NCBI GenBank assembly: GCA_046758005.1
Contig: JBHHZJ010000004.1
Span: forward strand, 2,766 to 66,765
Origin: Kiloniellaceae bacterium
GTDB lineage: Bacteria; Pseudomonadota; Alphaproteobacteria; Kiloniellales; J153
Direction: 5' to 3'
DNA length: 64,000 nt
Part shown: positions 1 to 64,000 of the stretch, one piece after another
Numbering within the stretch: position 1 is the stretch's first letter
How the letters are laid out: every line of letters begins with the position of its first letter
Notes under the pieces: model-generated
The model's database searches: none
Told to the model about the DNA's origin: nothing
Seen by the model: the letters and a program-made list of their open reading frames with translations, nothing else
Made by a program: the position numbers and the translations under genes

Positions 1-350
1 GCGCCGCGATCGGCGCCCAGATCGGCAGGGGCGACGGCCAAACCGCGGCGATCATCGGCGGCGCCATCCTCGGCGTCCTCGTGGGCGGCAGCGTCGGCCG
101 GATGATGGACGAGGTGGACCAGCACTGCATCGGCCAGGCGCTCGAGCACGCCCCCGACGGCCAAGCCATCGTCTGGAAGGACCCGAACGCGGGCGCGCAG
201 TACCAGGTCGTCCCGACGCAGACCTTCCAGCGGCCGGACGGTCGATACTGCCGCGAGTACACCACGACCGCCACGGTCGGCGGCAGGACCCAGCAGGTCT
301 ACGGCACGGCCTGCCGCCAGCCGGACGGCTCCTGGCAGCTCAACGGCTAG
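1..350 (+). CDS. Glycine-zipper / 17-kDa surface-antigen-type outer-membrane protein (5' end outside window)
   Basis: The frame is open from the window edge. It translates AAIGAQIGRGDGQTAAIIGGAILGVLVGGSVG (glycine-zipper helix), then a Cys-containing C-terminal domain (ORF track 81..350) like RT0821/Lpp0805-type surface proteins. Confidence 0.7.
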   Translation, partial: AAIGAQIGRGDGQTAAIIGGAILGVLVGGSVGRMMDEVDQHCIGQALEHAPDGQAIVWKDPNAGAQYQVVPTQTFQRPDGRYCREYTTTATVGGRTQQVYGTACRQPDGSWQLNG

Positions 351-403
351 CGGATGGCCGGCGATACGGCCGTGACGGCCCCCGGCCGTGTTGGCCGCGG
401 CCG

Positions 404-919
404 GTGCGTGCGCGCTTAGCGGTGAGCGACGAAGACCGACTGCCCGGCGCCGAGTTTCGTGCCCGGGGGCTGCGCGAGGTCTATCTTCTGTGTTTCGTTC
501 TCGGATGCGGCGGTCTGGCGCTCGCCGCGGTGTTCGAGGATTTCCGCACCCTCTTCAGTATCTTTCTTTTCGTCACGGTGACGCTTCTCGGGACGGTCGG
601 CCTCTTCGACCGCCGGGTGAAGCTGTCGCTCTCGCCTGACGGCATCCGTTACGAACGCTGGGGCCGCGCCGTCGTTCCCTGGCACGAGTTCAGGGCCTAT
701 CGCCCAGTGCGCTGGAGCCGGAATCCCTATCTGCAGCTCATACCCCGACAGCCCGCGCGCGTCCTGCGGCACTTTTCCTGGCTCGGCAAGCTCAACAACC
801 GCTGCGCCCGCCTGATCGGCCAGCCACCCTTCAGCATCGCGGTAACGCCGCTGGATATTGTGGATTGGCAGCTCGAGGCGGTGATCAGGACATACTTGCC
901 CTGTGCATCCGACACTTGA
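404..919 (+). CDS. Hypothetical membrane protein (two N-terminal TM helices plus a soluble domain)
   Basis: 171-codon ORF with a GTG start. Hydrophobic segments LLCFVLGCGGLALAAVF and LFSIFLFVTVTLLGTVGLF. Coding-like GC3. No family recognised. Confidence 0.5.
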   Translation: MRARLAVSDEDRLPGAEFRARGLREVYLLCFVLGCGGLALAAVFEDFRTLFSIFLFVTVTLLGTVGLFDRRVKLSLSPDGIRYERWGRAVVPWHEFRAYRPVRWSRNPYLQLIPRQPARVLRHFSWLGKLNNRCARLIGQPPFSIAVTPLDIVDWQLEAVIRTYLPCASDT

Positions 920-1001
920 GACGGCGCGCGCCGGCTCCGTGTATGATTCGACGAGGTTCGACAATAGGGGTAGACGTAAGCGAATTAAGCATCTTTGGTA
1001 C

Positions 1002-1019
1002 CGGAAGGAGTTCCTTCCG
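1002..1019. repeat. 18-bp palindrome CGGAAGGA-GT-TCCTTCCG
   Basis: Read directly from the sequence. Flanked so that the 9-mers ACCGGAAGG and CCTTCCGA recur at 1059..1082. Confidence 0.75.
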
Positions 1020-1060
1020 ACCATTTTGACACCGGTTGTCGCGGTGCCGTTGTGCGAGAC

Positions 1061-1081
1061 CGGAAGGCACCGCACCTTCCG
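1061..1081. repeat. Inverted repeat CGGAAGG-N7-CCTTCCG (same half-site as 1002..1019)
   Basis: Read directly. It lies in the 455-nt non-coding gap upstream of the Cys-rich / cytochrome c genes. Confidence 0.75.
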
Positions 1082-1374
1082 AAGCCTCAGCGCGGGAGTG
1101 ACGCAGGTGCGCGGCCGGCGATCATCCTTGGGTCCCGCGCCATGCTGGATAAGAAATCTTATGCCGGCAGCCCGGATAACGCAGTGGCGGCCCGCGTGCG
1201 ATTCCGACCACCACGCGGCAACCGTGATCGCCGCCTGGAAGTCTCCGAAAACCTGCGACCTCATCCCCAAATGCCGGTCATTGACGGACGATTCGACGAC
1301 CGCTCCAAACGAAGGGTGGTCGCCGTGGACAATTTGCTGTTGCGGATTGCCGGCAACGGCGACAATCTAAGCCC

Positions 1375-1707
1375 ATGAACGTCTCCCGGTGGCGCGGGTT
1401 GATGCTGACGGTGGCCGTGAGCCTCGGTCTGCTGATGCCCGAGGCGGTGCGGGCCGCCGCTCCGGCGCTTGGTTGTGACCGCGTTTCGTCGCCCGATATT
1501 TGTTGCGATTGTTGCGTGGTTTGCGACGAGTTCGGCATTGCCGGCGCCTGTCCCGTCTTCTGCGTGGCCACGCTCGCCCTTGCGACGCCAGTCGCGGATC
1601 TTGCCGTTCCGCCGGATCGTGCCTCCCCTCGGGCCGACGTCGATATTTGGATCTGCCACGCTCGTCCGCCTGATCCCGCCCCTCCTAAGCGGACCGCCTT
1701 CATTTAG
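1375..1707 (+). CDS. Small secreted Cys-rich protein, hypothetical (possibly DUF2946-like)
   Basis: 110 aa. Signal-peptide-like N-terminus MNVSRWRGLMLTVAVSLGLLMPEAVRAAAP. Nine Cys within about 31 residues (GCDRVSSPDICCDCCVVCDEFGIAGACPVFC). Pro-rich tail with HARPP. Sits directly upstream of two cytochrome c genes. Confidence 0.5.
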   Translation: MNVSRWRGLMLTVAVSLGLLMPEAVRAAAPALGCDRVSSPDICCDCCVVCDEFGIAGACPVFCVATLALATPVADLAVPPDRASPRADVDIWICHARPPDPAPPKRTAFI

Positions 1708-1818
1708 CTGACGGCCGTCGCGCGCGCGGCGAGCCGATCGGTCCCGTCCGGTCGCGGGCCGGCCGGGTCCGCGGTCTTCGGTAATCCCCAATGAACTCGA
1801 CACATCCTGAGGTGGGCT

Positions 1819-2541
1819 ATGCGGTTCGGCAACGTCATTGTGCTTGTGTTCTGTTTCGATCTCTGGGCGGCTCATGGTCTTGCTTCCGAGCGGGGCGATC
1901 CGGCGAAGGGGCAGCAGCTTTTCAGGACGTGCGCGGCCTGCCATTCGCTTGTGCCCGGCCGGCACATGACCGGGCCCAGTCTCGCCCAGATATGGGAGCG
2001 CCAAGCCGGGACCGTGGACGGCTTCACGCGCTACTCGACCGCTCTCAAGCAGGCCGATGTGACGTGGGACGAGCAGTCCTTGGACGCATGGCTCGCCGAT
2101 CCCCGAGCCTTCGTTCCCGGCAACCGCATGACCTTCCGAGGTCTTCCCGACGAGACCCAGAGGCGGGACCTCATAGCCTTGCTGCGCCACGTTTCCGAGC
2201 AAGAACGGCTAGCCCAGGACGGGCAGGCTCATGGAATGACCGAAGGCATGGAGGGCGGCGGAATGAGGCGCCAGGGGCAGCCCCTCGGCCTCAAGGCCTT
2301 GCAGGCGAACGACCGTGTCGTCTCGGTCCGCCATTGCGGGGACACCTATACCGTCGTCACCGAAACCGGAGAGACGCACGAGTTCTGGGAATTCAACCTG
2401 CGTCTCAAGACCGATAGCAGCGAAAACGGCCCCGAGCCCAACCATCCCGTGATCATCCCCGCGGGCATGATGGGCGATCGCGCTTTCCTCGTTTTTGCCT
2501 CACCGGCGGAGATCAGTCCGTTTATCAGGTCGGCATGCTGA
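1819..2541 (+). CDS. c-type cytochrome (class I, cytochrome c2-like domain with a C-terminal extension)
   Basis: Signal peptide, heme motif CAACH, a distal Met region (PGNRMTF), then about 110 extra residues. Confidence 0.85.
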   Translation: MRFGNVIVLVFCFDLWAAHGLASERGDPAKGQQLFRTCAACHSLVPGRHMTGPSLAQIWERQAGTVDGFTRYSTALKQADVTWDEQSLDAWLADPRAFVPGNRMTFRGLPDETQRRDLIALLRHVSEQERLAQDGQAHGMTEGMEGGGMRRQGQPLGLKALQANDRVVSVRHCGDTYTVVTETGETHEFWEFNLRLKTDSSENGPEPNHPVIIPAGMMGDRAFLVFASPAEISPFIRSAC

Positions 2542-3032
2542 ACATGAAGAGGTCTCTCTTCCTGGCCGCGGTCGGCTTGGCGGCGCTTCTCGTTGCCGCG
2601 CTGGCCTTCTTGCGCATGGAAATGACACCGGGTGGAGCGGATAGAGCGAACCCCGAGGATTCCGGACAGGTGGAATTGGGTGAGGTCGTGTACGGTGGAA
2701 GCTGTTCCGGCTGTCACGGAGACCGGCTCCAAGGCCAACCCGACTGGCGCGTTCGCAAACCGGACGGGAAGCTTCCCGCACCGCCTCACGACCAGACAGG
2801 TCATACCTGGCACCACCCCGATGAGCACCTGTTCCGTGTCACCAAGCTGGGAGTGAAGCCGCCGCTCGCGCCGGAGGGTTACGAGAGCGACATGCCGGGA
2901 TTCGGCGATACGCTTACCGACGACGAAATCTGGGCGGTGCTGTCGTTCATCAAAAGTACATGGCCACCGAAGCAACGGGCTTATCAACAGCGCGTCGACG
3001 AGGCGTACAGACGCCAAGCCGGAAAGCGTTGA
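2535..3032 (+). CDS. Membrane-anchored c-type cytochrome
   Basis: N-terminal TM anchor, heme motif CSGCH, and the conserved PPHDQTGHTWHHPD block. The start overlaps the upstream stop (ATGCTGA). An alternative ATG lies at 2544. Confidence 0.85.
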   Translation: MLNMKRSLFLAAVGLAALLVAALAFLRMEMTPGGADRANPEDSGQVELGEVVYGGSCSGCHGDRLQGQPDWRVRKPDGKLPAPPHDQTGHTWHHPDEHLFRVTKLGVKPPLAPEGYESDMPGFGDTLTDDEIWAVLSFIKSTWPPKQRAYQQRVDEAYRRQAGKR

Positions 3033-3330
3033 CGCACCTCACCGATCCTGGAGGACGCCGATTCGAGAGGGCGAGCCAATGTTCACAGGCAAGGTTCGGT
3101 CGGAGCCTCGGAAACCCGCGAACTCGCGGAGCGCTACGGCCTAAAGTTCAGCCCGGTGGAAGACGGTTACCGGATGCAAGGGGGTCGTCACGCATTTGAT
3201 CGACAAGACCGGCAATCCGCGGGCGCGTTACCGCGGGCTGAAATTCGATCCGATGAACATGATCCTTCATATCAACGCCCTTGCGAACGATTATCACCGA
3301 GGACACCCCCAAGATAGATATCCGGCCTAG
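3033..3330 (+). pseudogene. Remnant of a thioredoxin-fold SCO/TlpA-like gene (C-terminal part only, frameshifted)
   Basis: Two frames join across a G5 run at 3180..3184: ...ETRELAERYGLKFSPVEDGYRMQG / VVTHLIDKTGNPRARYRGLKFDPMNMILHINALANDY. This resembles the C-terminus of SCO-type proteins. There is no N-terminal CxxxC part, because the cytochrome stop codon lies immediately upstream. Confidence 0.35.
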
Positions 3331-3337
3331 AGCGGAT

Positions 3338-3378
3338 CGTGATTGATTGGAACCACTTGGCGGCTCCAATCAATCACG
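3338..3378. repeat. Perfect 14-bp inverted repeat CGTGATTGATTGGA-N13-TCCAATCAATCACG
   Basis: Read directly from the sequence. Confidence 0.85.
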
Positions 3379-3404
3379 TGAATCCGCTCTATACATTACA
3401 GTTG

Positions 3405-3462
3405 GAGCAGATCCGGGTCGATGAATCGCCTTCGGGCGATTCTCATCGACCCGGATCTGCTC
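3405..3462. repeat. Long hairpin: 20-bp plus 6-bp stem capped by a UUCG tetraloop
   Basis: GAGCAGATCCGGGTCGATGA ATCGCC TTCG GGCGAT (TC) TCATCGACCCGGATCTGCTC. Lies about 100 nt downstream of the tRNA-Ser 3' end. No U-tract on either strand. Confidence 0.85.
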
Positions 3463-3563
3463 TAGGCGGGCGGCGCGCCCCGACGGCTCGGGCGGCACGG
3501 CTTGGGCGCGAGGGTCCGTGCGACGAAAGGCGTGATTGAACGATGAATATCGTCGGGGCGAAT

Positions 3564-3654
3564 TGGCGGATGGGGTGGGATTCGAACCCACGAGGCGCTC
3601 GTCGCGCCTGCCGGTTTTCAAGACCGGTGCCTTCAACCGCTCGGCCACCCATCC
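3564..3654 (-). tRNA. tRNA-Ser (anticodon UGA), CCA encoded
   Basis: The reverse complement folds as a cloverleaf. Acceptor GGATGGG/CCCATCC, anticodon stem CCGGT/ACCGG with loop CTTGAAA, a long variable arm (GGCGC..GCGCC), T-arm GTGGG-TTCGAAT-CCCAC, then G-CCA. Confidence 0.95.
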
Positions 3655-3994
3655 AGGGCGGGATTCCAAACAGTTATCAGATCGGTTCTGGGCCGGAAAG
3701 ACCGTTTGCCGAAACCGTTTGGGTGTCGTTCGCGCGCGGCCGGCCGGTACCGGCCTGGGGACGGGGAGGGGCGGCCCCCCGTCGGCGGCGTCGGCGGATG
3801 CCCCGGCCGGCGCGGGCCGGCGGCGGGTGGAGGAAGCGTTTTTTACTTAAAACGTTAATAATAAATATTTCATTTTCGGATTTGATTATATGTCTTTTTC
3901 TGTTAATTTAACGTTCCGTTAACATCGGTTGCGCGGTCCGACGTAACGCAACGTAATAAAAGAGGCCATAATTCCAGTATCGGGAGGCAAAAAA

Positions 3995-4171
3995 ATGGAT
4001 GGAGGGTCAAACAAAGCTCCGGGAGGCGTCGGTTTTTCCTCCGTGTGGGCGACTTTCGTGGCCGTAACGGCGGCGCTCTGCGCGGCGGCCGCGTTTAGCG
4101 GCAATCGGGACCTCGCCGAGGCCCTGGCTGGCGGACCCGTGGACGCCGGAAACACGGACGCTCGAGGCTAG
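3995..4171 (+). CDS. Possible 58-aa single-TM mini-protein (below the ORF-track cutoff)
   Basis: ATG preceded by GGGAGG at a 7-nt spacing. Translates MDGGSNKAPGGVGFSSVWATFVAVTAALCAAAAFSGNRDLAEALAGGPVDAGNTDARG. Sits next to an AT-rich island. Confidence 0.25.
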   Translation: MDGGSNKAPGGVGFSSVWATFVAVTAALCAAAAFSGNRDLAEALAGGPVDAGNTDARG

Positions 4172-4356
4172 ACGCCGAGCCTCCCGGGCCCGGGACTCCG
4201 GCCTCGGCCTCGGTCCACCGGGTTCCGGGCTCGTTTCGCCGCGCGACGTCCGGGACGCGGCGGCGCTTCCTTTATGCTTTGAAAAGCCTCCGGCAACGAA
4301 ACTTCAATCGAAGTTAACAATCGTTCCCAATACCGGCCCGTAGAGGATTAAAAAGG

Positions 4357-4400
4357 TCCGGCCCGCATCGCGCCCACATCCGGCCCGCATCCGGCCCGCA
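4357..4400. repeat. Four tandem 11-nt units (TCCGGCCCGCA x3 plus a degenerate TCGCGCCCACA)
   Basis: Read directly. Helical-turn periodicity. About 175 nt upstream of the REC-kinase start. Confidence 0.8.
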
Positions 4401-4575
4401 TTAGGAAAGCCTTAGCGCGTTATCGTTAAGTTGATCGAGCGACCGGCGATTCACGGGATCCGCGTGCCTCCGCCCTCGTTCCATGGCCCGGAGGGCCATC
4501 CGGCTGAGCGCGGGGGAATTGGACTTGGCCGCGCCATCGGCGCGTCGACAATTTGGATCGGACGGAGTGTACGCG

Positions 4576-5736
4576 ATGTCGGCCACTCGATCCGCGACGG
4601 GGCCAAGGCCCTTGATCTTGATCGTGGACGACGATCCCGTCCAACGCATCCTGCTTCGCGAGGCCGTGGAACGGGTGGGGCTTCGCGCCGAAGAGGCCGA
4701 GGGCGGCACCGAGGGAATCGCGAAAACGCGCGCACTGCGCCCGGATCTGATCATCCTCGACGTGATCATGCCGGATCTCGACGGGTTTGCCGTGTGCGCG
4801 CTGGTGCGCGGCGACCCGGACATCGCGCATCTGCCCGTCTTATTGGTCACCGGCCTGGACGACATCGACTCGATCGAGCGCGCCTTCGAGGCCGGGGCGA
4901 CGACCTTTCTGACCAAGCCGATCAACCTGTCGCTGCTCGGCCATCAATTGAAATACATGCTGCGCGCGAGCCGAATGGAACTCGAGCTCCGCGAGTCCAT
5001 GCGCATGGCGCAGGAGGCCAGCGTGGCCAAGAGCCAGTTCCTGGCCAACATGAGCCACGAGTTGCGCACGCCCCTCAACGCGATCCTGGGGTTCTCGGAG
5101 ATCATGCACCGCGAGCAACTGGGACCGATCGGGACCCCGCGCTACCGCACCTACGCGCAAGACATCAACAAGAGCGCCACGCACCTGCTGCAAATCATCA
5201 ACGACATCCTGGACATCTCGAAGATCGAGAGCGGCAAGTTCGAAGTCCACGACGACGTGTTCAGCTTGCAGCAGATCCTCGACAGCGTGACTCGCTTGAT
5301 GCGCCCGCGGGCGGGCGAAGCCGCCGTGTCGCTGAACATGGAGGTCGATCCCGACCTGCCGGTGCTGCGCAGTGACGAGCTTCGGCTCAAGCAGGTCCTG
5401 CTCAACCTGGTGTCCAACGCCGTCAAGTTCACGCCGCCCGGCGGGCAGGTTGCCGTGCGCGCCAACATCGCGGAAAACGGCGACCTGATCGTGGCGGTCG
5501 CCGACACCGGAATCGGGATCCCGGCCTCGGAGATCCGCAGGGTATTATCGATTTTCGAGCAAGTCGACGGCGGCCTGAACAGGAAGTACGAAGGAACGGG
5601 GCTCGGCCTGCCGCTGGCCAAGCTGATCACCGAGCGCCTCGGCGGGCACCTGGTCCTCGAGAGCGAGTTCGGCAAGGGCACGCGCGTCACCCTTGTCTTT
5701 CCGCCGAGTCGAATTCTCTACGACGAAGTCGCGTAG
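4576..5736 (+). CDS. Response-regulator receiver fused to a histidine kinase (REC-HisKA-HATPase_c)
   Basis: LILIVDDDP...DLIILDVIMPDLDG...TKP receiver motifs, an H-box MSHELRTPLN, and N/G boxes (DTGIGI, GTGLGL). The ATG at 4576 is preferred over the track start at 4483. Confidence 0.9.
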   Translation: MSATRSATGPRPLILIVDDDPVQRILLREAVERVGLRAEEAEGGTEGIAKTRALRPDLIILDVIMPDLDGFAVCALVRGDPDIAHLPVLLVTGLDDIDSIERAFEAGATTFLTKPINLSLLGHQLKYMLRASRMELELRESMRMAQEASVAKSQFLANMSHELRTPLNAILGFSEIMHREQLGPIGTPRYRTYAQDINKSATHLLQIINDILDISKIESGKFEVHDDVFSLQQILDSVTRLMRPRAGEAAVSLNMEVDPDLPVLRSDELRLKQVLLNLVSNAVKFTPPGGQVAVRANIAENGDLIVAVADTGIGIPASEIRRVLSIFEQVDGGLNRKYEGTGLGLPLAKLITERLGGHLVLESEFGKGTRVTLVFPPSRILYDEVA

Positions 5737-5775
5737 GCCGCCCGCGCGCCGGGTTGGCATTGGGCGGCGGCGCGT

Positions 5776-8700
5776 TCAGGCCGACTTCGCCACGCTCTCG
5801 CATTCGGCCCGTAGCGCCGTGCACACCAGCGCATACTGGGCCCGGACCTGGTCGAGGAGGCCGCGCGCCCCGTCGAGACGATGCTCCCGGCCCATGGCCT
5901 CCAGCTCCTTGCACAGGGCGGCCAACTCGGTCGCGCCGACGTTGGCGGTGCTGGATTTCAGGCTATGCGCCGCGTTGCACAGACCTTCCGCGTCGCGCGC
6001 CGCGACCGCGCGCTCGATCGTCTCGAGCAGCCGAGGCGAGTGTTCCAGGTAGACGCCGACGACCTTGACGAGCGTGTCCGGTGCGCCGTCGCGCTGGAGC
6101 GCGCGAATGCCCTCCAGCGCGCTTCGGTCCAGCACCGAAGGGCCCGGCTCCCGCTGCGCCGCGCGGGCCGGTCCAGGCGCAGCCCCCTGGCGCCCGCCTT
6201 CGGCCGGTCGGAGCGGCACGGGCGCATCCTTGCGGGTAATCCACTTCTCCAGGACCGCGCGCAACTGGACGGGGGTGAATGGCTTGCTCAGGTAGTCGTC
6301 CATTCCCGCGGCGAGACATCGCTCCCGCTCGCCCTTCATGGCGTTCGCGGTCAGCGCGATGATCGGGATGTGCTTCGGCGCGACCCGTGCCTGCTCGCGT
6401 GCGCGAATTTCCGCGGTCGCATCGAAGCCGTCCAGCACCGGCATCTGGATGTCCATGAGGACGATGTCATACGATCCGACGGCCAAAGCATCGACGGCCA
6501 TACGGCCATTGTCCACGATGTCGACGCGGCAGCCGAGCAGGGCCAGCGTCTCCTTCGCGACCAACTGATTGACCGGATTGTCCTCGGCGAGCAGCACGTG
6601 CGCGTTGAACGGTTGCTCCGCCCGCACCGGGGCGGTTCCGCAGGTCGGGCCCGACGTCGACACCCGTCCCACGGCCACCATGGCCTGGACGATGCGGTCG
6701 TAAAGGGCGGACTGACGCACGGGCTTGGGCAGCCAGGAGTCGACGCCCGCCTCCATGGCGATCTGCGGATCATCCTCGCCGCCCGCGGCGCTCAGCATGA
6801 TGATGGGCGTGTCGCTCAACGCGCGGTTCTGGCGAATGCGGCGCGCAACGGAAAGGCCGTCCCCGTCCGGCATATCGTAATCCAGCAACACGAGGTCGTA
6901 GGGCCTGCCGCGCGCCACGCCGTCGTGCAGCGCGTCCGTCGCGTCGTGGCCGTTTTCCGCGATATCGCCGACCATGCCCCAGGCGGTCACGAGTTCCTGG
7001 ACGATGCCTCGATTGGTGGCGTTGTCGTCGACGATGAGGATGCGCAGGCCGCGGAGATCCCCGTTGAGCGGGATTGGCCGGCGGGCTGTGTCAGCCTGTT
7101 TCTCGAAACGGGCGGTGAACCAGAAGACGGACCCTTGGCCCGGCTCGCTCTCGACCCTGACCTCACCGCCCATCATTTCGACCAGCTTCTTGGTGATGGC
7201 CAGTCCCAGGCCGGTGCCCCCGTGCTTCCGAGTCGTCGCGTCATCGGCCTGGCTGAAGGGTTCGAAGACAAGCGTTCGCGCCTCGGGCGTGATTCCGATG
7301 CCGGTGTCCCTGACCTCGAAGCGCAGCAACGCAGAACCCTCGGTTTCCGACGCCACCGAGACGTCGGTAACCACCTCGCCGTGCGCGGTGAACTTGATGG
7401 CATTGCCGACGAGGTTCGTCAGCGCCTGGCGCAGGCGATGAGGATCGCCTCTGAGCGCCGTCGGCACCCCCACGGGGACGTGGCACGCCAGCTCCAGGCC
7501 CTTGGCGTTGGCGCGTTGGGCGAGCAGCTCGGCCACGTCCTCGACGGTCTCGAGCAGGTCGAAATCGATCGTCTCGAGGTCCAGCTTGCCGGCCTCGATC
7601 TTCGAGAAATCCAGGATATCGTTGATCACCCTGAGCAGCGCGTGACCCGAGCGGCGGATGGTGTCCACGAACATTCGCTGCTTGTCGCTCAGTGGCGTGT
7701 CGAGCAATAGCTCGGTGACTCCGATGACGCCGTTCATCGGCGTGCGGATTTCGTGGCTCATGCGCGCCAGGAACTCGCCCTTCGCGCTGCTCGCCGCGTC
7801 GGCCTCCTCCTTCGCCTGGCGCAGGGCCGCCTCGACCCGCTTGCGCTCGGTGGTGTCGTGCAACACCACCATGGATGCGGCGCCGCCCTGATACTGGATC
7901 GGGCGCATGACGATCTCGGCGTTGAGATCCCGGCCGTCCCGTGTGCGCAACCCGAGATCAAGGTGTTCCGCAGGTCCTTCCGACCACCACTGCCTGTTGT
8001 AATACTCGAGCGCGCGCGACCGGTGTTCCGGGATGATGGCATCGAAGAACCGAACCGGCGCTCCCTCGCTGTCGGCCGAACCCAGAAGCTTCGTGTAACC
8101 CGGATTGTGATAGATGGTTTCGCCCCGCGGCGCGAGGATCACGATGGCGTCGCTGGAATTCTCGACCAGCGCCCGATACTTCGCCTCGGCTTCCTTGACC
8201 GCCTGCTGGCCCTCTTCGATCTCCTGCATCTGCAACTGGTAGTTGCGTTTGAGAACCACGACGATGATCAGCGTCATCGTGATGACGGTCGCCAGCAGGG
8301 CGAAGCTGTTGAGCCAGCGCTCGCCTATGGCCCTGTCGATCAGGCGCGTGACGTCCTCGCGCGGGTTGATGAGCGCCACCGACCAGACGCTGCCCTGCAA
8401 ATCGAGCGGTGCGAAGGCGATGAGGTCGGTGCCCGGCTTCTCCCGTATTTGCGCGCCCGACTTCTGAACCAGGTCATCGCGCCCGCGCGCATCCTCTTGC
8501 TTTGCCGAGAGCAGGTAAGGTTCGTCGTCCGGACCGGTCGTTGAGGTCAGCCCTCCCGAAAGGACGGTCGCCCGGCGCCGATGAGGAAAGCTGCCGGTGC
8601 CTTTCTCACCTTTGCTCATCCTGTCGACGACGGCGAGGAACCCGTCTTTTTCGGCCCGCGAAAGCGTGGCCGGCAACAGCTCGTCCACGGTCTTTCCGAC

Positions 8701-9444
8701 CAGCGCGCTGTCGTCGGCGCTGACCACCAAGCCGTCGTTGGTGATCGCGAGATGAACGGCGCGGTCGGCGGCAGGCGAGAGTTGGAAGTACTCGCGGTTC
8801 AGCCTCTCCAGGGATACCGTGAAGTAGATCAGGCCGGAGAATTTGTTGTTCGGATGGAGGCGGACCTTGCCCTGTACGGTATAGACCGGCTTGGCGATCA
8901 CCAGCATGTCGGTCGCATCGCGGTTCCGGCGGATGACCCGGAACGCGGACTTGCCGGTCATGCGGGCGCGCTCGAAAATCGGCGCCAGCTCGGCGCGCGT
9001 CGGCGCCTCGGCGGCTTCCGGGTACGCGTAGCGCAGCTCGTTGTCCTTATCCACGCGGAAGATGCCGTCCACCAACGACTTGTTCATCCGGTAGGCCCGG
9101 ATCATGTTGAGCAGGAGCTCGTTCTTGTGGAGGAACTGCACCTGCGGCATTTGCGAAAGGCTAAAGAGCCAGTCGTGCAGCTTGTCGAACTGTGAATTCA
9201 GTCGATAGGCGAAGTTGGTGACGTTGGTGAACTGACTCTCCTGGAACCCCCGCGTCTCGTATCTGATGAAGGCTTTGTCGTTGTGGTTGTTGATATACAG
9301 GATGACCATGCACAGCGCGGCGGCGAAGCCGACGATGGCGAGGACCTGCGCGATGATGTTCATGCGCGGGACGGCGCGGGACGGGCCACCGCCTTGGTTT
9401 CGCGCGGCTTCGGCCGGCGCCGGTTTCGTTGTCTCAGACGACAT
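5776..9444 (-). CDS. Hybrid sensor histidine kinase (TM, Cache-like periplasmic domain, TM, PAS, HisKA, HATPase_c, REC, REC, HPt)
   Basis: H-box MSHEIRTPMN, DTGIGI/GTGLGLAI, two receiver domains (ILIVDDN.., VLLAEDNPVN..) and a C-terminal HPt (AAHSLKSS). Start chosen at MSSETTKP (9444). Confidence 0.9.
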   Translation of the reverse strand: MSSETTKPAPAEAARNQGGGPSRAVPRMNIIAQVLAIVGFAAALCMVILYINNHNDKAFIRYETRGFQESQFTNVTNFAYRLNSQFDKLHDWLFSLSQMPQVQFLHKNELLLNMIRAYRMNKSLVDGIFRVDKDNELRYAYPEAAEAPTRAELAPIFERARMTGKSAFRVIRRNRDATDMLVIAKPVYTVQGKVRLHPNNKFSGLIYFTVSLERLNREYFQLSPAADRAVHLAITNDGLVVSADDSALVGKTVDELLPATLSRAEKDGFLAVVDRMSKGEKGTGSFPHRRRATVLSGGLTSTTGPDDEPYLLSAKQEDARGRDDLVQKSGAQIREKPGTDLIAFAPLDLQGSVWSVALINPREDVTRLIDRAIGERWLNSFALLATVITMTLIIVVVLKRNYQLQMQEIEEGQQAVKEAEAKYRALVENSSDAIVILAPRGETIYHNPGYTKLLGSADSEGAPVRFFDAIIPEHRSRALEYYNRQWWSEGPAEHLDLGLRTRDGRDLNAEIVMRPIQYQGGAASMVVLHDTTERKRVEAALRQAKEEADAASSAKGEFLARMSHEIRTPMNGVIGVTELLLDTPLSDKQRMFVDTIRRSGHALLRVINDILDFSKIEAGKLDLETIDFDLLETVEDVAELLAQRANAKGLELACHVPVGVPTALRGDPHRLRQALTNLVGNAIKFTAHGEVVTDVSVASETEGSALLRFEVRDTGIGITPEARTLVFEPFSQADDATTRKHGGTGLGLAITKKLVEMMGGEVRVESEPGQGSVFWFTARFEKQADTARRPIPLNGDLRGLRILIVDDNATNRGIVQELVTAWGMVGDIAENGHDATDALHDGVARGRPYDLVLLDYDMPDGDGLSVARRIRQNRALSDTPIIMLSAAGGEDDPQIAMEAGVDSWLPKPVRQSALYDRIVQAMVAVGRVSTSGPTCGTAPVRAEQPFNAHVLLAEDNPVNQLVAKETLALLGCRVDIVDNGRMAVDALAVGSYDIVLMDIQMPVLDGFDATAEIRAREQARVAPKHIPIIALTANAMKGERERCLAAGMDDYLSKPFTPVQLRAVLEKWITRKDAPVPLRPAEGGRQGAAPGPARAAQREPGPSVLDRSALEGIRALQRDGAPDTLVKVVGVYLEHSPRLLETIERAVAARDAEGLCNAAHSLKSSTANVGATELAALCKELEAMGREHRLDGARGLLDQVRAQYALVCTALRAECESVAKSA

Positions 9445-9610
9445 GGTCCATCGGGTCCCACGCCGGATGCCGGCCCGGTCGGCGCAGCGGCGGGCCGCAA
9501 GCGGCCGAGACGACGCTCGACCGCTCGGCGGGCCCCGGATCGCCAACTCTCCGGGCGAACTTGGCTGCGCTATCGGGCCGCATGCCCCGGCCGCACCGTC
9601 GTGCCCGAAC

Positions 9611-10645
9611 CTACTGGAGGACGATCGTGGCGCTACTCAGCACGTTCGCGGGAAACTCGTAACTGAGCGTGTCAGCGCTGCCCATGTTGAGGATGACGTC
9701 GGGCTCGGGGATGTACTCGAACCCGATCCGCACCGGATCCGCGCGCTCGCGCAGAATGCGCGCGGCCATTCCGGTGGTCTGCCGGCCCAGGTCGTAGGTG
9801 TCGGCGTATAAAGCGGCGAGGGCGCCGTTCTCCACGCCCTGTTTGTTCATCGACACGATCGGGACCTTGCGCGGGTTCATCACGTCGAGCACCAGTTCGA
9901 GGTTGGCGTACACCAGCCGGTTGGTGGGAATGACGACGAGGTCGACCTTCGCCTCGACAAGGCGCTTGGCCGCGGCTCCCAGCTCGGACTTCGCCGTCAC
10001 GCCGACCGAGACGAACTCCAGCCCCATGGCTTCGCAGGCTTCGCGCATGAACGGCTCTTCCGCCAGGTAGCCGGCCGGGTTCCGGGTGTCGAAGATCATG
10101 CCGATCTTCTTCGCCTTCGGGAAAAGCATGCGGTACAGCCTCAACTGTTTTCTGGCGTCGACGTAGTAGCTCGTACCGGTCAGTCGCGTCCCCGCGCCGC
10201 CGTTGTCGTCGCCGACGCCGAGGCTGGCGGGATGGTTGATCACCGTGGCTATGACCGGCGTTTTCAAGTTCAAGGCCTTGGCGATCTTGGTTCCCGCCGA
10301 GGACAGCGAGTAGATCAAGTCGAGGCCCATGCCATCCAGCTTGCGCAGGTTCTCCCTGGCCATGCTCTCGTCGCGGCCGGATTCCAGGATGACCGGTTCG
10401 AAACGAATGCCTTCGAGCTGGAGCCCGTCCATGATCCCGGCCATCGCCTCTTCATAGATCTTGCCAGGCTTCCACAAGTGGAAGCCGATGCGGTAGACGC
10501 CGTCCTCGTGTTGCCCGGCGCCCGGAGCGTCCCGGGTGGCCGCATGCGCCGGCGGCGTCGCGACGCCTGCAGCCATGATCCAAAAAAGCGAGATTGCCAT
10601 CAGGCGATGCGCCAACACGGCGGCCAACGAAAGTCTGGATCTCAT
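9611..10645 (-). CDS. ABC-transporter-type periplasmic substrate-binding protein (PF04392-like), likely a co-sensor for the adjacent kinase
   Basis: Signal peptide, periplasmic-binding-fold sequence, SD GAGGAG before the ATG at 10645. Lies immediately upstream of the hybrid kinase on the same strand. Confidence 0.8.
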   Translation of the reverse strand: MRSRLSLAAVLAHRLMAISLFWIMAAGVATPPAHAATRDAPGAGQHEDGVYRIGFHLWKPGKIYEEAMAGIMDGLQLEGIRFEPVILESGRDESMARENLRKLDGMGLDLIYSLSSAGTKIAKALNLKTPVIATVINHPASLGVGDDNGGAGTRLTGTSYYVDARKQLRLYRMLFPKAKKIGMIFDTRNPAGYLAEEPFMREACEAMGLEFVSVGVTAKSELGAAAKRLVEAKVDLVVIPTNRLVYANLELVLDVMNPRKVPIVSMNKQGVENGALAALYADTYDLGRQTTGMAARILRERADPVRIGFEYIPEPDVILNMGSADTLSYEFPANVLSSATIVLQ

Positions 10646-10705
10646 GGTCTTCTCCTCAAGCAACGAAGGGGACGAATAAGCGCCCGCTCGATGGGTCGGG
10701 CGTCC

Positions 10706-11521
10706 TCATGCGGCGGCGGTCGCCTCGGCCCGTTCCGAGGCGACCGGGTTCGACAGAATTCCGATCTTCTCGACCTCGACCTCGACCACGTCCCCGGGCC
10801 GGAGAAACACCGGCGGAACCCTGGCGAAGCCGGCGCCCGGCGGCGTGCCCGTCAGAATTACCGTGCCCGGCAGGAGCGTGGTGTCCTGGCTGAGGTAGCT
10901 CACCAGCCTGGCAACCGGAAAGATCATGTCCGCGGTGTTGCCGTGCTGCATCACGGCGCCGTTGAGCGTCGTGCGGAGGGCCAGGTTCTGTGGGTCCGGA
11001 ATCTCGTCCGCGGTGACCACCGCCGGGCCGAGCGGGCAAAACCGGTCGAAGCACTTGCCGCGGGTGCGGGAGACCTTCGCCCACTTGCGCGCGGTCAGCT
11101 CGTTCGCGACGGTGTAGCCGAACACGTACCGCAGCGCCTCGCGCTCCGGGACGTCGCGCGCGGGGCGGCCGATCACGACGGCCAGCTCGCACTCGTAGTC
11201 CACCTCCGGCCCCTGCCGGCAGCACTTGGGCACCAGGATCGCCTCGCCCGGGTTGGCGATCGCCGTCGTGGGCTTCATGAACACGATCGGGTGGTCGGGG
11301 ACCTCGAGCCCCATTTGCCGGGCGTGCTCGCGGTAATTGAGGCCGACGCCGTAGACGTTGGGCGGCGCGACCGGGGCCAGCAGGGCGCGGGCCGCGGCCC
11401 TCCGGCCCGACGGCCGCATCTCGGTGAACGGATCGCCGTCCAGCAATTCCGCGATCCCGTCGCCCAGGTCCTCGCCGAGACGCGTCTGGCCGGCCTCATC
11501 GACAAAGCGAATGATTCGCAT
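10706..11521 (-). CDS. Fumarylacetoacetate hydrolase (FAH) family protein
   Basis: GVGLNYREHA, ECELAVVIG and TGTPPG motifs typical of the FAH/2-keto-4-pentenoate hydratase fold. Confidence 0.9.
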   Translation of the reverse strand: MRIIRFVDEAGQTRLGEDLGDGIAELLDGDPFTEMRPSGRRAAARALLAPVAPPNVYGVGLNYREHARQMGLEVPDHPIVFMKPTTAIANPGEAILVPKCCRQGPEVDYECELAVVIGRPARDVPEREALRYVFGYTVANELTARKWAKVSRTRGKCFDRFCPLGPAVVTADEIPDPQNLALRTTLNGAVMQHGNTADMIFPVARLVSYLSQDTTLLPGTVILTGTPPGAGFARVPPVFLRPGDVVEVEVEKIGILSNPVASERAEATAAA

Positions 11522-11597
11522 CAGGGTTCCTCTCGTCTGCGAAGTCCGATTTGCCCAACCGCGCGCATGCAGGCCGACACCCGGGCGGGATGCTCCC

Positions 11598-12530
11598 TCA
11601 CCCGAAGTAGAAGTTCACGCCCCACAGAACGATCGGGATCGTGGTCAGACCGATCAGCGTGGAGGCAAAGACGGTCGGCGCCACGAGGTCCGGGCGCTGG
11701 TTGTATTTCTGGGCCAGCAGGTAAATGCCGAGGGCAGCCGGCATCGAGCCGTTGAGGATCAGGACCTTCATGGTCAGCAGGTCGCCCGGCGTATCGCCGA
11801 TCAGCCCGGTCTTGAGCAGGACGACGACGAACAGGGTCGCAACGAACAGGCCGCCGAAGATCCGCAGCGCCCCGGCGCTGAGCGCCGAGCCGATCCGAGT
11901 CCAGTCGACGCTCTTCAGGGAGTAGCCCAGCATCAGGACCAGGACGGGCAGGGCGGCGTTGCCCAGGAACTCGACGCCGCGCAGGGCGAACTCGGGAAGC
12001 TGAATGTGAAAGATCCAGATCAGCGTGCCCGCGATCGACGCATAGAGGAACGGCATCTTGAGGATCGTCATGATGCTCAGGTTGCGCCCGACGAGAAACA
12101 CGCCCAGCGTGTACATCAAGGACGTGTTCACGACCTGGAACAGGACCCCGCGAAGAAAGCCGTCGTAGCCGAATGCGAAGTAATCCAGCGACAACGCCAA
12201 GTTGCCGGCATTGATGAACATGACGGTCGGGTAGAGAATCTTGAGATCCTTCTGACCCGTCAAATGCAGGTACGCCGTGACGAGAATGCCGGTTCCCACG
12301 ATGATGAAAATGGTTCCCGCGCCGGTGATGGCGAACTCCCGCGCAAGGAACGGCGTGTCCCATTTGTGCACCAACGCGGAGAAAATGAGCGTCGGCAAGG
12401 TGAAATACATCGTGATATCGGTGGCGAACTTCAGGTCATAGTTCGTCTTCCGGCCAATTAAGTAGCCGAGAAGTACAATAAGAAACACCGGAATGATGGC
12501 CGGCAGGACATTATCTAAAAGAATTTCCAT
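11598..12530 (-). CDS. AEC (auxin efflux carrier) family transporter
   Basis: Polytopic membrane protein beginning MEILLDNVLPAIIPVFLIVLLGY. Start moved to the ATG at 12530. Confidence 0.85.
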   Translation of the reverse strand: MEILLDNVLPAIIPVFLIVLLGYLIGRKTNYDLKFATDITMYFTLPTLIFSALVHKWDTPFLAREFAITGAGTIFIIVGTGILVTAYLHLTGQKDLKILYPTVMFINAGNLALSLDYFAFGYDGFLRGVLFQVVNTSLMYTLGVFLVGRNLSIMTILKMPFLYASIAGTLIWIFHIQLPEFALRGVEFLGNAALPVLVLMLGYSLKSVDWTRIGSALSAGALRIFGGLFVATLFVVVLLKTGLIGDTPGDLLTMKVLILNGSMPAALGIYLLAQKYNQRPDLVAPTVFASTLIGLTTIPIVLWGVNFYFG

Positions 12531-13129
12531 CCCTGACACCACGCTTGTTAAGTTAGCGTTATTGAAGATCGACCGAGCGTTTTGGCTTGATTGGCGCGTT
12601 TGTAACCCGATAATCATTAAGAAGCGTTTAATTTGCTATTATTTACCAAGAACTTTGCAGAATAAAACTGCGCGTTATTAACCAAACCGCGCCGCCGGCA
12701 AGATCGTCGCGACCGCGTCCGGTCGCCTGCCACGCCCGGAGGCGGCCCCGCCGCGGCCGGAGGCGTCCGGGGACGTCAGCGCCGCGGGCCGCGCTTGGAG
12801 GGGCCGGTATAACTCGGCCGCGGGCACGGTCGGGACAAATTGGATCAAATTTTTCTAAATTAAAAAACAAATAAATAGCAAATATAAATGCGTATTTTCC
12901 AAATTATGCGAAAAACGTTCTTGAAAAAATCAGAAAGTATGTTGTACCATTCTGATGAAATCGATCGGACCCAAGACACCGCAGAGAGGGACAGTCCCCA
13001 TGGCCTACCGCGACCTCGACCCCAGCGTTGGCAGCCGCGACCTTCCGGAGCATCCGTTGGAAGGGCCGTTTCCGACCGACTGACGCTTCGCAGCCGCAAC
13101 GGACCATTGTTCGTAAGGAGGAGGCCAAC

Positions 13130-13276
13130 ATGACCAAGGCAGAGGAACTGCGTCGAACCTACGAGGCCAACGTCGCCTGCGGCGACATCGGCGAGGCCGC
13201 GGAGGCCCGCATGCTGGCCGAAATCGCCGCGGTGGAGGCCGAGGAGTACACGGCGGAGTCGGCGGCCGCCGCCTGA
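13130..13276 (+). CDS. 48-aa acidic helical mini-protein, hypothetical
   Basis: Strong SD AAGGAGGAGG 6-15 nt upstream of the ATG. Translates MTKAEELRRTYEANVACGDIGEAAEARMLAEIAAVEAEEYTAESAAAA. Confidence 0.4.
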   Translation: MTKAEELRRTYEANVACGDIGEAAEARMLAEIAAVEAEEYTAESAAAA

Positions 13277-13604
13277 GCTCGGGGCAAGGCGCGGCGGAGC
13301 CTGGCGATCGGAACTTGAAGGAGTCCGCCTCGGCGGCGGCGCCGGGAGGGCGGTTTCGGAAGGGGCCGAGGGAAGGGGTCAGGAACCTGAACCAGGCGCT
13401 CGCCGGACATCCCGGTGAGCGCCCATTTTCTTGCCGTGGCGACGGCGGGCCAGGCCACGGCCTCAGCCTCGCGCGCAGGTCCGGCCCGTCGCCCCTTGGG
13501 AATCCGGGCCCGGCCGCGGAAAGTTCCCGCGACGCAGGGGTCGCGCCAAGCGGGGCGGCGGTCGAGGAATTGCCTGTCGGGGGCCGTAAAGGGTATGAGG
13601 CATC

Positions 13605-14459
13605 ATGCTCTTCGTCCTCTCCAAGGTGTTCTGGACGGTGTTCAACCCCGGAACCCTCCTCGTCGTATTCACGGTTTGCGGCGCCCTCGCCCTGCTCGCG
13701 CCGTGGCGACGGGTGCGCGGCGCGGGCCGCGCGGTCCTGGCGCTTGCGCTTCTGGCGATGCTGGCGATCGCGATCCTTCCGCTCGGGACGTGGCTGCTGG
13801 CGCCGTTGGAGGACCGTTTCCCGTCTCCGGACCGACTTCCGGCCCAGGTGGACGGCATCATCGTGCTCGGCGGCGCGCTCGACCTGCGCCGGTCCGCGGC
13901 GCGAAACGCGGCGGAATTGAACGAGCACGCCGACCGGATGACCGCCTTCGCCGCCCTGGCGCGGCGCTACCCGGACGCCAGGCTCGTCTTCGCTGGCGGG
14001 TCCGGCCTGCTCACCGACCAGGAGCACCGCGAGAGCGACTTCGCGCTGGGCCTGCTCGCCGCGCTCGGGATCGGGCCGCAACGCCTCGCGTTCGAGCGAG
14101 AGTCGCGCAACACCCACGAGAACGCGCTCTATTCCAAGGAAATGGTCCGTCCGCAGGCGGGCGAGGCCTGGCTGCTGGTGACCTCGGCCTTTCACATGCC
14201 GCGCGCCGTGGGCGCGTTCCGGCGCGTGGGTTGGGACGTGACGCCGTATCCCGTGGATTTCCTCACCGGCGGCCGCGCCGAGGCGGATCTCGGCTTCGAG
14301 TTCACGCGCAGCCTGGCCCTGGTCACGCTCGGCCTCCACGAATGGATCGGGCTTATCGTGTACCGCGTTCTCGGCTGGAGCGACCGCGTGTTCCCGGCGC
14401 CGGAACACCGCCTCGACGCCTTCGCCGGCCCGGCGCGCGGCCGAATTAAGCCCGGTTAA
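13605..14459 (+). CDS. YdcF/ElyC (DUF218) family protein
   Basis: N-terminal TM helices, then DGIIVLGG...ESRNTHENA...LVTSAFHMPRA, characteristic of DUF218. Confidence 0.85.
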   Translation: MLFVLSKVFWTVFNPGTLLVVFTVCGALALLAPWRRVRGAGRAVLALALLAMLAIAILPLGTWLLAPLEDRFPSPDRLPAQVDGIIVLGGALDLRRSAARNAAELNEHADRMTAFAALARRYPDARLVFAGGSGLLTDQEHRESDFALGLLAALGIGPQRLAFERESRNTHENALYSKEMVRPQAGEAWLLVTSAFHMPRAVGAFRRVGWDVTPYPVDFLTGGRAEADLGFEFTRSLALVTLGLHEWIGLIVYRVLGWSDRVFPAPEHRLDAFAGPARGRIKPG

Positions 14460-14622
14460 GAAATCCTTAACGACGTTCTGGCACATTTCGTGGGCCGCGC
14501 GAGGATCGAGCGTCCATCCCCGGGGGCAGTTCGCGCGTTGCGTGGGCGGGGGCCTCTGTGGCACAAGGATTCGAGCGCCGGGGGTGAGACACGTGCGATG
14601 GCTCGGACGCGGAGGCCGTTCG

Positions 14623-15864
14623 ATGGGACCGAGGGGAAGTTGGATCTCGCGAACCTTGTGTATTGGCCTTGCGGTGCTCTTCTTCGCCGTGGCGGGGCCG
14701 GCGGCGTCTGCAGAGCGGCCCGACTTCGCGGCGTGGCTCGAGGGCGTGAAACACGATGCCGCCGCGGCCGGCATCTCCCGGGCCACCATCGAATCCGCAC
14801 TGAGCGGCCTCGAACCCATCGAGCGGGTGCTCGAGCTCGACCGGCGCCAGCCGGAGTTCACGCAAACCTTTTGGACGTACTTGGACAAGCGGGTCACCGC
14901 GAAACGGGTCGAACGGGCACGCCGGCTTCTGGCCCGACACCGGGCGCTGCTCGCGAAGGTCGCCACGCGCTACGGCGTTCAGCCGCGCTTCCTGGTGGCC
15001 TTCTGGGGCCTGGAGAGCAACTTCGGCGAGTACACGGGCGGCTTTCCCGTGATCGCCGCGCTGGCGACGCTGGCCTACGACGCGCGGCGCGGCGAATTCT
15101 TTCGCGCCCAGCTGCTCGACGCCCTCAGGATCGTCGACCAGGGCCACGTGACGCCGGCGGGCATGCAAGGCTCCTGGGCGGGCGCGGTGGGGCAGGTCCA
15201 GTTCATTCCCTCGACCTTCGTGCGCTACGCCGTCGACTTCGACGGCGACGGCCGGCGCGACCTGTGGAACAGCCTGCCGGACGTGTTCGCCTCGGCGGCG
15301 AACTATTTGAGCGCGATCGGCTGGCGCGGCGGCGAGACCTGGGGCAGGGAGGTGCGGCTGCCGCCCGGGTTCGACTGGGAGCAGGCGAACCTGGAGGTGC
15401 GCAAGCCGCTCGCGGAGTGGCAGCGGCTCGGCGTGCGGCGCATGGACGGCAGAGATCTGCCGCGGGCCGACATGACGGGCGCGGTCGTCCTGCCGGCGGG
15501 GCACAAGGGCCCGGCCTTCCTTGTCTATCGCAACTTCGACGCCATCCTCGCCTGGAACCGGTCGATCCTCTACGCCCTGGCGGTGGGCCACCTTGCCGAC
15601 CGGATCGCGGGCGCGGCGCCGCTGATGTCCCGCCGGCCGCCCATGGAACAGCCGCTCAGCCGTTCCCAGATCGAGGAACTGCAGAGCCTGCTCGGGTCGC
15701 TCGGTTTCGACCCGGGCACGCCGGACGGCGTGGTCGGCTCCCGGACCCGCGCCGCCCTCAAGGCCTACCAGCGCCAAGCCCAACTCGCGCCCGACGGCTA
15801 TCCGACCGCGGAACTGTTGCAGGGATTGCGCCAACGCGCGGAACGTCAGGCGCAGTCGAACTGA
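14623..15864 (+). CDS. Lytic murein transglycosylase (MltB-type) with a C-terminal peptidoglycan-binding domain
   Basis: FWGLESNFG catalytic-Glu block, GQVQFIPSTF, and a C-terminal PG_binding_1-like LGFDPGTPDGVVGSRTRAALKAYQ. SD GGAGG before the ATG at 14623. Confidence 0.9.
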   Translation: MGPRGSWISRTLCIGLAVLFFAVAGPAASAERPDFAAWLEGVKHDAAAAGISRATIESALSGLEPIERVLELDRRQPEFTQTFWTYLDKRVTAKRVERARRLLARHRALLAKVATRYGVQPRFLVAFWGLESNFGEYTGGFPVIAALATLAYDARRGEFFRAQLLDALRIVDQGHVTPAGMQGSWAGAVGQVQFIPSTFVRYAVDFDGDGRRDLWNSLPDVFASAANYLSAIGWRGGETWGREVRLPPGFDWEQANLEVRKPLAEWQRLGVRRMDGRDLPRADMTGAVVLPAGHKGPAFLVYRNFDAILAWNRSILYALAVGHLADRIAGAAPLMSRRPPMEQPLSRSQIEELQSLLGSLGFDPGTPDGVVGSRTRAALKAYQRQAQLAPDGYPTAELLQGLRQRAERQAQSN

Positions 15865-15937
15865 CCTCGGCGTTGCCGCTGGAGAGCCTGTCCGGTAGAT
15901 TGGAAGATATACGGGCCTGTTACCGCGAACCCACAAG

Positions 15938-16918
15938 ATGATGATCCGACTCCGTACCAGACACCTCGTGCCGATCCTGCTCGCCGGTCTCGGTGTGCAC
16001 GGCTGCGCGGAGACCCAGTTGGCCGTATACACGGCCAAGCAGATCGCGCGGCCGGCCCCGCCGGCGGGCGACGGGGCCGGGGCTTACAAGGTCGGCAAGC
16101 CGTACCAGGTCCACGGCGTCTGGTACTATCCCAAGGCGGATTACGCCTACGAGGAGACCGGGATCGCCTCGTGGTACGGACCCGGCTTCGACGGCCGGCG
16201 CACCGCCAATGGCGAGACCTACGACGAGAACCGGCTGACCGCGGCCCATCGCACGCTGCCCATGCCGTCGATCGTTCGGGTCACCAACCTGGAGAACGGC
16301 CGCTCGATCGAGGTCCGCGTCAACGACCGCGGGCCCTTCAAGAACGGCCGGATCATCGACGTGTCGCGGCGCGCGGCCGATCTGCTCGGGTTCAGGCACA
16401 GCGGCACGGCCAAGGTCCGGGTCAAAATCGTCGAGGACGAAAGCCGGCGGCTCGCCACCATCGCGCTCGCGGGGGAGGCCGCCGCGCTGGCGCCCGATCC
16501 CGTGCCCACCGTGCCCGTGACGGCCGAGCCGCTGCACTCCGTCAACGGCGTCGCCCGGCCGACCCAGGCCTCCACCCCGGCCGCCAGCCAGACCGCGGCA
16601 GCGGTGCCGCGCCGGCCGGTCGCCACGGTGCGGCCACCGGCGATCCCGCCCGCGCCGGACGGGACCGTCACCACCGTGCCCGTGGGTCCCAGCGCGATCT
16701 ATGTTCAGGCCGGGGCCTTCACCCGGTTCGATTACGCCAACCGCCTGCGCGCGCGACTTTCCGGCCTCGGCGCCGTGGGAATCGCCGAGGCCGTGGTGGC
16801 CGACAGGCGCTTTTACCGGGTCCGGATCGGCCCGGTGGGCTCCGTCGAGGCCGCCGACCGCCTGCTCGACCTCCTCATCGCGAACGGCCACGCCGGCGCG
16901 CGCGTGGTCGTGGACTGA
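15938..16918 (+). CDS. rlpA: Septal-ring lytic transglycosylase RlpA family lipoprotein with a SPOR domain
   Basis: Lipobox (GVHGC), a DPBB core GIASWYGPGFDGRRTANGE...VRVNDRGPF, a Pro/Ala linker and a C-terminal SPOR-like domain. Confidence 0.9.
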   Translation: MMIRLRTRHLVPILLAGLGVHGCAETQLAVYTAKQIARPAPPAGDGAGAYKVGKPYQVHGVWYYPKADYAYEETGIASWYGPGFDGRRTANGETYDENRLTAAHRTLPMPSIVRVTNLENGRSIEVRVNDRGPFKNGRIIDVSRRAADLLGFRHSGTAKVRVKIVEDESRRLATIALAGEAAALAPDPVPTVPVTAEPLHSVNGVARPTQASTPAASQTAAAVPRRPVATVRPPAIPPAPDGTVTTVPVGPSAIYVQAGAFTRFDYANRLRARLSGLGAVGIAEAVVADRRFYRVRIGPVGSVEAADRLLDLLIANGHAGARVVVD

Positions 16919-17070
16919 ACCGCCCTTTCGATCGTGCCTGACCGTTTCGCGCACCGCCGATCCCACTTGTGCCGATCAAGTTTCCGGCTACGTTTCCGGA
17001 CGGCCGTGGACATGCCGCCGGCGTCCCTGGCGTAGCCACTCCACTCACCCGATATGGATTGAAGCGACCG

Positions 17071-18219
17071 ATGAACGACCGGAGATTGCGCCTTACCTGC
17101 CTGGCCCTGCTGCTCGGTTTGCTCGTCGGCCTCGGTGCCGCGCCGCGGGCCGACGCCATCGAGACCAGGGCGCGCGAGGCCATCGTGCTCGACGCGGACA
17201 CCGGGACCGTGCTGCTCGAGAAGGAGGCGGACAAGCCCATGCCGCCCGCATCCATGAGCAAGATCATGACCATGTACCTGGTCTTCGAGCGCCTCAAGGA
17301 CGGACGGCTGTCGCTCGACGACGAGCTGCCGGTCAGCGAGAAGGCCTGGCGCAAGGGCGGCTCAAAAATGTTCGTCGAGGTCGGCAGCCGCGTGCGCGTC
17401 GAGGATCTTGTGCGCGGGGTCATCGTGCAGTCGGGCAACGACGCCTGCATCGTGCTGGCCGAAGGTCTGAGCGGCACCGAGGAAGCCTTCGCCGAGGAGA
17501 TGACCCGCAAGGCGCGTGCGATCGGGCTCGACAACAGCCGTTTCGCCAACGCCACCGGCTGGCCGGACCCGAACCACTGGATGACCGCGCGCGACCTCGC
17601 GCTGCTGGCGCAGCGCACGATCGAGGATTTTCCGGAGTACTACCACTACTACTCGGAGACCGAGTTCACCTGGAACGGCATTCGCCAGACCAACCGGAAT
17701 CCGTTGCTGTACAGGTCCCTCCGCGCGGACGGCCTCAAGACCGGCCACACCGAGGAGGCGGGCTACGGCCTGACCGCCTCGGCGGTGCAGGACGGGCGCC
17801 GGCTCATCCTCGTCGTCACCGGGCTAGGCAGCCAGAAGCAGCGCGCGGAGGAGTCGGCGCGGCTGCTCGGCTGGGCGTTCCGCGAGTTCGACAACTACGC
17901 CCTGTTCAAACCGGGCGAGGTCGTCGATGAGGCGAAGGTCTGGCTGGGCGAGACGAAGACCGTGCCGCTGGTGGTGCCCGAAGGGCTGACGGTCACCCTG
18001 TCGCGCAAGGCGCGCAACGGCATGCAGGTCAAGGTCGCCTACGAGGGGCCGATCCCGGCCCCGATCGAGCAGGGCCAGCGGGTCGCCACCCTCGTCGTGA
18101 CCGCACCGGACACCGATCCGGTCAAGGTGCCGCTGCAGGCGGGCGAGGCGGTGGGACGCCTCGGCGTCTTCGGGCGCCTCACCGCCGGGCTGAAGTTCCT
18201 CGTCTTCGGCGCGCCATGA
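17071..18219 (+). CDS. D-alanyl-D-alanine carboxypeptidase (PBP5/6 class)
   Basis: Signal peptide, SMSK active-site motif (ASMSKIMT), SGN (QSGND), KTG (LKTGHT). Confidence 0.9.
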   Translation: MNDRRLRLTCLALLLGLLVGLGAAPRADAIETRAREAIVLDADTGTVLLEKEADKPMPPASMSKIMTMYLVFERLKDGRLSLDDELPVSEKAWRKGGSKMFVEVGSRVRVEDLVRGVIVQSGNDACIVLAEGLSGTEEAFAEEMTRKARAIGLDNSRFANATGWPDPNHWMTARDLALLAQRTIEDFPEYYHYYSETEFTWNGIRQTNRNPLLYRSLRADGLKTGHTEEAGYGLTASAVQDGRRLILVVTGLGSQKQRAEESARLLGWAFREFDNYALFKPGEVVDEAKVWLGETKTVPLVVPEGLTVTLSRKARNGMQVKVAYEGPIPAPIEQGQRVATLVVTAPDTDPVKVPLQAGEAVGRLGVFGRLTAGLKFLVFGAP

Positions 18220-18271
18220 CCCGGGCGCCGGCCCGATTGACCGGGGCCGGGCCGGCCGGCACAGTGTCGCC

Positions 18272-18910
18272 ATGGCGGGCGGCAGGTTCATCACCTTCGA
18301 GGGCGGGGAGGGGGCCGGCAAGTCGACGCAGGTCGCGCTCCTGGCCGAGGCCCTGCGCCGCACCGGCCTGAGCGTGCACACGACCCGTGAGCCGGGCGGC
18401 AGCCCGGGCGGCGAGGAGATCCGCAAGCTGCTCGTGACCGGCGCGGTGGAGCGCTGGGACCCGCTGTGCGAGGCGCTGCTGCATTTTGCCGCGCGGCGCG
18501 ATCACCTCCAAAAGATTGTCCTGCCCCGCTTGGAGGCGGGAGACTGGGTGCTGTCGGACCGCTTCGCCGATTCGACCATGGCCTATCAGGGGTACGGCCA
18601 AGGGCTTGGCCGGCAGCCCGTCGAGGCGCTCTACCGCCTCGTCGTGGGCGACTTCGCCCCGGACCTGACCCTCATCCTGGACGTGCCGGTTGCGGTGGGC
18701 CTCAAACGGGCCACCGGGCGGCGCGACAACGAGGACCGGTACGAGCGGTTCGGCAGCGCCGTCCACGAGCGCCTGCGCGAGGCGTTCCGCGAAATCGCGC
18801 GGCGAGAGCCGGGCCGGTGCGCACTGATCGACGCCTCGGGCGACGTGGCATCGGTGCACGGCGCGGTCCGCGCCAGGGTCGCAGAACGCCTGGGCGTGAG
18901 CTTCGCGTGA
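18272..18910 (+). CDS. tmk: dTMP (thymidylate) kinase
   Basis: FITFEGGEGAGKST P-loop, TREPGG, and DRF/ADS motifs. Confidence 0.95.
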   Translation: MAGGRFITFEGGEGAGKSTQVALLAEALRRTGLSVHTTREPGGSPGGEEIRKLLVTGAVERWDPLCEALLHFAARRDHLQKIVLPRLEAGDWVLSDRFADSTMAYQGYGQGLGRQPVEALYRLVVGDFAPDLTLILDVPVAVGLKRATGRRDNEDRYERFGSAVHERLREAFREIARREPGRCALIDASGDVASVHGAVRARVAERLGVSFA

Positions 18911-20007
18911 CCGCCGAGACCCCGCCACGGCAGGAGTTCCCGCCGCCGCGCGCCAATCCCGACCTGCTCGGGCACGAAGCGGTGGAGCGGACCCTATTGC
19001 GCGCCTTGCGGTCGGGCCGCCTGCCGCACGCCTGGCTGATCACCGGGCCGCGCGGCATCGGCAAGGCGACGCTGGCCTACCGCTTCGCCCGCTTCGTGCT
19101 CTCGGGCGGGGCGGAAGGGCAAGGCGGAGCCCTGTTCGGCGCCGCGCCGGAGGGCCTGCGCGTCGACCCCGGCCACGAGGTGTTCCGGCGGGTCGCTTCG
19201 GGCGGCCACGCGGACCTGCGCACGCTGGAGCGCGGGGTCGACGAGCGGTCCGGCAAGGTGCGCACCGAGATCGTGGTCGGGGACGTGCGCGCGGTCGGCG
19301 CGTTCCTGCGCATGACATCGGGCGAGGGCGGCTGGCGCGTCGTCGTCGCCGATCCCATCGACGATTTGAACCGCAGCGCGGCGAACGCGCTGCTCAAGGT
19401 GCTGGAGGAGCCGCCCGCCCGCGGCCTGCTGCTGCTGGTCAGCCACGCGCCGGGCGGCCTGCTGCCAACCATTCGCTCGCGCTGCTCCCGTTTGCCCTTG
19501 AGCCCGTTGCCGGAAGCCGCCGTCGCCGGGCTGCTCGAGAGCTATGCGCCGGCGCTCGAGGCCGGGGACCGGCAGGCGCTCGCCCGCCTGGCCGAAGGCA
19601 GCATCGGCCGCGCGCTCGACCTGGCGGCCGGCGGTGGGCTGGAGCTTTACGGCGAGCTGGTCGAGGTTCTCTCCGGTCTGCCGCGGCTGGACGCGGTGCG
19701 CGTGCATGCGCTCGGCGACCGGCTGGCGCAGGGGGCGGACGGGTCGGCCTTCCGCACCGGCACGGAACTGCTCGTGTGGTGGCTGGCGCGCATGATCCGC
19801 GGCGGCGCCGAGGGCCGCCTGCCGCCCGAGGTGGTGCCGGGGGAGGGGCCCGTGATGCGGCGCCTGTTGGAGCGGCGCGCGCTTGCACAATGGCTCGGCC
19901 TATGGGAGAAGATCACGCGCCTGTTCGCCCGGGCCGAGGCGGTGAACCTGGACCGCAAGCAGGTCGTCATCACCGCTTTCCTCGAGTTCGAGGCGGTCGC
20001 GTCCTAG
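18907..20007 (+). CDS. holB: DNA polymerase III subunit delta prime
   Basis: HAWLITGPRGIGKATLA clamp-loader P-loop region and SRC motif (IRSRC). The GTG start overlaps the tmk stop (GTGA). The upstream part of track ORF 18466.. is rejected. Confidence 0.9.
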   Translation: MTAETPPRQEFPPPRANPDLLGHEAVERTLLRALRSGRLPHAWLITGPRGIGKATLAYRFARFVLSGGAEGQGGALFGAAPEGLRVDPGHEVFRRVASGGHADLRTLERGVDERSGKVRTEIVVGDVRAVGAFLRMTSGEGGWRVVVADPIDDLNRSAANALLKVLEEPPARGLLLLVSHAPGGLLPTIRSRCSRLPLSPLPEAAVAGLLESYAPALEAGDRQALARLAEGSIGRALDLAAGGGLELYGELVEVLSGLPRLDAVRVHALGDRLAQGADGSAFRTGTELLVWWLARMIRGGAEGRLPPEVVPGEGPVMRRLLERRALAQWLGLWEKITRLFARAEAVNLDRKQVVITAFLEFEAVAS

Positions 20008-20060
20008 CGGCCGGCGGCGCGACGGAGCGGCAGCACCTGGCACGGCACGAGGGAACCCCG

Positions 20061-21617
20061 ATGGCCGGGATCAAGGCCGCGTACTACATCACGACGCCGA
20101 TCTATTACGTCAACGATCTGCCGCACATCGGGCACGCGTACACGACGCTCGCCTGCGATGCGCTGGCCCGTTTCATGCGCCTGGACGGATACGACGTGAA
20201 GTTCCTGACCGGCACGGACGAGCACGGCCAGAAGGTGGAGCAATCCGCCCAGGCCGCCGGCATGGACCCGCAGGCCTTCACCGACAAGGTCTCGCAGAAC
20301 TTCCGCGAGCTCTCCTCGACCCTCGCGTTCTCCAACGACGACTTCATCCGCACGACCGAGGCGCGCCACGTACGGGCGTGCCAGGCGCTCTGGAACCGCC
20401 TGATGGAGGCGGGCGAGATCTACCTCGGCAGCTACGCCGGCTGGTACGCGGTGCGCGACGAGGCGTTTTACACCGAGGCCGAGCTGAGCGAGTTGCCCGA
20501 CGGCCGCAAGACGGCCCCCTCCGGCGCCGAGGTCGAATGGGTCGAGGAACCCTCGTACTTCTTCCGCCTGTCCGCCTGGCAGGACCGCCTGCTCGCCTTC
20601 TACGAGGCCAACCCGGACTTCATCGGCCCGGAAAGCCGGCGCAACGAGGTGATCAGCTTCGTCAAGGGCGGCCTAAAGGACCTCTCGGTGAGCCGTACCA
20701 CTTTCAAGTGGGGCGTGCCGGTGCCGAACGACCCGAAGCACATCATGTATGTCTGGCTCGACGCGCTGACCAATTATATCACGGCGGTCGAGTACCCGGA
20801 CACGGACAGCACGCCGTTCCGCACGTACTGGCCGGCCGACGTGCACATGGTGGGCAAAGATATCCTGCGCTTCCATGCGGTCTACTGGCCTGCGTTCCTG
20901 ATGGGGGCGGGGATCGCCCCGCCGAAGCGGGTTTTCGCCCACGGCTGGTGGACCAACGAGGGGCAGAAGATTTCCAAGTCGCTCGGCAACGTCATCGACC
21001 CGCACCACCTGGTGGCGAGGTACGGGTTGGACCAGGTGCGCTACTTCCTTCTGCGCGAGGTTCCGTTCGGCAACGACGGCGATTTCTCGCACCGGGCCAT
21101 GGTCGGGCGCATGAACAACGACCTGGCCAACGACTTCGGCAACCTCGCGCAGCGCGTCCTGTCCATGATCGCCAAGAACTGCGGCGGCACGCTGCCGGCG
21201 CCGGGTCCATTCCGGGCCGCGGACGAGGCGCTGCTCGGGGCGGCGCGCGGGCTCGTCGAGCGTCTGCGCGCGGAGTATCGCGTGCAAGCCTTCCACCGGG
21301 CGCTCGAGGGGACCTGGGAGGTCGTCGGGGCCGCGAACCGGTACGTGGACGAGCAGGCGCCCTGGGCCCTGCGCAAGAGCGATCCGGCGCGCATGGGCAC
21401 CGTGCTCTATGTGGTGGCCGAGACGCTGCGCCATCTGGCCATCCTGACCCGGCCGGTCATGCCCGAGGCCACGGCGCGCATGCTGGATCAGCTCGGCGTG
21501 CCGGAGGCGCGGCGCGACTTCGCCGCCCTGGCCGAGCCGCTGGCGCCGGGCACGCGGCTGCCCAGGCCGGAAGGCGTGTTCCCGCGCTATGTCGAGGCCG
21601 AGGAAGCGGCATCTTAG
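20061..21617 (+). CDS. metG: Methionine--tRNA ligase (short form)
   Basis: HIGH-type motif (PHIGHAYT) and KMSKS-type motif (KISKSLGN). 518 aa. Confidence 0.95.
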   Translation: MAGIKAAYYITTPIYYVNDLPHIGHAYTTLACDALARFMRLDGYDVKFLTGTDEHGQKVEQSAQAAGMDPQAFTDKVSQNFRELSSTLAFSNDDFIRTTEARHVRACQALWNRLMEAGEIYLGSYAGWYAVRDEAFYTEAELSELPDGRKTAPSGAEVEWVEEPSYFFRLSAWQDRLLAFYEANPDFIGPESRRNEVISFVKGGLKDLSVSRTTFKWGVPVPNDPKHIMYVWLDALTNYITAVEYPDTDSTPFRTYWPADVHMVGKDILRFHAVYWPAFLMGAGIAPPKRVFAHGWWTNEGQKISKSLGNVIDPHHLVARYGLDQVRYFLLREVPFGNDGDFSHRAMVGRMNNDLANDFGNLAQRVLSMIAKNCGGTLPAPGPFRAADEALLGAARGLVERLRAEYRVQAFHRALEGTWEVVGAANRYVDEQAPWALRKSDPARMGTVLYVVAETLRHLAILTRPVMPEATARMLDQLGVPEARRDFAALAEPLAPGTRLPRPEGVFPRYVEAEEAAS

Positions 21618-21636
21618 GCGATTCCATCGCGTTCGG

Positions 21637-22443
21637 ATGTCCATGCTGGTCGATTCGCACTGCCACCTCGACTACCTGGCGCGCGACGGCGACCTCGACG
21701 AGGTCGTCGCCCGCGCCCGTCAGGCCGGGGTCGGCGCCATGGTCACGATCTGCACCCGGCTGTCGGAGTTCGAGAGCGTGCGCGCCATCGCCGCGCGTTA
21801 CGACGGCGTGTGGTGCTCGCTCGGCGTCCATCCGCACGAGGCGGAGGCGGAGGGCCTGGAGGCCGCCGACCGCCTGGTCGCACTGGCGGGCCATGACGAG
21901 GTGGTCGGAATCGGCGAGACGGGGCTGGATTACTACTACGAGAATTCCCCGCGCGAGGCGCAGAAGCGGAGCTTCCGCGCCCACATCGAGGCGGCGCGGC
22001 AAACGGGGCTGCCGCTCGTGGTCCACGCGCGCGAGGCCGACGACGACGTCGTGGCCATGCTGCGCGCGGCCTACGCCGAGGGCCCCTTCACCGGCGTGAT
22101 CCATTGCTTCACCGCGGGGCCCGAACTGGCGGGCGCGGCGCTCGAGATGGGGCTGTACATCTCCGTGGCCGGCATCGTGACCTTTAAGAAGGCGGACGCC
22201 CTGCGCGCCGTGGTGCGCGAGGTGCCGCTCGACCGCCTGCTGGTCGAGACCGATTCGCCTTACCTGGCCCCGGTGCCCATGCGGGGCCGGCGCAACGAGC
22301 CCGCCTTCGTCGAGCACGTTGCGGCCGCCGTGGCCGAGCTCAAGGGGATCGGCGCCGAAGACCTCGCCCGCGCGACCACCGACAACGCCTTTCGCCTGTT
22401 CTCGAAAGCCAAGCGGCCGGAGGCCGCGGCCGCGCCCGCATGA
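21637..22443 (+). CDS. TatD family metal-dependent hydrolase
   Basis: VDSHCHLD, GETGLDYYY and ETDSPYLAP motifs. An alternative ATG lies at 21643. Confidence 0.9.
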   Translation: MSMLVDSHCHLDYLARDGDLDEVVARARQAGVGAMVTICTRLSEFESVRAIAARYDGVWCSLGVHPHEAEAEGLEAADRLVALAGHDEVVGIGETGLDYYYENSPREAQKRSFRAHIEAARQTGLPLVVHAREADDDVVAMLRAAYAEGPFTGVIHCFTAGPELAGAALEMGLYISVAGIVTFKKADALRAVVREVPLDRLLVETDSPYLAPVPMRGRRNEPAFVEHVAAAVAELKGIGAEDLARATTDNAFRLFSKAKRPEAAAAPA

Positions 22444-22459
22444 GCGCGCGAGGCGCGGC

Positions 22460-23242
22460 GTGAAGGTCACGGTGCTGGGTTGCGGCGGCTCCGGCGGCGT
22501 CCCGTACGTCGACGGCACGCCCGGCGGCAACTGGGGCAGATGCGACCCGGGCAACCCGAGGAATCGGCGCCGGCGGGTGTCCATCCTGGTGGAGCAGGGC
22601 GGCACGGTCCTGCTCGTCGATACCTCGCCGGATCTGCGCGCCCAACTCCTGGATGCCGGGGTAAGCCGCCTCGACGCGGTCCTCTTCACGCACGCGCACG
22701 CCGACCACGCGCACGGCCTGGACGAGCTGCGCGGCCTGGTCTACGCCCGGCGCGCGCCGCTCGAGGCCTACATGGACGAGGCAACCCACGCGGAACTGAC
22801 GGCACGCTTCGCCTACGCCTTCGCCTCGAGCCGCGATCCGCGGAACCCGTACCGGCCGCTGTTCACGGATCACGTGATAAACGGCCCGTTTCGTGTTGGC
22901 GCGCTTGACATTATTCCTTTCACGCAAGGTCACGGATTGGAGACGACGCTGGGCCTGCGCTTCGGCCCGGTCGCGTACTCGACCGACGTGTCCGCGCTCG
23001 ACGAGGCCGCCTTCGCGGCGCTCGAGGGCCTCGAGGTCTGGATCGTGGACTGCCTGCGCGATGCGCCGCACCCGACGCACTCCCATCTGGCGCAGACCTT
23101 GGCGTGGATCGCGCGCGTGCGCCCCGAGCGCGCCGTGCTGACGCACATGAACCATCAGATCGACTACGAGGATCTGCGCTCGCGCTGTCCGCCGGGCGTC
23201 GAGCCGGCCTACGACGGCATGGTCATCGAGGTCGCGGGCTGA
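22460..23242 (+). CDS. MBL-fold metallo-hydrolase
   Basis: GTG start (VKVTVLGCGGSGG), HxHxDH motif (THAHADHAHG). Conserved position after tatD in alphaproteobacteria. Confidence 0.85.
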   Translation: MKVTVLGCGGSGGVPYVDGTPGGNWGRCDPGNPRNRRRRVSILVEQGGTVLLVDTSPDLRAQLLDAGVSRLDAVLFTHAHADHAHGLDELRGLVYARRAPLEAYMDEATHAELTARFAYAFASSRDPRNPYRPLFTDHVINGPFRVGALDIIPFTQGHGLETTLGLRFGPVAYSTDVSALDEAAFAALEGLEVWIVDCLRDAPHPTHSHLAQTLAWIARVRPERAVLTHMNHQIDYEDLRSRCPPGVEPAYDGMVIEVAG

Positions 23243-23581
23243 TTTCGCAAGCGCTGCAAGAAGTGGCCGACGTTCTTGTCCGGACAATCCCGGTCAGGCG
23301 GACGGCGCCATGGGTCCCAACGTTCCTGCCGTTCGAAGCCTGGTTCCCATGGCCGGAATTTTCCATAATATACATTATGCGCGTTCTCGATCCACGAGAG
23401 TGGGCGATCCGGGTCCTGCCGTTGCGTTCCCTTTCCGGCAGAAGGATTTTTCGCGGGCGGTGGATCCCCACCACAAGGACACAAGGACGCGAAGGACTTC
23501 AATACGTTCCTGGTTGCTTCGCGTCTTCGCGGCGAATACCCAGGCGCGGGGATCCGGGCATGAATCGCTGGAATCGGATCA

Positions 23582-25804
23582 CTAAGTCTTGACGCCCAGC
23601 TCCTCCAGGCGTTTGGCGGCCCATTCGTGGCCGCGCGCGGCGGAGCGGCGGAACCAGCGGATCGCCTCGTCCATGTTCTTCTCGACGCCCCAGCCGTTCT
23701 CGTACATCTGGCCCATGTTGTATTCGGCGTAGCTGTCGTACTTGGCCGCGGCCTTGGCGAACCAATCGAGCGCCTCGGTGTAGCTTTGCGGCACGCCCCA
23801 TCCCTGCCGGTACATGTAGCCGAGGTCGTTCATGGCGTTGACGTAGCCCTGTTCGGCGGCGCTGCGGTACCACCGGACGGCTTGGCCGTGGTCGGCCTCG
23901 ATCCCCTCGCCCTTCTCGTACATCCAGCCGACCCGGTTCTGCGCGCCCGGGTGGCCCATCTCGGCCGCCTTGAGGTAGGAGCGGAACGCGAGCGTGAGGT
24001 TCTTGCGCACACCCTGGCCGTGGTAATGGCGGTCGCCCTTCTTGAACAGCTCGTCCGCGCTGCCGCCGCCGCCCGCGATCCAGGAAAAGAACGCGTTCGA
24101 CTTCCTATGGCGGGTATCCCGTCCCGCGCCGATCGCAGAGTGCTGGGAGCCGGTAAGGCCGGGCGGGCCGTCGCGCACCGGCTCGGCCTTGGCGCCGGGC
24201 GCGATCGCGGTCTCCGCAGTCAGCACGAGTTCGGGCTTTGCGGGCGTGTCCGGGCGTTCCTTCCCGTCTCTTCTGCGCACCGCCCCGGACGTTGTCTCGG
24301 CCGGGCCCTGGGTGACGGGTTGGGTCTGGTCGGGCTCGGTGTTCGCGCCGGGTTCGCACGGTGGGGCCGTCTCCGCAGTGGGGGCGCCTTCCGCGCTCGC
24401 GGTAGGATCCGGCAAAGCGGTCGTCTCGTCCGAAAGATCGGCCGGGTCCCCTTCATCGGTCGCCACCGATTGGGCCGTGACCGGCCGCAGGACGGACGAT
24501 TGCCCGGTGACGGGATGCGGTTTGGCCGACCGATCGGGTTTGCCCTGACCGTCCGAGGCCTTGCGGTCCTTGCTCCGGGCGCGGAACGGAAAGATCGGCG
24601 CCGAGGCCTTCACCGGTGGCTCTTCCGGCGCGCCGGCCTTGGGATTCTCGGCCGCCGGCGCGTCCGGCCGGGCCGCCTCCGGGCCGTCCGGCGCGGCGAC
24701 GTCGCTCCCAGGCGCGGCCACCGAGGCCTCGGTTGCTTCGCCGGACCGGTCGCCGCCGCGAGGCGTGGCGTCGGAAGCTTCGGCGTACAGGCTGACGATC
24801 AAACGCTTGGACGCCGAGGTCGCGCCTTCGGCCTCCTCGGCGTCGATGCCGGCCGCGACCACGGAGACGCGCATGCGGCCCTCGAGGCTCTGGTCGAAGA
24901 TCGAGCCGAAGATGATGTTGGCCTCCGGGTCGATCTCGTCGCGGATGCGGTTGGCCGCCTGGTCGATCTCGAACAGGGTCAGGTCCATGCCGCCGGTGAT
25001 GTTGATCAGCACGCCGCGCGCACCCTTCATCGAGACCTCGTCGAGCAGCGGGTTGGAGATCGCGGCCTCGGCGGCGGCCAGCGCCCGGTTCTCGCCCTCG
25101 GCCTCGCCGGTGCCCATGATCGCCTTGCCCATCTCGGTCATGACCGAGCGCACGTCGGCGAAGTCCAGGTTGATCAGCCCGGGCGTGACCATGAGGTCGG
25201 TGACCCCGCGCACGCCCGCATGAAGCACCTCGTCGGCCATCTTGAAGGCGTCCGCGAAGGTCGTCTTCTCGTCGGCGACCCGGAACAGGTTCTGGTTCGG
25301 GATCACGATCAGGGTGTCGACGTACTGGGTCATCTCCGCGATGCCCACTTCCGCGACGCCCATGCGCCGCGCGCCTTCGAAGTGGAACGGCTTGGTGACC
25401 ACGCCGACGGTGAGGATCCCGGTCTCGCGCAGGGCCCGGGCGATGACGGGGGCGCAACCGGTGCCGGTGCCGCCGCCCATGCCGGCGGTGATGAACACCA
25501 TGTTGGCGCCGTCGAGCTCGGCCAGGATCTCTTCCAGAGCCTCCTCGGCGGCGCTCCGCCCCACGTCGGGCCGCGAGCCGGCGCCCAGGCCCTGGGTGAT
25601 GTTGCGGCCCATCTGGATGCGCCGCTCGCACAGCGATTGGCCGAGCGCCTGGGCGTCGGTGTTCGCGACCAGGAATTCCACCCCGCCGAGCTTGGCCTGG
25701 ATCATGTTGTTGACGGCGTTGCCGCCCGCGCCGCCGACGCCGACGACGACGATCCGCGGCCCTGCCCCCGCCTCCTTGGGTGGATGTTCGGGCGTGTCTT
25801 TCAT
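23582..25804 (-). CDS. FtsZ-family GTPase fused through a long disordered linker to four C-terminal Sel1 repeats
   Basis: aa 1-320 form a complete FtsZ core: [28 protein letters not shown]7 loop. aa 321-582 are a P/A/E/G/T-rich linker. aa 583-740 are four 36-aa Sel1-type repeats (..[28 protein letters not shown].., ..[25 protein letters not shown].., ..[28 protein letters not shown]..). There is no terminal D-I-P-x-F-L-type peptide and no dcw neighbours. Confidence 0.9.
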
Positions 25805-26096
25805 AGACCCGGTCTCCAGATCTCCCTGGACGGCGATCGGTCACCGCGCGCGGGAAACACCCGGCGTACACGCGGCTCGCGGTCACGGGCCCGCACTGCG
25901 GCGGAAGGCACCATCACCGTGTACTCCGCAGGTTCAAACGGCCGGTTACCGCGAAGCCTAAAGTGGATAATTGTGGCGCGCAACTCATTACCGGTAAAGA
26001 CCAGGAAACATGATTGCGACAGCGCCCAGCGGCCACCGACGGAGGCGGGGGCGGTCTTTGCCCCCTTCCCCTTCCTTCTGTATGCTCAGGCCCGCC

Positions 26097-26912
26097 ATGC
26101 GCGAGCGCCCCGACGGCAATCCGGTAGCCCGGCTTCTTCAGATCATGGCGCGCCTGCGCGACCCCGGGAACGGTTGTCCCTGGGACGTGCGGCAGACCTT
26201 CAAGACCATCGCCCCCTACACCATCGAAGAGGCCTACGAGGTGGCCGACGCCATCGAGCGCGGCGACATGGACGCGCTCAAGGAGGAACTGGGCGACCTC
26301 CTGCTCCAGGTTGTGTTCCACGCCCGCATGGCCGAGGAGGCCGGCGGCTTCGACTTCGCCGCGGTGGCCGCGGCGATCGGCGACAAGATGGTCCGCCGCC
26401 ACCCGCACGTCTTCGGCGGCGAGGAGATCGCCTCCGCCGAGGCGCAGACCCGCGCGTGGGAGGAGCACAAGGCCGCCGAACGCCGCACCAAGGCGGCGGC
26501 ACATGGGCGCCGGCCGAGCGTGCTCGACGGCGTGGCCGCCGGGCTGCCGGCGCTGACGCGCGCGACGAAGCTGCAGCGCCGGGCCGCCCGGGTCGGCTTC
26601 GACTGGCCGGAGGCCGCGCAGATCCTGGACAAGATCGCCGAGGAGGTCGGTGAGCTGCGCGAGGAGGTCGAGGCCGGCGCGGGCCTCGACCGGGTCGAGG
26701 ACGAGTTGGGCGACCTCCTGTTCGCCGCGGTCAACCTGGCGCGCCGCCTCGAGGTCGATCCCGAAGGGGCGCTGCGCCATACCAACGCCAAGTTCGAACG
26801 CCGGTTCCGGCGCATCGAAGATCGCTTCGCCGCCGAAGGCCGAAGCCTGTCGGACATATCGCTCGACGAGATGGAGGCGGCCTGGCAGGCGGCGAAATCC
26901 GCCGAGCGGTGA
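26097..26912 (+). CDS. mazG: Nucleoside triphosphate pyrophosphohydrolase MazG
   Basis: CPWDVRQTFKTIAPYTIEEAYEVADAI plus a second MazG repeat with EEVGELxEE. An alternative ATG lies at 26082. Confidence 0.9.
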   Translation: MRERPDGNPVARLLQIMARLRDPGNGCPWDVRQTFKTIAPYTIEEAYEVADAIERGDMDALKEELGDLLLQVVFHARMAEEAGGFDFAAVAAAIGDKMVRRHPHVFGGEEIASAEAQTRAWEEHKAAERRTKAAAHGRRPSVLDGVAAGLPALTRATKLQRRAARVGFDWPEAAQILDKIAEEVGELREEVEAGAGLDRVEDELGDLLFAAVNLARRLEVDPEGALRHTNAKFERRFRRIEDRFAAEGRSLSDISLDEMEAAWQAAKSAER

Positions 26913-27054
26913 ACACGCCCGCGCGTCATACCGGCGAGCGGATGACGCCCTCCACTCGCTCGTATTCCGTCCCATGTCTGCGCGCCGCCGCCCAGCGCCA
27001 ACCCGGCGCGCCGATGCCGACGAGCGCCCGAGCTACCTCGTGCGCTCGTCGGGA

Positions 27055-28371
27055 TCAGCCCAGCGCGAGCTGGAGCAGGCCCATCACCCGCTCCCCGGTC
27101 CACAGCGCCGCTATGCCGATCGCGGCCAGCGAGACGGCGTTGCGGCCGAAGCCGGCGGCCCGCTCGGAGCTGCGCGTCACCAGGGCCAGCACGAGCCAGA
27201 CGACGGCGACGATGGCGAGCTGGCCGACCTCGACCCCGACGTTGAAGGACACCAGGCTCACCCAGAGGTTCGACGAGTCGATCCGCAGCACCTCGCGCAG
27301 GACGAAGGAGAAGCCGAACCCGTGCAGCAGCCCGATCAGCGCCGTGATCACGAAGGTCGCCCCCTGCTGACGCCGCAGCAGGGCGACCACGCCGGCGTAG
27401 ATGATCGACAAGGCGATCGCGGTCTCCACGGCCGGGATGAACCACGCGCCTTGAGGGGCGAAACCTAGGAACCCGCCGATCAGGGTCACCGTGTGGCCCA
27501 GGGTGAACCCCGTCACGCGCCAGACCAGGTTGCGCAACGCCGCGGCGCCGACGGTCAGGCACAGCACGAAGAGCACGTGGTCGTAGCCCTCCAGGATGTG
27601 CCGGATGCCTTCCTGGACGAAGGTGAGCGCCGCGTCGAGCGGCGAGTGCGAAACCCGGATCGGCTCCTGCAGCAGGCCGCGTGCCCGGAACACCTGGGTG
27701 TCGCCGCCCCGGTGGTCGAGCAGGAGGTTGGCGAGCTCCTCCTGACCCTCGATGCCGGGCTTGAGCGTGCTGCCGAAGGCGTAGTCTGTGACCGGCCCCT
27801 CGGCGGGATAGAACAGCGCCACGTCGACCACCGTGTCGCCGACGTAGGTCACCACGTCGTCCTCGTCATACGGCGGACCGCGAAGCGCGGCGCGCACCTG
27901 CTCGAGGTTGGAGAACAACGGCTGCATCAGCGACGAGTGGGCGCGCACCGCCTCGATCCTGGGCTCGACCGCCTCGCCGTCGATCAGCAGGTAATGCCCC
28001 TCCGCCACGATCCGGCCGAGGCCGACGGGATCGGTCCGCAAGGACTCGACGTCGAGGTAGTGCGCGAGCCGGCCGTCCTCGATGACGTTGTATGTGTATG
28101 GGGCGGGCACGCGCGTGCCGTCGGCGAGCTCCGGGCCGAGCTTGTCTGCGACGAGCATCGGCATGGGCACGCGCAGGAAAAGGCGCAGCCCGTCCGGCAG
28201 GTGCTCCACGTGCGCGACCCGGATGTTGATATTGAGCAGGAAATGGGCCTGGGCCCCGAGCGCCCAAAGGCACACCATCGCCAGCCCGGCGATCGAGGCC
28301 AGCCGGTGCGACCGACCCGGCGAGGGTGGCCGCGCCGGACGCGACCAAGTCGGTTTCAAGGCGTCGATCAT
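27055..28371 (-). CDS. HupE/UreJ-family membrane protein with a roughly 240-aa extracytoplasmic N-terminal domain
   Basis: C-terminal block GYDHVLFVLCL...GFTLGHTVTL...LLHGFGFS...NVGVEVGQL, typical of the HupE_UreJ_2 family. Signal/anchor at the N-terminus. Confidence 0.8.
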   Translation of the reverse strand: MIDALKPTWSRPARPPSPGRSHRLASIAGLAMVCLWALGAQAHFLLNINIRVAHVEHLPDGLRLFLRVPMPMLVADKLGPELADGTRVPAPYTYNVIEDGRLAHYLDVESLRTDPVGLGRIVAEGHYLLIDGEAVEPRIEAVRAHSSLMQPLFSNLEQVRAALRGPPYDEDDVVTYVGDTVVDVALFYPAEGPVTDYAFGSTLKPGIEGQEELANLLLDHRGGDTQVFRARGLLQEPIRVSHSPLDAALTFVQEGIRHILEGYDHVLFVLCLTVGAAALRNLVWRVTGFTLGHTVTLIGGFLGFAPQGAWFIPAVETAIALSIIYAGVVALLRRQQGATFVITALIGLLHGFGFSFVLREVLRIDSSNLWVSLVSFNVGVEVGQLAIVAVVWLVLALVTRSSERAAGFGRNAVSLAAIGIAALWTGERVMGLLQLALG

Positions 28372-28473
28372 GTCTCGATGCCGGGGTCGCTCGGTCTCCG
28401 TCCCGCAGGCGCAAGACCGCGAGCGGGCGCCTTCGACCCAGCGCCCGCCCGCACGTCGTTTCCGCGGTCGCGC

Positions 28474-29397
28474 CTAGCTCTTCATATGGCTGGCGCTGAA
28501 GTACACGACCTTACGCGTTGTCTTGCGCACTTCGTCGGCCGTGAAGGAGACGCTCGGACCGCTGGTCCGCTCGGCGTTCGGTTGCTGGTCGACCCACTCG
28601 TCCGCAGTCCCAAGCGTGGTCAACGTGATCGAGGCGCCCACGGTCAGGTAATGTTCCGGGATCACGATGTTGGCCTTCAGCTTGTCCGCGATCTGGCTGC
28701 TCTCCTCGTAGCTGAGGATGTGCTGCGAGCTGTCCACCGGGATGATCGCAATGTCCACGTCGCCGAGGGCATTCCAAACGAAGTCCGACGGGTTCGGCCG
28801 GTTGTCGCCCCAGACCACGACCTTCATTCCGCCGGTTTCCACGAGGAAGATCACGTTGTCCAGGTGTCCGGGGTTGTTCGGCGGGCAGGCCTCCGCGCCG
28901 AACTCCGCCAGGGCATTGGTCCATTTGTACCAGCCCGGGGCCACGCAGGTGTGCTTGTCGGCCACGCCCGTGATCTTGACGTCGCCCAGCTGGAAAACCC
29001 CGCTCATCCGGTCCAGAACCATCGGCGACTGGGGCCGGTACACGGCGTCGTGGTCGAAGTGGGCATGGGTCGAAAGCACCATGTCCACGTTGGGCTGCGG
29101 GAACGGCTCCGGAAACCAAATCCCCCAGTAGCCCGACGGGTCGTTGCGCCAGGGGTCGAACATCATCTCGATCCCCCTTGGCGAGGTGATCTTGAACGCG
29201 GCGTGTCCGTAGAAATCGATCTTGACCTCGCCGGTGTCGGCCCGGACCCCGCCGTTTTGTTGAATCTCAAGAATGCGGTTGTTGTTGAGGATCTGCTTCC
29301 AGGCATCCGACTGGCCAAGCACCTGCGAGGTCACGCCGGCCAAGGTCATGACACCGATGAACGCGCCCAACCATTTGAGCGCCCTGCCCTTTCTCAT
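28474..29397 (-). CDS. Secreted MBL-fold (UlaG/Lactamase_B_3-like) hydrolase
   Basis: Signal peptide MRKGRALKWLGAFIGVMTLAGV. Contains YGHAAFKI and STHAHFDHD. Lies upstream of the HupE-like gene on the same strand. Confidence 0.75.
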   Translation of the reverse strand: MRKGRALKWLGAFIGVMTLAGVTSQVLGQSDAWKQILNNNRILEIQQNGGVRADTGEVKIDFYGHAAFKITSPRGIEMMFDPWRNDPSGYWGIWFPEPFPQPNVDMVLSTHAHFDHDAVYRPQSPMVLDRMSGVFQLGDVKITGVADKHTCVAPGWYKWTNALAEFGAEACPPNNPGHLDNVIFLVETGGMKVVVWGDNRPNPSDFVWNALGDVDIAIIPVDSSQHILSYEESSQIADKLKANIVIPEHYLTVGASITLTTLGTADEWVDQQPNAERTSGPSVSFTADEVRKTTRKVVYFSASHMKS

Positions 29398-29546
29398 GCT
29401 CTTTCCTCCCCGTCATCTTCTTCTTGCGCGCGCGACACCACCGTGCGCGGACAAAAGCGGCCCTCTCCCGCCGCGCGATCCTACCGCGGCAGACCGGCAA
29501 GAGTTTAGGGCCAACCGCGGGCAATCACTGGGGCCAACGGGGCCGG

Positions 29547-30416
29547 TCAGTCATTGACCAACAGGTGCATCAGGCTCGAGGTGTCCCAGCGATTGCCGCC
29601 GCGCGCCTGGATCTGGGCGTAGAACTGATCGATGAGCGCGGACACCGGCAGGCGGGCGCCGTTGTTGTTCGCCTCCGCCAGGCAGATGCCGAGATCCTTG
29701 CGCATCCAGTCGACCGCGAAGCCGAAGTCGAACTTGCCTTGGCACATGGTCGAGGCCCGGTTGTCCATCTGCCAGGACTGGGCCGCACCCTTGGAGATCA
29801 CATCGATGACCTTGCCCATGTCCAGGCCGGCCTTCATGCCGAAGTTCATGCCCTCGGCCAGCCCCTGCACGAGCCCGGCGACGCAGATCTGGTTGACCAT
29901 CTTGGTAAGCTGCCCGGCGCCGGCCGGGCCCATAAGCGTGCACGCCCGCGCGTAGCCGTCGATCACCGGCTTGGCCCGGTCGAAGGGGGCCTGCTCGCCC
30001 CCGCACATGACGGTAAGCGCGCCGTTCTCCGCCCCGGCCTGGCCGCCGGAGACCGGCGCGTCGATCACGTCGACGCCCTTGTCCTTGCCGGTCGCGAACA
30101 ACTCACGCGCCAAGTCCGCCGAGGCCGTGGTGTGATCGACCAGGATCTTGCCTCGGCCCAACCCGGCCAAGGCGCCATCGGCGCCCAGGACCACGGCGCG
30201 CACGTCGTTGTCGTTGCCGACCATGGTGAAGGCGATCTCCGCGCCCCCGACGGCCTCGCGCGGCGTCTTGGCCATCGCGCCGCCGTATTCGGCGACCCAC
30301 TTCTCCGCTTTCGCGGTCGTCCGGTTGTAGACGGTCACGTCGTGTCCGTCCTTTCTCAGGTGGCCCGCCATGGGATACCCCATGACGCCGAGGCCGATGA
30401 AGGCGACTTTGGTCAT
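29547..30416 (-). CDS. NAD(P)-dependent beta-hydroxyacid dehydrogenase (3-hydroxyisobutyrate dehydrogenase family)
   Basis: MTKVAFIGLGVMGYPMAGHL Rossmann start, DAPVSGG, and a catalytic Lys region (GAGQLTKMVNQ). The track ORF was shortened to the ATG at 30416. Confidence 0.9.
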   Translation of the reverse strand: MTKVAFIGLGVMGYPMAGHLRKDGHDVTVYNRTTAKAEKWVAEYGGAMAKTPREAVGGAEIAFTMVGNDNDVRAVVLGADGALAGLGRGKILVDHTTASADLARELFATGKDKGVDVIDAPVSGGQAGAENGALTVMCGGEQAPFDRAKPVIDGYARACTLMGPAGAGQLTKMVNQICVAGLVQGLAEGMNFGMKAGLDMGKVIDVISKGAAQSWQMDNRASTMCQGKFDFGFAVDWMRKDLGICLAEANNNGARLPVSALIDQFYAQIQARGGNRWDTSSLMHLLVND

Positions 30417-30739
30417 GGCTTGGATACCTGCCCGTTCTGATTGGTTGGAACCGCCGAGCGGCCCCTGTCGGCCGCTGGCGGAAGGTAACGCGCCATCGTC
30501 GATGCCGGACGGATGCCGTGGCGGCGCGGTCGCGCCGGAGGATTGCGTATCCGTGCGCCGCCCGTCAACCCGGTCGCCGCGCCGATCCCCTGGCCCTAAA
30601 GGCGGTCGTGAACTGGCTCTGTTCAGGCCCGCGGCGCGCGGTAATATCCACGTCGAGGTTCGCCCGGCGCGCCTTGGCACGCCGTGCGCGTGAACATGGC
30701 GTTTGGTCTTCACGAGATCGGTTCGAAGGGAGAGCGGAC

Positions 30740-32458
30740 ATGACCCGCATGACGCCCAGCGAGGCCTTCGTCGAAACCCTGGTCAATCACGGCGTGACCG
30801 ACGTGTTCGGAATCGTCGGCTCCGCCTACATGGACGCGCTCGACATCTTCGAGCCGGCGGGCATCCGATTCATCTCGGTCGCACACGAGCAGGGCGCCGG
30901 GCACATGGCCGACGGCTACTCGCGCGTGAGCAACCGTCACGGCGTGTGCATCGCCCAGAACGGGCCCGGTATCACCAACTTCGTCACCGCCATCGCCGCG
31001 GCCTATTGGGCGCACTCGCCGGTCGTGTGCATCACGCCCGAGACCGGCAGCGGCACGCAGGGCCTGGGCGGCTTCCAGGAGACCGAGCAGCTCCCCTTCT
31101 TCGAGAAGATCACCAAGTACCAGGCGCACGTGTACAGGCCCGACCGGATCGCCGAGTTTACCGGGCGCTGCTTCGACCTGGCCATGACCGAGCGCGGCCC
31201 GACCCAGCTCAACATCCCGCGCGACTACTTCTACGGCGACATCGACGTGGAGATCCCACGGCCCATCGCGGTCGAGCGCTCGGCCGGCGGCCGACGCAGC
31301 CTGGAGCGGGCGGCCAAGGCGCTCGCCGGGGCCCAGTTCCCAGTCATCGTCGCAGGCGGCGGCGTCGTCATGTCCGACGGCCAAGAGGAGGTGAAGGCGC
31401 TGGCCGAATACCTCTACGCGCCGGTCGTCGCCAGCTACCTGCACAACGATGCCTTTCCGGCCGGCCACGAGCTGATGTGCGGTCCGCTCGGCTACCAGGG
31501 CTCCAAGGCCGCGATGAAGGTCATCGCGCAGGCCGACGTCGTGCTCGCGCTCGGCACGCGCCTGGGCCCGTTCGGCACGCTGCCCCAGCACGGGATCGAC
31601 TACTGGCCGAAGAATGCCAAGGTCATTCAGGTCGAGACGGATCACCGTATGATCGGCCTGGTCAAGCCGATCAGCGTCGGCGTCTGCGGCGACGCCAAGC
31701 TGGCCGCCGAGGCGATCCTCAACCTCCTGCAGACCAGCAACGAGCAGATCGCCTGCCATGGCAACAAGGAACGGCGCTTGGCCGAAATCCGCGGCCAGAA
31801 GGCCGAGTGGGAGGCCGAGCTCGACACCTGGGGTCAGGGCGACGGCAGCCCGATCGCCCCGCGCCGCTGTTTGCGCGAGCTGGAGAAGGCCATGCCGGCC
31901 AACGCCATGGTCACCACCGACATCGGCAACATCTGCTCGGTTTCCAACAGCTACCTGCGGTTCGAGAAGCCGCGCAGCTTCTTCGCCGCGATGAGCTTCG
32001 GCAACTGCGGCTACGCCTTTCCGACCGCGATCGGCGCCAAGGTCGCCCAGCCCGACCGGCCGGCCGTGGCCTACGTCGGCGACGGGGCCTGGGGCATGAG
32101 CCTGGGCGAGACGCTGACCTGCGTGCGCGAGAACATCCCCGTGACCGCCGTGGTGTTCAACAACGGCCAATGGGGTGCGGAGAAGAAGAACCAGGTGGAT
32201 TTCTACGCCGACCGTTACGTCGGCACCAACCTGAAGAACCCGAGCTTTGCGGCGGTCGCCCAGGCCATGGGTGCGGAAGGAATCACGGTCGGGCATCCGG
32301 ATCAGGTCGGCGACGCGCTCAGACAAGCGACCTTCTCGGACAAGACGACGATCGTCGAGATCATGGTCACCCAGGAGCTGGGCGACCCGTTTCGGCGCGA
32401 TGCGCTCAAGAAGCCGGTGCGCCTGCTCGACAAGTACAAAGAGTACACGGTCGCCTGA
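30740..32458 (+). CDS. xsc: Sulfoacetaldehyde acetyltransferase (ThDP-dependent)
   Basis: ThDP enzyme whose N-terminus and ThDP motif (YVGDGAWGMS...VVFNNGQWGAEKKNQVDFY) match my recollection of Xsc. Followed by tauE, ackA and pta. Start at MTRMTPSEAF (30740). Confidence 0.85.
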   Translation: MTRMTPSEAFVETLVNHGVTDVFGIVGSAYMDALDIFEPAGIRFISVAHEQGAGHMADGYSRVSNRHGVCIAQNGPGITNFVTAIAAAYWAHSPVVCITPETGSGTQGLGGFQETEQLPFFEKITKYQAHVYRPDRIAEFTGRCFDLAMTERGPTQLNIPRDYFYGDIDVEIPRPIAVERSAGGRRSLERAAKALAGAQFPVIVAGGGVVMSDGQEEVKALAEYLYAPVVASYLHNDAFPAGHELMCGPLGYQGSKAAMKVIAQADVVLALGTRLGPFGTLPQHGIDYWPKNAKVIQVETDHRMIGLVKPISVGVCGDAKLAAEAILNLLQTSNEQIACHGNKERRLAEIRGQKAEWEAELDTWGQGDGSPIAPRRCLRELEKAMPANAMVTTDIGNICSVSNSYLRFEKPRSFFAAMSFGNCGYAFPTAIGAKVAQPDRPAVAYVGDGAWGMSLGETLTCVRENIPVTAVVFNNGQWGAEKKNQVDFYADRYVGTNLKNPSFAAVAQAMGAEGITVGHPDQVGDALRQATFSDKTTIVEIMVTQELGDPFRRDALKKPVRLLDKYKEYTVA

Positions 32459-32515
32459 CCGCTCCCGCGCCGCGCCGCGGCCGCGTGGGCCGACGGCGCC
32501 CGCCTCGGCGATGGC

Positions 32516-33316
32516 GTGTCGCGGCGGCGCCCGCCGAGGGTGCGCGCCTTCTTGTCGACCGCGGACGGGAGGCCGGGAGAGGTGGACCTCGCCGCGCTCG
32601 CTTTCGCATTGGCCGCCGTTACGCTCGGCGCGGTCGTGCGCGGCTACAGCGGCTTCGGCTCTTCGCTCATCTGGATGAGCAGCCTGTCGCTGGTGTTCGC
32701 TCCCGTCCTGGTCGTGCCCGCGGTCTACATTCTCGAGGTTCTGGCGAGTGGCCGGCTCTTGCCGGCGGTCTGGAGGGAGGCCGACTGGCGCTCGATCAAA
32801 TGGCTTTTGCTCGGCACGCTTCTCGGCACGCCGCCCGGCCTTTATCTGCTCTCGACGCTTCCTGCCGCACCCGTGCGGGTGGCCATTTCGCTCGTCGTGT
32901 TCGGCGCGACGCTGCTGATCTGGCGCGGCTTCGCCTTGAAATCGGTGCCCGGGCCCGCGCCGACCGTTCTGACCGGTCTTGCGTGCGGGCTGCTCAATGG
33001 TTGGACCGGGATCGGCGGTCCGCCCGCGATCCTGTTTTATTTCTCCTCGCCCGCCGCCGTGGCGGTGTCGCGCGCCTCGCTGATCGCGTTTTTTCTGGCT
33101 ATCGATGCCTTCGGCTTTGTCATGGCGACGACCCAGGGCCTCGTGACCGGACAGGTGCTGCTGCTCGCGGCCATCCTATCCGTGCCCGTCCTGCTCGGCA
33201 TCACCGTGGGCAACCGCCGGTTCATCCGCACCGAGCCGGAATCGTTCCGCCGCTTCGTGCTGATCCTGCTCACGTTGCTCTCGCTCGCGGTGTTCGTGCG
33301 CGCGGTGATCGGGTGA
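32516..33316 (+). CDS. TauE/SafE (TSUP) family sulfite/anion exporter
   Basis: Polytopic protein with GYSGFGSS and GIGGPP motifs. Immediately downstream of xsc. The true start may be an internal GTG. Confidence 0.8.
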   Translation: MSRRRPPRVRAFLSTADGRPGEVDLAALAFALAAVTLGAVVRGYSGFGSSLIWMSSLSLVFAPVLVVPAVYILEVLASGRLLPAVWREADWRSIKWLLLGTLLGTPPGLYLLSTLPAAPVRVAISLVVFGATLLIWRGFALKSVPGPAPTVLTGLACGLLNGWTGIGGPPAILFYFSSPAAVAVSRASLIAFFLAIDAFGFVMATTQGLVTGQVLLLAAILSVPVLLGITVGNRRFIRTEPESFRRFVLILLTLLSLAVFVRAVIG

Positions 33317-33335
33317 GGCAGACCGGGATCTGACC

Positions 33336-34541
33336 ATGCGTGAGGCCATCGCCGTCTTGAACGCGGGTTCGTCGAGCCTGAAGTTCGCCTTGTTCCTGCT
33401 TCGCCCCGGCCGGGACCGGGCGCGGCGGGACCCCGTGTTGCTCCTGCGCGGCCAGATCGAGGGCATCGGGCGCGCGCCGCGCTTGCTGCTGCACGGCCGC
33501 AGCGGGCTCGCCTTTGTCGCGCCGCCCGCGCGAGCGGTCGCCGGCAGGGCGGCGGATCACGCCGGCGCGCTCGACCTTCTGTTGGATTGGTTCGAGGAGG
33601 ACAGGGCCGGGCTCAGGATCGTGGCCGCGGGTCACCGGGTCGTGCACGGCGGGGACGCCTACAACGCGCCGCAGCGGGTCGGGCCCGAGCTGATCGCCGC
33701 GCTCGCGGCGCTCGGACCTCTGGCGCCCCAGCACCAGCCGCACAACGTCGCCGCGATCGCGGCGCTTGCCGGGCGCCGGCCCGACCTGCCCCAGGTCGCC
33801 TGCTTCGATACCGCGTTCCACGCCACGCAGCCGCCGGTGGCCAGCACCCTGCCCCTGCCGCGCGGGCTGCGCGCGCGGGGCTTGCGCCGCTACGGCTTCC
33901 ACGGCCTTTCCTACGAATACGTGCTGAGCGCGTTGCCGGGTCATTACGCCGGCCAAGCCGTCCCGCGCCGCGTCGTGGTCGCTCATCTCGGCAACGGCGC
34001 CAGCATGTGTGCGGTCGAGGGCGGGCGCAGCGTGGCCACGACCATGGGTTTTTCGGCCCTCGACGGGCTCATGATGGGGACCCGCTGCGGGTCGCTCGAT
34101 CCCGGCGTGATCCTTCACCTCATGCGCGAGGAGGGCATGGACCTCGCGGCGCTCACGGCTCTCCTTTACGACAGGTCCGGACTTCTCGGCGTCTCGGGCA
34201 TCAGCGCCGACATGCGCCGCCTCCTGGACAGCGACCGGCCGGAGGCGGCGGAGGCGGTCGAGCTGTTCTGCTACCGCATTGCGCGCGAGCTGGGTTCCCT
34301 CGCGGCCGCGCTCGGCGGCCTCGACGCCCTCGTCTTCACGGGCGGCATCGGCGAGCACGCCGGCCCGGTCCGGGCCGCGGTCTGCCGGGGTGCGCGCTGG
34401 CTGGGCGTCGAGCTGGACGAGAACGCCAACGCGCTCGGCGGCCCGTGCCTCACCCGGCCGTCGAGCCCGGTCAAGGCCTGGGTCATTCCGACGAACGAAG
34501 AGCTCGTCATTGCCCGGCATACACGGACGCTGGTGGCGTGA
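33336..34541 (+). CDS. ackA: Acetate kinase
   Basis: IAVLNAGSSSLKFALF N-terminus, GHRVVHGG, and VAHLGNGAS motifs. Confidence 0.9.
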   Translation: MREAIAVLNAGSSSLKFALFLLRPGRDRARRDPVLLLRGQIEGIGRAPRLLLHGRSGLAFVAPPARAVAGRAADHAGALDLLLDWFEEDRAGLRIVAAGHRVVHGGDAYNAPQRVGPELIAALAALGPLAPQHQPHNVAAIAALAGRRPDLPQVACFDTAFHATQPPVASTLPLPRGLRARGLRRYGFHGLSYEYVLSALPGHYAGQAVPRRVVVAHLGNGASMCAVEGGRSVATTMGFSALDGLMMGTRCGSLDPGVILHLMREEGMDLAALTALLYDRSGLLGVSGISADMRRLLDSDRPEAAEAVELFCYRIARELGSLAAALGGLDALVFTGGIGEHAGPVRAAVCRGARWLGVELDENANALGGPCLTRPSSPVKAWVIPTNEELVIARHTRTLVA

Positions 34542-34556
34542 CCGGGACGTGCGGGC

Positions 34557-35543
34557 TCACGCCAGGGCCAGGGCGATGGCGGCGGCGGCGACGATGTCGT
34601 CGACCGTGGCGCCGCGCGACAGGTCGCTGACCGGCTTCGCGAAGCCCTGCAGGACCGGGCCGATCGCCTGCGCGCCCGCCATGTACTGGGTCAGCTTGTA
34701 GCCCATGTTGCCGGCGTCCAGATCGGGAAAGATCAGCACGTTGGCGCGCCCGGCCACCGGGCTGTCGCCCTTGACCTTCTTGGCCGCGACGCTCTCGACG
34801 AGGGCGCTGTCTGCCTGGAGCTCGCCGTCGATGGCCAAGTCCGGCGCCCGCGCCTTGGCGATGTCCAGCGCCCGGGTCACCTTGTCCACGTGGGCGTGGC
34901 GGGCGCTGCCCTTGGTCGAGAACGACAGCAGCGCGACGCGCGGCTCTTCGTGCAGCAGCCTCGCCGCGCTGGCCGCCGAGGCGAGCGCGATGTCGGCCAG
35001 CTCCTCCGGCCCGGGGTCGATGTTGAGCGCGCAGTCGGCGAAGACGAAGGCCTTGTCGCCCCGGCCCTGGAAGTCGGGAACGACCATCAGGAAGAAGCTG
35101 GACGGCGTGTGGATGCCCTGCGCGAGCCCGATCGCCAGCAGGCCCGCTTCGATCACGCGCCTGGTCGGGTTGGCGGCGCCGCCGATCATGGCGTCGGCGT
35201 GGCCGGCCTTGACCATCATCGCGCCGTAATAGAGCGGCTTGCGCGCGAGCCGCCGGGCCACCTTGACGTCCAGGTTGTCCCGGCCGGCCGCGTAGGCCTC
35301 GGCATAGGCCTCGAGCCGTTCGCCCTCGCGCGGGTCGATGGCGGCGATGCCGTCGAGCGCGACGCCCGCCCGCTCGGCCGCCGCCGCGAGCTCCTCGGGC
35401 GCGCCCAGCACGACCGCCCGCGCCATCCCTTCGTCGCGCAGGCGCCGCGCGGCCAGGACGACACGCTCGTCCTGGCCCTCGGGCAGCACCACGGTCAGGT
35501 TCCGGCCTTTCACCGATCGGGTCAGGTCTTCGATGATGTCCAT
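34557..35543 (-). CDS. pta: Phosphate acetyltransferase (short, PTA_PTB-only form)
   Basis: [12 protein letters not shown]..., SFSTKGSA, and [13 protein letters not shown] motifs. Start at MDIIEDL (35543). Confidence 0.9.
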
Positions 35544-35703
35544 GCGCACCCGTGGCGCCATTGCGCGCGTGCGCCGCGCCGCCGCGAGCGTAGTTTGCGA
35601 TCGCAAGCTTGTAAACGCGCCGCCGCCTTGCCTTTCGCGACACGGTTTGGGACCATCGCGTCGCGTTCCGGGCTTCCGGAAACCCAGGGCCATAGGGGAA
35701 ACG

Positions 35704-36846
35704 ATGAGCGACGGCGGCGATACGGCGGAAATCCACCGCGGGCTGAAGGGCGTGTACCTCGACCGCTCGACCGCGACCTTCATCGACGGGCGCGCCGGCG
35801 AGCTGCGCTACCGCGGGTACTCGATCCACGACCTGGCGCGGCATTCGACCTTCGAGGAGACCGCCTACCTGCTGCTCCGGGGCGAGTTGCCGACGCGCGC
35901 GCAACTCGACGCGTTCGACTTGGAGCTGAAGGCCGGCCGCACCCTCCCCGCCCCCGTCTACGACATCATCCGCACGCTCAAGGACGCGCACCCCATGGAC
36001 GTGCTGCGCACCGCGGTTTCGGCGTTGGCGGCCTTCGAGCCGGACGTCGCCGACACCTCGCCCGAGGCCACGCTGCGCAAGGGCATCCGCCTGACCTCGC
36101 AGGTGCCGATGATGGTCGCCGCGCACGCCCGCATCCGCGACGGGCGCGGCCCGGTGCCGCCGGACCCGCGCCTGCCGCACGCGGCCAACTTCCTGTACAT
36201 GCTCACGGGCGAGGCGCCGGGCGCGGAGGCCGCCAGGCTCATGGACACCGACCTCGTGCTTCACGCCGAGCACGGCTCGAACGCCTCCTCGTTCACGGCG
36301 CGGGTCGTGATCAGCACGGAGGCCAACCTGCACGCGGCGATCACCGCCGCGGTCGCCGCCCTCTCCGGCCCGGCGCACGGCGGGGCGGCCGAGAACGTCA
36401 TGCACATGGCCAAGGAGATCGGCGACCCGGCCAGGGCCGCCGACTACGTCAACGCCAAGCGCAAGAACCGCGAGCCGATCATGGGCTTCGGCCACCGGGT
36501 CTACCGCGCCGAGGACCCGCGCGCGCGCCACATCCGCGCCGGCGTCGAGCGCCTGTCGCGCGCGCTGGGCCAGCCCCAGTGGGTCGAGATCCTCCAGGCC
36601 GTGGTCGAGGCGATGGGCCGCTACGCCCGCCACGGCGTCAACGTCAACGTCGACTTCTACTCGGGCGTGGCCTACTTCCTGCTCGGGATTCCCGGGGACC
36701 TGTTCGTGCCGATCTTCGCCGTCGGGCGCGTGCCCGGCTGGACCCTCCAGGCGCTCGAGCAGCTCGAGCACAACATCCTGATCCGCCCGCTGCTCCGCTA
36801 CGAGGGGCCCGCCCCGCGCCCCTACGTGCCGATCGAGCAGCGGTAA
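35704..36846 (+). CDS. Citrate synthase / 2-methylcitrate synthase family (short type)
   Basis: [21 protein letters not shown], and [14 protein letters not shown] catalytic His/Arg blocks. Confidence 0.9.
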
Positions 36847-36866
36847 GGTACGGTAGCCGCGGCCGG

Positions 36867-39800
36867 TCAGCCCAGTTCCGCAAGGAGCGTCCGGGCGTCC
36901 ATCAGATCGGCCGTGTCCAAGCCCTCGGTGAACCATTCGTAGACCGGCGCCAGGATTTCTCGGGCCTCAATGGTCTTGCCCTGCGCTTGCCACAGGCGGG
37001 CAAGATTGGTGGCCGCTCGAAGTTCCAACGCTCTCACGCCCTGGTTCCGCGCGATTCCGATGGCCCGATCGAAGCACGCTTCGGCCTCAGGCCCGTTGTC
37101 TCGCGATTGCATAAGCAGGAGTTCACCCCTGAGGCGATGAAGCTCTGCCAGCCAATAGTGCGCGCCATGGCGCTCGCTGGCGACAAGCCCCTCGTCCAGC
37201 AGGGTCAGACCAATCTCGGGTCGGGCGACTGCGCCGAAGGCCTCCGCCAGAATGCCGAGCACATGTGACTCTTCGACCGTTCGCCCCGCCGACCGCCTGG
37301 CGCTCAGCGCGTCGTGCATCCGCCGGACGGCGGGTTCGGACCGGCCCTGCCGGATTTCGGCCCAGCCGCGGAGAATTTCTCCGGTCGTCAGGTCCTCGGA
37401 AAAGTCCCATTCGGCGGCCAGGGCCAAGAGCGCCTCGGCCCGTTCAAGGACCTTTTCCGGCTCCCTGCGGAACAGATGCACGAGGGTCGACTCGATCCAG
37501 GCAAGCGCCATCGAGGAAGGCTGATCGAGTTCGCGCGCAAGCCGTACAGCCTTGTCGATTCTTTCGAGCGCCCGATCGGGCCGGCCCGAGAGCCACAGGA
37601 CGAGCGCAGCCGTGCCTTGGCCGCAAACGCAAGGGTCGTGTCCGGCAATGACGAAAGCCTGTTTGCGGTGTTCTTGCGGGCTGTATAGGGCGACGCCCTG
37701 GTCCACGTGATCCTGCGCGGCGGCGAATTTTCCAAGGTAGTAGAGCGTGGTCCACTGAGCGTGGTGGGCCTGCAACAACAGCGTCGAGTCCTCTTGGTCC
37801 CGGGCTAGGTCGAGCAGCTCCTGCGCCAGCTCGTGTGCGATCGAAAGGTTGGCGCGTGTTCGGTGACAGCGCCACAGGCCCCAAAGCACTGGAAACAGAA
37901 GAGACGTGTCCCCGGTTTCCTCGCACAGCTGTCGGGCCTCGCCGTAAACACGTCCCACATCCGGGGAGCTGGCACCCCTGGTGGCCTGCAGGGAAATACC
38001 CATGGCCAGCAACAGCATGGTCTTCTGGCGGCTATGCTCCTTCGTCTTCGGTAGACTCTCGAGCAGGTCGAGCCCCTTTCTCAAGTGAGCGATCGCTTCG
38101 GTATTGGCGGAGCGCTCGATGGCGCGCTCGCCGGCTTGTTGCCAATACGGAATGGCCTGCGCCGCCAATCCAGCCTCGGTGTAGTGGTGCGCCAACCGCT
38201 CGGACTGCTCGGCCAGACGGCCGGCGAACGTCGCCTCGATCGCCTCGGCGATCTGCCGGTGCAACCCGGCCCGCCGCTCCTGGAGCAGGCTGCCGTAAGC
38301 GACCTCGTGGGTGAGGGCGTGCTTGAAGGTGTACTCGCGATCCGGGAACAACCGCGTCTCGTAGAGGAATTCGCCGGCTTGAAGGGCCGCCGACCCGCGG
38401 TCCAAATCCTCCTCCCGCAGGTCGGCGACCGCCTGCAACAGCACGCGGGGCACGTCCTTGCCGATTACGGCCGCCGTCTGAAGCAATCGTTTGTCCTCCG
38501 GCACCAGCCGGTCGATGCGCGCGGCCAGAACGCCTTGCACCGTGACCGGGACGCGCACGGATCCAACGTCCTCGACCAGTCGATAGGCGCCGGGGGTGCC
38601 CGCGAGGGCGCCGGTTTCGACCACGGTGCGAACGCTCTCCTCGACGAAGAAGGGGTTGCCCTCGGTGCGGGTGATCAGCAGCCGCTTGAGTCCCGCAAGG
38701 CCGGGATCGTCGCCCAAGAGACTGGCCAGCAGCTCGCCTGCGCTTTCGGGCGGCAGCGGGTCGATCCGCCGCTGGGTGTAGTAAGTCTTGCCGCCCCAGC
38801 CATGGCGGTATTCGGGACGGTAGTTGACCAGAAGAAGGATGCGGGCCGCGGGGAGGCTTTCCACCAAACTGTCCAGCACGGCTTGAGTCTCGCTGTCGAT
38901 CCAGTGCAGGTCCTCGAAGACGAGCACCACGGGCTGAACCTGGCTCTCCCGCAGCAGCAGGCCCTTCACCGCATCCAGTGTGCGCCGGCGGCGTTGCGGT
39001 GGTTGTAGGGCCCTCCAATCCTGCTCGTCGACCGGCACATCCATGAGGACGAGCAAGGCAGCCAACGCCGACCTCAGGTTTTCGTCGAGGGTGAGCAGCT
39101 TCCCGGTGACCTTTTCCCGTATCCGGCGGATGTCGTCACGCGTGTCGATCCGGAAGTAGGCCTTCAGCAGATCGATGACCGGCAGGTAAGCGGTAGCCTT
39201 GCCGTAAGAGACCGACCCGCTCTCCAGGACCAGCCAATTCTCGGTGCGATGCGAGTGCGTGAACTCGTAGAACAGACGGGACTTGCCCACGCCGGGCTCG
39301 CCGACCACGGCGACGATTTGGCCCTGACCGCGCTCCGCCCGCGCGAGCGCCCGGTTGAGCGCTTCAAGTTCGGTGTCTCGCCCGACGAACCGGGTGAGCC
39401 CGCGCGCCACGGCGGCATGAAAGCGCGTCCGCATCGGCGCCGCTCCGGTGAGCTCGAACACTTCTATGGGCTGATCCAGGCCCTTGATCGGCACCGGGCC
39501 GAGGGAGCGCACCCGTACGAAGCCCTCGGCCAGGCGCAAGGTCTCGCCGGTGAGCCGAATCGCGCCGGGCAATCCGGTCTGTTCCATGCGGCCGGCAAGG
39601 TGAACCGTCTGCCCGATCGCGTCGTAATCCATGGTCAGGTCGTTGCCGATGGCGCGGACCACCACGTCCCCCGAGTTCAGCCCGACCCGGAGTCGCACCT
39701 CGACGCCGTGCTCCCGCCTGGTCCGTTCGGCCTGAGCGGCCATGGCTTCCTGCATGGCGAATGCGGCGTAGCAAGCCCTGACCGCGTGATCCTCGTGCGC

Positions 39801-40292
39801 CACTGGCGCTCCGAACAAAGCCATGATGCCGTCGCCAAGCACCTTGTTGACCGTCCCCTCGTAGCGGTGCACCGCCTCCATCATGGTCCGGATCACGCCG
39901 TCCAGGATCGCCCGGACCCGTTCCGGGTCGCTGTCCGCGATGAGCTCGAGCGAGCCCTTGATGTCCGCGAACAGCACGGTGACCTGCTTGCGCTCGCCCT
40001 CCATGGCGCTGCGCGAAGCTAGGATCTTGTGGGCCAAGTAAGGCGGCGTGTAACTGCTTGGCGCGCGTTCGGCCCGCACGGGGATGGGAGCCGTTGCCGT
40101 TACCCTTTCGCCGCGCCTGAGCGCCGCGACGGCGGCGAGCAGCCTCTTTCGATGGCCGAGCGAGGTTACGCCAAGCTCCTTGACGTCCTCGGCGGTAAGC
40201 GCCCGCAGCGTCTCGCCATCAATATGGTTCTCGGCGAAGACCTGAGCGTATTGTCCGAGGCCCAGGCCTTCCAGCCACGCTCCGACGTCCAC
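36867..40292 (-). CDS. SAM domain / class III adenylate-guanylate cyclase / STAND (AAA_16) ATPase / TPR multidomain protein
   Basis: N-terminal SAM (GLGQYAQVFAENHIDGETLRALTAEDVKELGV). Cyclase core (VTVLFADIKGS, GDGIMALFGAP, VGLNSGDVVV). Walker A GEPGVGKSRL and Walker B VLVFEDLHWID. About 450 aa of helical TPR-like repeats. Confidence 0.9.
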   Translation of the reverse strand: MDVGAWLEGLGLGQYAQVFAENHIDGETLRALTAEDVKELGVTSLGHRKRLLAAVAALRRGERVTATAPIPVRAERAPSSYTPPYLAHKILASRSAMEGERKQVTVLFADIKGSLELIADSDPERVRAILDGVIRTMMEAVHRYEGTVNKVLGDGIMALFGAPVAHEDHAVRACYAAFAMQEAMAAQAERTRREHGVEVRLRVGLNSGDVVVRAIGNDLTMDYDAIGQTVHLAGRMEQTGLPGAIRLTGETLRLAEGFVRVRSLGPVPIKGLDQPIEVFELTGAAPMRTRFHAAVARGLTRFVGRDTELEALNRALARAERGQGQIVAVVGEPGVGKSRLFYEFTHSHRTENWLVLESGSVSYGKATAYLPVIDLLKAYFRIDTRDDIRRIREKVTGKLLTLDENLRSALAALLVLMDVPVDEQDWRALQPPQRRRRTLDAVKGLLLRESQVQPVVLVFEDLHWIDSETQAVLDSLVESLPAARILLLVNYRPEYRHGWGGKTYYTQRRIDPLPPESAGELLASLLGDDPGLAGLKRLLITRTEGNPFFVEESVRTVVETGALAGTPGAYRLVEDVGSVRVPVTVQGVLAARIDRLVPEDKRLLQTAAVIGKDVPRVLLQAVADLREEDLDRGSAALQAGEFLYETRLFPDREYTFKHALTHEVAYGSLLQERRAGLHRQIAEAIEATFAGRLAEQSERLAHHYTEAGLAAQAIPYWQQAGERAIERSANTEAIAHLRKGLDLLESLPKTKEHSRQKTMLLLAMGISLQATRGASSPDVGRVYGEARQLCEETGDTSLLFPVLWGLWRCHRTRANLSIAHELAQELLDLARDQEDSTLLLQAHHAQWTTLYYLGKFAAAQDHVDQGVALYSPQEHRKQAFVIAGHDPCVCGQGTAALVLWLSGRPDRALERIDKAVRLARELDQPSSMALAWIESTLVHLFRREPEKVLERAEALLALAAEWDFSEDLTTGEILRGWAEIRQGRSEPAVRRMHDALSARRSAGRTVEESHVLGILAEAFGAVARPEIGLTLLDEGLVASERHGAHYWLAELHRLRGELLLMQSRDNGPEAEACFDRAIGIARNQGVRALELRAATNLARLWQAQGKTIEAREILAPVYEWFTEGLDTADLMDARTLLAELG

Positions 40293-40384
40293 GGCGGCTT
40301 CCTGTCAAAAGTAAGGTATGTCCCGCCTTCGGACACTATAGCATATCGGGCAAACGGCGCTTCGCTCGCGTGCATGCCGTCCGC

Positions 40385-41830
40385 CTACCCGTCCTCGGCC
40401 AGGGGCAGGCGCAGGGTGAAGACGGCGCCGCCGCCGGGCGCGTCGGCGACATCGACCTGCCCGCCCGAGGCGTCGGCGAAGCGCCTCACGATCGACAGGC
40501 CGAGCCCCGCGCCGGGGCGGCTGCGGTTCTTGCCGCGCCAGAAGCGGCGGAAGATCAGCTCGCGCTGCTCGGGCGGCACGCCCGGCCCCCTGTCGGCGAC
40601 CTGGACCGTCCCGTCCGCGCCGACGTTGCACTCCACGGTCGTGCCCGGCGGCGTGTGCGCCACCGCGTTCCCGATCAGGTTGCGCAGCGCCCGCGTGAGG
40701 GCGTTGCGGGTGCAGCGCACCCGGACCGGGCGCTCCGCGCCGCCGAGCGCGAGGGATTTGCCCTCCCCGTAAGCGACCGGCGCCATCAGCGAGATCGCCT
40801 CGGCGCAAGCGTCCTGCAGCGCCACCGCCTCGCTGTTGTCCGGGCCCATCGTCTCGAGCTCGGCCAGCTCGAGCAGCTGCGCGACGATGTCCGACATGGT
40901 CGCCACGTCCTCGCCGATGGACGCCGCGGCCTCCTTGTCCTCGAGCGTGTCCAGGTTGGCCCGGAGCACGGCCAGCGGAGTGAGCAGCTCGTGGGCCGCG
41001 TCGGCGCTGAACCGGCGCTGCGCGTCGAGTGCCCGGTCGAGCCGGTCGAGCGCGCCGTTCATGGCCTCGATGAGCGGCAGCAGCTCGCGCGGCATGCCCC
41101 CGGTGGGCAGGCGCTCGCCCGACGAGCGCGGACCGATCGCGGCCGCGGATGCCGAGGCCCGGCGGATCGGGGCGATGGCGCGCCGCACGACCCCGAGCAC
41201 CAGCACCGCGTACATCGCCGCGAAGATCACGGCGAGGCCGAGGAAAGTGGTGATCGTCGTGTGGTCGATCCGGTCCTTGAGGGCGGTCACGTCCGTGTAG
41301 ATCTCGAAGACTCCCGCATTCGCGCCATAGTGCGTCGTCACCGGCACGTAGGTCTCGACCACATCGCGCTTGAAGACCTCGCCGGAAAAGGCGCTGATGC
41401 GGTCCTTGAACGATAGTTTGCTGCGCGCTTCGCCGTCGTGGGCGGCGGCGGCGAAGGCCGTATTGCCGGAAACGTGCTCGCCGATCTGCGCGGACTCGGT
41501 GGAATAGATGGTCAGCCCGTCGGTATTGTAGATCTTGACCTTGAGGACCGGCAGCTCCTCGGTCAGCGCCCGCAGCGTCTCGTGGATGGCGCGGGTCTCC
41601 GGGCGCGTGCGGAGCGCGTCCGGATCGAGTTCGGAGACCGAACTCAGATAAGCCCCGTAGCGCGACCACACCGCGTGCGACAGGGTTTTGGCGAGACCGA
41701 TGTTGTGGCTCTCGGCCATCTCGATCAAGTCGCGCACCGCGTATCGATTGAAGAAGGACGCGACCGCCACCATCGCCAGCATGAGGACGACGGCGCTGGC
41801 AATGGCGAGGTATCTGTAGATCCTGAACAT
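40385..41830 (-). CDS. Sensor histidine kinase (TM, extracytoplasmic Cache-like domain, TM, HAMP, HisKA, HATPase_c), with no adjacent response regulator
   Basis: H-box DAAHELLTPLAV, N box LIGNAVAHT, and G boxes (DRGPGV, GAGLGLSI). Confidence 0.9.
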   Translation of the reverse strand: MFRIYRYLAIASAVVLMLAMVAVASFFNRYAVRDLIEMAESHNIGLAKTLSHAVWSRYGAYLSSVSELDPDALRTRPETRAIHETLRALTEELPVLKVKIYNTDGLTIYSTESAQIGEHVSGNTAFAAAAHDGEARSKLSFKDRISAFSGEVFKRDVVETYVPVTTHYGANAGVFEIYTDVTALKDRIDHTTITTFLGLAVIFAAMYAVLVLGVVRRAIAPIRRASASAAAIGPRSSGERLPTGGMPRELLPLIEAMNGALDRLDRALDAQRRFSADAAHELLTPLAVLRANLDTLEDKEAAASIGEDVATMSDIVAQLLELAELETMGPDNSEAVALQDACAEAISLMAPVAYGEGKSLALGGAERPVRVRCTRNALTRALRNLIGNAVAHTPPGTTVECNVGADGTVQVADRGPGVPPEQRELIFRRFWRGKNRSRPGAGLGLSIVRRFADASGGQVDVADAPGGGAVFTLRLPLAEDG

Positions 41831-41917
41831 TGGGCACTCTGTGCGTTGCGCGGCGGTCGCCGACGCGGCCCGGCGCCTTGCCCCCGCGCGGGCCGGACCG
41901 GGGTCGCGAGACCGCAG

Positions 41918-43402
41918 CTACGACACGCCTGGCGCCATCCGGTGAACGATCTCGGCCAAGCGCTTGATGCCCGGGGCGATCTTTTCGGCCGGAATCGAGG
42001 AAAAGCCGAGCCGGAAGTAGTTGCGCGGCGGGTTGGCGGCGGAAAAGAAGATCGAGCCGGGCTCGATCACGATCCCGTCCTGCAACGCCGCGCGCGCCAG
42101 ATGCTCTGCGTCCAGCTCTTCCGGTCCGCGCACCCAGTAGCTCGTGCCGCCGAAGGACGGGGTCGTGGCGCTGTCCGGCAGGTAGCGGCCCAGCGCCTCG
42201 CCGAGCGCCTCCCAGCGGCTGTGATACACGCGCTGCAGGCGGTGAACCAGGGCATCGTAGTATCCGCCGGAGACCAACAGCGCCACCGTCCGCTGATTGT
42301 TGGACGGCGGGTGGCGCAGGATCAGGCGCCTGAGCAGCCGGGCCTCCCTTATGAATTGGGCGGAGGCGACCAGATAACCGATGCGCAGGCCGGGCGCTAG
42401 GCTCTTCGAAAAGGAGCCGACGTAGATCACCGACTGGTCCTTGTCCATGGACTTCAGGGCCGACGTGGGCGAACTGACGAAGTTGGCTTCCGCCTCGTAG
42501 TCGTCCTCGACGACGGAGAAACCGTGGCGGCTGGCCATGTCGAGCAGGGCGACCCGACGCTCCATGGGCATGGTCACCGTGGTCGGCGACTGGTGGCTCG
42601 GCGTGACGTAGACGCAGTCGCAGCGCTGCAGGGCGCGGCCCACGGCCATGCCGCCATCGTCCACCGGGATCGGACGCAGGCGCGCCCCGGTCAGGGCGAA
42701 GATGTTGCGCGCGTCGACGTAACCGGGATCCTCGACGCCGACCGTGGTCTTGGGTCCGGCGAGCAGGTGGGCGACCAGGTAAAGCGCGTTCTGCGCCCCC
42801 ATGGTCATCAGGATCTCGTCGGGTCCCGCGCGTATCCCGCGCCGGGGCAGGACGCGTGTGCGCACCTCCTCGATGAGCACGGGGTCGTCCTCGTCGAAGC
42901 TGTCCTCGGTCCAGCGGTGGATCGCCTGCACGCCGAGCGCCTGCCGGGAGCAAATGCGCCAGGCGGCCACCGGGAACAGCGCCGGGTCGGTCTGCCCGTA
43001 GATGAACGGGTACGGATATTGGCGCCAGTTCTTGGGCTTGCTGAGCTGGCGCTGATCCGAGGGATGGATTTGCAGGCGTCGCTGCCAGTCGGGGGCACTG
43101 CGCGCCTCGCTCGCCTGCTGCGACGGTGCGGAGGTCGGCGCCCGGCCGGCCAGCATCTCCGTATTGACAAAGTAGCCGACGCGCTCGCGCGAGACCAGGA
43201 AACCCTCGTCGGCGAGGGCCTGGTAGGCTAGGACCACGGTGTTGCGCGACATCCCCAGGGCGTGCGCCAGCCGGCGGCACGAGGGAAGCGGATCGTCAGG
43301 CGGCAGCCGGCCGTCGAGGATCGCTTCGACGAGGTGCCGGCGCAGCTGCGCCTGCAGCCCGACCTCGCCGTCATGGCGGACCGGAAAGATAAGCTCGCGC
43401 AC
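41918..43402 (-). CDS. MocR-subfamily GntR regulator (wHTH plus PLP aminotransferase-like domain), TauR-like
   Basis: wHTH LPSCRRLAHALGMSRNTVVLAYQALADEGF. Fold-type I domain with SFSKSLAPGLRIGY (PLP Lys). The GTG at 43402 gives 494 aa. The longer track ORF is rejected. Confidence 0.85.
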   Translation of the reverse strand: MRELIFPVRHDGEVGLQAQLRRHLVEAILDGRLPPDDPLPSCRRLAHALGMSRNTVVLAYQALADEGFLVSRERVGYFVNTEMLAGRAPTSAPSQQASEARSAPDWQRRLQIHPSDQRQLSKPKNWRQYPYPFIYGQTDPALFPVAAWRICSRQALGVQAIHRWTEDSFDEDDPVLIEEVRTRVLPRRGIRAGPDEILMTMGAQNALYLVAHLLAGPKTTVGVEDPGYVDARNIFALTGARLRPIPVDDGGMAVGRALQRCDCVYVTPSHQSPTTVTMPMERRVALLDMASRHGFSVVEDDYEAEANFVSSPTSALKSMDKDQSVIYVGSFSKSLAPGLRIGYLVASAQFIREARLLRRLILRHPPSNNQRTVALLVSGGYYDALVHRLQRVYHSRWEALGEALGRYLPDSATTPSFGGTSYWVRGPEELDAEHLARAALQDGIVIEPGSIFFSAANPPRNYFRLGFSSIPAEKIAPGIKRLAEIVHRMAPGVS

Positions 43403-43536
43403 TCCCGACCTCGATCCTCGCCCTGGCCTCACTCTGGTGGCCCGGCTGGCCCCAAGGGGCCACTGGCCATTATCATACGGCCCGGAGACGCGCCCGAACA
43501 AGCCGACCGTGGCTGGCCGGGACCAGGCAATGACGG

Positions 43537-44031
43537 TCACAACCGGGCGCGGGCGATGGCCTGAAAGTGCCGGACGGCCGCCGATCCCTCGGTTTGGCAC
43601 CAGGCGCGGAACCCGCCGAGCCCGCGGTTGGCCCATTCCCGGTCGGCGGCGACCCAACCGGCGATGCGCTGCGCCTTGGCTTGCTCCGGGGTCAGACCAT
43701 AGTGCGCCGTCAGTTGGGCCAGTTCGCGCCGGAAACCGAATTCGACCTCGGGCGTGAGCACGCCGCAGTAGCTCGTCACGGCGTAGTCATAGACCACGTC
43801 GCGCAGGCTCCGCGCCCCGGACTCAGCCCGGTACGCGGCCGCAAGCACCAGGGCAGCGCCCAGGACCGGCCGCAGCAGCGCCGAGATCCGGCGGCGCTTT
43901 CGGGTCACTCGGCCCGCTCCCGGGGCGGGCCCGCCACCGCCGGCGTCCTCGTGAGCGCGAAAAAAACGAATGCCGTTCCGACAGTTGCCCAATGTCCGGG
44001 CGTTCAGCATACGCACCTCCCGTACTGGCAT
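43537..44031 (-). CDS. Hypothetical exported/anchored protein (start uncertain; GTG at 43908 plausible)
   Basis: Contains RKRRRISALLRPVLGAALVLAAAYRA (signal-like), then a roughly 95-aa domain with two Cys. No family recognised. Confidence 0.4.
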   Translation of the reverse strand: MPVREVRMLNARTLGNCRNGIRFFRAHEDAGGGGPAPGAGRVTRKRRRISALLRPVLGAALVLAAAYRAESGARSLRDVVYDYAVTSYCGVLTPEVEFGFRRELAQLTAHYGLTPEQAKAQRIAGWVAADREWANRGLGGFRAWCQTEGSAAVRHFQAIARARL

Positions 44032-44518
44032 TTCGGCCCTCCGGCGCCAGGCTTGGAATCAGGCCGGGGCGAGGCAATCGAGGATCGCGAAACCGGGCAC
44101 GCCGTCCTCGCGTTCGCCGCTATGCATCGCGATCTTAACACCGGCGCGCCGCGAATGTGTCGCCACGCGGGCCTTGGCCCCACGCAAAATGTGCAATTGG
44201 CCCTAGATTGCCTGGAGCCGGACCTCTACTCTGATTACGCGGGTGAGAAACCCGTGCCGGGCGGTGGTGCGGGCAACGACAAACGGTTGTCGTTCAGCCC
44301 GACGGAAACGGCTGGGACGTGTGTCGAACGTGTGGCGGCAAAAAAAGGGCCATGCGACGATTCCAGGGAGGCGTGTGCGGCGGCGATTATTGCGCGAAGG
44401 CTTCAACGCACAAGCGCCGTTCGGCGCACGGAGAGAGCGAACCGCGGGCGTTGCTGTGCCGTGAGACGTCGGGCTCGGTGCGACAGGAACCAACCAGCAA
44501 CAAACAGGGAGCGATATC

Positions 44519-45694
44519 GTGACCAAGATAAGCAAATCTCGAACCAGCAGTGAGCTCACGCAGCGTGCGGCCAGGGCCTTCACCCGCCGCACGCTCATGA
44601 AGGGCGCCGCCGCGGCGGGCGCCGTGGCGGCCGTCGGCCCGTTCGTAATCGGCGCCGAGGCGCGTGCGGCCGCGCGCGAGCTCAAGGTCATGATCTGGTC
44701 GGACTACATCCCGGACGAATTCAAGGACAAATTCGAGTCGAAGACCGGCCTGACGCTCAAGGTCACCGGCTACGGCTCGAACGAGGAGCTCATCAACAAG
44801 ATCAAGGCCACCAAGGGCCGCGGCTTCGACCTGATCGGGCCGACCTCGGTCCGCATGCTGCAGTGGAAGGACCTGGCACTGCTCCAGCCCTGGGACATGA
44901 GCCGGGTACCCACGGACCGCATCCTCAAGCCGATGCTGCAAACCTCTATCGATCACGGCAGTTGGGACGGCAAGAATTACCACCTGCCGTACCTGTGGGG
45001 CACCGAAGCGCTGGCCTGGCGCACCGACAAGTGGTCGCGCGATTACAGGGACCTCACCTACGGCGACATGTACACCGAGGACATGAAGGGCAAGATCATG
45101 GGGCGGCCTCATTCGATGATGCTGACCATGGGGCTCTACCTCGACCGCACGGGCCGGCTGCCGACCAACCGCATGCTCGACGCCTACAAGGACGAGGAAA
45201 ACATGCGGCGCATCTGGACCGAGATCACCAAGTTCGCGGTCGAACACAAGCCGTGGGTCAAACAGTTCTGGAACGACGCGGACGCCCAGATCAACGGCTT
45301 CATGCAGAACGACGTGGTCCTGGGCCAGTGCTGGGACGGGCCGCCGCTGCGCCTGAAGGCGGAGGGCAAGCCCGTCACCTACATGGCGCCGATGGAAGGG
45401 GCGCTTACCTGGCTCGACGGTCTGTCAATGCCGATCGGGGCCAAGAACATCGACGGCGTCTACGCCTTCCTCGACGTTCTGTACACGCCGGAGAACGGCG
45501 GTCTGCTGGCCAACAAGACCGGGTACAACAGCGTCGCGGTGGACGCCGACAAGCACCTCTCCGCGCAGTCGCAGAAGAACTTCCGCGAGGCCTATCCGCA
45601 GGATGCGTTGGAGAAGCTGTGGTGGTGGCCGCCGGAGCCGACGTGGTACGCCGGCATCCGCGCCGAGTACCGGGACAAGTTCGTCGCGGCGTAA
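44519..45694 (+). CDS. PotD/PotF-family periplasmic substrate-binding protein with a Tat-type signal
   Basis: GTG start, twin-arginine FTRRTLMKGAAAAGA. Body resembles polyamine/aminoalkyl-ligand SBPs (VMIWSDYIP..., YLWGTEALAWR). Confidence 0.85.
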   Translation: MTKISKSRTSSELTQRAARAFTRRTLMKGAAAAGAVAAVGPFVIGAEARAAARELKVMIWSDYIPDEFKDKFESKTGLTLKVTGYGSNEELINKIKATKGRGFDLIGPTSVRMLQWKDLALLQPWDMSRVPTDRILKPMLQTSIDHGSWDGKNYHLPYLWGTEALAWRTDKWSRDYRDLTYGDMYTEDMKGKIMGRPHSMMLTMGLYLDRTGRLPTNRMLDAYKDEENMRRIWTEITKFAVEHKPWVKQFWNDADAQINGFMQNDVVLGQCWDGPPLRLKAEGKPVTYMAPMEGALTWLDGLSMPIGAKNIDGVYAFLDVLYTPENGGLLANKTGYNSVAVDADKHLSAQSQKNFREAYPQDALEKLWWWPPEPTWYAGIRAEYRDKFVAA

Positions 45695-45791
45695 GGCCGC
45701 GCCGTCGCGCCCGGAGCGGGCGCCCCGGCCGCGCGGCCGGGGCGCCTGCCCGGCGTTCCCCTTGCGAGCGTAGAGGGAGGGGGAAGACCAC

Positions 45792-46883
45792 ATGAGCGCC
45801 GACGTCGAACTCGATCATGTGACCATCCGATTCGGCGACTTCACTGCGGTCGACGACGCCAACCTGCGCATCGAAGACGGGGAGTTCTTCAGCTTCCTCG
45901 GGCCGTCCGGCTGCGGAAAGACCACGATTCTGCGCGCCATTTCCGGCTTTCTCGACCCGAGCGAGGGAGAGGTCCGCATCGGCGGCCGCAACATGTTCGG
46001 CATCGGCCCGAACAGGCGGCCGACCGCGCTCATCTTCCAGAACCTGGCGCTGTTCCCGCTCATGTCGGTGGCCGAGAACATCGCCTTCGGGCTGGAGGTG
46101 CGCGGGGTCAGCAAGTACGAACGGCGCAAGCGGGCCGACGAGCTGCTCAACCTGATCGCGCTGACGGGACAGGGCGACAAGCTGGTCTACGAGCTTTCGG
46201 GCGGCCAACGGCAGCGCGTGGCCATCGCCCGGGCGCTGGCGGTGGAGCCGGAGGTGCTCTTGCTCGACGAGCCGCTCTCGGCGCTTGACCTCAAGCTGCG
46301 CCAACACATGCGCACCGAGCTCAGGGCCATCCAGAGGCGCGTCGGGATCACGTTCATCTACATCACGCACGACCAGGGCGAGGCACTCACCATGTCCGAC
46401 CGCATCGCGGTCATGAGCCAGGGCATCATCCAGCAGATCAGCGACGGCGCCACGATTTACGACGACCCCGCCACCGCCTTCGTTGCCTCGTTCGTCGGCC
46501 AGAACAACCCGTTTCAGGGCAAGGTGGCGCGCGCCGATGGCGACTTCGCCCTGATCGAGACCAAATTCGGCCCCCTGCGCGGACGTAACCGCCAGAGCTT
46601 GAAAGAGGGTGATGCCGGCATCCTGTTCATCCGGCCGGAAGCGCTGTCGCTCACCGACGGCGCCGCCAACGGCGAGAACGTGATTGAAAGCGCGGTGATC
46701 AACCAGGAATTCGAAGGCCAGTTCGTCCGGGTCTACCTGGAAGGCGAAGGATACAAGCCCATCGGCCTGTCGGTGACCAACGACGGCAGCAAGTCGCTGC
46801 CGCAGGTGGGGCAAACGGCGAAGGTCGCCTTCGAGGCCGGTCGTGCGGTCGTGCTACCGGCGGGGGCCTTGGCCGATGAGTGA
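45792..46883 (+). CDS. ABC transporter ATP-binding protein (PotA-like, with a C-terminal TOBE-type domain)
   Basis: Walker A GPSGCGKTT, signature LSGGQRQRVAIARAL, Walker B LLLDEPLSALD. Confidence 0.9.
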   Translation: MSADVELDHVTIRFGDFTAVDDANLRIEDGEFFSFLGPSGCGKTTILRAISGFLDPSEGEVRIGGRNMFGIGPNRRPTALIFQNLALFPLMSVAENIAFGLEVRGVSKYERRKRADELLNLIALTGQGDKLVYELSGGQRQRVAIARALAVEPEVLLLDEPLSALDLKLRQHMRTELRAIQRRVGITFIYITHDQGEALTMSDRIAVMSQGIIQQISDGATIYDDPATAFVASFVGQNNPFQGKVARADGDFALIETKFGPLRGRNRQSLKEGDAGILFIRPEALSLTDGAANGENVIESAVINQEFEGQFVRVYLEGEGYKPIGLSVTNDGSKSLPQVGQTAKVAFEAGRAVVLPAGALADE

Positions 46884-47886
46884 ATTCATCGGCCTCTTTC
46901 TGGCCGTGCTCCTGGCCCTTCTGGTGGCCCCGCACGTGCAGAAGCACGCCGATACCGTATGGACGGGCCTGACCAGATTCACCTTCGTCCAGAGAAACGG
47001 CGTCGCCCTGTCCACGTACCTGGTGCTGACGGTGGTGGTCTGGACCCTGTTCATGATCATCCTGCCGCAGATCTACATGGTGGACTTCTCCTTCCGGCAC
47101 AATCTGCTGCCGGCGGAGATCGGCGGGCCCAAGGACGTCTACACGTTGAAGAATTACGAGTACCTGATCTTCGGCCGGGCGGGCGACGAGGAGCTGTTCA
47201 ACGTCCTCCACCTGAAGGTATTCGGCCGGACCATCCTCGCCAGCGTCCTGGTCACCCTCTTCGACTTCGCCGTCTGTTACCCGATCGCCTACTACATGGC
47301 GCAGGTCGCCCGCGGCGGCAAATCCCGGCTTCTTGTGCTCTGTCTGATCCTGCCCTTCTGGGTCAACGAGATCCTGCGCGCCTTCGCGTTCCGGATCCTG
47401 TTCGGCACGGGCGGCGTCATCAACGCGGTGCTGACGGGACTCGGGTTGGTCGATCAGCCGATCGACTTCCTGAGGGCCGACGTGGGCCTCTATGCCGGCT
47501 TGAGCTACGCGTACATCCTGCTGATGATCTTCCCGATCTACAACGCGATCGAGAGCCTGGACCACAATCAGATCGAGGCGGCCCGCGATCTCGGCAGCCC
47601 CTGGTGGCGGATCCATTTCCGTGTCGTGATGCCGCACGCCAAGCCGGGTATCGCCTCCGGGTGCACGATGGTCTTCATGCTGTCCGCCGGCGCGCTTGCG
47701 GTCCCGCAGATCCTCGGCGGGCCGAGCAGCCTGTGGTTCACCCAGATCATCTATCAGTGGTTCAACACGGGCGGCAACTGGCCGCAGGGCTCCGCATACG
47801 CCTTTGTTCTGCTGGTGTCGTCCATCGTGTTCGTGCTGGCCGTGATGCGGATCTTCAAGGTCAAGCTGGGGGAGATCGCGAAATGA
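46876..47886 (+). CDS. ABC transporter permease (PotB-like)
   Basis: Polytopic protein with the EAA loop region IEAARDLGSPWWRIHFRVVMP. The start overlaps the ATPase stop by 8 nt. Confidence 0.85.
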   Translation: MSEFIGLFLAVLLALLVAPHVQKHADTVWTGLTRFTFVQRNGVALSTYLVLTVVVWTLFMIILPQIYMVDFSFRHNLLPAEIGGPKDVYTLKNYEYLIFGRAGDEELFNVLHLKVFGRTILASVLVTLFDFAVCYPIAYYMAQVARGGKSRLLVLCLILPFWVNEILRAFAFRILFGTGGVINAVLTGLGLVDQPIDFLRADVGLYAGLSYAYILLMIFPIYNAIESLDHNQIEAARDLGSPWWRIHFRVVMPHAKPGIASGCTMVFMLSAGALAVPQILGGPSSLWFTQIIYQWFNTGGNWPQGSAYAFVLLVSSIVFVLAVMRIFKVKLGEIAK

Positions 47887-48785
47887 GGTCCGCGACCGTC
47901 ATGAAGGTCATGGTCGGCTTCTACATCGTGCTGTTCTTCGGCTACCTGTTCGGCCCCCTGGTCATGATGGGGACCGCCGCTTTCAACAACAGCTCCTTCC
48001 CCCAGGTGACGCCGTGGGAAGGATTTACCCTTAGGTGGTTCGGAGAGATCGTGCGGCAAAGCAACATGGTCGAGGGCATCACCAACAGCCTGTGGATCGG
48101 CCTGGGCGTGGTCTTCCTCGCGGTGCCCATCGGCCTGGCCGCCGCGCTGATGATGACCCAGATCTACGAGCGGGTCCGTCCCATCTATTACACCATCGTG
48201 GTCTCGCCGGTGCTGACGCCGGGCGTGATCCTCGGGATTTCGACCCTGGTGTTCTGGGACAAACTGGGCACCCTGGCCCAAGCGGAGTACGAGTCCCTTT
48301 ATTACAATGGGATGTTCCTGACGATCATCGGCCAATCCACCTTCATTTCCGCCTATTGCATGCTCGTGTTCCTGGCCCGGCTGCAGCGCTTCGACCGGAC
48401 CCAGGAGGAGGCCGCCCTGGACCTCGGCGCGACCCACGCCCAGGTGTTCTGGAAGATTCTGATCCCCTTCCTCAGGCCGGCGATTTTCTCCGCCGCGGTC
48501 CTGGCGTTTTTGACCTCGTTCGAGAACTACAACACGACCGTGTTCACCATCCAGGCGGACAGTACGCTCACCACCGTGCTGGCCGGCAAGGTCAGGCTGG
48601 GCACCAAGCCGGACATCAGCGCGCTCGCCGTGATCATCGTCGCGATCACGCTGCTTGGGGCGGTGACGCACGAGATCATGCGCCGGCGCGAGATGGCCAA
48701 GCAAGAAGTGGCGCGGGAAGCCGCGAAACGGGCCGAGGCCGCCGCGGACATGCAACTCGCGGCGCGGCCCCTCACCGCCTCGTAG
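47883..48785 (+). CDS. ABC transporter permease (PotC-like)
   Basis: EAA loop QEEAALDLGATHAQVFWKILIPFLRP. ATGA overlap with the upstream permease. Confidence 0.85.
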   Translation: MRSATVMKVMVGFYIVLFFGYLFGPLVMMGTAAFNNSSFPQVTPWEGFTLRWFGEIVRQSNMVEGITNSLWIGLGVVFLAVPIGLAAALMMTQIYERVRPIYYTIVVSPVLTPGVILGISTLVFWDKLGTLAQAEYESLYYNGMFLTIIGQSTFISAYCMLVFLARLQRFDRTQEEAALDLGATHAQVFWKILIPFLRPAIFSAAVLAFLTSFENYNTTVFTIQADSTLTTVLAGKVRLGTKPDISALAVIIVAITLLGAVTHEIMRRREMAKQEVAREAAKRAEAAADMQLAARPLTAS

Positions 48786-48841
48786 GGTCGAGGCGACCGC
48801 TCCGGGCACGGCCGCGGTTCGACGCCCGAAGGAGGCTGACG

Positions 48842-49195
48842 ATGCGCAAAAAAACAGGGGCGCTTGCCTTGCTCCTCGTCGCCTATGCTGCCGCGGCCGC
48901 CGCACAGGCGTGCGAGGACGGCCAGGTCCTCAATCCCGGCGAGAGCTGTATTGTCACCGTCAAATGGGGCCATGACCACACGATCACCGGCGCGTTTCCG
49001 GCCAACGGCGAAAACTACATCGAGTTCAGCCACGTCGAAGGCCAATGCAATGTGGCCCTGTTCGGGCCCGCCGAGGGCCTGCTCGGACCGGACCAGCCGC
49101 CGCTCAAGAGCGCCGCTCCCGGCGAGTACCACCTGTTCACGCGCGCGATCACGGTGGCAAAGCAAACCTGCAGATATCGCGTCGCCGTCGACTGA
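48842..49195 (+). CDS. Small secreted 4-Cys protein, hypothetical
   Basis: SD AAGGAGG, signal peptide MRKKTGALALLLVAYAAAAAAQA, beta-rich mature part with 4 Cys. Lies 56 nt after the permease. Confidence 0.55.
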   Translation: MRKKTGALALLLVAYAAAAAAQACEDGQVLNPGESCIVTVKWGHDHTITGAFPANGENYIEFSHVEGQCNVALFGPAEGLLGPDQPPLKSAAPGEYHLFTRAITVAKQTCRYRVAVD

Positions 49196-49427
49196 ACGCC
49201 GAACTTCTCTGATGGGGCGCCCGCGACGGTTCGGCGGCTGCGCAGCCGGATCACGACTTTCTCGGAAAAAATCACGACTTTGTGATCGCCGTCACTGCGG
49301 GTTCGCCCGCGCCTCCCAAAATAGCGAGAGCAGATAACCGATCCTGCCGGTGTGGTTCCCGGTGAAGGCCGCGCCGAACGCACTCCGGTCTGACATGAGC
49401 CGGGGAGAAGTTACGGGAGGTTTGTCA

Positions 49428-51134
49428 ATGGGTACGATCGAAGATCTCACTCCTTGGATCGGCGCGTCAATCGTCGTCGCCGTCGCGATTTCCCACTTCA
49501 ACGCTCCGCCGCCGCCACGGCCGCACCTGCCCAAGGGCGTGCCCCGTTTGGTGGGCACCATGGTCAAGTGGTTCAAGGCCGGGGATGAGCGTGCCGGGAG
49601 CCTGCTCGCTTACTATCCGCCGCCGCGCGCGAACACGACCCTGCTCAAGTTCGAGCTTTGCCGGGCGGCTTACGTGGTGCTCGGGCTCGTAATCTACCTC
49701 ACTCTTAACGCGGCCCCGATCGTGCGCGGACAGTTCGAACAGATCATGGTTATCGCCAGCGGCGTCATTCCGGGTGCCGAGGCCATTTCCTTGGCGCAGG
49801 CCGGACCCCTGGTCCTCGGTTTCATCGTCGCGGTGATCCTTCCCGCCATGCCGCCGTTCAAGGGCGCCGACGAGAGCATACGGCGCGCGCTCTACGAGGG
49901 CGCTTCGATCCCGGCCCGCCAGCTTCGCGAGAGCTCCCGCTTGAAAGAGGCGGAGTACGAGCCGGATCAACAGCTGTTGGAACGGGTGCGCCACAAGCTG
50001 GCGCCCGAGGGCTTCGATCCCTCGGACATCGTCTACAAGCCGGGGAAACCGACGACCCGCTCCCTGTGGACCAAGTGCTGCCTGCTGATCCAGCACATGC
50101 GGGATTGGCAAGTGGACAACAGGTACTCGACCGCATTCGCCGTGCTCGCGGAGCCGGACGGGGGGACCCGAAGCATCGAGCGGATCGAGCAGGCCCACGC
50201 CGCGCTCATGGGCGATGCGAAGGCGTGTCTCAAGGCCCTGCGCGAGCAGCGCCACGCCCCCGAGACCGCCGAGCGCGAGGAGAAATTCCGCCGGAATTGC
50301 AAGGACCTCCTGCTCATGGTCTACCATCTGCTCAGCCGTGTCTCGCTTCACTCCCATTACAGCGACCGGGAGCGTGTCCGCTGTATGGGCGAGATCGGCT
50401 TCCGGTTGCAGCCGGATCGGGGCGGGCCCGTCCCGGACGGCCACGACCTGGCGTACCTGGGCATCCTGTTGGGGGCAGTCCTTATGCTGCCGTTGTCGTT
50501 CGTGCTCGGCTTCACCAAGGCTTTGATCATCGCGGCGATCATGTATTCCGTCGTGCTCATGCCCGTGATGCTGGCGCACTGGTTCCACGGCTTCACCGGT
50601 GGCGCGCAACGGCTGGCGTTCCCGATCGTCTCGGGCCTCGCGGCCGCCTCGGTGGGCGCGGCGATCGGTATAGTCTGCTTCGAGTCCGGCGATCTCATGG
50701 CGGGCTGGGAGCGCTACGCGGCAAGGTCCTATCCGTGGAGCGCGCTGCACGCCCTGCTCTCCGCGCTGATCGCCTGGCGCATGGGGGCCGGCAGCTACCC
50801 CGACAGCAGAAGACTCACGGGACTCGCCCGCTACAGGGAATGGGGCAGCCTGCGTGACGCGGCGATTTTCGCCGTAGCGGTTGCGGTGTTGATGACGCAG
50901 TACGTCCTGCCGAGGTTCGCCACGCTGATCGACAAGCCGGACATCGCGACCGACCCGGTGCGCGTGGCCATCGGCACACTGGCCGCCGCCGTCATCGGCT
51001 TCCTGGTGCCCACATGGTACCGCGCAAACCTCCGCCGGATGGCGACGCACGCCGATACCGCCCCGCCGGCGCCGGATCGTGTTGATCCGGCCCCGCCGCA
51101 CGCCTCGCCGGAACGGCTGCGGCCCGCGGCGTGA
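49428..51134 (+). CDS. 568-aa polytopic membrane protein of unknown function
   Basis: SD GGGAGG before the ATG at 49428. N-terminal TM segments, a roughly 200-aa charged helical central region, and a C-terminal bundle of TM helices. No motif recognised. Confidence 0.6.
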   Translation: MGTIEDLTPWIGASIVVAVAISHFNAPPPPRPHLPKGVPRLVGTMVKWFKAGDERAGSLLAYYPPPRANTTLLKFELCRAAYVVLGLVIYLTLNAAPIVRGQFEQIMVIASGVIPGAEAISLAQAGPLVLGFIVAVILPAMPPFKGADESIRRALYEGASIPARQLRESSRLKEAEYEPDQQLLERVRHKLAPEGFDPSDIVYKPGKPTTRSLWTKCCLLIQHMRDWQVDNRYSTAFAVLAEPDGGTRSIERIEQAHAALMGDAKACLKALREQRHAPETAEREEKFRRNCKDLLLMVYHLLSRVSLHSHYSDRERVRCMGEIGFRLQPDRGGPVPDGHDLAYLGILLGAVLMLPLSFVLGFTKALIIAAIMYSVVLMPVMLAHWFHGFTGGAQRLAFPIVSGLAAASVGAAIGIVCFESGDLMAGWERYAARSYPWSALHALLSALIAWRMGAGSYPDSRRLTGLARYREWGSLRDAAIFAVAVAVLMTQYVLPRFATLIDKPDIATDPVRVAIGTLAAAVIGFLVPTWYRANLRRMATHADTAPPAPDRVDPAPPHASPERLRPAA

Positions 51135-51211
51135 CGCTTTGCACGGTGTCGCCGCCTTTCGGAGGTCCTTCACACCCGCCTTGATGCCCGCGCCGGCCCG
51201 GCCCGAACCGG

Positions 51212-51589
51212 CTACGACATCCTTGGCGGATCGCTGAAAAACTCCCCGATCACTTCTTTCTTGGTGTCGATCGAGACCTGGGACAGCGCCATGGCCTTGC
51301 CGTGCTGGGTCCAGCCCATCTTGAGGTAGACGGTCTTCTCCAGGCGCAGGATGTCCATGTAGGCGCGGTAATGGGCGATATCGAGGTGGGCGGTCGCGGT
51401 CTGCGCCTCGAAATCGCCGGTCGGCTTGGGCGGCTCGTCCGCGCCGTAGGCCTCGAACACGGCGACGGCCCGGTTGGCGTTGTCGTCGTCGTACAGGCGC
51501 ACGGTGATGTAGGAGTGCGCGTGGTCCGCGGCCCGCTTGGTGAGCACCTGGACCGTGTACCTGGTGATTCGGTGAACCGTGATGGACAT
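51212..51589 (-). CDS. 125-aa soluble protein of unknown function (last gene of the minus-strand catabolic operon)
   Basis: Clean ORF with coding-like composition (MSITVHRITRYTVQVLTKRAADHAHSYITVRLYDDD...), 114 nt downstream of the aminotransferase. Confidence 0.5.
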   Translation of the reverse strand: MSITVHRITRYTVQVLTKRAADHAHSYITVRLYDDDNANRAVAVFEAYGADEPPKPTGDFEAQTATAHLDIAHYRAYMDILRLEKTVYLKMGWTQHGKAMALSQVSIDTKKEVIGEFFSDPPRMS

Positions 51590-51703
51590 TTCGTGGCGCT
51601 CGCTCGCTCAACCTGACCCGCATGGTCAGACGGTGGTGGACGGCCATCGCCCGGCGCCCACCGCCCTCCCCTCTCGCTGGAAGGCCGGTCACGGGGGGAT
51701 TCG

Positions 51704-53023
51704 TCAGTGCGTCTTCAGCACCTCGCGCAGCTTGGTGAACAACTCGTCGATGTGCCTTTCTTCGCAGATGAGCGGTGGTGAAACCAGCACGGTGTCGCCG
51801 GTCAGCTTGACGATGAGCCCGGCGTCGTAAAGCTGCTGCGTCACCGCCAACCCGCGCAGGCCGGGCGCGTCCTTGGGTGCGAGGTCGATGCCGCCCAGCA
51901 TGCCGTAGCCGCGGATGTCGGTCACCACGGCCAGGTCCTGCAGCGCGTACAGGGCCTCGAGGAAGGACGGTGACATCCTGGCCGCTCTCTCCACGAGCTG
52001 CTCCCGCTCGAAGATGTCCCGGGTGCTGATGGCCGCCGCCGTCGCGACCGGGCAGCCGGAGTAGGTGTAGCCGTGGAACAGCTCGACCGAGGTCTCCGGC
52101 ACGGCGCTCGTGATCGTCTCGTAGATCCGGTCGCTCACAGCCACCGCGCCCATGGGCACGACACCGTTGGTCAGCGCCTTGGCCATGGTGATCATGTCCG
52201 GCACGGTGCCGAAGCTGTCGGAGCCGAACTGTTTTCCCGTCCGTCCGAAGGCGCAGATCACCTCGTCGAAGATGAGCAGGATGTGGTGCCGGTCGCAGAT
52301 CTCCCGCAGACGGCTGAGATAGCCCTTGGGCGGGACCAAGCAGCCCGTCGAGCCCGCGATCGGCTCGACGATGCAGGCGGCGATGGAATCGGGGCCGTGC
52401 AGGTCCACGAAGCGTTGCAGGTCATCGGCGAGCTCCGCCCCGGTCTCGGGCTGACCCACGGTAAACCTGTGTTCGGGCAGGAGGGTGTGACGCAGGTGCA
52501 GGACGCCGGGCAGGCCCAGCCCGAAGGCCTGCTTGTTCTTCACCATGCCGGCGACCGAAACCCCGCCGAAGTTGACGCCGTGGTAGGCGCGCTCGCGCCC
52601 GACCAGGCGCATGCGTTGCCCCTCGCCGCGGGCCCTGTGGTAGGCGAGCGCGATTTTGAGCGCGCTGTCCACGGCCTCGGAGCCGGAATTGGCGAAGAAC
52701 ACGTGGTTCAGGTCGCCCGGAGTGATCGCCGCAAGGCGCCGGGACAGCTCGAAGCTGCCGGGGGTGCCGTACTGGAACGGCGGGGCGTAATCCAGCTCGA
52801 TCAGCGTGCCCTGCACGGCCTCGGCGATCTCGCGCCGCCCATGGCCGGCGGCCACGCAGAACAGGCCCGCGGAGCCGTCGAGGACCTTGTCGCCCTTGTG
52901 GGTCGTGTAGTACATGCCCTCTGCGCCGACGATGAGGCGCGGGTTCGCCTTGAAATGCCGGTTCGCGGTGAACGGCATCCAGTGCTGCTCGAGCGAGTTG
53001 GGGATCTTCGGTATCGTCGTCAT
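51704..53023 (-). CDS. Class III (omega) aminotransferase, pyruvate-dependent type (taurine- or beta-alanine--pyruvate transaminase-like)
   Basis: HWMPFTANRHF..., SGSEAVDSALK and DEVICAFGRTG blocks closely resemble omega-amino acid:pyruvate aminotransferases. Confidence 0.9.
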   Translation of the reverse strand: MTTIPKIPNSLEQHWMPFTANRHFKANPRLIVGAEGMYYTTHKGDKVLDGSAGLFCVAAGHGRREIAEAVQGTLIELDYAPPFQYGTPGSFELSRRLAAITPGDLNHVFFANSGSEAVDSALKIALAYHRARGEGQRMRLVGRERAYHGVNFGGVSVAGMVKNKQAFGLGLPGVLHLRHTLLPEHRFTVGQPETGAELADDLQRFVDLHGPDSIAACIVEPIAGSTGCLVPPKGYLSRLREICDRHHILLIFDEVICAFGRTGKQFGSDSFGTVPDMITMAKALTNGVVPMGAVAVSDRIYETITSAVPETSVELFHGYTYSGCPVATAAAISTRDIFEREQLVERAARMSPSFLEALYALQDLAVVTDIRGYGMLGGIDLAPKDAPGLRGLAVTQQLYDAGLIVKLTGDTVLVSPPLICEERHIDELFTKLREVLKTH

Positions 53024-53183
53024 GAGCGTGGCCTGTTCAGCGGGAGGTGCAGCCCGGACAGCTTAGTCTCGGGGGCCATTTGCGGCCTAGGACCAGTTCG
53101 CCGATTTCTTTGAGGCCAAGGGACCCGGCCCGGCCGGGGCTTCGTGTGGGCCAGGGCGCGCCCCCCCGGGCGCGCTCGCCCGG

Positions 53184-54491
53184 CTACCAGTACGCGAGCG
53201 CGTCCTTGTACAGGCCGGCCAGCTCGTCCTTGCTGATCGTCCGGGGCGCGTTGTCGAGCAGCCGCCTCTGCGGGAATGCAGCCGCGGCGAGCGCCGGGAT
53301 ATCGTCCGTGGTGTAGCCGACGCCGCCGATGCCGTTCGGCATCCCGGTGGTCTTCATGAGCGAGACGACCTGCCCAGCCAGCACCGCGCCGGCGTCCTCC
53401 TCCCCTGCCCCGCGGGTGTCCGCGCCCAGCCAGCTCGCGGCCTCCAGGTGGCGGTCCGGGCAGGCCGGCGCGGTGAACCGGAACACCGACGGCGCGTTGA
53501 CGATGACCGACATGCCGTGCGGCACGATCGGGCCGCTGTCCGGGTAGCCTTCCGGGTGGAACGCGCGGACCATACCCGAGACCGAATACGACATGCCGTG
53601 CGGCGCGTGGCAGCCGGCGTTGCCGAAGGCGATGCCGGCGAGCGTGGCGGCCCACATGAGCTGCGTGCGCGCCTCGTGATCGCCGGCGTCCTTGATCGCG
53701 CGAACCAGATAATGGCCCAGGATCCGCAGCGCCTCCCGGCAGCCCAGGTCGCTCCACGGGTTGGCGCCCTGGCTCATGGGGCGCAGGCTCGGGCGCGCCG
53801 GCGCCTTGCGCTTGGCGTAGGCAAGCGCCGTATAGGATTCCAGGGCGTGAGACAGCACGTCGAAGGCGCTGGCCGCGACCACGTTTTTCGGCAAGGTGTA
53901 GGTGCAGGTCGGGTCGATGAGCGCCATGGTCGGGCGCAGGCGTCGGTGGACGATTCCCGTCTTGGCGTGCATCGACAGAAGATCGAAGATCGCGATGCCG
54001 GTGCATTCGCTGCCGGTCCCGGAGGTGGTCGGACAGGCGATGTGCGGCTTGAGCGGTCCCGGCACCGGCTGGCCCGCCCCGATTGGCGCGTTCACGTAGG
54101 TGAGCAAGTCCGCCGGAAACGTGGAGTAGAGGTTGGCCGCCTTGCAGGTGTCCATGACCGAGCCGCCGCCCACCGAGACGAACCCGTCGAATGCGCCCTC
54201 CCGGGCGAAGCGCGCCGCGGTCAGGAAGGACTCGTCGGTCGGCTCGACGCGCACCTCGTCGTAGACGACAACGTCGATCCCCGCCTGCTCGAGCGAGCGA
54301 CGGACGATGGCCGCATGCTCGAGGCCGGCCAGTACATTGTCCGTGATCAGCGCCGCGCGCTTGATGCCCAGCGCGGCCGCGTGGTCGCCCGCTTCGGCCA
54401 GGACCCCGCCGCCAAAGGCGATCGAAGAGGTGTCGACCGAGAAGGCGCCGTCCCCGCCCTCGGCCGGCGCGTAATAGTGACAGCAAACCAC
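53184..54491 (-). CDS. Iron-containing alcohol dehydrogenase (hydroxyacid-oxoacid transhydrogenase-like subgroup)
   Basis: [20 protein letters not shown], and a His cluster ([17 protein letters not shown]). Confidence 0.9.
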
Positions 54492-54519
54492 GATGGTATC
54501 CTACGCCGCCGCGCGCGTC

Positions 54520-55638
54520 TTACAAGTCCGCCGCCTCCTCGGGGGCCGTGTAGGGCAGTCCGTGCGCCGCGGCGACGGCCCTGTAGGTCACCTTCCCGAA
54601 GGCCACGTTGAGTCCGTTCTTCAGGTGCGGGTCGTCCGCGAGCGCCCGGCGGTAGCCCTTGTCGGCCAGGGCGAGGGTGAAGGGCAGCGTGGCGTTGTTG
54701 AGCGCGAAGGTCGAGGTGCGCGCGACCGCGCCGGGCATGTTGGTCACGCAGTAATGCACCACGCCGTCCTCGACGTAGGTCGGATCGGTGTGGTTGGTGG
54801 GCCGCGAGGTCTCCGAACAGCCGCCCTGGTCGATGGCGATGTCCACGAACACGGAGCCGGGGCGCATCCGCCGGACCATGTCGCGGGTGACGAGCTTGGG
54901 CGCCGCCGCTCCGGGAACGAGCACGGCCCCGACCACAAGGTCGGCGCCGATGACGTGGGTCTCGATCGAATCCACGGTCGAATAGATCGTGTTCAGCATC
55001 GGCCCGAACTGCAGGTCGAGCGCGTAGAGCCGCTCCAGGCTCTTGTCGATGACGGTGACGTGCGCTTCCATGCCCATGGCCATGCGCGCCGCGTTGGTCC
55101 CCGATACGCCGCCCCCGATGATGACCACGCGCGCCGCGGCCACGCCGGGAACGCCGCCGAGCAGCATGCCCGACCCGCCCTGTTCCTTTTCCAGGCAGTG
55201 GGCGCCGACCTGGACCGACATGCGGCCGGCGACCTCGCTCATGGGCGCGAGCAGCGGCAGGCCGCCGCGCGGGCTGGTCACGGTCTCGTAGGCGATGGCG
55301 ATGCAGCCGGACTCCATCAACCCGCGGGTCTGCGCCAGGTCCGGCGCCAAGTGCAGGTACGTGAACAACACCTGGCCCTCGCGCAGCATGGCGTATTCAC
55401 TGGCCAGCGGCTCCTTCACCTTCACGATCATGTCGGCCTTGGCGAAGATCTCCTCGGCGCTGTCGACGACCTCGGCGCCGGCGCCGCGGTAGGCCTCGTC
55501 GTCGAAACCGATGCCCGCCCCGGCGTTGCTCTCCACGATCACCGCCTGTCCGTGGTGCACCAGTTCGCGCACCGACGCCGGCACCAGGCCGACGCGGTAT
55601 TCCTCGACCTTGATCTCCTTCGGAACCCCTATGAGCAT
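54520..55638 (-). CDS. ald: Alanine dehydrogenase
   Basis: [19 protein letters not shown]-terminus and [14 protein letters not shown] Rossmann motif. 372 aa. Confidence 0.95.
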
Positions 55639-55709
55639 GGCCCTCGCTCTCCCCTCTGGTCACGGAACGTTCGAACGACGTTTCCATCCTGCGGCGCGGA
55701 ACGATCCTC

Positions 55710-58187
55710 TCACGCCCGCACGCGCTCGCCCTTCGGATCGTACAGCGGCCGTAGACTGGCGATTGCCGAGAATCGTTCGCCGGCGACCTCGATCTCGTAG
55801 CGCCCCGACTCGATGAAGGCGGCATCGACCCCGTCCGGGTGGCGGACGTAACCGAGGCCCACGGCGCGGCCGAGCGTGTGTCCGTAGTTGCCGGAGGTGA
55901 CGTAGCCGACGAGCGCGCCGTCGCGGTAGATCGGCTCGTTGTGGTAGAGCAAGGGCTCGGGGTCCTCCAGGGCGAACTGGACCAGTCGTTTCTTGACCCC
56001 CTGCTCCTTCTGGCGCAGCAGCGCCTCGCGGCCGATGAAGGGCACGTTCTTGTCGAACCGGCAGGCGAAGCCGAGACCGGCCTCGAGCGGCGTGTCCTCG
56101 TTCGTGATGTCGTGGCCCCAATGCCGGTAGGCCTTCTCCAGGCGGCAGGAGTCGAGTACGTGCATGCCGGCGAGCTTGAGGTCGAAGGCCTCGCCGCGGG
56201 CCAGGATCTCGTCGAATACGCCGCGGGCGAACTCGCTGGGCACGTAGATCTCCCAGCCCAACTCGCCGACATAGGTGATGCGCAGGGCGCGCGCCGTGGC
56301 GTAGCCGATGTCGATCTCCTGCGCGGCGCCGAACGCAAAGGCCTCGTTCGACAGATCGGCCTCGCTGACCTGGGATAGAAGCGCGCGGCTGTTCGGCCCC
56401 ATGAGCCCGAGAACGGCGTAGGCCGACGTCACGTCGGCCACCGTAACGCGGGCCTCCGGCGGGATGTTGCGCTCGAGCCAGTGCCGGTCGCGCCGCGCCA
56501 CGGCGGCCCCCGTGACCACCATGTAGCGGTCCTCGGCTAGGCGGGTCACGGTCAGGTCGGCCTCGATGCCGCCGCGCTCGTTGAGCCACTGGGTATACAC
56601 GACCTTGCCTGGGGGCACCGCCATGTCGTTGGCGCAGATGCGCTGCAGCACCGCTTCCGCGTCCGGCCCTTGGACCAGGAACTTTGCGAACGAGCTCTGA
56701 TCGAACAGCGCGACGGCCTCGCGCACCGCCCGGTGCTCGGCCGCCGCGTACGGGAACCAGTTCTGCCGCTTGTAGCTGTATTCGTACTTCGGCTCGACGC
56801 CCTGCGGCGCGAACCAGTTGGCCCGCTCCCAACCCGCCACTTCGCCGAAGCACGCGCCGTGCTCCTCGAGGCGCTCGTGCAGGGGCGAGGTGCGCACGCC
56901 GCGCGCCGTCTCGTACTGCCGATACGGCCAGTGCAGATCGTACAGCAAGCCCAGCGCCTCGGCGGCGCGGTGGAAAAGATAGACCCGGTTGTTCTGGAAC
57001 GGCTGCATGCGCCGAATGTCCAGCTCGGAAAGGTCGAAAGGCGCCTGCCCGCCGACAATCCATTCGGCGAGCGCCTTGCCGGCCCCGCCCGACGACTGGA
57101 TACCGATCGAGTTGAACCCGGCGGCGACATAGAAATTGCGCAACTCCGGGGCCTCGCCGAGCATGTAGCGGTTGTCCGGCGTGAAGCTTTCGGGCCCGTT
57201 GAAGAACTTGCGGATACCGACTTCCTGCAGGGCCGGGACACGGTGCATGGCGCCCTCGAGCACCGGCATGAAGTGATCCATGTCCTGCGGAAGCTCGTCG
57301 AAGCAGAAGTCCTCCGGGATGCCGTCCATGCCCCAGGGCTTGGCCTTGCGCTCGAAGGCACCGATCAGGAGCTTGCCGGCATCCTCCTTGTAATAGGCGC
57401 AGCCGTCCATGTCCCGCAGCACCGGCAGATCCGGCGCCACCTCGTCCATCGGCTCGGTCACCACGTAGAAGTGCTCGCAAGCGTGCAGCGGCACGTTCAC
57501 GCCGCACATCGAGCCGACCTCGCGCGCCCACATGCCGGCACAGTTGACGACATATTCCGCCTTGATGTCGCCGCGCCCGGTCTCGACCCCGGTGACCCGG
57601 CCGCCCGCCGTGGTGATTCCGGTGACCTTCGTATCCTCGCAGAGCCGGGCCCCGCCCATGCGCGCGCCCTTGGCCAGGGCCATCGCCGCGTCGGCCGGGT
57701 TGATCTGGCCGTCGTTTGGAAAATAGACGGCGCCCAAAACGTCGTCGACGTTGAGGATCGGATACCGCGCCCGTGCCTCCTCCGGCGTGATCAGCGCCAC
57801 CTCGACGCCGCAGACTTTCGCAAGGTCCGCGCTGCGCCGGTGTTCTTCCCAGCGCGCCTCGTTGGTCGCAATCCCGATGCTGCCGTTTTGCTTCAGGCCG
57901 GTCGCCTGCCCGGTTTCGTCTTCGAGCGATTTGAAGAGCGTCATCGAGTACCGGGCCAGACGCGTCAGCGTATAACCGCCCAGGACCTCGCGCACCAACC
58001 CGGCCGCGTGCCAGGTCGTGCCGCAGGTCAGTTTCTTGCGCTCCAGCAGCACCACGTCGCGCCAGCCCAGCTTGGTCAAGTGATAGGCCAGCGAGCAGCC
58101 AACGATTCCGCCGCCAATGATGACAACACGCGCTTCACTCGGTAACGGCTTCGTCACCGCAACGACCTCCCTTTTGGCACGCGGCAT
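55710..58187 (-). CDS. FAD-dependent oxidoreductase fused to a GcvT aminomethyltransferase domain (dimethylglycine/sarcosine dehydrogenase-like)
   Basis: VVIIGGGIVGCSLAYHL dinucleotide fold, then a DAO domain and a C-terminal folate-binding GcvT domain. 825 aa. Confidence 0.9.
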   Translation of the reverse strand: MPRAKREVVAVTKPLPSEARVVIIGGGIVGCSLAYHLTKLGWRDVVLLERKKLTCGTTWHAAGLVREVLGGYTLTRLARYSMTLFKSLEDETGQATGLKQNGSIGIATNEARWEEHRRSADLAKVCGVEVALITPEEARARYPILNVDDVLGAVYFPNDGQINPADAAMALAKGARMGGARLCEDTKVTGITTAGGRVTGVETGRGDIKAEYVVNCAGMWAREVGSMCGVNVPLHACEHFYVVTEPMDEVAPDLPVLRDMDGCAYYKEDAGKLLIGAFERKAKPWGMDGIPEDFCFDELPQDMDHFMPVLEGAMHRVPALQEVGIRKFFNGPESFTPDNRYMLGEAPELRNFYVAAGFNSIGIQSSGGAGKALAEWIVGGQAPFDLSELDIRRMQPFQNNRVYLFHRAAEALGLLYDLHWPYRQYETARGVRTSPLHERLEEHGACFGEVAGWERANWFAPQGVEPKYEYSYKRQNWFPYAAAEHRAVREAVALFDQSSFAKFLVQGPDAEAVLQRICANDMAVPPGKVVYTQWLNERGGIEADLTVTRLAEDRYMVVTGAAVARRDRHWLERNIPPEARVTVADVTSAYAVLGLMGPNSRALLSQVSEADLSNEAFAFGAAQEIDIGYATARALRITYVGELGWEIYVPSEFARGVFDEILARGEAFDLKLAGMHVLDSCRLEKAYRHWGHDITNEDTPLEAGLGFACRFDKNVPFIGREALLRQKEQGVKKRLVQFALEDPEPLLYHNEPIYRDGALVGYVTSGNYGHTLGRAVGLGYVRHPDGVDAAFIESGRYEIEVAGERFSAIASLRPLYDPKGERVRA

Positions 58188-58296
58188 AATCCACGCAGGC
58201 TGAGCCTATTCCGGGATCAAGGTGTGGGCTAGGGCCAGTTGGACCTTTCTTGTGAGGCCACGAAACCGGCGGGTCGGGGCGGGTCGGCCGCGCCGC

Positions 58297-59115
58297 TCAG
58301 CCGCCGCCGGGCGCGCCGAACAAGGCCTCGTGAAGAGCCCGCCAGGACGCCTCGTCGGGAGCGATCAGCAGTCCCGGCGCGCGGTAGCTGCGGCCGCCAT
58401 AGGACGTGCCGTCGAGGGTGCAGGCCACGCCCCCGGCCTCCCGGTGGATCAGGGTCCCCGGCACGTGGTCCCACGGCATCAGCTTCGTGAACAGGGAGAA
58501 GTGCGTCTGCGCCGTGGCTAGGCGCAGGTACTCGTGCCCGGCGCAGCTCAGGCTCCTAATGGCGCCGACCCGGTCGCGCCGGGCCCGGACGCACCGCGCC
58601 AGCTCCGGCCGGGCGAAGATTCCCGCATGCAGCGTGCCGCGCATCTCGCGCAGGCCTGCCGGCGCGGCCACCCGCAGGCGCCGGCCGGCCAGCCACGCGC
58701 CCGCGCCACGCTCGGCGGTCGCGCTCCGGCCCTGCACGGGATAGTGGATCCACGCCGCCGCCGTCTCGCCGTCTCGCACAAGGCCCGCCATCACGGCGAA
58801 GACCGGACGGCCGCGGGCGAAGTTGCCGGTGCCGTCGATCGGGTCGACGACCCAGACGGGGTCGCGGTCAAGCAGCCTTTCCAGATTGCCGGGGTCGGCG
58901 GCGGTGGCCTCCTCTCCGACGACGTGCGACCCGGGCAGCAGGTCGAGGAGCCTCCGGCTGATCGTCTTTTCGGCCTCGACGTCCGCGATGGTCACGAGCT
59001 CTCCGCCGCGCTTCTCTCGGATCTCGTCGTCGCGTAGCGCCTGGAACCTGGGCAGGATCTCTTCGGCCGCCGTTTCCTCCAGAATGCGCGTGACGGCCTC
59101 GATGTCGAACGCCAT
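58297..59115 (-). CDS. Inositol monophosphatase family protein
   Basis: WVVDPIDGTGNF metal-binding motif. Start at MAFDIE (59115). Confidence 0.85.
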   Translation of the reverse strand: MAFDIEAVTRILEETAAEEILPRFQALRDDEIREKRGGELVTIADVEAEKTISRRLLDLLPGSHVVGEEATAADPGNLERLLDRDPVWVVDPIDGTGNFARGRPVFAVMAGLVRDGETAAAWIHYPVQGRSATAERGAGAWLAGRRLRVAAPAGLREMRGTLHAGIFARPELARCVRARRDRVGAIRSLSCAGHEYLRLATAQTHFSLFTKLMPWDHVPGTLIHREAGGVACTLDGTSYGGRSYRAPGLLIAPDEASWRALHEALFGAPGGG

Positions 59116-59185
59116 GGGGGAACCGCGCCGCTGTCCGCGCTCACTCGGGAAACGGGGTTGCAAGGAATCTTGCCGCCCGGCGCGC

Positions 59186-60442
59186 TCAGGCGTCGCCGCG
59201 CTGCTCGCGCTGCTGGCGCCGGCGGAACCGGGCCAGACTCGCGGTATCGAGGCTGATGCGCAGGTGGGCGAACCGCCGGTCGTCGCGCCGCTGCACGACC
59301 TGGCCGTGATCGTAGAGCCAGGCGATGGCCGCGCCGTCGTTGAGGTCCACCGCGAGATCGACGAGGCGCCGCTCCTTGGTCAGACGCCGGTCGATCAAGG
59401 CCAGGAGTTCGGGTGCGCCTTCGCCCGTCACCGCGGAGCAGAGGACCTGGTTTCTGTCCCGTCCGGTGCGAGCGCGCAAGGCCGCGCGCGCGGCCTCGTC
59501 GAGCAGGTCGATCTTGTTGAGAACCTCGATCATTCCCTCCTCGATCCGCTCACCGAGGCCGAGGCCCTCCAGCACGGCCTGTACGTCGCGGCGGTGCGCC
59601 TCGGTGTCGGCGTGCGAGACGTCGCGCACGTGGAGGATCAGGTCGGCTTCGATCACCTCCTCCAGCGTGGCGCGGAAGGCGGCGATGAGGTCGGTGGGCA
59701 GGTGGGAAATGAAGCCGACCGTGTCGGACAGGATGATCTCCAGGCCCGAGGGCAGCCGGAGCCGCCGCATCGTCGGGTCCAGGGTGGCAAACAGCAGATC
59801 CCGGGCGAAGACCTGGGCGCGGGTCAGCAGGTTGAACAGGGTCGATTTGCCGGCGTTGGTGTAGCCGACCAGGGCGACGACGGGGTACGGCACCCGGCGG
59901 CGCGCCACGCGGTGCAACTCGCGGGTCCGCTTGACCCGTTCCAGGTCGGATTTGATGCGGGCAATCCGATCGGTGATGATGCGTCGGTCGATCTCGAGCT
60001 GGCGCTCGCCGGGGCCGCCGAGGAAGCCGTAGCCGCCGCGTTGCCGCTCCAGGTGGGTCCAGGAGCGCACGAGACGCGAACGCTGATAGGTGAGCGCGGC
60101 CAGCTCGACCTGGAGTTGGCCCTCCTTGGTGTGGGCGCGGGCGCCGAAAATCTCGAGAATGAGGCCGGTGCGGTCGATGACCTTGCAGCGCCAGGCCCGC
60201 TCCAGGTTGCGCTGCTGGATCGGGCTGAGCGCCGTGTCGATGACGGCGAGCCCGATCTCGTTCGCCTTCGCGAACTCGGCGAAACGCTCGACCACGCCCT
60301 TGCCGAACAGGGTGGCCGGCCGGGGCCGGGCCATGGCGACGGCTTCCGCGTGAGCGACCTCGAGGCCGATGGCCCGCGCCAGGCCGACCGCCTCCTCCAG
60401 GCGCGCCTCCGGCTGCCGCGCCGGGGGCGCGGCCGAACGCAC
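59186..60442 (-). CDS. hflX: GTPase HflX (annotated from the first canonical start; the conserved N-terminus appears to extend upstream)
   Basis: RLEEAVGLA..., GGPGERQLEIDRR, and G1 GYTNAGKST. Follows hfq as in other alphaproteobacteria. Confidence 0.9.
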   Translation of the reverse strand: MRSAAPPARQPEARLEEAVGLARAIGLEVAHAEAVAMARPRPATLFGKGVVERFAEFAKANEIGLAVIDTALSPIQQRNLERAWRCKVIDRTGLILEIFGARAHTKEGQLQVELAALTYQRSRLVRSWTHLERQRGGYGFLGGPGERQLEIDRRIITDRIARIKSDLERVKRTRELHRVARRRVPYPVVALVGYTNAGKSTLFNLLTRAQVFARDLLFATLDPTMRRLRLPSGLEIILSDTVGFISHLPTDLIAAFRATLEEVIEADLILHVRDVSHADTEAHRRDVQAVLEGLGLGERIEEGMIEVLNKIDLLDEAARAALRARTGRDRNQVLCSAVTGEGAPELLALIDRRLTKERRLVDLAVDLNDGAAIAWLYDHGQVVQRRDDRRFAHLRISLDTASLARFRRRQQREQRGDA

Positions 60443-60548
60443 GACGGGGTGCAGGATCAGCGCCCGTCCGATGCTGGCCGGCCCGCCGCCGTCGCGGGCC
60501 AGCTTGGTGCCGTTGAAGCGGTCTACCCCCGCCGGGCGTTCCGTGCGC

Positions 60549-60809
60549 TTACGCGTTTTGCGCCTCCTGCTGCGCTGGCGCGGGTTCGAAGAGCTGGACC
60601 GGTGTGGCCGGCATCACCGTCGAAATGGCGTGCTTGTAAACGAGCTGCGAATGCGCGTCACGCCGAAGCAATACCGAAAAGTTGTCGAACCACGTGATGA
60701 TGCCCTGCAGCTTGACGCCGTTGACGAGGAAAATGGTGACCGGGACCTTGTTCTTCCGGATGTGGTTGAGGAACACGTCCTGGACGTTTTGCGACTTTTC
60801 TGCGGCCAT
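60549..60809 (-). CDS. hfq: RNA chaperone Hfq
   Basis: Sm motifs: [39 protein letters not shown]...[10 protein letters not shown]. 86 aa. Confidence 0.95.
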
Positions 60810-60978
60810 CGAAGCCACCTGTTGGATCTGTGGTTGGGTGCAACCGACTCGTGTCAAAGTGTCTCGGGCCTTCGCGGGCGTTCCCCCCATGGAGCCAAGG
60901 CCGATCACGTACCTCCCCACCCAAGGTTGCCCGGGCGGGGCACCCTTTTCAGTAGCACGGTTCCGCCGGAATGCAAAA

Positions 60979-61632
60979 TTACAATGCCCGCAGGGCCTCC
61001 AGCAAAGCGCCACAACTCGACACGTGGAGCCGCGGCGCGTGGCCGAACTCGCCCTCGGCCGGCGGTGCGGGGCGCAGGAGCACGGGGACGCACCCGGCAT
61101 CGACCGCACACCGCATGTCGATGTCGGTGTCGCCGACGAACCAGACCTCCGGGCCCGGCGCCACCGGGGCCTCCGCCAGGGCCAACTCGACGGCTGCCGC
61201 CGCCGGCTTGTCGCGGACGGCGTCGTTGGCGCCGACCAGGCGGTCGAAGTAGGCGCTCCAGCCCAGGTGCACGGCCTCCCGGCGCAGCAGGTAACCTCGT
61301 TTGTTGCTGACGACGGCCAGATAGAAGGCCTTCTCCGCGGCAAGCGCACGCAGCATGTCCCCGGCTCCATCCCGCTCGCGAAGGTTGTCCAGGTGCTCGG
61401 CCTCGAACGCGCGATAGAAGATCTCTGCGGCTTCGCCCGCCCGCTCCCCGAAAAGCACGGGAAAGGCGTCGCGGGCCGAGGCGCGCACCCGCTGTCGGGT
61501 CTGCTCGAAGGTCCAGGGCTCGCGGCCCATCGCCCGGAACGTCACCGCAAGCGCGTTGTGAATGGCGCCCCAGCTGTCGATCAGGGTGTTGTCCCAGTCG
61601 AACAGCAGGGCCCGCGGCCGGATCGGGGTCAC
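60979..61632 (-). CDS. HAD-superfamily hydrolase (phosphoglycolate-phosphatase-like)
   Basis: Motif [10 protein letters not shown], motif II VVSNK, motif IV GDTDIDM. The GTG start overlaps the upstream stop. Only the 3' part of track ORF 60979..63657 is real. Confidence 0.8.
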
Positions 61633-62492
61633 GCCGACTCCCCAAGGCTGTTCACGTAATTGATATAGAGTTCGCGAATTCGGCCGAAAAGCAGCCCAGG
61701 GTGGCCGTTGCCGACCGGCGTGCCGTCGATCTGGGTCACCGGCAGCACAAAGGAGGTGCTCGAGGTCAGGAAGGCCTCGCGCGCGGCCTTGGCCTCGGCC
61801 ACGGTAAACGGCCGCTCTTCGAGGACGTGGCCCTCGGCTTCGATCAGCTTGATGAGCGACAGGCGCGTGATCCCGTTGAGGATGGCGTGGGTCGCCTCGC
61901 GGGTGACGACCTTGCCCTCGGCGGTGACGATCCAGGCGTTGGTCGAGCTGCCTTCGGTCACCCGCCCCTCCTCGTCCACCTGCCAGGCCTCGTAGGCGCC
62001 GGCCTCGGCCGCCTGCTGCTTGGCCAGGACGTTGGGCAGCAGCGAGACCGACTTGATGTCGCATCGCTTCCAGCGGATGTCCGGCACGGTGATGACCTTG
62101 AGGCCCTCGCTCACAAGCTTTTCGCTGTGCGGCCTCATCTGGCGCGTCGTCATGACCACGGCCGGCTCGGCGTTGGCGGGAAACCTGTGATCGCGCGCGG
62201 CGACGCCCCGGGTGACCTGCATGTAAATGAAGCCGTTCGTCAGGTCGTTGCGGCGGATCAACTCTCGAGCGCACATCTTGAGCGCGGCGCGACCCATGGG
62301 CATGGCGATCCGCAGTTCCCGCAACGACCGCTCCAGGCGGTCGAGGTGGGGGTCCTCGTCGACCAGAATCCCGTTGTAGACGGGGATCACCTCGTACACG
62401 CCGTCGGCGAACTGATAGCCCCGGTCCTCGATGTGGACCGCAGCCTGGCGGTGCGGCAGGTAGCGCCCGTTTACGTAGGCTTGGCGCGGCAT
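61629..62492 (-). CDS. Class IV PLP aminotransferase (D-amino-acid transaminase-like)
   Basis: IEDRGYQFADGVYEV and the fold-type IV pattern. 287 aa. Confidence 0.85.
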   Translation of the reverse strand: MPRQAYVNGRYLPHRQAAVHIEDRGYQFADGVYEVIPVYNGILVDEDPHLDRLERSLRELRIAMPMGRAALKMCARELIRRNDLTNGFIYMQVTRGVAARDHRFPANAEPAVVMTTRQMRPHSEKLVSEGLKVITVPDIRWKRCDIKSVSLLPNVLAKQQAAEAGAYEAWQVDEEGRVTEGSSTNAWIVTAEGKVVTREATHAILNGITRLSLIKLIEAEGHVLEERPFTVAEAKAAREAFLTSSTSFVLPVTQIDGTPVGNGHPGLLFGRIRELYINYVNSLGESA

Positions 62493-62525
62493 CCTCGCTC
62501 TCCCCTGCTCCGTCCTCGCTCCGCC

Positions 62526-63902
62526 CTAGAAGAACTCGAGCTTGACCGCGAAGATCTTCTCGATCTTCTTGACCGCCGCCGTGGCCGCGAAGATGACGAC
62601 CAAGTCGTTGGCGCGGATCACCGTTTCGCCCCGGGGGATGATGACCTCGTTGCCGCGCACGATCGCGCCGACCAGCACGCCTTCCGGCAGGTCCGCCTCG
62701 CGGATCGGCACGCCCACCAAGCTGGAGGTCTCGAGCGCCTCGGCCTCGATCACCTCGCCGAAGCCCTCGGTGAGCGAATAGACCGAGCGGATCCGGCCGC
62801 GGCGCACGTGCTGCAGGATGGTCGAGACCGTGATCGCGCGCGGGCTCACCACGGTGTCGATGCCCAGCGGGCCGACCAACGGGCCGTAGGACGCCTTGTT
62901 GATCAGCGTCACCGCGCGCTGGCAGCCGTGGCGCTTGGCCAGAAGCGAGGCCAGGATGTTGACCTCGTCGTCGTTGGACACCGCGATGATGGTCTCCGCC
63001 GTGGCGGCGCCCGCCTCGTCGAGGATCTCGGTATCCAGTGCGTTGCCGTGAATCACGACCGTGCGTTGCAAGTCCCTCGCCACGAACTCGGCCCGCTCCT
63101 TTTTGACCTCGATCAGCTTCATGGACACGTGCGGATGCGCCTTCTCGACCGCGGTGGCCAGGTTGAAGCCAATGTTGCCGCCGCCGACGACGATGACCCG
63201 CCGCGCCTCCTTCTCCTCGTGCCCGAAGGCCGCCATGGCCCGTTTCAAGTGCGCGGTTTCCGCAACGAAATACACGTCGTCCCCGGCCCGCAGCACGTCC
63301 TCCGGCTTCGGCACGATGCCCTGGCCGTCGCGCCAAATCCCGACGACGACGATATGAAGCTCGGGAAACAGCGCCGTCAGTTGGCGCAGCGGCGTCTCCA
63401 GGATCGGCGTCTCCTCGGTGCAATGGACGCCGATCATGCTGACCTTGCCGTTGGCGACCGGGTGCACGTCGAAGGCGCCAGGGATCTGCAAGCGCCGTTC
63501 GATGGCGCGGGCCACCTCGATTTCCGGCGAGATGATGACGTCGATCGGCATGTGATCGCGGCTGAACAGGTCCGACCACATGGGATCGAGATAGCTGTGG
63601 TGCCGCACCCGCGCGATCTTGGTCGGCACGTCGAACATCGAATGGCAGATCTGGCAAGCCACCATGTTGACCTCGTCGGCGTAGGTGACGGCGATCACCA
63701 TATCCGCATCGGACGCACCCGCCTGTTCCAACACGTCCGGATGCGAGGCGAAGCCGACCAGCCCCTTCACGTCGAGCGATTCGGTGATCTTCGCGATCAG
63801 CTCCGGCGACTGGTCGATGACGGTGATGTCCGTGTCCTCGCCGGAAAGGTAACGCGCAATGTTGGAACCCACCTGGCCGGCGCCGCAGATGATGACCTGC
63901 AT
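62526..63902 (-). CDS. trkA: Trk system potassium uptake protein TrkA
   Basis: Two RCK/NAD-binding repeats: MQVIICGAGQVGSNIA and VIVVGGGNIGFNLA. Confidence 0.95.
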   Translation of the reverse strand: MQVIICGAGQVGSNIARYLSGEDTDITVIDQSPELIAKITESLDVKGLVGFASHPDVLEQAGASDADMVIAVTYADEVNMVACQICHSMFDVPTKIARVRHHSYLDPMWSDLFSRDHMPIDVIISPEIEVARAIERRLQIPGAFDVHPVANGKVSMIGVHCTEETPILETPLRQLTALFPELHIVVVGIWRDGQGIVPKPEDVLRAGDDVYFVAETAHLKRAMAAFGHEEKEARRVIVVGGGNIGFNLATAVEKAHPHVSMKLIEVKKERAEFVARDLQRTVVIHGNALDTEILDEAGAATAETIIAVSNDDEVNILASLLAKRHGCQRAVTLINKASYGPLVGPLGIDTVVSPRAITVSTILQHVRRGRIRSVYSLTEGFGEVIEAEALETSSLVGVPIREADLPEGVLVGAIVRGNEVIIPRGETVIRANDLVVIFAATAAVKKIEKIFAVKLEFF

Positions 63903-63935
63903 GTGAGAGGATCCAGCTGCGGAATCGAGCGCCGG

Positions 63936-64000
63936 TTACTGCCGATCCGGCGCGTTGATGCCGAGCGAGCGGAGCTTGCGATGCAGCGCCGAACGCTCCA
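63936..64000 (-). CDS. ntrX: 3' end of a sigma-54-type response regulator, probably NtrX (5' part outside window)
   Basis: The reverse strand reads ...ERSALHRKLRSLGINAPDRQ*, a Fis-type HTH tail. The position upstream of trkA-hfq-hflX matches alphaproteobacterial ntrYX synteny. Confidence 0.6.
   Translation of the reverse strand, partial: ERSALHRKLRSLGINAPDRQ

What the first reader, a model, noticed from the sequence alone, without database searches (positions are those of the whole stretch)
23582..25804. FtsZ paralogue with the FtsA/ZipA-binding tail replaced by four Sel1 repeats
The first 320 aa are a complete, apparently functional FtsZ core, with the GGGTGTG GTP-binding loop and the NLDFADV T7 synergy loop intact. 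After a roughly 260-aa Pro/Ala/Glu/Gly/Thr-rich linker, the protein ends in four regular 36-aa Sel1-type repeats rather than the short conserved C-terminal peptide that tethers FtsZ to FtsA, ZipA or FzlC. The gene sits alone between an MBL hydrolase and mazG, not after ftsQ-ftsA in a dcw cluster. I know of no characterised FtsZ with a Sel1/TPR adaptor module. The architecture suggests a tubulin-like filament recruited to a different partner through the repeats. That could be an accessory division, polarity or organelle-positioning system.
Basis: partly seen in the sequence, partly recalled or inferred. Interest (0 to 1): 0.8.

Follow-up and report, generated by a model that had tools for sequence, protein, structure and literature searches.

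The report
Extra FtsZ with Sel1-repeat tail
This is a real, conserved second copy of the bacterial division protein FtsZ whose usual partner-binding end has been swapped for a Sel1-repeat protein-binding module, and the gene sits right beside the chromosome's dimer-resolution site (dif); nobody has characterised such a protein.

Summary
Window 23582-25804 (-) is one 740-aa ORF: a full FtsZ core (Pfam Tubulin + FtsZ_C; TIGR00065 400 bits against a cut-off of 295), a disordered linker of about 245 aa, and four Sel1 repeats (1.4e-36; AlphaFold pLDDT 95-98). The lineage's C-terminal peptide (DIPAFLRRQAN) is absent.

About 48 protein clusters from independent assemblies share this architecture, all from uncultured Kiloniellales, so it is not a chimera.

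It is an extra paralogue. Three MAGs carrying an orthologue also carry a canonical ftsZ after ftsQ-ftsA. This window's own genome could not be checked.

Core and tail are both under purifying selection (dN/dS 0.05-0.12). The core evolves 3-5 times faster than the canonical one.

A basic/aromatic linker motif shared with canonical FtsZ sits just before the repeats. This suggests the repeats replaced the distal linker and the peptide.

New here: the gene lies about 200 bp from a dif site (23/28 to E. coli dif). The ancestral arrangement MBL | dif | mazG is widespread, and the gene was inserted between mazG and dif.

The function is inferred. The most likely role is co-assembly with canonical FtsZ, with the repeats recruiting an unknown partner. 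I rate it a new variant of a known kind.

The parts
23582..25804 (-). Complete FtsZ-Sel1 ORF (740 aa plus stop codon)
   Evidence: ORF list. It is identical to NCBI protein MFQ5773148.1, 'MAG: cell division protein FtsZ [Kiloniellaceae bacterium]'. GC3 is 0.90.
24839..25759 (-). FtsZ GTPase/polymerisation core (aa 16-322), containing GGGTGTG and the T7 loop NLDFAD
   Evidence: Pfam Tubulin + FtsZ_C and TIGR00065. It matches solved FtsZ structures at 1e-101. It is 80-86% identical to canonical Kiloniellaceae FtsZ, with only 4 positions that discriminate the two groups. dN/dS is 0.065-0.10 among close orthologues.
24113..24838 (-). Disordered linker rich in Ala/Pro/Gly/Glu/Thr (aa 323-564)
   Evidence: AlphaFold pLDDT is below 40. 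Composition. dN/dS is 0.3-0.6. It starts with the conserved (V/I)SL strand motif also found in canonical FtsZ.
24575..24601 (-). Clade-specific short linear motif APIFPFRAR (aa 402-410) inside the linker
   Evidence: Conserved as APVFPFRAR in the subclade that includes the window. Another subclade has DKSFFQRLAPAKP, and a third has none. AlphaFold predicts no docking for it. Its function is unknown.
24062..24112 (-). Basic/aromatic pre-tail motif [17 protein letters not shown] (aa 565-581)
   Evidence: F573 and W575 are at least 90% conserved among the fusions. The same motif type, (K/R)..[LIF]F[AS]x[VIMF][TSA]GG, occurs 87-130 aa before the C-terminus of canonical Kiloniellales FtsZ. It marks the junction after which the Sel1 module replaces the distal linker and the C-terminal peptide.
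23585..24058 (-). Sel1-like repeat domain (aa 583-740): four helix pairs plus a capping helix
   Evidence: Pfam Sel1 x4. AlphaFold pLDDT is 95-98 with 9 helices. The best solved relatives are Sel1-repeat proteins 6ok3, 4bwr and 8sxq, and SEL1L. It is 71-90% identical across the family. dN/dS is 0.05-0.12.
25952..25984 (-). Conserved upstream element GTTGCGCGCC-N11-CTTTAGGCTTCG, a putative promoter of the fusion gene
   Evidence: It is conserved in the window, L001, L085 and L088, with a variant in L002, amid otherwise unalignable intergenic DNA. It is absent from mazG-dif loci that lack the fusion. Its role as a promoter is an inference.
23358..23385 (-). dif site (XerC arm, 6-bp centre, XerD arm): AACGCGCATAATGTATATTATGGAAAAT, 197 nt downstream of the stop codon
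   Evidence: It matches E. coli dif at 23 of 28 positions (sequence quoted in PMC3025954). It occurs once in the window, with 0 expected by chance. It is perfectly conserved beside the fusion gene in L001, L055, L085, L087, L088 and L155, with unconserved flanks. In many metagenome contigs it sits between the MBL hydrolase and mazG. Cumulative GC skew peaks at about 18-24 kb.
22319..23242 (+). MBL-fold hydrolase, last gene of the mltB-rlpA-dacC-tmk-holB-metG-tatD-MBL run on the other side of dif (context)
   Evidence: Pfam Lactamase_B_2. The same run is found in L001 and L088.
26010..26912 (+). mazG, divergent neighbour upstream of the fusion gene (context)
   Evidence: Pfam MazG. mazG is the upstream neighbour in every fusion locus examined.

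Best explanation
Shown:
- This is a functional, vertically inherited second FtsZ of an uncultured Kiloniellales lineage. Orthologue-bearing genomes also have the canonical dcw-cluster ftsZ.
- It keeps an intact GTP-binding and polymerisation core and a long disordered linker.
- After a linker motif shared with canonical FtsZ, the distal linker and the FtsA/FzlC-binding C-terminal peptide are replaced by a four-repeat Sel1 domain.
- The gene was inserted between mazG and the chromosomal dif site at the replication terminus.

Inferred:
- The core is 80-86% identical to the resident FtsZ, and all nucleotide and T7-loop residues are unchanged. The protein therefore most likely co-assembles with canonical FtsZ into the Z-ring, as other accessory FtsZ paralogues are thought to do.
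- It cannot bind the usual membrane tethers itself. Instead it presents the Sel1 solenoid on a flexible tether, as a built-in adaptor that recruits or holds an as yet unknown cytoplasmic partner at the division site.
- The conserved basic/aromatic motif (KKRRSGG-FFSW-I) just before the repeats may add weak membrane or partner binding.
- The position next to dif may simply reflect insertion at a known integration hot spot.
For: Architecture and motifs.

Family of about 48 clusters with the same architecture.

Co-occurrence with canonical ftsZ in a dcw cluster:
- GCA_021776115.1, P0002 + P0061.
- GCA_021776135.1, P0015 + P0055.
- GCA_021776095.1, P0005 + P0054.
- JGI sample 3300057239, P0009 + P0070.

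Synonymous divergence is similar for fusion pairs and canonical pairs of the same genomes (dS 0.66-1.0 against 0.54-0.86). This fits co-inheritance.

Purifying selection acts on the core (dN/dS 0.065-0.10) and the tail (0.05-0.12), with a fast-evolving linker.

Only 4 core positions discriminate the fusions from canonical FtsZ (V19/T, R146/H, I229/M, Q282/E), and all catalytic motifs are invariant.

The shared linker motif directly precedes the Sel1 domain.

There is no signal peptide or transmembrane segment (maximum 19-residue hydropathy 1.18), so the repeats are cytoplasmic.

Insertion next to dif.

I found no paper describing an FtsZ-Sel1 protein.
Against: - The rest of the window's own genome could not be examined, so its canonical ftsZ is inferred from orthologues. 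MAG bins can be contaminated.
- Co-polymerisation, midcell localisation and any binding partner are untested.
- The neighbourhood offers no partner gene. The flanking genes are housekeeping genes that are also found there in genomes without the fusion.
- The core evolves 3-5 times faster than the canonical core. This could also mean it has diverged towards a separate filament system.
- Monophyly of the fusion cores has only weak bootstrap support (24% for 40 of 44 sequences). It is supported mainly by the shared tail and the four signature residues.
- AlphaFold gave low confidence for aa 172-226, which covers H7 and the T7 loop. This is probably an effect of the shallow alignment.
Confidence: 0.6

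Rival explanations
1. It forms an independent cytoskeletal filament that does not join the Z-ring. The paralogue would build its own polymers and use the Sel1 domain to position or scaffold something else, such as a polar complex, an organelle, or the terminus region or FtsK/XerCD machinery near which it is encoded.
For: - The core evolves faster than canonical FtsZ and carries four family-specific substitutions.
- It has no C-terminal peptide, so it cannot use the standard tethers.
- Linkage to dif is conserved across the two most divergent clades examined.
- From my own knowledge, there is a precedent: Magnetospirillum FtsZm has a role outside general division.
Against: - A core 80-86% identical to the resident FtsZ, with unchanged interface motifs, makes mixing of the two polymers hard to avoid.
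- No dedicated partner genes are co-located.
- Adjacency to dif is equally explained by insertion at a hot spot.
Confidence: 0.2
2. It modulates or brakes division. By co-assembling without a C-terminal peptide, it would dilute tether-binding sites in the Z-ring or sequester a division factor through the Sel1 domain. This would tune or delay constriction, by analogy with the truncated FtsZ1 of Agrobacterium, which inhibits division when overexpressed.
For: - Aubry et al. (bioRxiv 10.1101/2025.09.29.679267) report that FtsZ1 lacks the linker and C-terminal domain and inhibits division when overproduced.
- The fusion likewise lacks the C-terminal peptide.
- Its position at the terminus gives it the lowest gene dosage on the chromosome (inference).
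Against: A pure 'poison subunit' would not need a 158-aa folded domain kept at dN/dS 0.05-0.12 and 71-90% identity across the family. This reading overlaps with the best explanation and does not exclude it.
Confidence: 0.15
3. It is an artefact or a decaying gene: a chimeric assembly, a frameshift that fuses two genes, or a pseudogenised duplicate.
For: None was found. The only reason for concern is that the sequence comes from a MAG.
Against: - The same uninterrupted architecture occurs in about 48 clusters from four data sources, on contigs up to 1.6 Mb.
- Core and tail are under strong purifying selection.
- GC3 is 0.90 throughout the ORF.
- The N-terminus and an upstream element are conserved.
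Confidence: 0.02

Closest known systems
Canonical FtsZ of Kiloniellaceae (e.g. Pelagibius; P0050-P0120)
   Same: The GTPase core is 80-86% identical, with all nucleotide-binding and T7 motifs. Both have a long disordered linker that begins with the same (V/I)SL strand, and both contain the basic (L/F)F(A/S)x(V/M/I)(T/S)GG motif.
   Different: Canonical proteins continue for 87-130 aa after that motif and end in DIPAFLRRQAN. They lie after ftsQ-ftsA in the dcw cluster. The fusion ends in four Sel1 repeats and lies next to dif.
Truncated accessory FtsZ paralogues of Alphaproteobacteria (Agrobacterium FtsZ1, Rhizobiaceae/Phyllobacteraceae duplicates, Magnetospirillum FtsZ-like)
   Same: Each is a second ftsZ outside the dcw cluster, in a genome that keeps the canonical gene, and lacks the C-terminal peptide.
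   Different: According to that survey, those paralogues end after the GTPase domain or a minimal linker, and none has an added folded domain. This one keeps a linker of about 245 aa and gains a Sel1 domain. It arose separately, within Kiloniellales.
Chloroplast FtsZ1/FtsZ2 pairs (from my own knowledge, not tested here)
   Same: Two co-assembling FtsZ paralogues, only one of which carries the conserved C-terminal tether-binding peptide.
   Different: The plant FtsZ1 has no repeat domain. It is evolutionarily unrelated to this duplication.
BtubA/B with Bklc in Prosthecobacter (PMC5372463)
   Same: A tubulin-superfamily filament is coupled to a helical-repeat (TPR-type) adaptor that links it to another cellular structure (abstract seen).
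   Different: There the adaptor is a separate protein encoded in the operon, and the filament is a tubulin-like heterodimer. Here the adaptor is fused to an FtsZ.
Bacterial Sel1-like repeat proteins (6ok3, E. coli C5321/4bwr, 8sxq, H. pylori 1ouv; ExoR, MotX, AlgK)
   Same: They share the repeat type, at E 1e-38 to 1e-66 against solved Sel1 proteins, and the predicted alpha-alpha solenoid.
   Different: To my knowledge most characterised bacterial members are secreted or periplasmic. This module has no signal peptide and is fused to a cytoplasmic protein. Its ligand is unknown.

Membership tests
FtsZ (TIGR00065; Pfam Tubulin + FtsZ_C) | Tubulin/FtsZ GTPase domain with the G-box GGGTGTG | tested here: met
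   PF00091 at 4e-48, aa 17-177. GGGTGTG is at aa 110-116 and is invariant across the 120 aligned sequences.
FtsZ (TIGR00065; Pfam Tubulin + FtsZ_C) | FtsZ C-terminal subdomain and T7 synergy loop NxDxxD | tested here: met
   PF12327 at 4e-38, aa 226-321. NLDFAD is at aa 212-217, and N212, D214 and D217 are invariant.
FtsZ (TIGR00065; Pfam Tubulin + FtsZ_C) | Whole-protein score above the curated equivalog cut-off | tested here: met
   400.4 bits against a cut-off of 295.2.
FtsZ (canonical division FtsZ) | Conserved C-terminal peptide that binds FtsA/ZipA/FzlC (DIPAFLRRQ in this lineage) | tested here: not met
   No D[IL]PAFLR motif was found in any of the 44 fusion sequences identified by the first motif search, whereas 65 canonical relatives end with it.
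FtsZ (canonical division FtsZ) | Gene located after ftsQ-ftsA in the dcw cluster | tested here: not met
   It lies between mazG and dif/MBL hydrolase. There is no ftsA or ftsQ in the window. The canonical copies in orthologous MAGs are in dcw clusters.
FtsZ (canonical division FtsZ) | GTP-dependent polymerisation and Z-ring formation | not testable with these tools
   This needs biochemistry and microscopy.
Sel1-like repeat (SLR) proteins | Tandem Sel1 HMM matches above the gathering score | tested here: met
   Four stretches, 124 bits against a cut-off of 30.7. Solved Sel1 proteins match at up to 2e-66.
Sel1-like repeat (SLR) proteins | Alpha-alpha repeat solenoid fold | tested here: met
   The AlphaFold model has 9 regular helices at aa 583-735 with pLDDT 95-98. 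This is a prediction, not a solved structure.
Accessory (non-dcw) FtsZ paralogues of Alphaproteobacteria | Coexists with a canonical ftsZ in the same genome | tested here: met
   Met for orthologues in three MAGs and one metagenome sample. It is not testable for the window's own genome. The only other ftsZ search possible, within the 64-kb window, found none.
Accessory (non-dcw) FtsZ paralogues of Alphaproteobacteria | Truncated after the GTPase domain or a minimal linker (the FtsZ1 / FtsZ-like type) | tested here: not met
   It has a linker of about 245 aa plus a 158-aa folded domain. The survey reports no duplicate with an extra domain.
dif (XerCD chromosome dimer resolution site) | 28-bp site with two 11-bp arms and a 6-bp centre matching the proteobacterial consensus | tested here: met
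   23 of 28 positions are identical to E. coli dif. The full TGTATA centre and the inner arm halves match.
dif (XerCD chromosome dimer resolution site) | Single copy at the replication terminus (GC-skew switch, change in gene orientation) | tested here: inconclusive
   There is one copy in the window. Cumulative GC skew peaks at about 18-24 kb, and genes to the left are on the + strand. However, the skew is weak and only 64 kb are visible.
dif (XerCD chromosome dimer resolution site) | Conserved genomic position across related genomes | tested here: met
   53 of 80 metagenome loci carrying this sequence have metG-tatD-MBL and/or mazG beside it. At least 12 show both sides.
dif (XerCD chromosome dimer resolution site) | Recombination by XerC/XerD activated by FtsK | not testable with these tools
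   This needs an experiment. The xerC, xerD and ftsK genes are not in the window.

The most novel reading that the evidence does not exclude
The protein would be a self-contained linker between the Z-ring and another division-time structure. It would co-polymerise with canonical FtsZ. Its highly conserved Sel1 groove would capture a short peptide of a core division or segregation factor. Candidates are the C-terminal peptide of neighbouring canonical FtsZ subunits (which would make it a built-in filament cross-linker) or a component of the terminus/FtsK/XerCD machinery. In the second case its conserved position as the gene next to dif would be functionally meaningful, for example through synthesis at the terminus late in the cell cycle.
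Probability: 0.12. Interest if true: 0.85.

Novelty: new variant of a known kind. Interest (0 to 1): 0.6.

Why it matters
FtsZ's short C-terminal peptide is the hub through which nearly all known partners dock onto the Z-ring. A natural, conserved FtsZ in which this hub is replaced by a folded peptide-binding repeat domain amounts to an evolutionary experiment in rewiring that hub.

It offers a new handle on three questions:
- How accessory FtsZ paralogues are used.
- How modular the linker and tail are.
- Which partners can be brought to a tubulin-like filament.

The separate finding that dif lies between an MBL hydrolase and mazG in many metagenome contigs, apparently alphaproteobacterial, gives a practical landmark for the replication terminus in fragmented assemblies. 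It also shows that a division-gene duplicate was fixed at a known integration hot spot.

Tried and rejected
- Looking up the window's own protein in the contig index found nothing. Protein accessions of 20 candidate proteins were also checked, and none of the canonical FtsZs came from the same MAG as MFQ5773148.1. The window's own genome therefore could not be checked for a canonical ftsZ.
Only one tiny contig (L055) had the tail.
- The exhaustive HMMER search with the tail alone was swamped by very long multi-Sel1 proteins. It says nothing about the donor of the tail.
- The window's upstream region has a DnaA-box-like TTATCCAC, but it is not conserved in the orthologous loci, so I dropped it. 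The spacing I counted by eye for a sigma-54-type reading of the conserved upstream element (10-11 nt) does not fit the 12 nt expected.
- The sigma-70 and terminator scans gave nothing above chance.
- No second dif-like site flanks the gene; the best match has 15 mismatches. An XerCD-mediated origin of the insertion therefore cannot be shown.
- Rfam finds only a distant tRNA in the window.
- AlphaFold gives no confident docking of the linker motifs onto the Sel1 domain or the core.
- The Biopython bootstrap run timed out. I replaced it with my own neighbour-joining code, which resolves the subclades but not the deep monophyly of the fusion cores.
- Sel1 proteins already tied to growth and division in Alphaproteobacteria (RgsF; ExoR is also cited in that paper) are separate proteins, not FtsZ fusions.
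Full report
**1. The observation**

Window 23582..25804 (- strand) is a single 740-aa ORF with an ATG start.

- Pfam finds Tubulin (aa 17-177, 4e-48), FtsZ_C (aa 226-321, 4e-38) and four Sel1 repeats (1.4e-36, 124 bits against a gathering score of 30.7).
- NCBIfam's ftsZ equivalog model scores 400 bits against a cut-off of 295.
- GGGTGTG (aa 110-116) and NLDFADV (aa 212-218) are present.
- The core matches solved FtsZ structures at 1e-101, and the tail matches solved Sel1-repeat proteins at up to 2e-66.

An AlphaFold model built on 48 family members gives three regions. The core is confident apart from aa 172-226. The linker (aa 322-571) is disordered, with pLDDT below 40. The C-terminal domain is very confident (pLDDT 95-98) and has nine regular helices, which is four Sel1 helix pairs plus a cap. 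The linker is rich in Ala, Pro, Gly, Glu and Thr, and there is no hydrophobic segment anywhere in the protein.

The run mltB, rlpA, dacC, tmk, holB, metG, tatD and an MBL-fold hydrolase lies on the + strand to the left. mazG lies divergently to the right. No other ftsZ or Sel1 sequence is in the 64-kb window.

**2. It is a family, not an artefact**

The protein is identical to an NCBI MAG protein annotated simply as 'cell division protein FtsZ [Kiloniellaceae bacterium]'. About 48 clusters at 90% identity share the Tubulin + FtsZ_C + Sel1 architecture. They come from NCBI, JGI, ENA and Logan assemblies, on contigs up to 1.6 Mb. Those that carry a name are MAGs of Kiloniellales or unclassified (Alpha)proteobacteria, and none is from a cultured strain.

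The tail is 71-90% identical across the family, including stretches such as [48 protein letters not shown] and [22 protein letters not shown].

Among close orthologues, dN/dS is 0.065-0.10 for the core, 0.05-0.12 for the tail and 0.3-0.6 for the linker. Both folded parts are therefore maintained by selection.

**3. It is an extra paralogue**

Canonical FtsZ proteins of the same order (566-659 aa) end in EEDLLDIPAFLRRQAN, and none of the fusions has this peptide.

Three MAGs from one study each contain a fusion orthologue and a canonical ftsZ:

| Assembly | Fusion | Canonical |
|---|---|---|
| GCA_021776115.1 | P0002 | P0061 |
| GCA_021776135.1 | P0015 | P0055 |
| GCA_021776095.1 | P0005 | P0054 |

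Each canonical gene sits after ddl-ftsQ-ftsA and before lpxC-bamD-recN. In GCA_021776115.1 the full cluster mraY-murD-ftsW-murG-murC-murB-ddl-ftsQ-ftsA-ftsZ-lpxC-bamD-recN-ligA is visible.

A further pair comes from JGI sample 3300057239. The fusion is on a 1.26-Mb contig and the canonical gene is in a dcw cluster on a 317-kb contig.

Synonymous divergence between genomes is similar for the fusion genes and for the canonical genes, as expected if both are inherited together.

Between the same two genomes, the fusion cores are 88.6% identical and the canonical cores 97.7% identical. The canonical core has dN/dS of about 0.02. The paralogue is therefore constrained, but 3-5 times less so.

Only four core positions separate fusions from canonical proteins: V19/T, R146/H, I229/M and Q282/E.

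In neighbour-joining trees, 40 of 44 fusion cores group together beside canonical Kiloniellales FtsZ. The subclades are well supported but the deep node is weak. A single origin is better supported by the shared tail and the four signature residues.

I could not search the rest of this window's own genome. Its canonical ftsZ is inferred.

**4. How the fusion was built**

Directly before the Sel1 domain, all fusions have a basic/aromatic motif. Examples are [17 protein letters not shown] in the window and KKRGNSIFAWMTGGG or KKRRSGGLFSWMAGRGG in others.

Canonical Kiloniellales FtsZ has the same kind of motif inside its linker, 87-130 residues before its C-terminus. Examples are PKRGGQSLFAKVTGAARAL and RKKAQRLFANFTEGAARAL.

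The simplest reading is that a full-length duplicate lost everything after this motif, namely the distal linker and the C-terminal peptide, and gained the Sel1 module there. This is an inference from motif similarity.

The motif's role is unknown in either protein. Its basic cluster followed by Phe/Trp/Ile resembles short membrane-targeting sequences such as that of MinD. That resemblance is my recollection and is untested.

Subclades also carry their own short linker motifs: APVFPFRAR in the window's clade, DKSFFQRLAPAKP in another, and none in a third. AlphaFold does not dock any of these onto the folded domains.

**5. Where the gene sits: next to dif**

Aligning the region downstream of the gene across loci revealed a perfectly conserved AT-rich island in otherwise unalignable DNA. 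It is AACGCGCATAATGTATATTATGGAAAAT, at window 23358-23385 (- strand), 197 nt after the stop codon.

- It matches E. coli dif (GGTGCGCATAATGTATATTATGTTAAAT, quoted in PMC3025954) at 23 of 28 positions, including the whole central hexamer.
- It occurs 121-196 nt downstream of the fusion gene in L001, L085, L087 and L088, downstream of it in L055, and about 740 nt downstream in L155. The orientation is the same in all of them.
- In the divergent locus L002, a one-mismatch copy lies 7.7 kb downstream, behind several IS elements.
- Cumulative GC skew in the window peaks at about 18-24 kb, and gene orientation changes there. This is consistent with the replication terminus, though the skew is weak.

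A scan of metagenome contigs for this dif sequence returned 80 loci. Of these, 53 have metG-tatD-MBL and/or mazG beside the site. At least 12 show MBL | dif | mazG with no ftsZ. Only one (L155) has mazG - FtsZ-Sel1 - dif - MBL.

The widespread arrangement is therefore MBL | dif | mazG, and the paralogue was inserted between mazG and dif in this lineage.

The spot is variable in the relatives. L085 has a prophage-like block, L087 a 555-aa orphan ORF and L002 a set of IS elements. This fits the known use of dif by integrating elements (my own knowledge). No second dif-like site remains, so the mechanism of the original insertion cannot be shown.

**6. A conserved upstream element**

A 33-nt block, GTTGCGCGCC...CTTTAGGCTTCG (window 25952-25984, -), is conserved upstream of the fusion gene in the window, L001, L085 and L088, with a variant in L002. 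It is absent from the mazG-dif loci without the fusion. I take it to be the gene's promoter region, which is an inference.

**7. What it most likely does**

Shown:
- It is a selected, intact FtsZ core.
- It lacks the tether-binding peptide.
- It carries a selected cytoplasmic Sel1 solenoid on a flexible linker.
- It coexists with a canonical FtsZ in orthologue-bearing genomes.

Inferred:
- With 80-86% core identity and unchanged nucleotide and T7 motifs, it should co-assemble with the resident FtsZ.
- It would then decorate the Z-ring with a peptide-binding module that recruits or retains an unknown partner.

Rival readings are an independent filament system, possibly connected with the terminus, and a modulator that dilutes tether sites or sequesters a factor, as proposed for Agrobacterium FtsZ1. 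The neighbourhood gives no partner, because the flanking genes are housekeeping genes that sit there whether or not the fusion is present.

**8. Comparison with what is known**

Accessory FtsZ paralogues outside the dcw cluster are known in Alphaproteobacteria. The recent survey by Aubry et al. reports duplicates that are truncated after the GTPase domain or that keep all four canonical regions. None has an added domain.

Full-text searches for FtsZ with Sel1, with Kiloniellales, or with TPR fusions found no description of this architecture.

The nearest functional analogy is BtubAB with the TPR protein Bklc, where the adaptor is a separate protein.

I therefore file it as a bona fide FtsZ-family protein, but not a canonical division FtsZ, because two defining features of the canonical gene are not met. 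It is a new variant among accessory FtsZ paralogues.

**9. Verdict**

It is a new variant of a known kind, with interest 0.6. It is conserved, selected and uncharacterised, and it has an unexpected, conserved position beside dif. However, it is confined to uncultured bacteria and its partner is unidentified.

Noticed in passing
window 23358-23385 (- strand); also L001 12238, L055 2278, L085 12410, L087 6200, L088 6351, L155 8745, L002 19796: A 28-bp dif site (AACGCGCATAATGTATATTATGGAAAAT, 23/28 to E. coli dif) lies just downstream of the FtsZ-Sel1 gene. It marks the replication terminus and is perfectly conserved while its flanks are not.
   Followed up: yes
L091-L170 (e.g. L100, L105, L138, L149, L152, L161, L167, L168): Across many metagenome contigs (GC 42-70%), the same dif sequence sits between metG-tatD-MBL hydrolase and mazG. 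This looks like a widely conserved terminus landmark, apparently in Alphaproteobacteria. Twenty-seven of the 80 loci showed none of these neighbours, and I did not examine them.
   Followed up: partly
L085 12368-22214; L087 6419-8086; L002 12450-21828; L001 12302-12760: The space beside dif is variable among relatives. L085 has a prophage-like block of small ORFs with Rep_1, DUF87, SLT and P2_N/P2_C domains. L087 has a 555-aa ORF with no Pfam match. L002 has several IS elements (IS66, IS1595, DDE_Tnp_1). L001 has a 152-aa orphan. This fits integration at dif, but I did not look for element ends.
   Followed up: no
Canonical FtsZ proteins P0050-P0120, 87-130 aa before their C-termini: Canonical Kiloniellales FtsZ has a conserved motif inside the otherwise variable linker, e.g. 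PKRGGQSLFAKVTGAARAL. Further conserved patches such as D.F.AP.P and DPFA.AA also occur. Their function is unknown to me. The first motif is retained in the fusions.
   Followed up: partly
window 25952-25984 (- strand): A conserved upstream block, GTTGCGCGCC...CTTTAGGCTTCG, is specific to loci with the fusion gene. It does not fit the sigma-70 consensus used by the scanner. In the window it overlaps a DnaA-box-like TTATCCAC, which is not conserved elsewhere.
   Followed up: partly
window 14542-18219 (+ strand): Three peptidoglycan-remodelling genes sit a few kb from dif, in the same conserved run as tmk-holB-metG-tatD. They are mltB-like (SLT_2 + PG_binding), rlpA (DPBB + SPOR) and dacC (PBP5 type). 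The run is also present in L001.
   Followed up: no
window 36867-40292 (- strand): A 1141-aa protein has an N-terminal SAM domain, an adenylate/guanylate cyclase domain and an AAA_16 (STAND-type) ATPase. This is an unusual signalling architecture, and its C-terminal half has no Pfam match.
   Followed up: no
window 30518-33316 and L002 2267-6961: A TPP-dependent enzyme and a TauE-family exporter lie on the mazG side in both the window and the distant locus L002. Synteny on that replichore therefore extends beyond mazG.
   Followed up: no

Follow-up and report, generated by a model that had tools for sequence, protein, structure and literature searches.

A putative TauR-type regulon couples a PotD-type importer and a DAO-GcvT flavoenzyme to xsc in a Kiloniellaceae bacterium

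The published TauR consensus consists of CTGGACYTAA direct repeats (PMC5320631), and Ald, AckA/Pta, TauE and DmsC are documented members of the TauR regulon. OapR-type MocR regulons for omega-amino-acid:pyruvate aminotransferases have been described as well. Here we compare these systems with a 64-kb stretch of DNA from a marine Kiloniellaceae bacterium (the window), for which a preliminary description had proposed the uptake and deamination half of an aminosulfonate pathway of Tpa-Ald-Xsc-Pta logic.

All the genes named in that description were recovered using GC3-filtered ORFs, Pfam and NCBIfam (Table 1), with Xsc, AlaDH, AckA, Pta and TauE identified at or above curated cut-offs. The three parts singled out as non-standard, namely the PotD-type transporter, the transhydrogenase-like Fe-ADH and the FAD oxidase-GcvT fusion, are all real. 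Small corrections concern the fusion, given as 825 aa, which has 815 aa when the database start is used, and the length of MocR (below). The genes do not form one operon, since the ABC importer operon and the string running from DAO-GcvT to AT3 are convergent; pta is likewise convergent with xsc-tauE-ackA, and its true start probably lies downstream of 35783. On balance, we lean towards reading the region as that half of a TauR-type C2-aminosulfonate regulon which takes up and processes the amine, connected with xsc-tauE-ackA/pta some 10 kb away, including the mechanism proposed below.

Table 1 Genes and TauR-like sites in the window
Feature	Position	Strand	Basis and remarks
MBL-fold protein	28474-29397	-	Pfam; TauR-like site upstream
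TauR-like site, MBL-fold gene	29505..29537		PWM score 18.6; 108 bp upstream
HIBADH-family dehydrogenase	29547-30418	-	Pfam; divergent from xsc
TauR-like site, xsc	30590..30622	+	box 1 CTGGCCCTAA; held-out PWM score 15.3; 117 bp upstream of xsc
xsc	30740-32458	+	TIGR03457, 908 bits vs 676
tauE-family permease	32516-33316	+	Pfam TauE
ackA	33336-34541	+	Pfam Acetate_kinase
pta	34557..35783 (ORF limits)	-	PTA_PTB, 363 bits; domain from ORF residue 83
MocR-family regulator (wHTH + aminotransferase-like), TauR-type	41918..43402	-	Pfam GntR + Aminotran_1_2
TauR-like site, mocR	43423..43455	+	held-out PWM score 15.0; ~20 bp upstream of mocR start
Small conserved ORF, 164 aa as called	43537..44031	-	between mocR and SBP promoter
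TauR-like operator, ABC importer operon	44174..44206	+	TTGGCCCCAC-N13-TTGGCCCTAG; ~312 bp upstream of SBP start
Tat-exported PotD/PotF-fold SBP	44519..45694	+	SBP_bac_8; twin-arginine motif FTRRTLMKG
ABC ATPase	45792-46883	+	Pfam ABC_tran + TOBE_2
First permease	46843-47886	+	Pfam BPD_transp_1
Second permease	~47883-48785	+	Pfam BPD_transp_1
594-aa multi-pass membrane protein	49350..51134	+	system membership uncertain
125-aa conserved protein	51212..51589	-	downstream of AT3
AT3, class-III pyruvate-type omega-aminotransferase	51704..53023	-	NCBIfam 'omega-aminotransferase AptA', 628 bits vs cut-off 500
TauR-like operator, AT3	53087..53119	-	TTGGCCTCAA-N13-CTGGTCCTAG; ~63 bp upstream of AT3
Fe-ADH, HOT-type iron alcohol dehydrogenase	53184..54491	-	Pfam Fe-ADH + ADH_Fe_C
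AlaDH, alanine dehydrogenase	54520..55638	-	TIGR00518, 508 bits vs cut-off 392
DAO-FAO_M-GcvT-GcvT_C flavoenzyme (DAO-GcvT), 815 aa	55710..58157 (ORF 55710-58187)	-	Pfam
TauR-like operator, DAO-GcvT	58229..58261	-	GTGGCCTCAC-N13-CTGGCCCTAG; ~70 bp upstream of DAO-GcvT

The evidence that ties these genes together is a bipartite direct repeat, TTGGCCYCA-13 nt-YTGGYCCTAG, found on the coding strand 5' of SBP, AT3 and DAO-GcvT, with box1-N13-box2 in an identical 23-nt register at all three sites. The pattern was derived post hoc; allowing at most one mismatch, AAYTGGYCCTAG occurs three times in the 64 kb, each time on the coding strand upstream of one of these genes, against a chance expectation of 0.32, and none of 100 shuffles reached three. 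The box 2 sequences share 7-8 of 10 positions with the published TauR operator, as against 9 of 10 for the box at the xsc site. With a PWM built from these three sites only, the three best held-out matches lay upstream of the MBL-fold gene (the best of them), xsc and mocR, the last being the sixth best match in 128 kb of scanned strand, while in leave-one-out scans each of the three sites ranked right after the two training sites. Two hundred random windows held on average 0.12 matches scoring at least 15, and none held three or more. The proposed link to xsc/pta, and with it the Tpa-Ald-Xsc-Pta logic, is supported independently by a common TauR-like operator upstream of SBP, AT3, DAO-GcvT, xsc and mocR. 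Judged from these sites, a common regulon that includes xsc is highly probable, and the mocR-proximal site makes autoregulation possible.

The element is also conserved in related loci, including metagenome loci, where in 2.0 Mb of scanned sequence 17 of the 18 PWM matches scoring at least 20 were intergenic. These matches precede DAO-GcvT in five loci (L001, L002, L004, L013 and L087), AT3 in 8-9 other loci and SBP in L004, at a distance of 328 bp. They also precede AlaDH in L103 and L011, two loci that lack DAO-GcvT, and L049 and L053 have sites with scores of 18-18.6 ahead of an Xsc that neighbours a MocR. The xsc site of the window, on the other hand, scores only 15.3, and no such site was found ahead of the Xsc genes of L077, L093 and L094.

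The regulator and the gene neighbourhoods point in the same direction. The mocR ORF extends over 41918-43657 (-), with the real start near 43402, giving about 494 aa. Its product shares 46% identity with the MocR encoded divergently from tauABC-tauXY-pta on S. meliloti pSymB, 50% with that of a Caballeronia xsc-pta cluster, and 51-52% with the Burkholderia and P. phymatum chromid copies; its best annotated homologues are located in tau/xsc clusters, in keeping with the suggested relation to the taurine regulator TauR. Moreover, in the closest loci the genes for Xsc, TauE and DmsC turn up repeatedly as neighbours. HIBADH and TauE genes adjoin the DAOGcvT-AlaDH-FeADH string in L021, L075, L086, L088 and L091; in L077 homologues of SBP (47%) and its ATPase (62%) diverge from Xsc (76%), after which come two DAO-GcvT genes; and in L049 and L053 Pta-Xsc-MocR and AT-DAOGcvT-DAOGcvT run divergently, with gaps of 60-85 bp. 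We consider a C2-sulfonate substrate of the taurine type likely.

The aminotransferase counts against this assignment. AT3 falls not in the Tpa clade but in the beta-alanine/omega-amino-acid:pyruvate clade (AptA/BauA-type), its nearest structures being the beta-alanine/omega-amino-acid:pyruvate transaminases 4B98 and 3A8U, and for a characterised member of the clade, 87% identical to 4B98, the relative activity with taurine was only 1.1%. AT3 also shares no more than some 30% identity with the aminotransferase adjoining Xsc-MocR in L049. An OapR/BauR-style regulon for carboxylate omega-amino acids (beta-alanine or GABA and their N-methyl forms) would accommodate these results: N-methyl-beta-alanine or 4-methylaminobutyrate would be converted to the primary amine, then by AT3 and AlaDH to malonate or succinate semialdehyde, and finally by the HOT-type Fe-ADH to 3-hydroxypropionate or 4-hydroxybutyrate. 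Consistent with it, L039 and L045 carry a classic beta-alanine module of MocR, AT3 (60%) and MmsA, and our MocR is slightly closer to that MocR (55%) than to its TauR-context homologues; HOT enzymes act on hydroxy acids, GlcD-like FAD oxidases lie beside Fe-ADH orthologues in many loci, and many orthologues bear the JGI label '4-methylaminobutanoate oxidase'. However, the MocR|AT3 regions of L039 and L045 contain no TauR-like boxes, whereas the operator of the window agrees with the consensus for TauR and is met again ahead of xsc, here and in L049/L053, and the window lacks a semialdehyde dehydrogenase of the MmsA or GabD type. Together with the tau/xsc context of the MocR homologues and the recurrence of Xsc, TauE and DmsC, this makes a carboxylate regulon distinctly improbable. 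AT3 itself has a TauR-like operator, and we propose for it the taurine:pyruvate step leading to sulfoacetaldehyde.

DAO-GcvT, which is 100% identical to a protein of a Kiloniellaceae MAG, conserves the covalent-FAD His, the His/Tyr dyad and the folate Asp of DMGO (1PJ5), and scores 533 bits against mammalian DMGDH and 478 against DMGO. These similarities would also suit an ordinary sarcosine (or dimethylglycine) dehydrogenase of betaine or one-carbon catabolism that merely adjoins an amine-catabolic operon and has nothing to do with the sulfonate link. Indeed, orthologues (58-71% identity) adjoin MttB, GbcA-like Rieske oxygenases, BetA and a DMGDH-like tandem paralogue, those at 58-69% including the arrangements MttB-A-B and A-B-Rieske(GbcA-like)-LysR; since clade A, the tandem partner, resembles DMGDH more closely (610 bits), clade B could be a sarcosine-step enzyme. 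The orthologues also lie inside PhnW/PhnX/TmpA/PbfA phosphonate clusters, so the clade as a whole is not sulfonate-specific, and the active-site motifs are almost invariant across these contexts. In a sister group with 73-76% identity and the same variable loop, sulfonate neighbours and the operator are both lacking.

Against this reading stands the operator upstream of DAO-GcvT, kept in five other loci and shared with AT3, SBP and xsc, which marks the gene as a member of the regulon rather than a bystander. AlaDH begins 71 bp after DAO-GcvT, an order found in Kiloniellales loci, and Fe-ADH follows 28 bp after AlaDH; these two genes bear the operator themselves where DAO-GcvT is absent (L103). 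Furthermore, no betaine, phosphonate or TauXY genes were found anywhere in the 64 kb, and glycine, the product of such an enzyme, would have no role in the neighbouring reactions. We therefore regard an ordinary betaine-pathway enzyme as unlikely. The preliminary description would have yielded to a bona fide DMGDH orthologue with betaine neighbours elsewhere and independent expression: the betaine-type contexts do exist, but the gene is evidently not expressed independently of the sulfonate genes, and the refutation fails. Since the catalytic and folate-site residues are kept and the gene has its own operator, conversion of N-methyltaurine to taurine and methylene-THF is the best reading, although we hold a THF-linked N-demethylase with this very substrate to be at most an evenly balanced proposition. 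Overall, the earlier interpretation holds for the most part. It stands where the shared operator links the genes to xsc, and is weakened by the position of AT3 outside the Tpa clade and by the betaine contexts of the DAO-GcvT orthologues.

The PotD/PotF fold of SBP, with the amine cage of PotD (WSDY motif) retained, raised the further prospect of a polyamine or diamine system (putrescine/spermidine-type), in which the substrate of DAO-GcvT would be an N-methylated polyamine. In Paroceanicella, a homologous MocR-SBP cassette does adjoin a copper amine oxidase, and relatives of AT3 include polyamine:pyruvate transaminases (9J4Z, 301 bits). In SBP, however, D168 and E171 of PotD are replaced by His and Met, so that the pocket lacks the acidic side chains by which the further amino groups of a polyamine are bound, and the NCBIfam PotD/PotF scores are far under the cut-off (103 vs 582). 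As aminoaldehyde dehydrogenase and gamma-glutamyl pathway genes are also absent, and the operator is common to the importer and xsc, polyamine use appears very improbable. The predicted ligand is instead a mono-amine zwitterion, taurine or N-methyltaurine. The order of the importer cassette is the same in roseobacter plasmids.

Combining regulation read from sequence with biochemistry read from protein families and context, the following scheme can be proposed. The MocR/TauR-like regulator would bind the bipartite repeat at the ABC importer and DAO-GcvT-AlaDH-FeADH operons and at the AT3, xsc, MBL-fold and mocR genes. Taurine and/or N-methyltaurine would be imported by the Tat-exported PotD-fold binding protein and its ABC partners, and DAO-GcvT would oxidise the N-methyl group and pass the C1 unit to tetrahydrofolate, yielding taurine and 5,10-methylene-THF. 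AT3 would then convert taurine and pyruvate to sulfoacetaldehyde and alanine, AlaDH would return alanine to pyruvate and ammonium, and Xsc would cleave sulfoacetaldehyde to acetyl phosphate and sulfite, to be handled by AckA/Pta and the TauE-family exporter. The scheme points to a route, not yet described, by which a marine Kiloniellaceae bacterium might degrade N-methyltaurine via taurine.

Fe-ADH would interconvert sulfoacetaldehyde and isethionate, as an entry point or overflow, a role that we assign only tentatively. Its relatives, 40-45% identical, are named hydroxyacid-oxoacid transhydrogenase by PGAP, and it reaches no NCBIfam equivalog (SarD, 182 vs 700). It is linked to AT3 in seven metagenome loci, and in L093 and L094 it and an Xsc gene (83% identity in L094) are transcribed divergently.

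Finally, the HIBADH-family dehydrogenase and the MBL-fold protein remained under all NCBIfam cut-offs, and the region holds three further ORFs that the preliminary description had not mentioned. The 594-aa membrane protein had no Pfam or NCBIfam match and no homologue in any fetched locus. Pfam searches with the 164-aa and 125-aa products gave no match; homologues of the former (69-73% identical) lie directly downstream of AT3 in the metagenome loci L085 and L089, and a 73% identical homologue of the latter occupies the same position in L004.

Since the GC content of the window is 65-70%, open reading frames (ORFs) were selected by third-position GC and then annotated with Pfam and NCBIfam, which recovered every gene named in the preliminary description. 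The demethylase-type protein (DAO-GcvT) does head its gene string as described there, but it has 815 rather than 825 residues (start at 58157, with a good ribosome-binding site), and the ABC operon and the string from DAO-GcvT to the omega-aminotransferase AT3 are convergent instead of forming a single operon. The MocR regulator starts near 43402, giving about 494 aa, and three further ORFs of the region are small or without known function. Xsc is genuine (TIGR03457, 908 bits against a cut-off of 676); its gene is followed by one for a TauE-family permease and then by ackA, while pta is convergent (Pfam TauE, Acetate_kinase and PTA_PTB), and housekeeping and signalling genes fill the rest of the 64 kb. 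Among the annotated ORFs of the window there were no betaine, phosphonate or TauABC genes and neither TauX (PF07366) nor a stand-alone TauY, the GcvT fusion being the only DAO-domain protein; no NMT1/SsuA-type or DctP-type solute-binding protein (SBP) was found in the window, whose sole importer type is the PotD-fold ABC system. In scans of 43-60.6 kb no sigma-70 promoter-like sites were found and terminator-like sites stayed at chance level, both results being uninformative on operon limits.

Coordinates of the genes and sites discussed
Feature	Position	Strand	Remark
FtsZ-Sel1 protein	23582-25804	-	740 aa
MBL-fold (Lactamase_B_3) gene after HIBADH-family dehydrogenase	28474-30418	-	HIBADH divergent from xsc
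Held-out operator site	29505-29537	-	score 18.6; 108 bp upstream of MBL-fold gene; best held-out site
Held-out operator site	30590-30622	+	score 15.3; 117 bp upstream of xsc, same orientation; box 1 CTGGCCCTAA
xsc start	30740
AckA and Pta adjoining xsc-tauE	33336-35783
SAM-cyclase signalling protein	36867-40292	-	1141 aa
HAMP histidine kinase	40385-41830
MocR regulator	41918-43402	-
Held-out operator site	43423-43455	+	score 15.0; 20 bp upstream of mocR
Small regulon-associated protein	43537-44031	-	between mocR and SBP promoter
SBP leader	44207-44518
SBP	44519-45694	+
Further ORF	49350-51134
Further ORF	51212-51589
AT3	51704-53023	-
Fe-ADH	53184-54491	-
DAO-GcvT	55710-58157	-
DAO-GcvT loop 56-63	~57970-57990	-

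Comparison of the promoter regions revealed one low-GC coding-strand word upstream of three genes: CAATTGGCCCTAG (SBP), AACTGGTCCTAG (AT3) and CAACTGGCCCTAG (DAO-GcvT). With at most one mismatch the pattern AAYTGGYCCTAG occurs exactly three times in the 64 kb, always upstream of these genes; 0.32 occurrences are expected by chance, and three were reached in 0 of 100 shuffles, for a pattern defined post hoc. The aligned flanks form a bipartite direct repeat, [T/G]TGGCC[T/C]CA[A/C]-N13-[C/T]TGG[C/T]CCTAG, with an identical 23-nt register in all three; these sites are at 44174 (SBP), 53087 (AT3) and 58229 (DAO-GcvT). As a non-circular test, a matrix trained on these sites was scanned over both strands of the window, and its next three hits are the held-out sites listed in the table; in 200 Markov-1 random windows matches scoring at least 15 averaged 0.12, and no window reached three. 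When each training site was left out in turn, it ranked straight after the other two. Computation thus establishes a shared, conserved operator, present also upstream of xsc and mocR. The xsc site, the weakest of the six, we counted against the reading developed here.

In R. capsulatus TauR binds direct repeats whose consensus is CTGGACYTAA, and every reconstructed TauR regulon has a motif like it, the repeats being spaced by two or three helical turns (Suvorova and Rodionov, PMC5320631). Box 2 of our sites agrees with this consensus at 7-8 of 10 positions, and box 1 of the xsc site at 9 of 10. The tabulated members of TauR regulons are Xsc, Pta or AckA, TauE, Ald, DmsC/HybA/BisC, Tpa and 'Tpa-related' aminotransferases, with an additional COG665 (DAO-family) oxidoreductase in Jannaschia, and Pta and AckA never co-occur within one regulon (PMC5320631), whereas both adjoin xsc-tauE here; the search for TauR-like sites gave none upstream of pta. 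The TauR-controlled Tpa-Ald-Xsc-Pta/AckA-TauE systems of Rhodobacterales, Rhizobiales, Burkholderiales and Rhodococcus share with this region a MocR regulator, CTGGACYTAA-like direct repeats, Xsc, Pta/AckA, a TauE-family exporter and an alanine dehydrogenase (AlaDH) partnering a pyruvate-dependent class-III aminotransferase. They differ in their importer (TauABC or TRAP TauKLM, against a PotD-fold ABC system here), while the aminotransferase here is AptA/BauA-type and an iron alcohol dehydrogenase (Fe-ADH) of the hydroxyacid-oxoacid transhydrogenase (HOT) type and DAO-GcvT are operon members.

The MocR protein encoded beside these sites combines Pfam GntR and Aminotran_1_2 domains, giving it the MocR subfamily's architecture of winged helix-turn-helix (wHTH) plus fold-type-I aminotransferase-like domain, and its best annotated homologues are those in documented tau replicons. 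It is 46% identical to the S. meliloti pSymB copy that diverges from tauABC-tauXY...pta, 50% to that in the Caballeronia xsc-pta-IclR-GMC dehydrogenase-MFS cluster, and 51-52% to copies on Burkholderia and P. phymatum chromids. It is probably the protein that binds the operator. Its wHTH was dropped as a discriminator between taurine and beta-alanine, the regions being too similar across contexts. The region is most economically read as a putative TauR-type regulon for C2 aminosulfonates, in which taurine-type compounds would be effectors and substrates.

Run over 160 fetched loci (2.0 Mb), the same three-site matrix gave 18 matches scoring at least 20, and 17 of these were intergenic. They lie upstream of DAO-GcvT (L001, L002, L004, L013, L087), upstream of AT3 (L004, L085, L087, L089, L090, L103, L113, L114, and L097 at a contig end), before AlaDH without a preceding DAO-GcvT (L011, L103) and, in L004, also upstream of the SBP gene, again about 330 bp away. 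In two gammaproteobacterial loci (L049/L053) the element stands upstream of Xsc beside MocR, scoring 18-18.6, with CTGGCCCTAG or TTGGCCCTAG as box 2. The 160-locus scan found no operator sites before genes of the DAO-GcvT clade (clade B) in betaine or phosphonate contexts. Nor were TauR-like boxes found in the promoter regions of L077, L093/L094 and L039/L045, so outside the Kiloniellales-type loci and L049/L053 gene adjacency is the only link. This distribution suggests that the core co-regulated module is AT3 with AlaDH/Fe-ADH. DAO-GcvT would come first as an accessory gene in some of the genomes, which is the pattern expected of an enzyme widening the range to an N-methylated analogue.

AT3 passed the NCBIfam equivalog 'omega-aminotransferase AptA' (628 against 500), and the structures closest to it are those of beta-alanine/omega-amino-acid:pyruvate transaminases (4B98, 445 bits; 3A8U, 435 bits). 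It is pyruvate-type, falls outside the usual Tpa clade and shares about 30% identity with the L049 aminotransferase that adjoins Xsc-MocR. That the region could be a regulon for carboxylate omega-amino acids is a doubtful proposition. Two findings speak for it and against the aminosulfonate reading: on taurine, a BauA-type relative of AT3 shows only 1.1% relative activity, and MocR is 55% identical to a regulator beside the beta-alanine-type AT3-MmsA module of L039/L045, a caveat on its TauR orthology. The promoter regions of those loci lack the TauR-like boxes. Under the aminosulfonate reading AT3 would be a taurine transaminase making sulfoacetaldehyde, a role suggested by its regulation. 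In the locus richest in AT3/Fe-ADH context, L085, a PQQ dehydrogenase/cytochrome c cluster occurs together with a TauE-like permease, which was not decisive.

Like HOT (ADHFE1-type) and SarD/TauF, the Fe-ADH has the domains of the iron-ADH superfamily. SarD and TauF are Fe-ADHs able to reduce sulfoacetaldehyde to isethionate. The closest named relatives of the window protein are PGAP-named hydroxyacid-oxoacid transhydrogenases, yet it is only 40-45% identical to them, it reaches no NCBIfam equivalog (ErcA 199, GbsB 191, and SarD 182 against a cut-off of 700), and no GlcD-like oxidase or D-2-hydroxyglutarate dehydrogenase partner was found in the window. In 80 metagenome loci with Fe-ADHs 66-79% identical, the gene was linked to AT3 in seven and to AlaDH in several, and in L093/L094 Xsc and Fe-ADH are divergent (Xsc 83% identical in L094). 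Of the more distant orthologues, many adjoin GlcD-like FAD oxidases, which fits transhydrogenase/2-hydroxyacid chemistry. In the window the enzyme may act on sulfoacetaldehyde/isethionate.

DAO-GcvT scored above the Pfam cut-offs for all four domains (DAO 255, FAO_M 64, GcvT 286 and GcvT_C 80 bits), an architecture identical to that of the dimethylglycine (DMG) and sarcosine dehydrogenases DMGDH/SARDH, of DMGO and of the 4-methylaminobutanoate oxidase family. Alignment with DMGO (1PJ5) and human DMGDH (5L46) established that the flavinylated His (WHAAG), the catalytic His/Tyr dyad (CEHFYV, AYYKE) and the folate-site Asp (GGIEADLTV) are kept; the DMGO reference residues are H48, H225, Y259 and D552, numbered via the reference list of PMC5082570 and our own count on the 1PJ5 alignment. 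With the four domains and the flavinylation, dyad and folate residues conserved, tetrahydrofolate (THF)-linked N-demethylation is the expected chemistry, as in that family. The catalytic motifs are invariant across the clade, and assigning a substrate class from the DAO-domain active site was dropped since they are near-invariant across contexts. The only clustered active-site switch is a loop directly after the flavinylated His (residues 56-63), which exists in three discrete versions: REVLGxYT in the window group (REVLGGYT in the window protein) and a sister group, RaMLYSsN in the TmpA/PhnWX group and GQLRATxN in all others. It was rejected as evidence for substrate, because DMGDH and DMGO lack a counterpart to it and because L013 and L011 carry the operator despite the GQLRAT form; it may be a specificity loop, although operator presence is not tracked by its version.

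Set against DMGDH and DMGO the protein stands apart in its scores (only 533 and 478 bits, respectively) and loop, and its gene differs in being preceded by a TauR-like operator, in sharing an operon with AlaDH and Fe-ADH and in having no betaine genes nearby. A second paralogue seen elsewhere, clade A, is more DMGDH-like (610 bits to DMGDH), so clade B would fit the monomethyl (secondary-amine) step.

Neighbours were clustered for 80 reference-genome loci with DAO-GcvT orthologues of 58-84% identity. Among these the full order HflX-IMPase-DAOGcvT-AlaDH-FeADH(-AT3) is confined to Kiloniellales-type genomes. Elsewhere clade B has MttB-family methyltransferases, GbcA-like Rieske oxygenases and BetA as neighbours, for the most part with clade A in tandem, and it also lies inside 2-aminoethylphosphonate (AEP) clusters with PhnW, PhnX or PhnY, TmpA and PbfA, all over their NCBIfam cut-offs. 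It further adjoins MocR-AT3-MmsA in L039/L045 and Xsc in two further lineages: in L049/L053 (Gammaproteobacteria MAGs, ~4900-15000) as Pta-Xsc-MocR | AT-DAOGcvT(B)-DAOGcvT(A), with gaps of 60-85 bp, and in L077 as SBP(47%)-ATPase(62%) | Xsc-DUF29-DAOGcvT(A)-EamA-DAOGcvT(B). The clade is therefore not sulfonate-specific, which is counter-evidence, and neighbourhoods alone fit either a generic sarcosine/DMG dehydrogenase or a demethylase that has been recruited to varied 2-aminoethyl-X pathways. We consider the generic enzyme unlikely: the betaine-type neighbours in other loci and the near-invariant active site speak for it, but the window has no betaine genes and its DAO-GcvT gene is under the TauR-like operator; the preliminary description's concern that the gene might belong with betaine-pathway orthologues is thus borne out for other loci and countered by the regulation here.

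For the recruited demethylase, N-methyltaurine is the candidate substrate in the window, because a GcvT/folate module would be pointless for a primary amine, because the product must feed the co-regulated transaminase, and because only the B paralogue, presumed to serve the monomethyl step, is present, while L049/L053 have B and A after the aminotransferase. The B-then-A pair of L049/L053, following a class-III aminotransferase, would fit a stepwise conversion of N,N-dimethyltaurine to taurine. To our knowledge, and within the literature searched, the only described bacterial N-methyltaurine route releases methylamine; this is the (N-methyl)taurine dehydrogenase route, reportedly worked out in Alcaligenes faecalis and Paracoccus versutus by Weinitschke et al. 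in 2006. The two routes are alike in taking (N-methyl)taurine carbon to sulfoacetaldehyde and on through Xsc and Pta, and TauY is also DAO-family. The dehydrogenase, however, cuts the C-N bond at its ethanesulfonate side, freeing methylamine, whereas the GcvT domain here predicts oxidation of the methyl group to methylene-THF plus taurine, and the window has neither TauX nor TauY. A similar logic applies to AEP, where the FAD oxidoreductases PbfB/PbfC/PbfD extend PhnW-PhnX catabolism to N-methyl-AEP (PMC10590968): an accessory DAO-family flavoenzyme added to a transaminase pathway opens it to the N-methylated analogue of a primary amine. The Pbf enzymes have no GcvT and give aldehyde plus methylamine, in contrast to the primary amine and folate-bound C1 predicted here. 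The AEP-cluster orthologues (L014-L018, L023, L027, L051, L067; 58-71% identity) occur as LysR|PhnW-PhnX-[DAOGcvT]-TmpA-HD oxygenase, PhnW-PhnY-[DAOGcvT]-TmpA, LysR|PhnW-PbfA-[DAOGcvT] and PhnX-PhnW-[A]-[B], and since the known N-methyl-AEP oxidases lack GcvT, a folate-linked N-methyl-AEP demethylase may exist.

The SBP carries a twin-arginine signal and shares with PotD/PotF the fold, the ABC partner set and the proximal aromatic/acidic amine cage (W34, E36 to D, Y37, W229, W255, D257 and Y293, numbered as in PotD), but it scores far under both equivalogs (PotD 103 against 582, PotF 87 against 636), is Tat-exported and has a genomic link to MocR and, in L077, one to Xsc. Compared with 8Y5H/1POT, D168 is replaced by His and E171 by Met, while the proximal cage is kept. 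In PotD we take these two acidic residues to bind the second and third amines of the polyamine, so the replacements favour, over a polyamine, a mono-amine whose tail is non-cationic. Polyamine catabolism is a very improbable function for the region. The homologues on roseobacter plasmids are stand-alone cassettes with uninformative neighbours, except in Paroceanicella profunda (plasmid pD4M1A, 6150-14450; L083), where MocR | SBP-ATPase-permease-permease (SBP 48%, MocR 44% identical) adjoins a copper amine oxidase ('tyramine oxidase'), suggesting a wider role of the importer family in primary-amine catabolism. Between the importer operon's TauR-like site and the SBP start codon there are about 312 nt (328 nt in L004), a gap implying a long leader or an unrecognised element; an Rfam scan of the whole window returned one tRNA only, with no riboswitch in this leader.

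Taken together, we tentatively propose, at somewhat less than even odds, that the 815-aa enzyme belongs to a widespread clade of folate-linked N-monomethyl-2-aminoethyl-X demethylases that has been recruited repeatedly, here to a new TauR-controlled, PotD-fold-fed N-methyltaurine route. Clade substrates would be N-methyltaurine, N-methyl-2-aminoethylphosphonate and possibly N-methyl-beta-alanine, alongside sarcosine, with AT3 or Tpa-like enzymes plus Xsc, PhnW plus PhnX or PhnY, and BauA-like enzymes plus MmsA as the respective partners. In this Kiloniellaceae genome the methyl group would be kept as methylene-THF instead of being freed as methylamine, and the route would be fed by a new PotD-fold aminosulfonate importer and controlled by TauR. 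Marine animals and red algae contain taurine and N-methyltaurine as abundant osmolytes, which provide marine bacteria with a significant supply of carbon, nitrogen, sulfur and C1 units. If the proposal is true, the methyl carbon of N-methyltaurine enters one-carbon metabolism, the DMGDH family gains a substrate class, a new type of aminosulfonate importer is identified, and the commonness of 'DMGDH-like' genes annotated as generic FAD oxidoreductases in marine metagenomes would be explained.

TauR regulons and the Tpa-Ald-Xsc-Pta pathway are already known, as are DAO-GcvT demethylases for dimethylglycine, sarcosine and 4-methylaminobutanoate. Literature searches on N-methyltaurine, on dimethyl-/trimethyltaurine demethylation and on xsc with DMGDH returned nothing relevant. 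Neither the literature searched nor the N-methyl-AEP work describes a folate-linked demethylase in a taurine regulon, an N-methyltaurine-to-taurine route, a PotD-fold aminosulfonate importer or a HOT-type Fe-ADH in such a context. The system is a logical rather than startling extension, now sharply testable, the operator offering six binding sites, one regulator and four enzymes.

In L021-type loci an ABC ATPase, a DmsC-family protein, TauE and the same HIBADH directly adjoin the DAOGcvT-AlaDH-FeADH string; in the window these genes lie 20-30 kb off, suggesting that the transporter, AT3, MocR and Xsc blocks are a variable segment in a conserved chromosomal region. HIBADH and TauE also flank the string in L021, L075, L086, L088 and L091, and the window HIBADH falls under every NCBIfam cut-off, sulfolactaldehyde reductase included. 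Elsewhere in the window a protein of unusual FtsZ architecture joins a complete FtsZ (Tubulin + FtsZ_C) to C-terminal Sel1 repeats, a fusion (~685 aa) kept in L021 and L075. Between the xsc and MocR blocks, adjoining the histidine kinase, sits a signalling protein with an N-terminal SAM (sterile alpha motif), an adenylate/guanylate cyclase, an AAA_16 ATPase and TPR repeats. Finally, the small regulon-associated protein has no Pfam family, and its homologues (69-73% identical) lie directly 3' of AT3 in L085 (16491-16862) and L089 (~6122-6388), followed in both by a short MetE-like (Meth_synt_2) protein.
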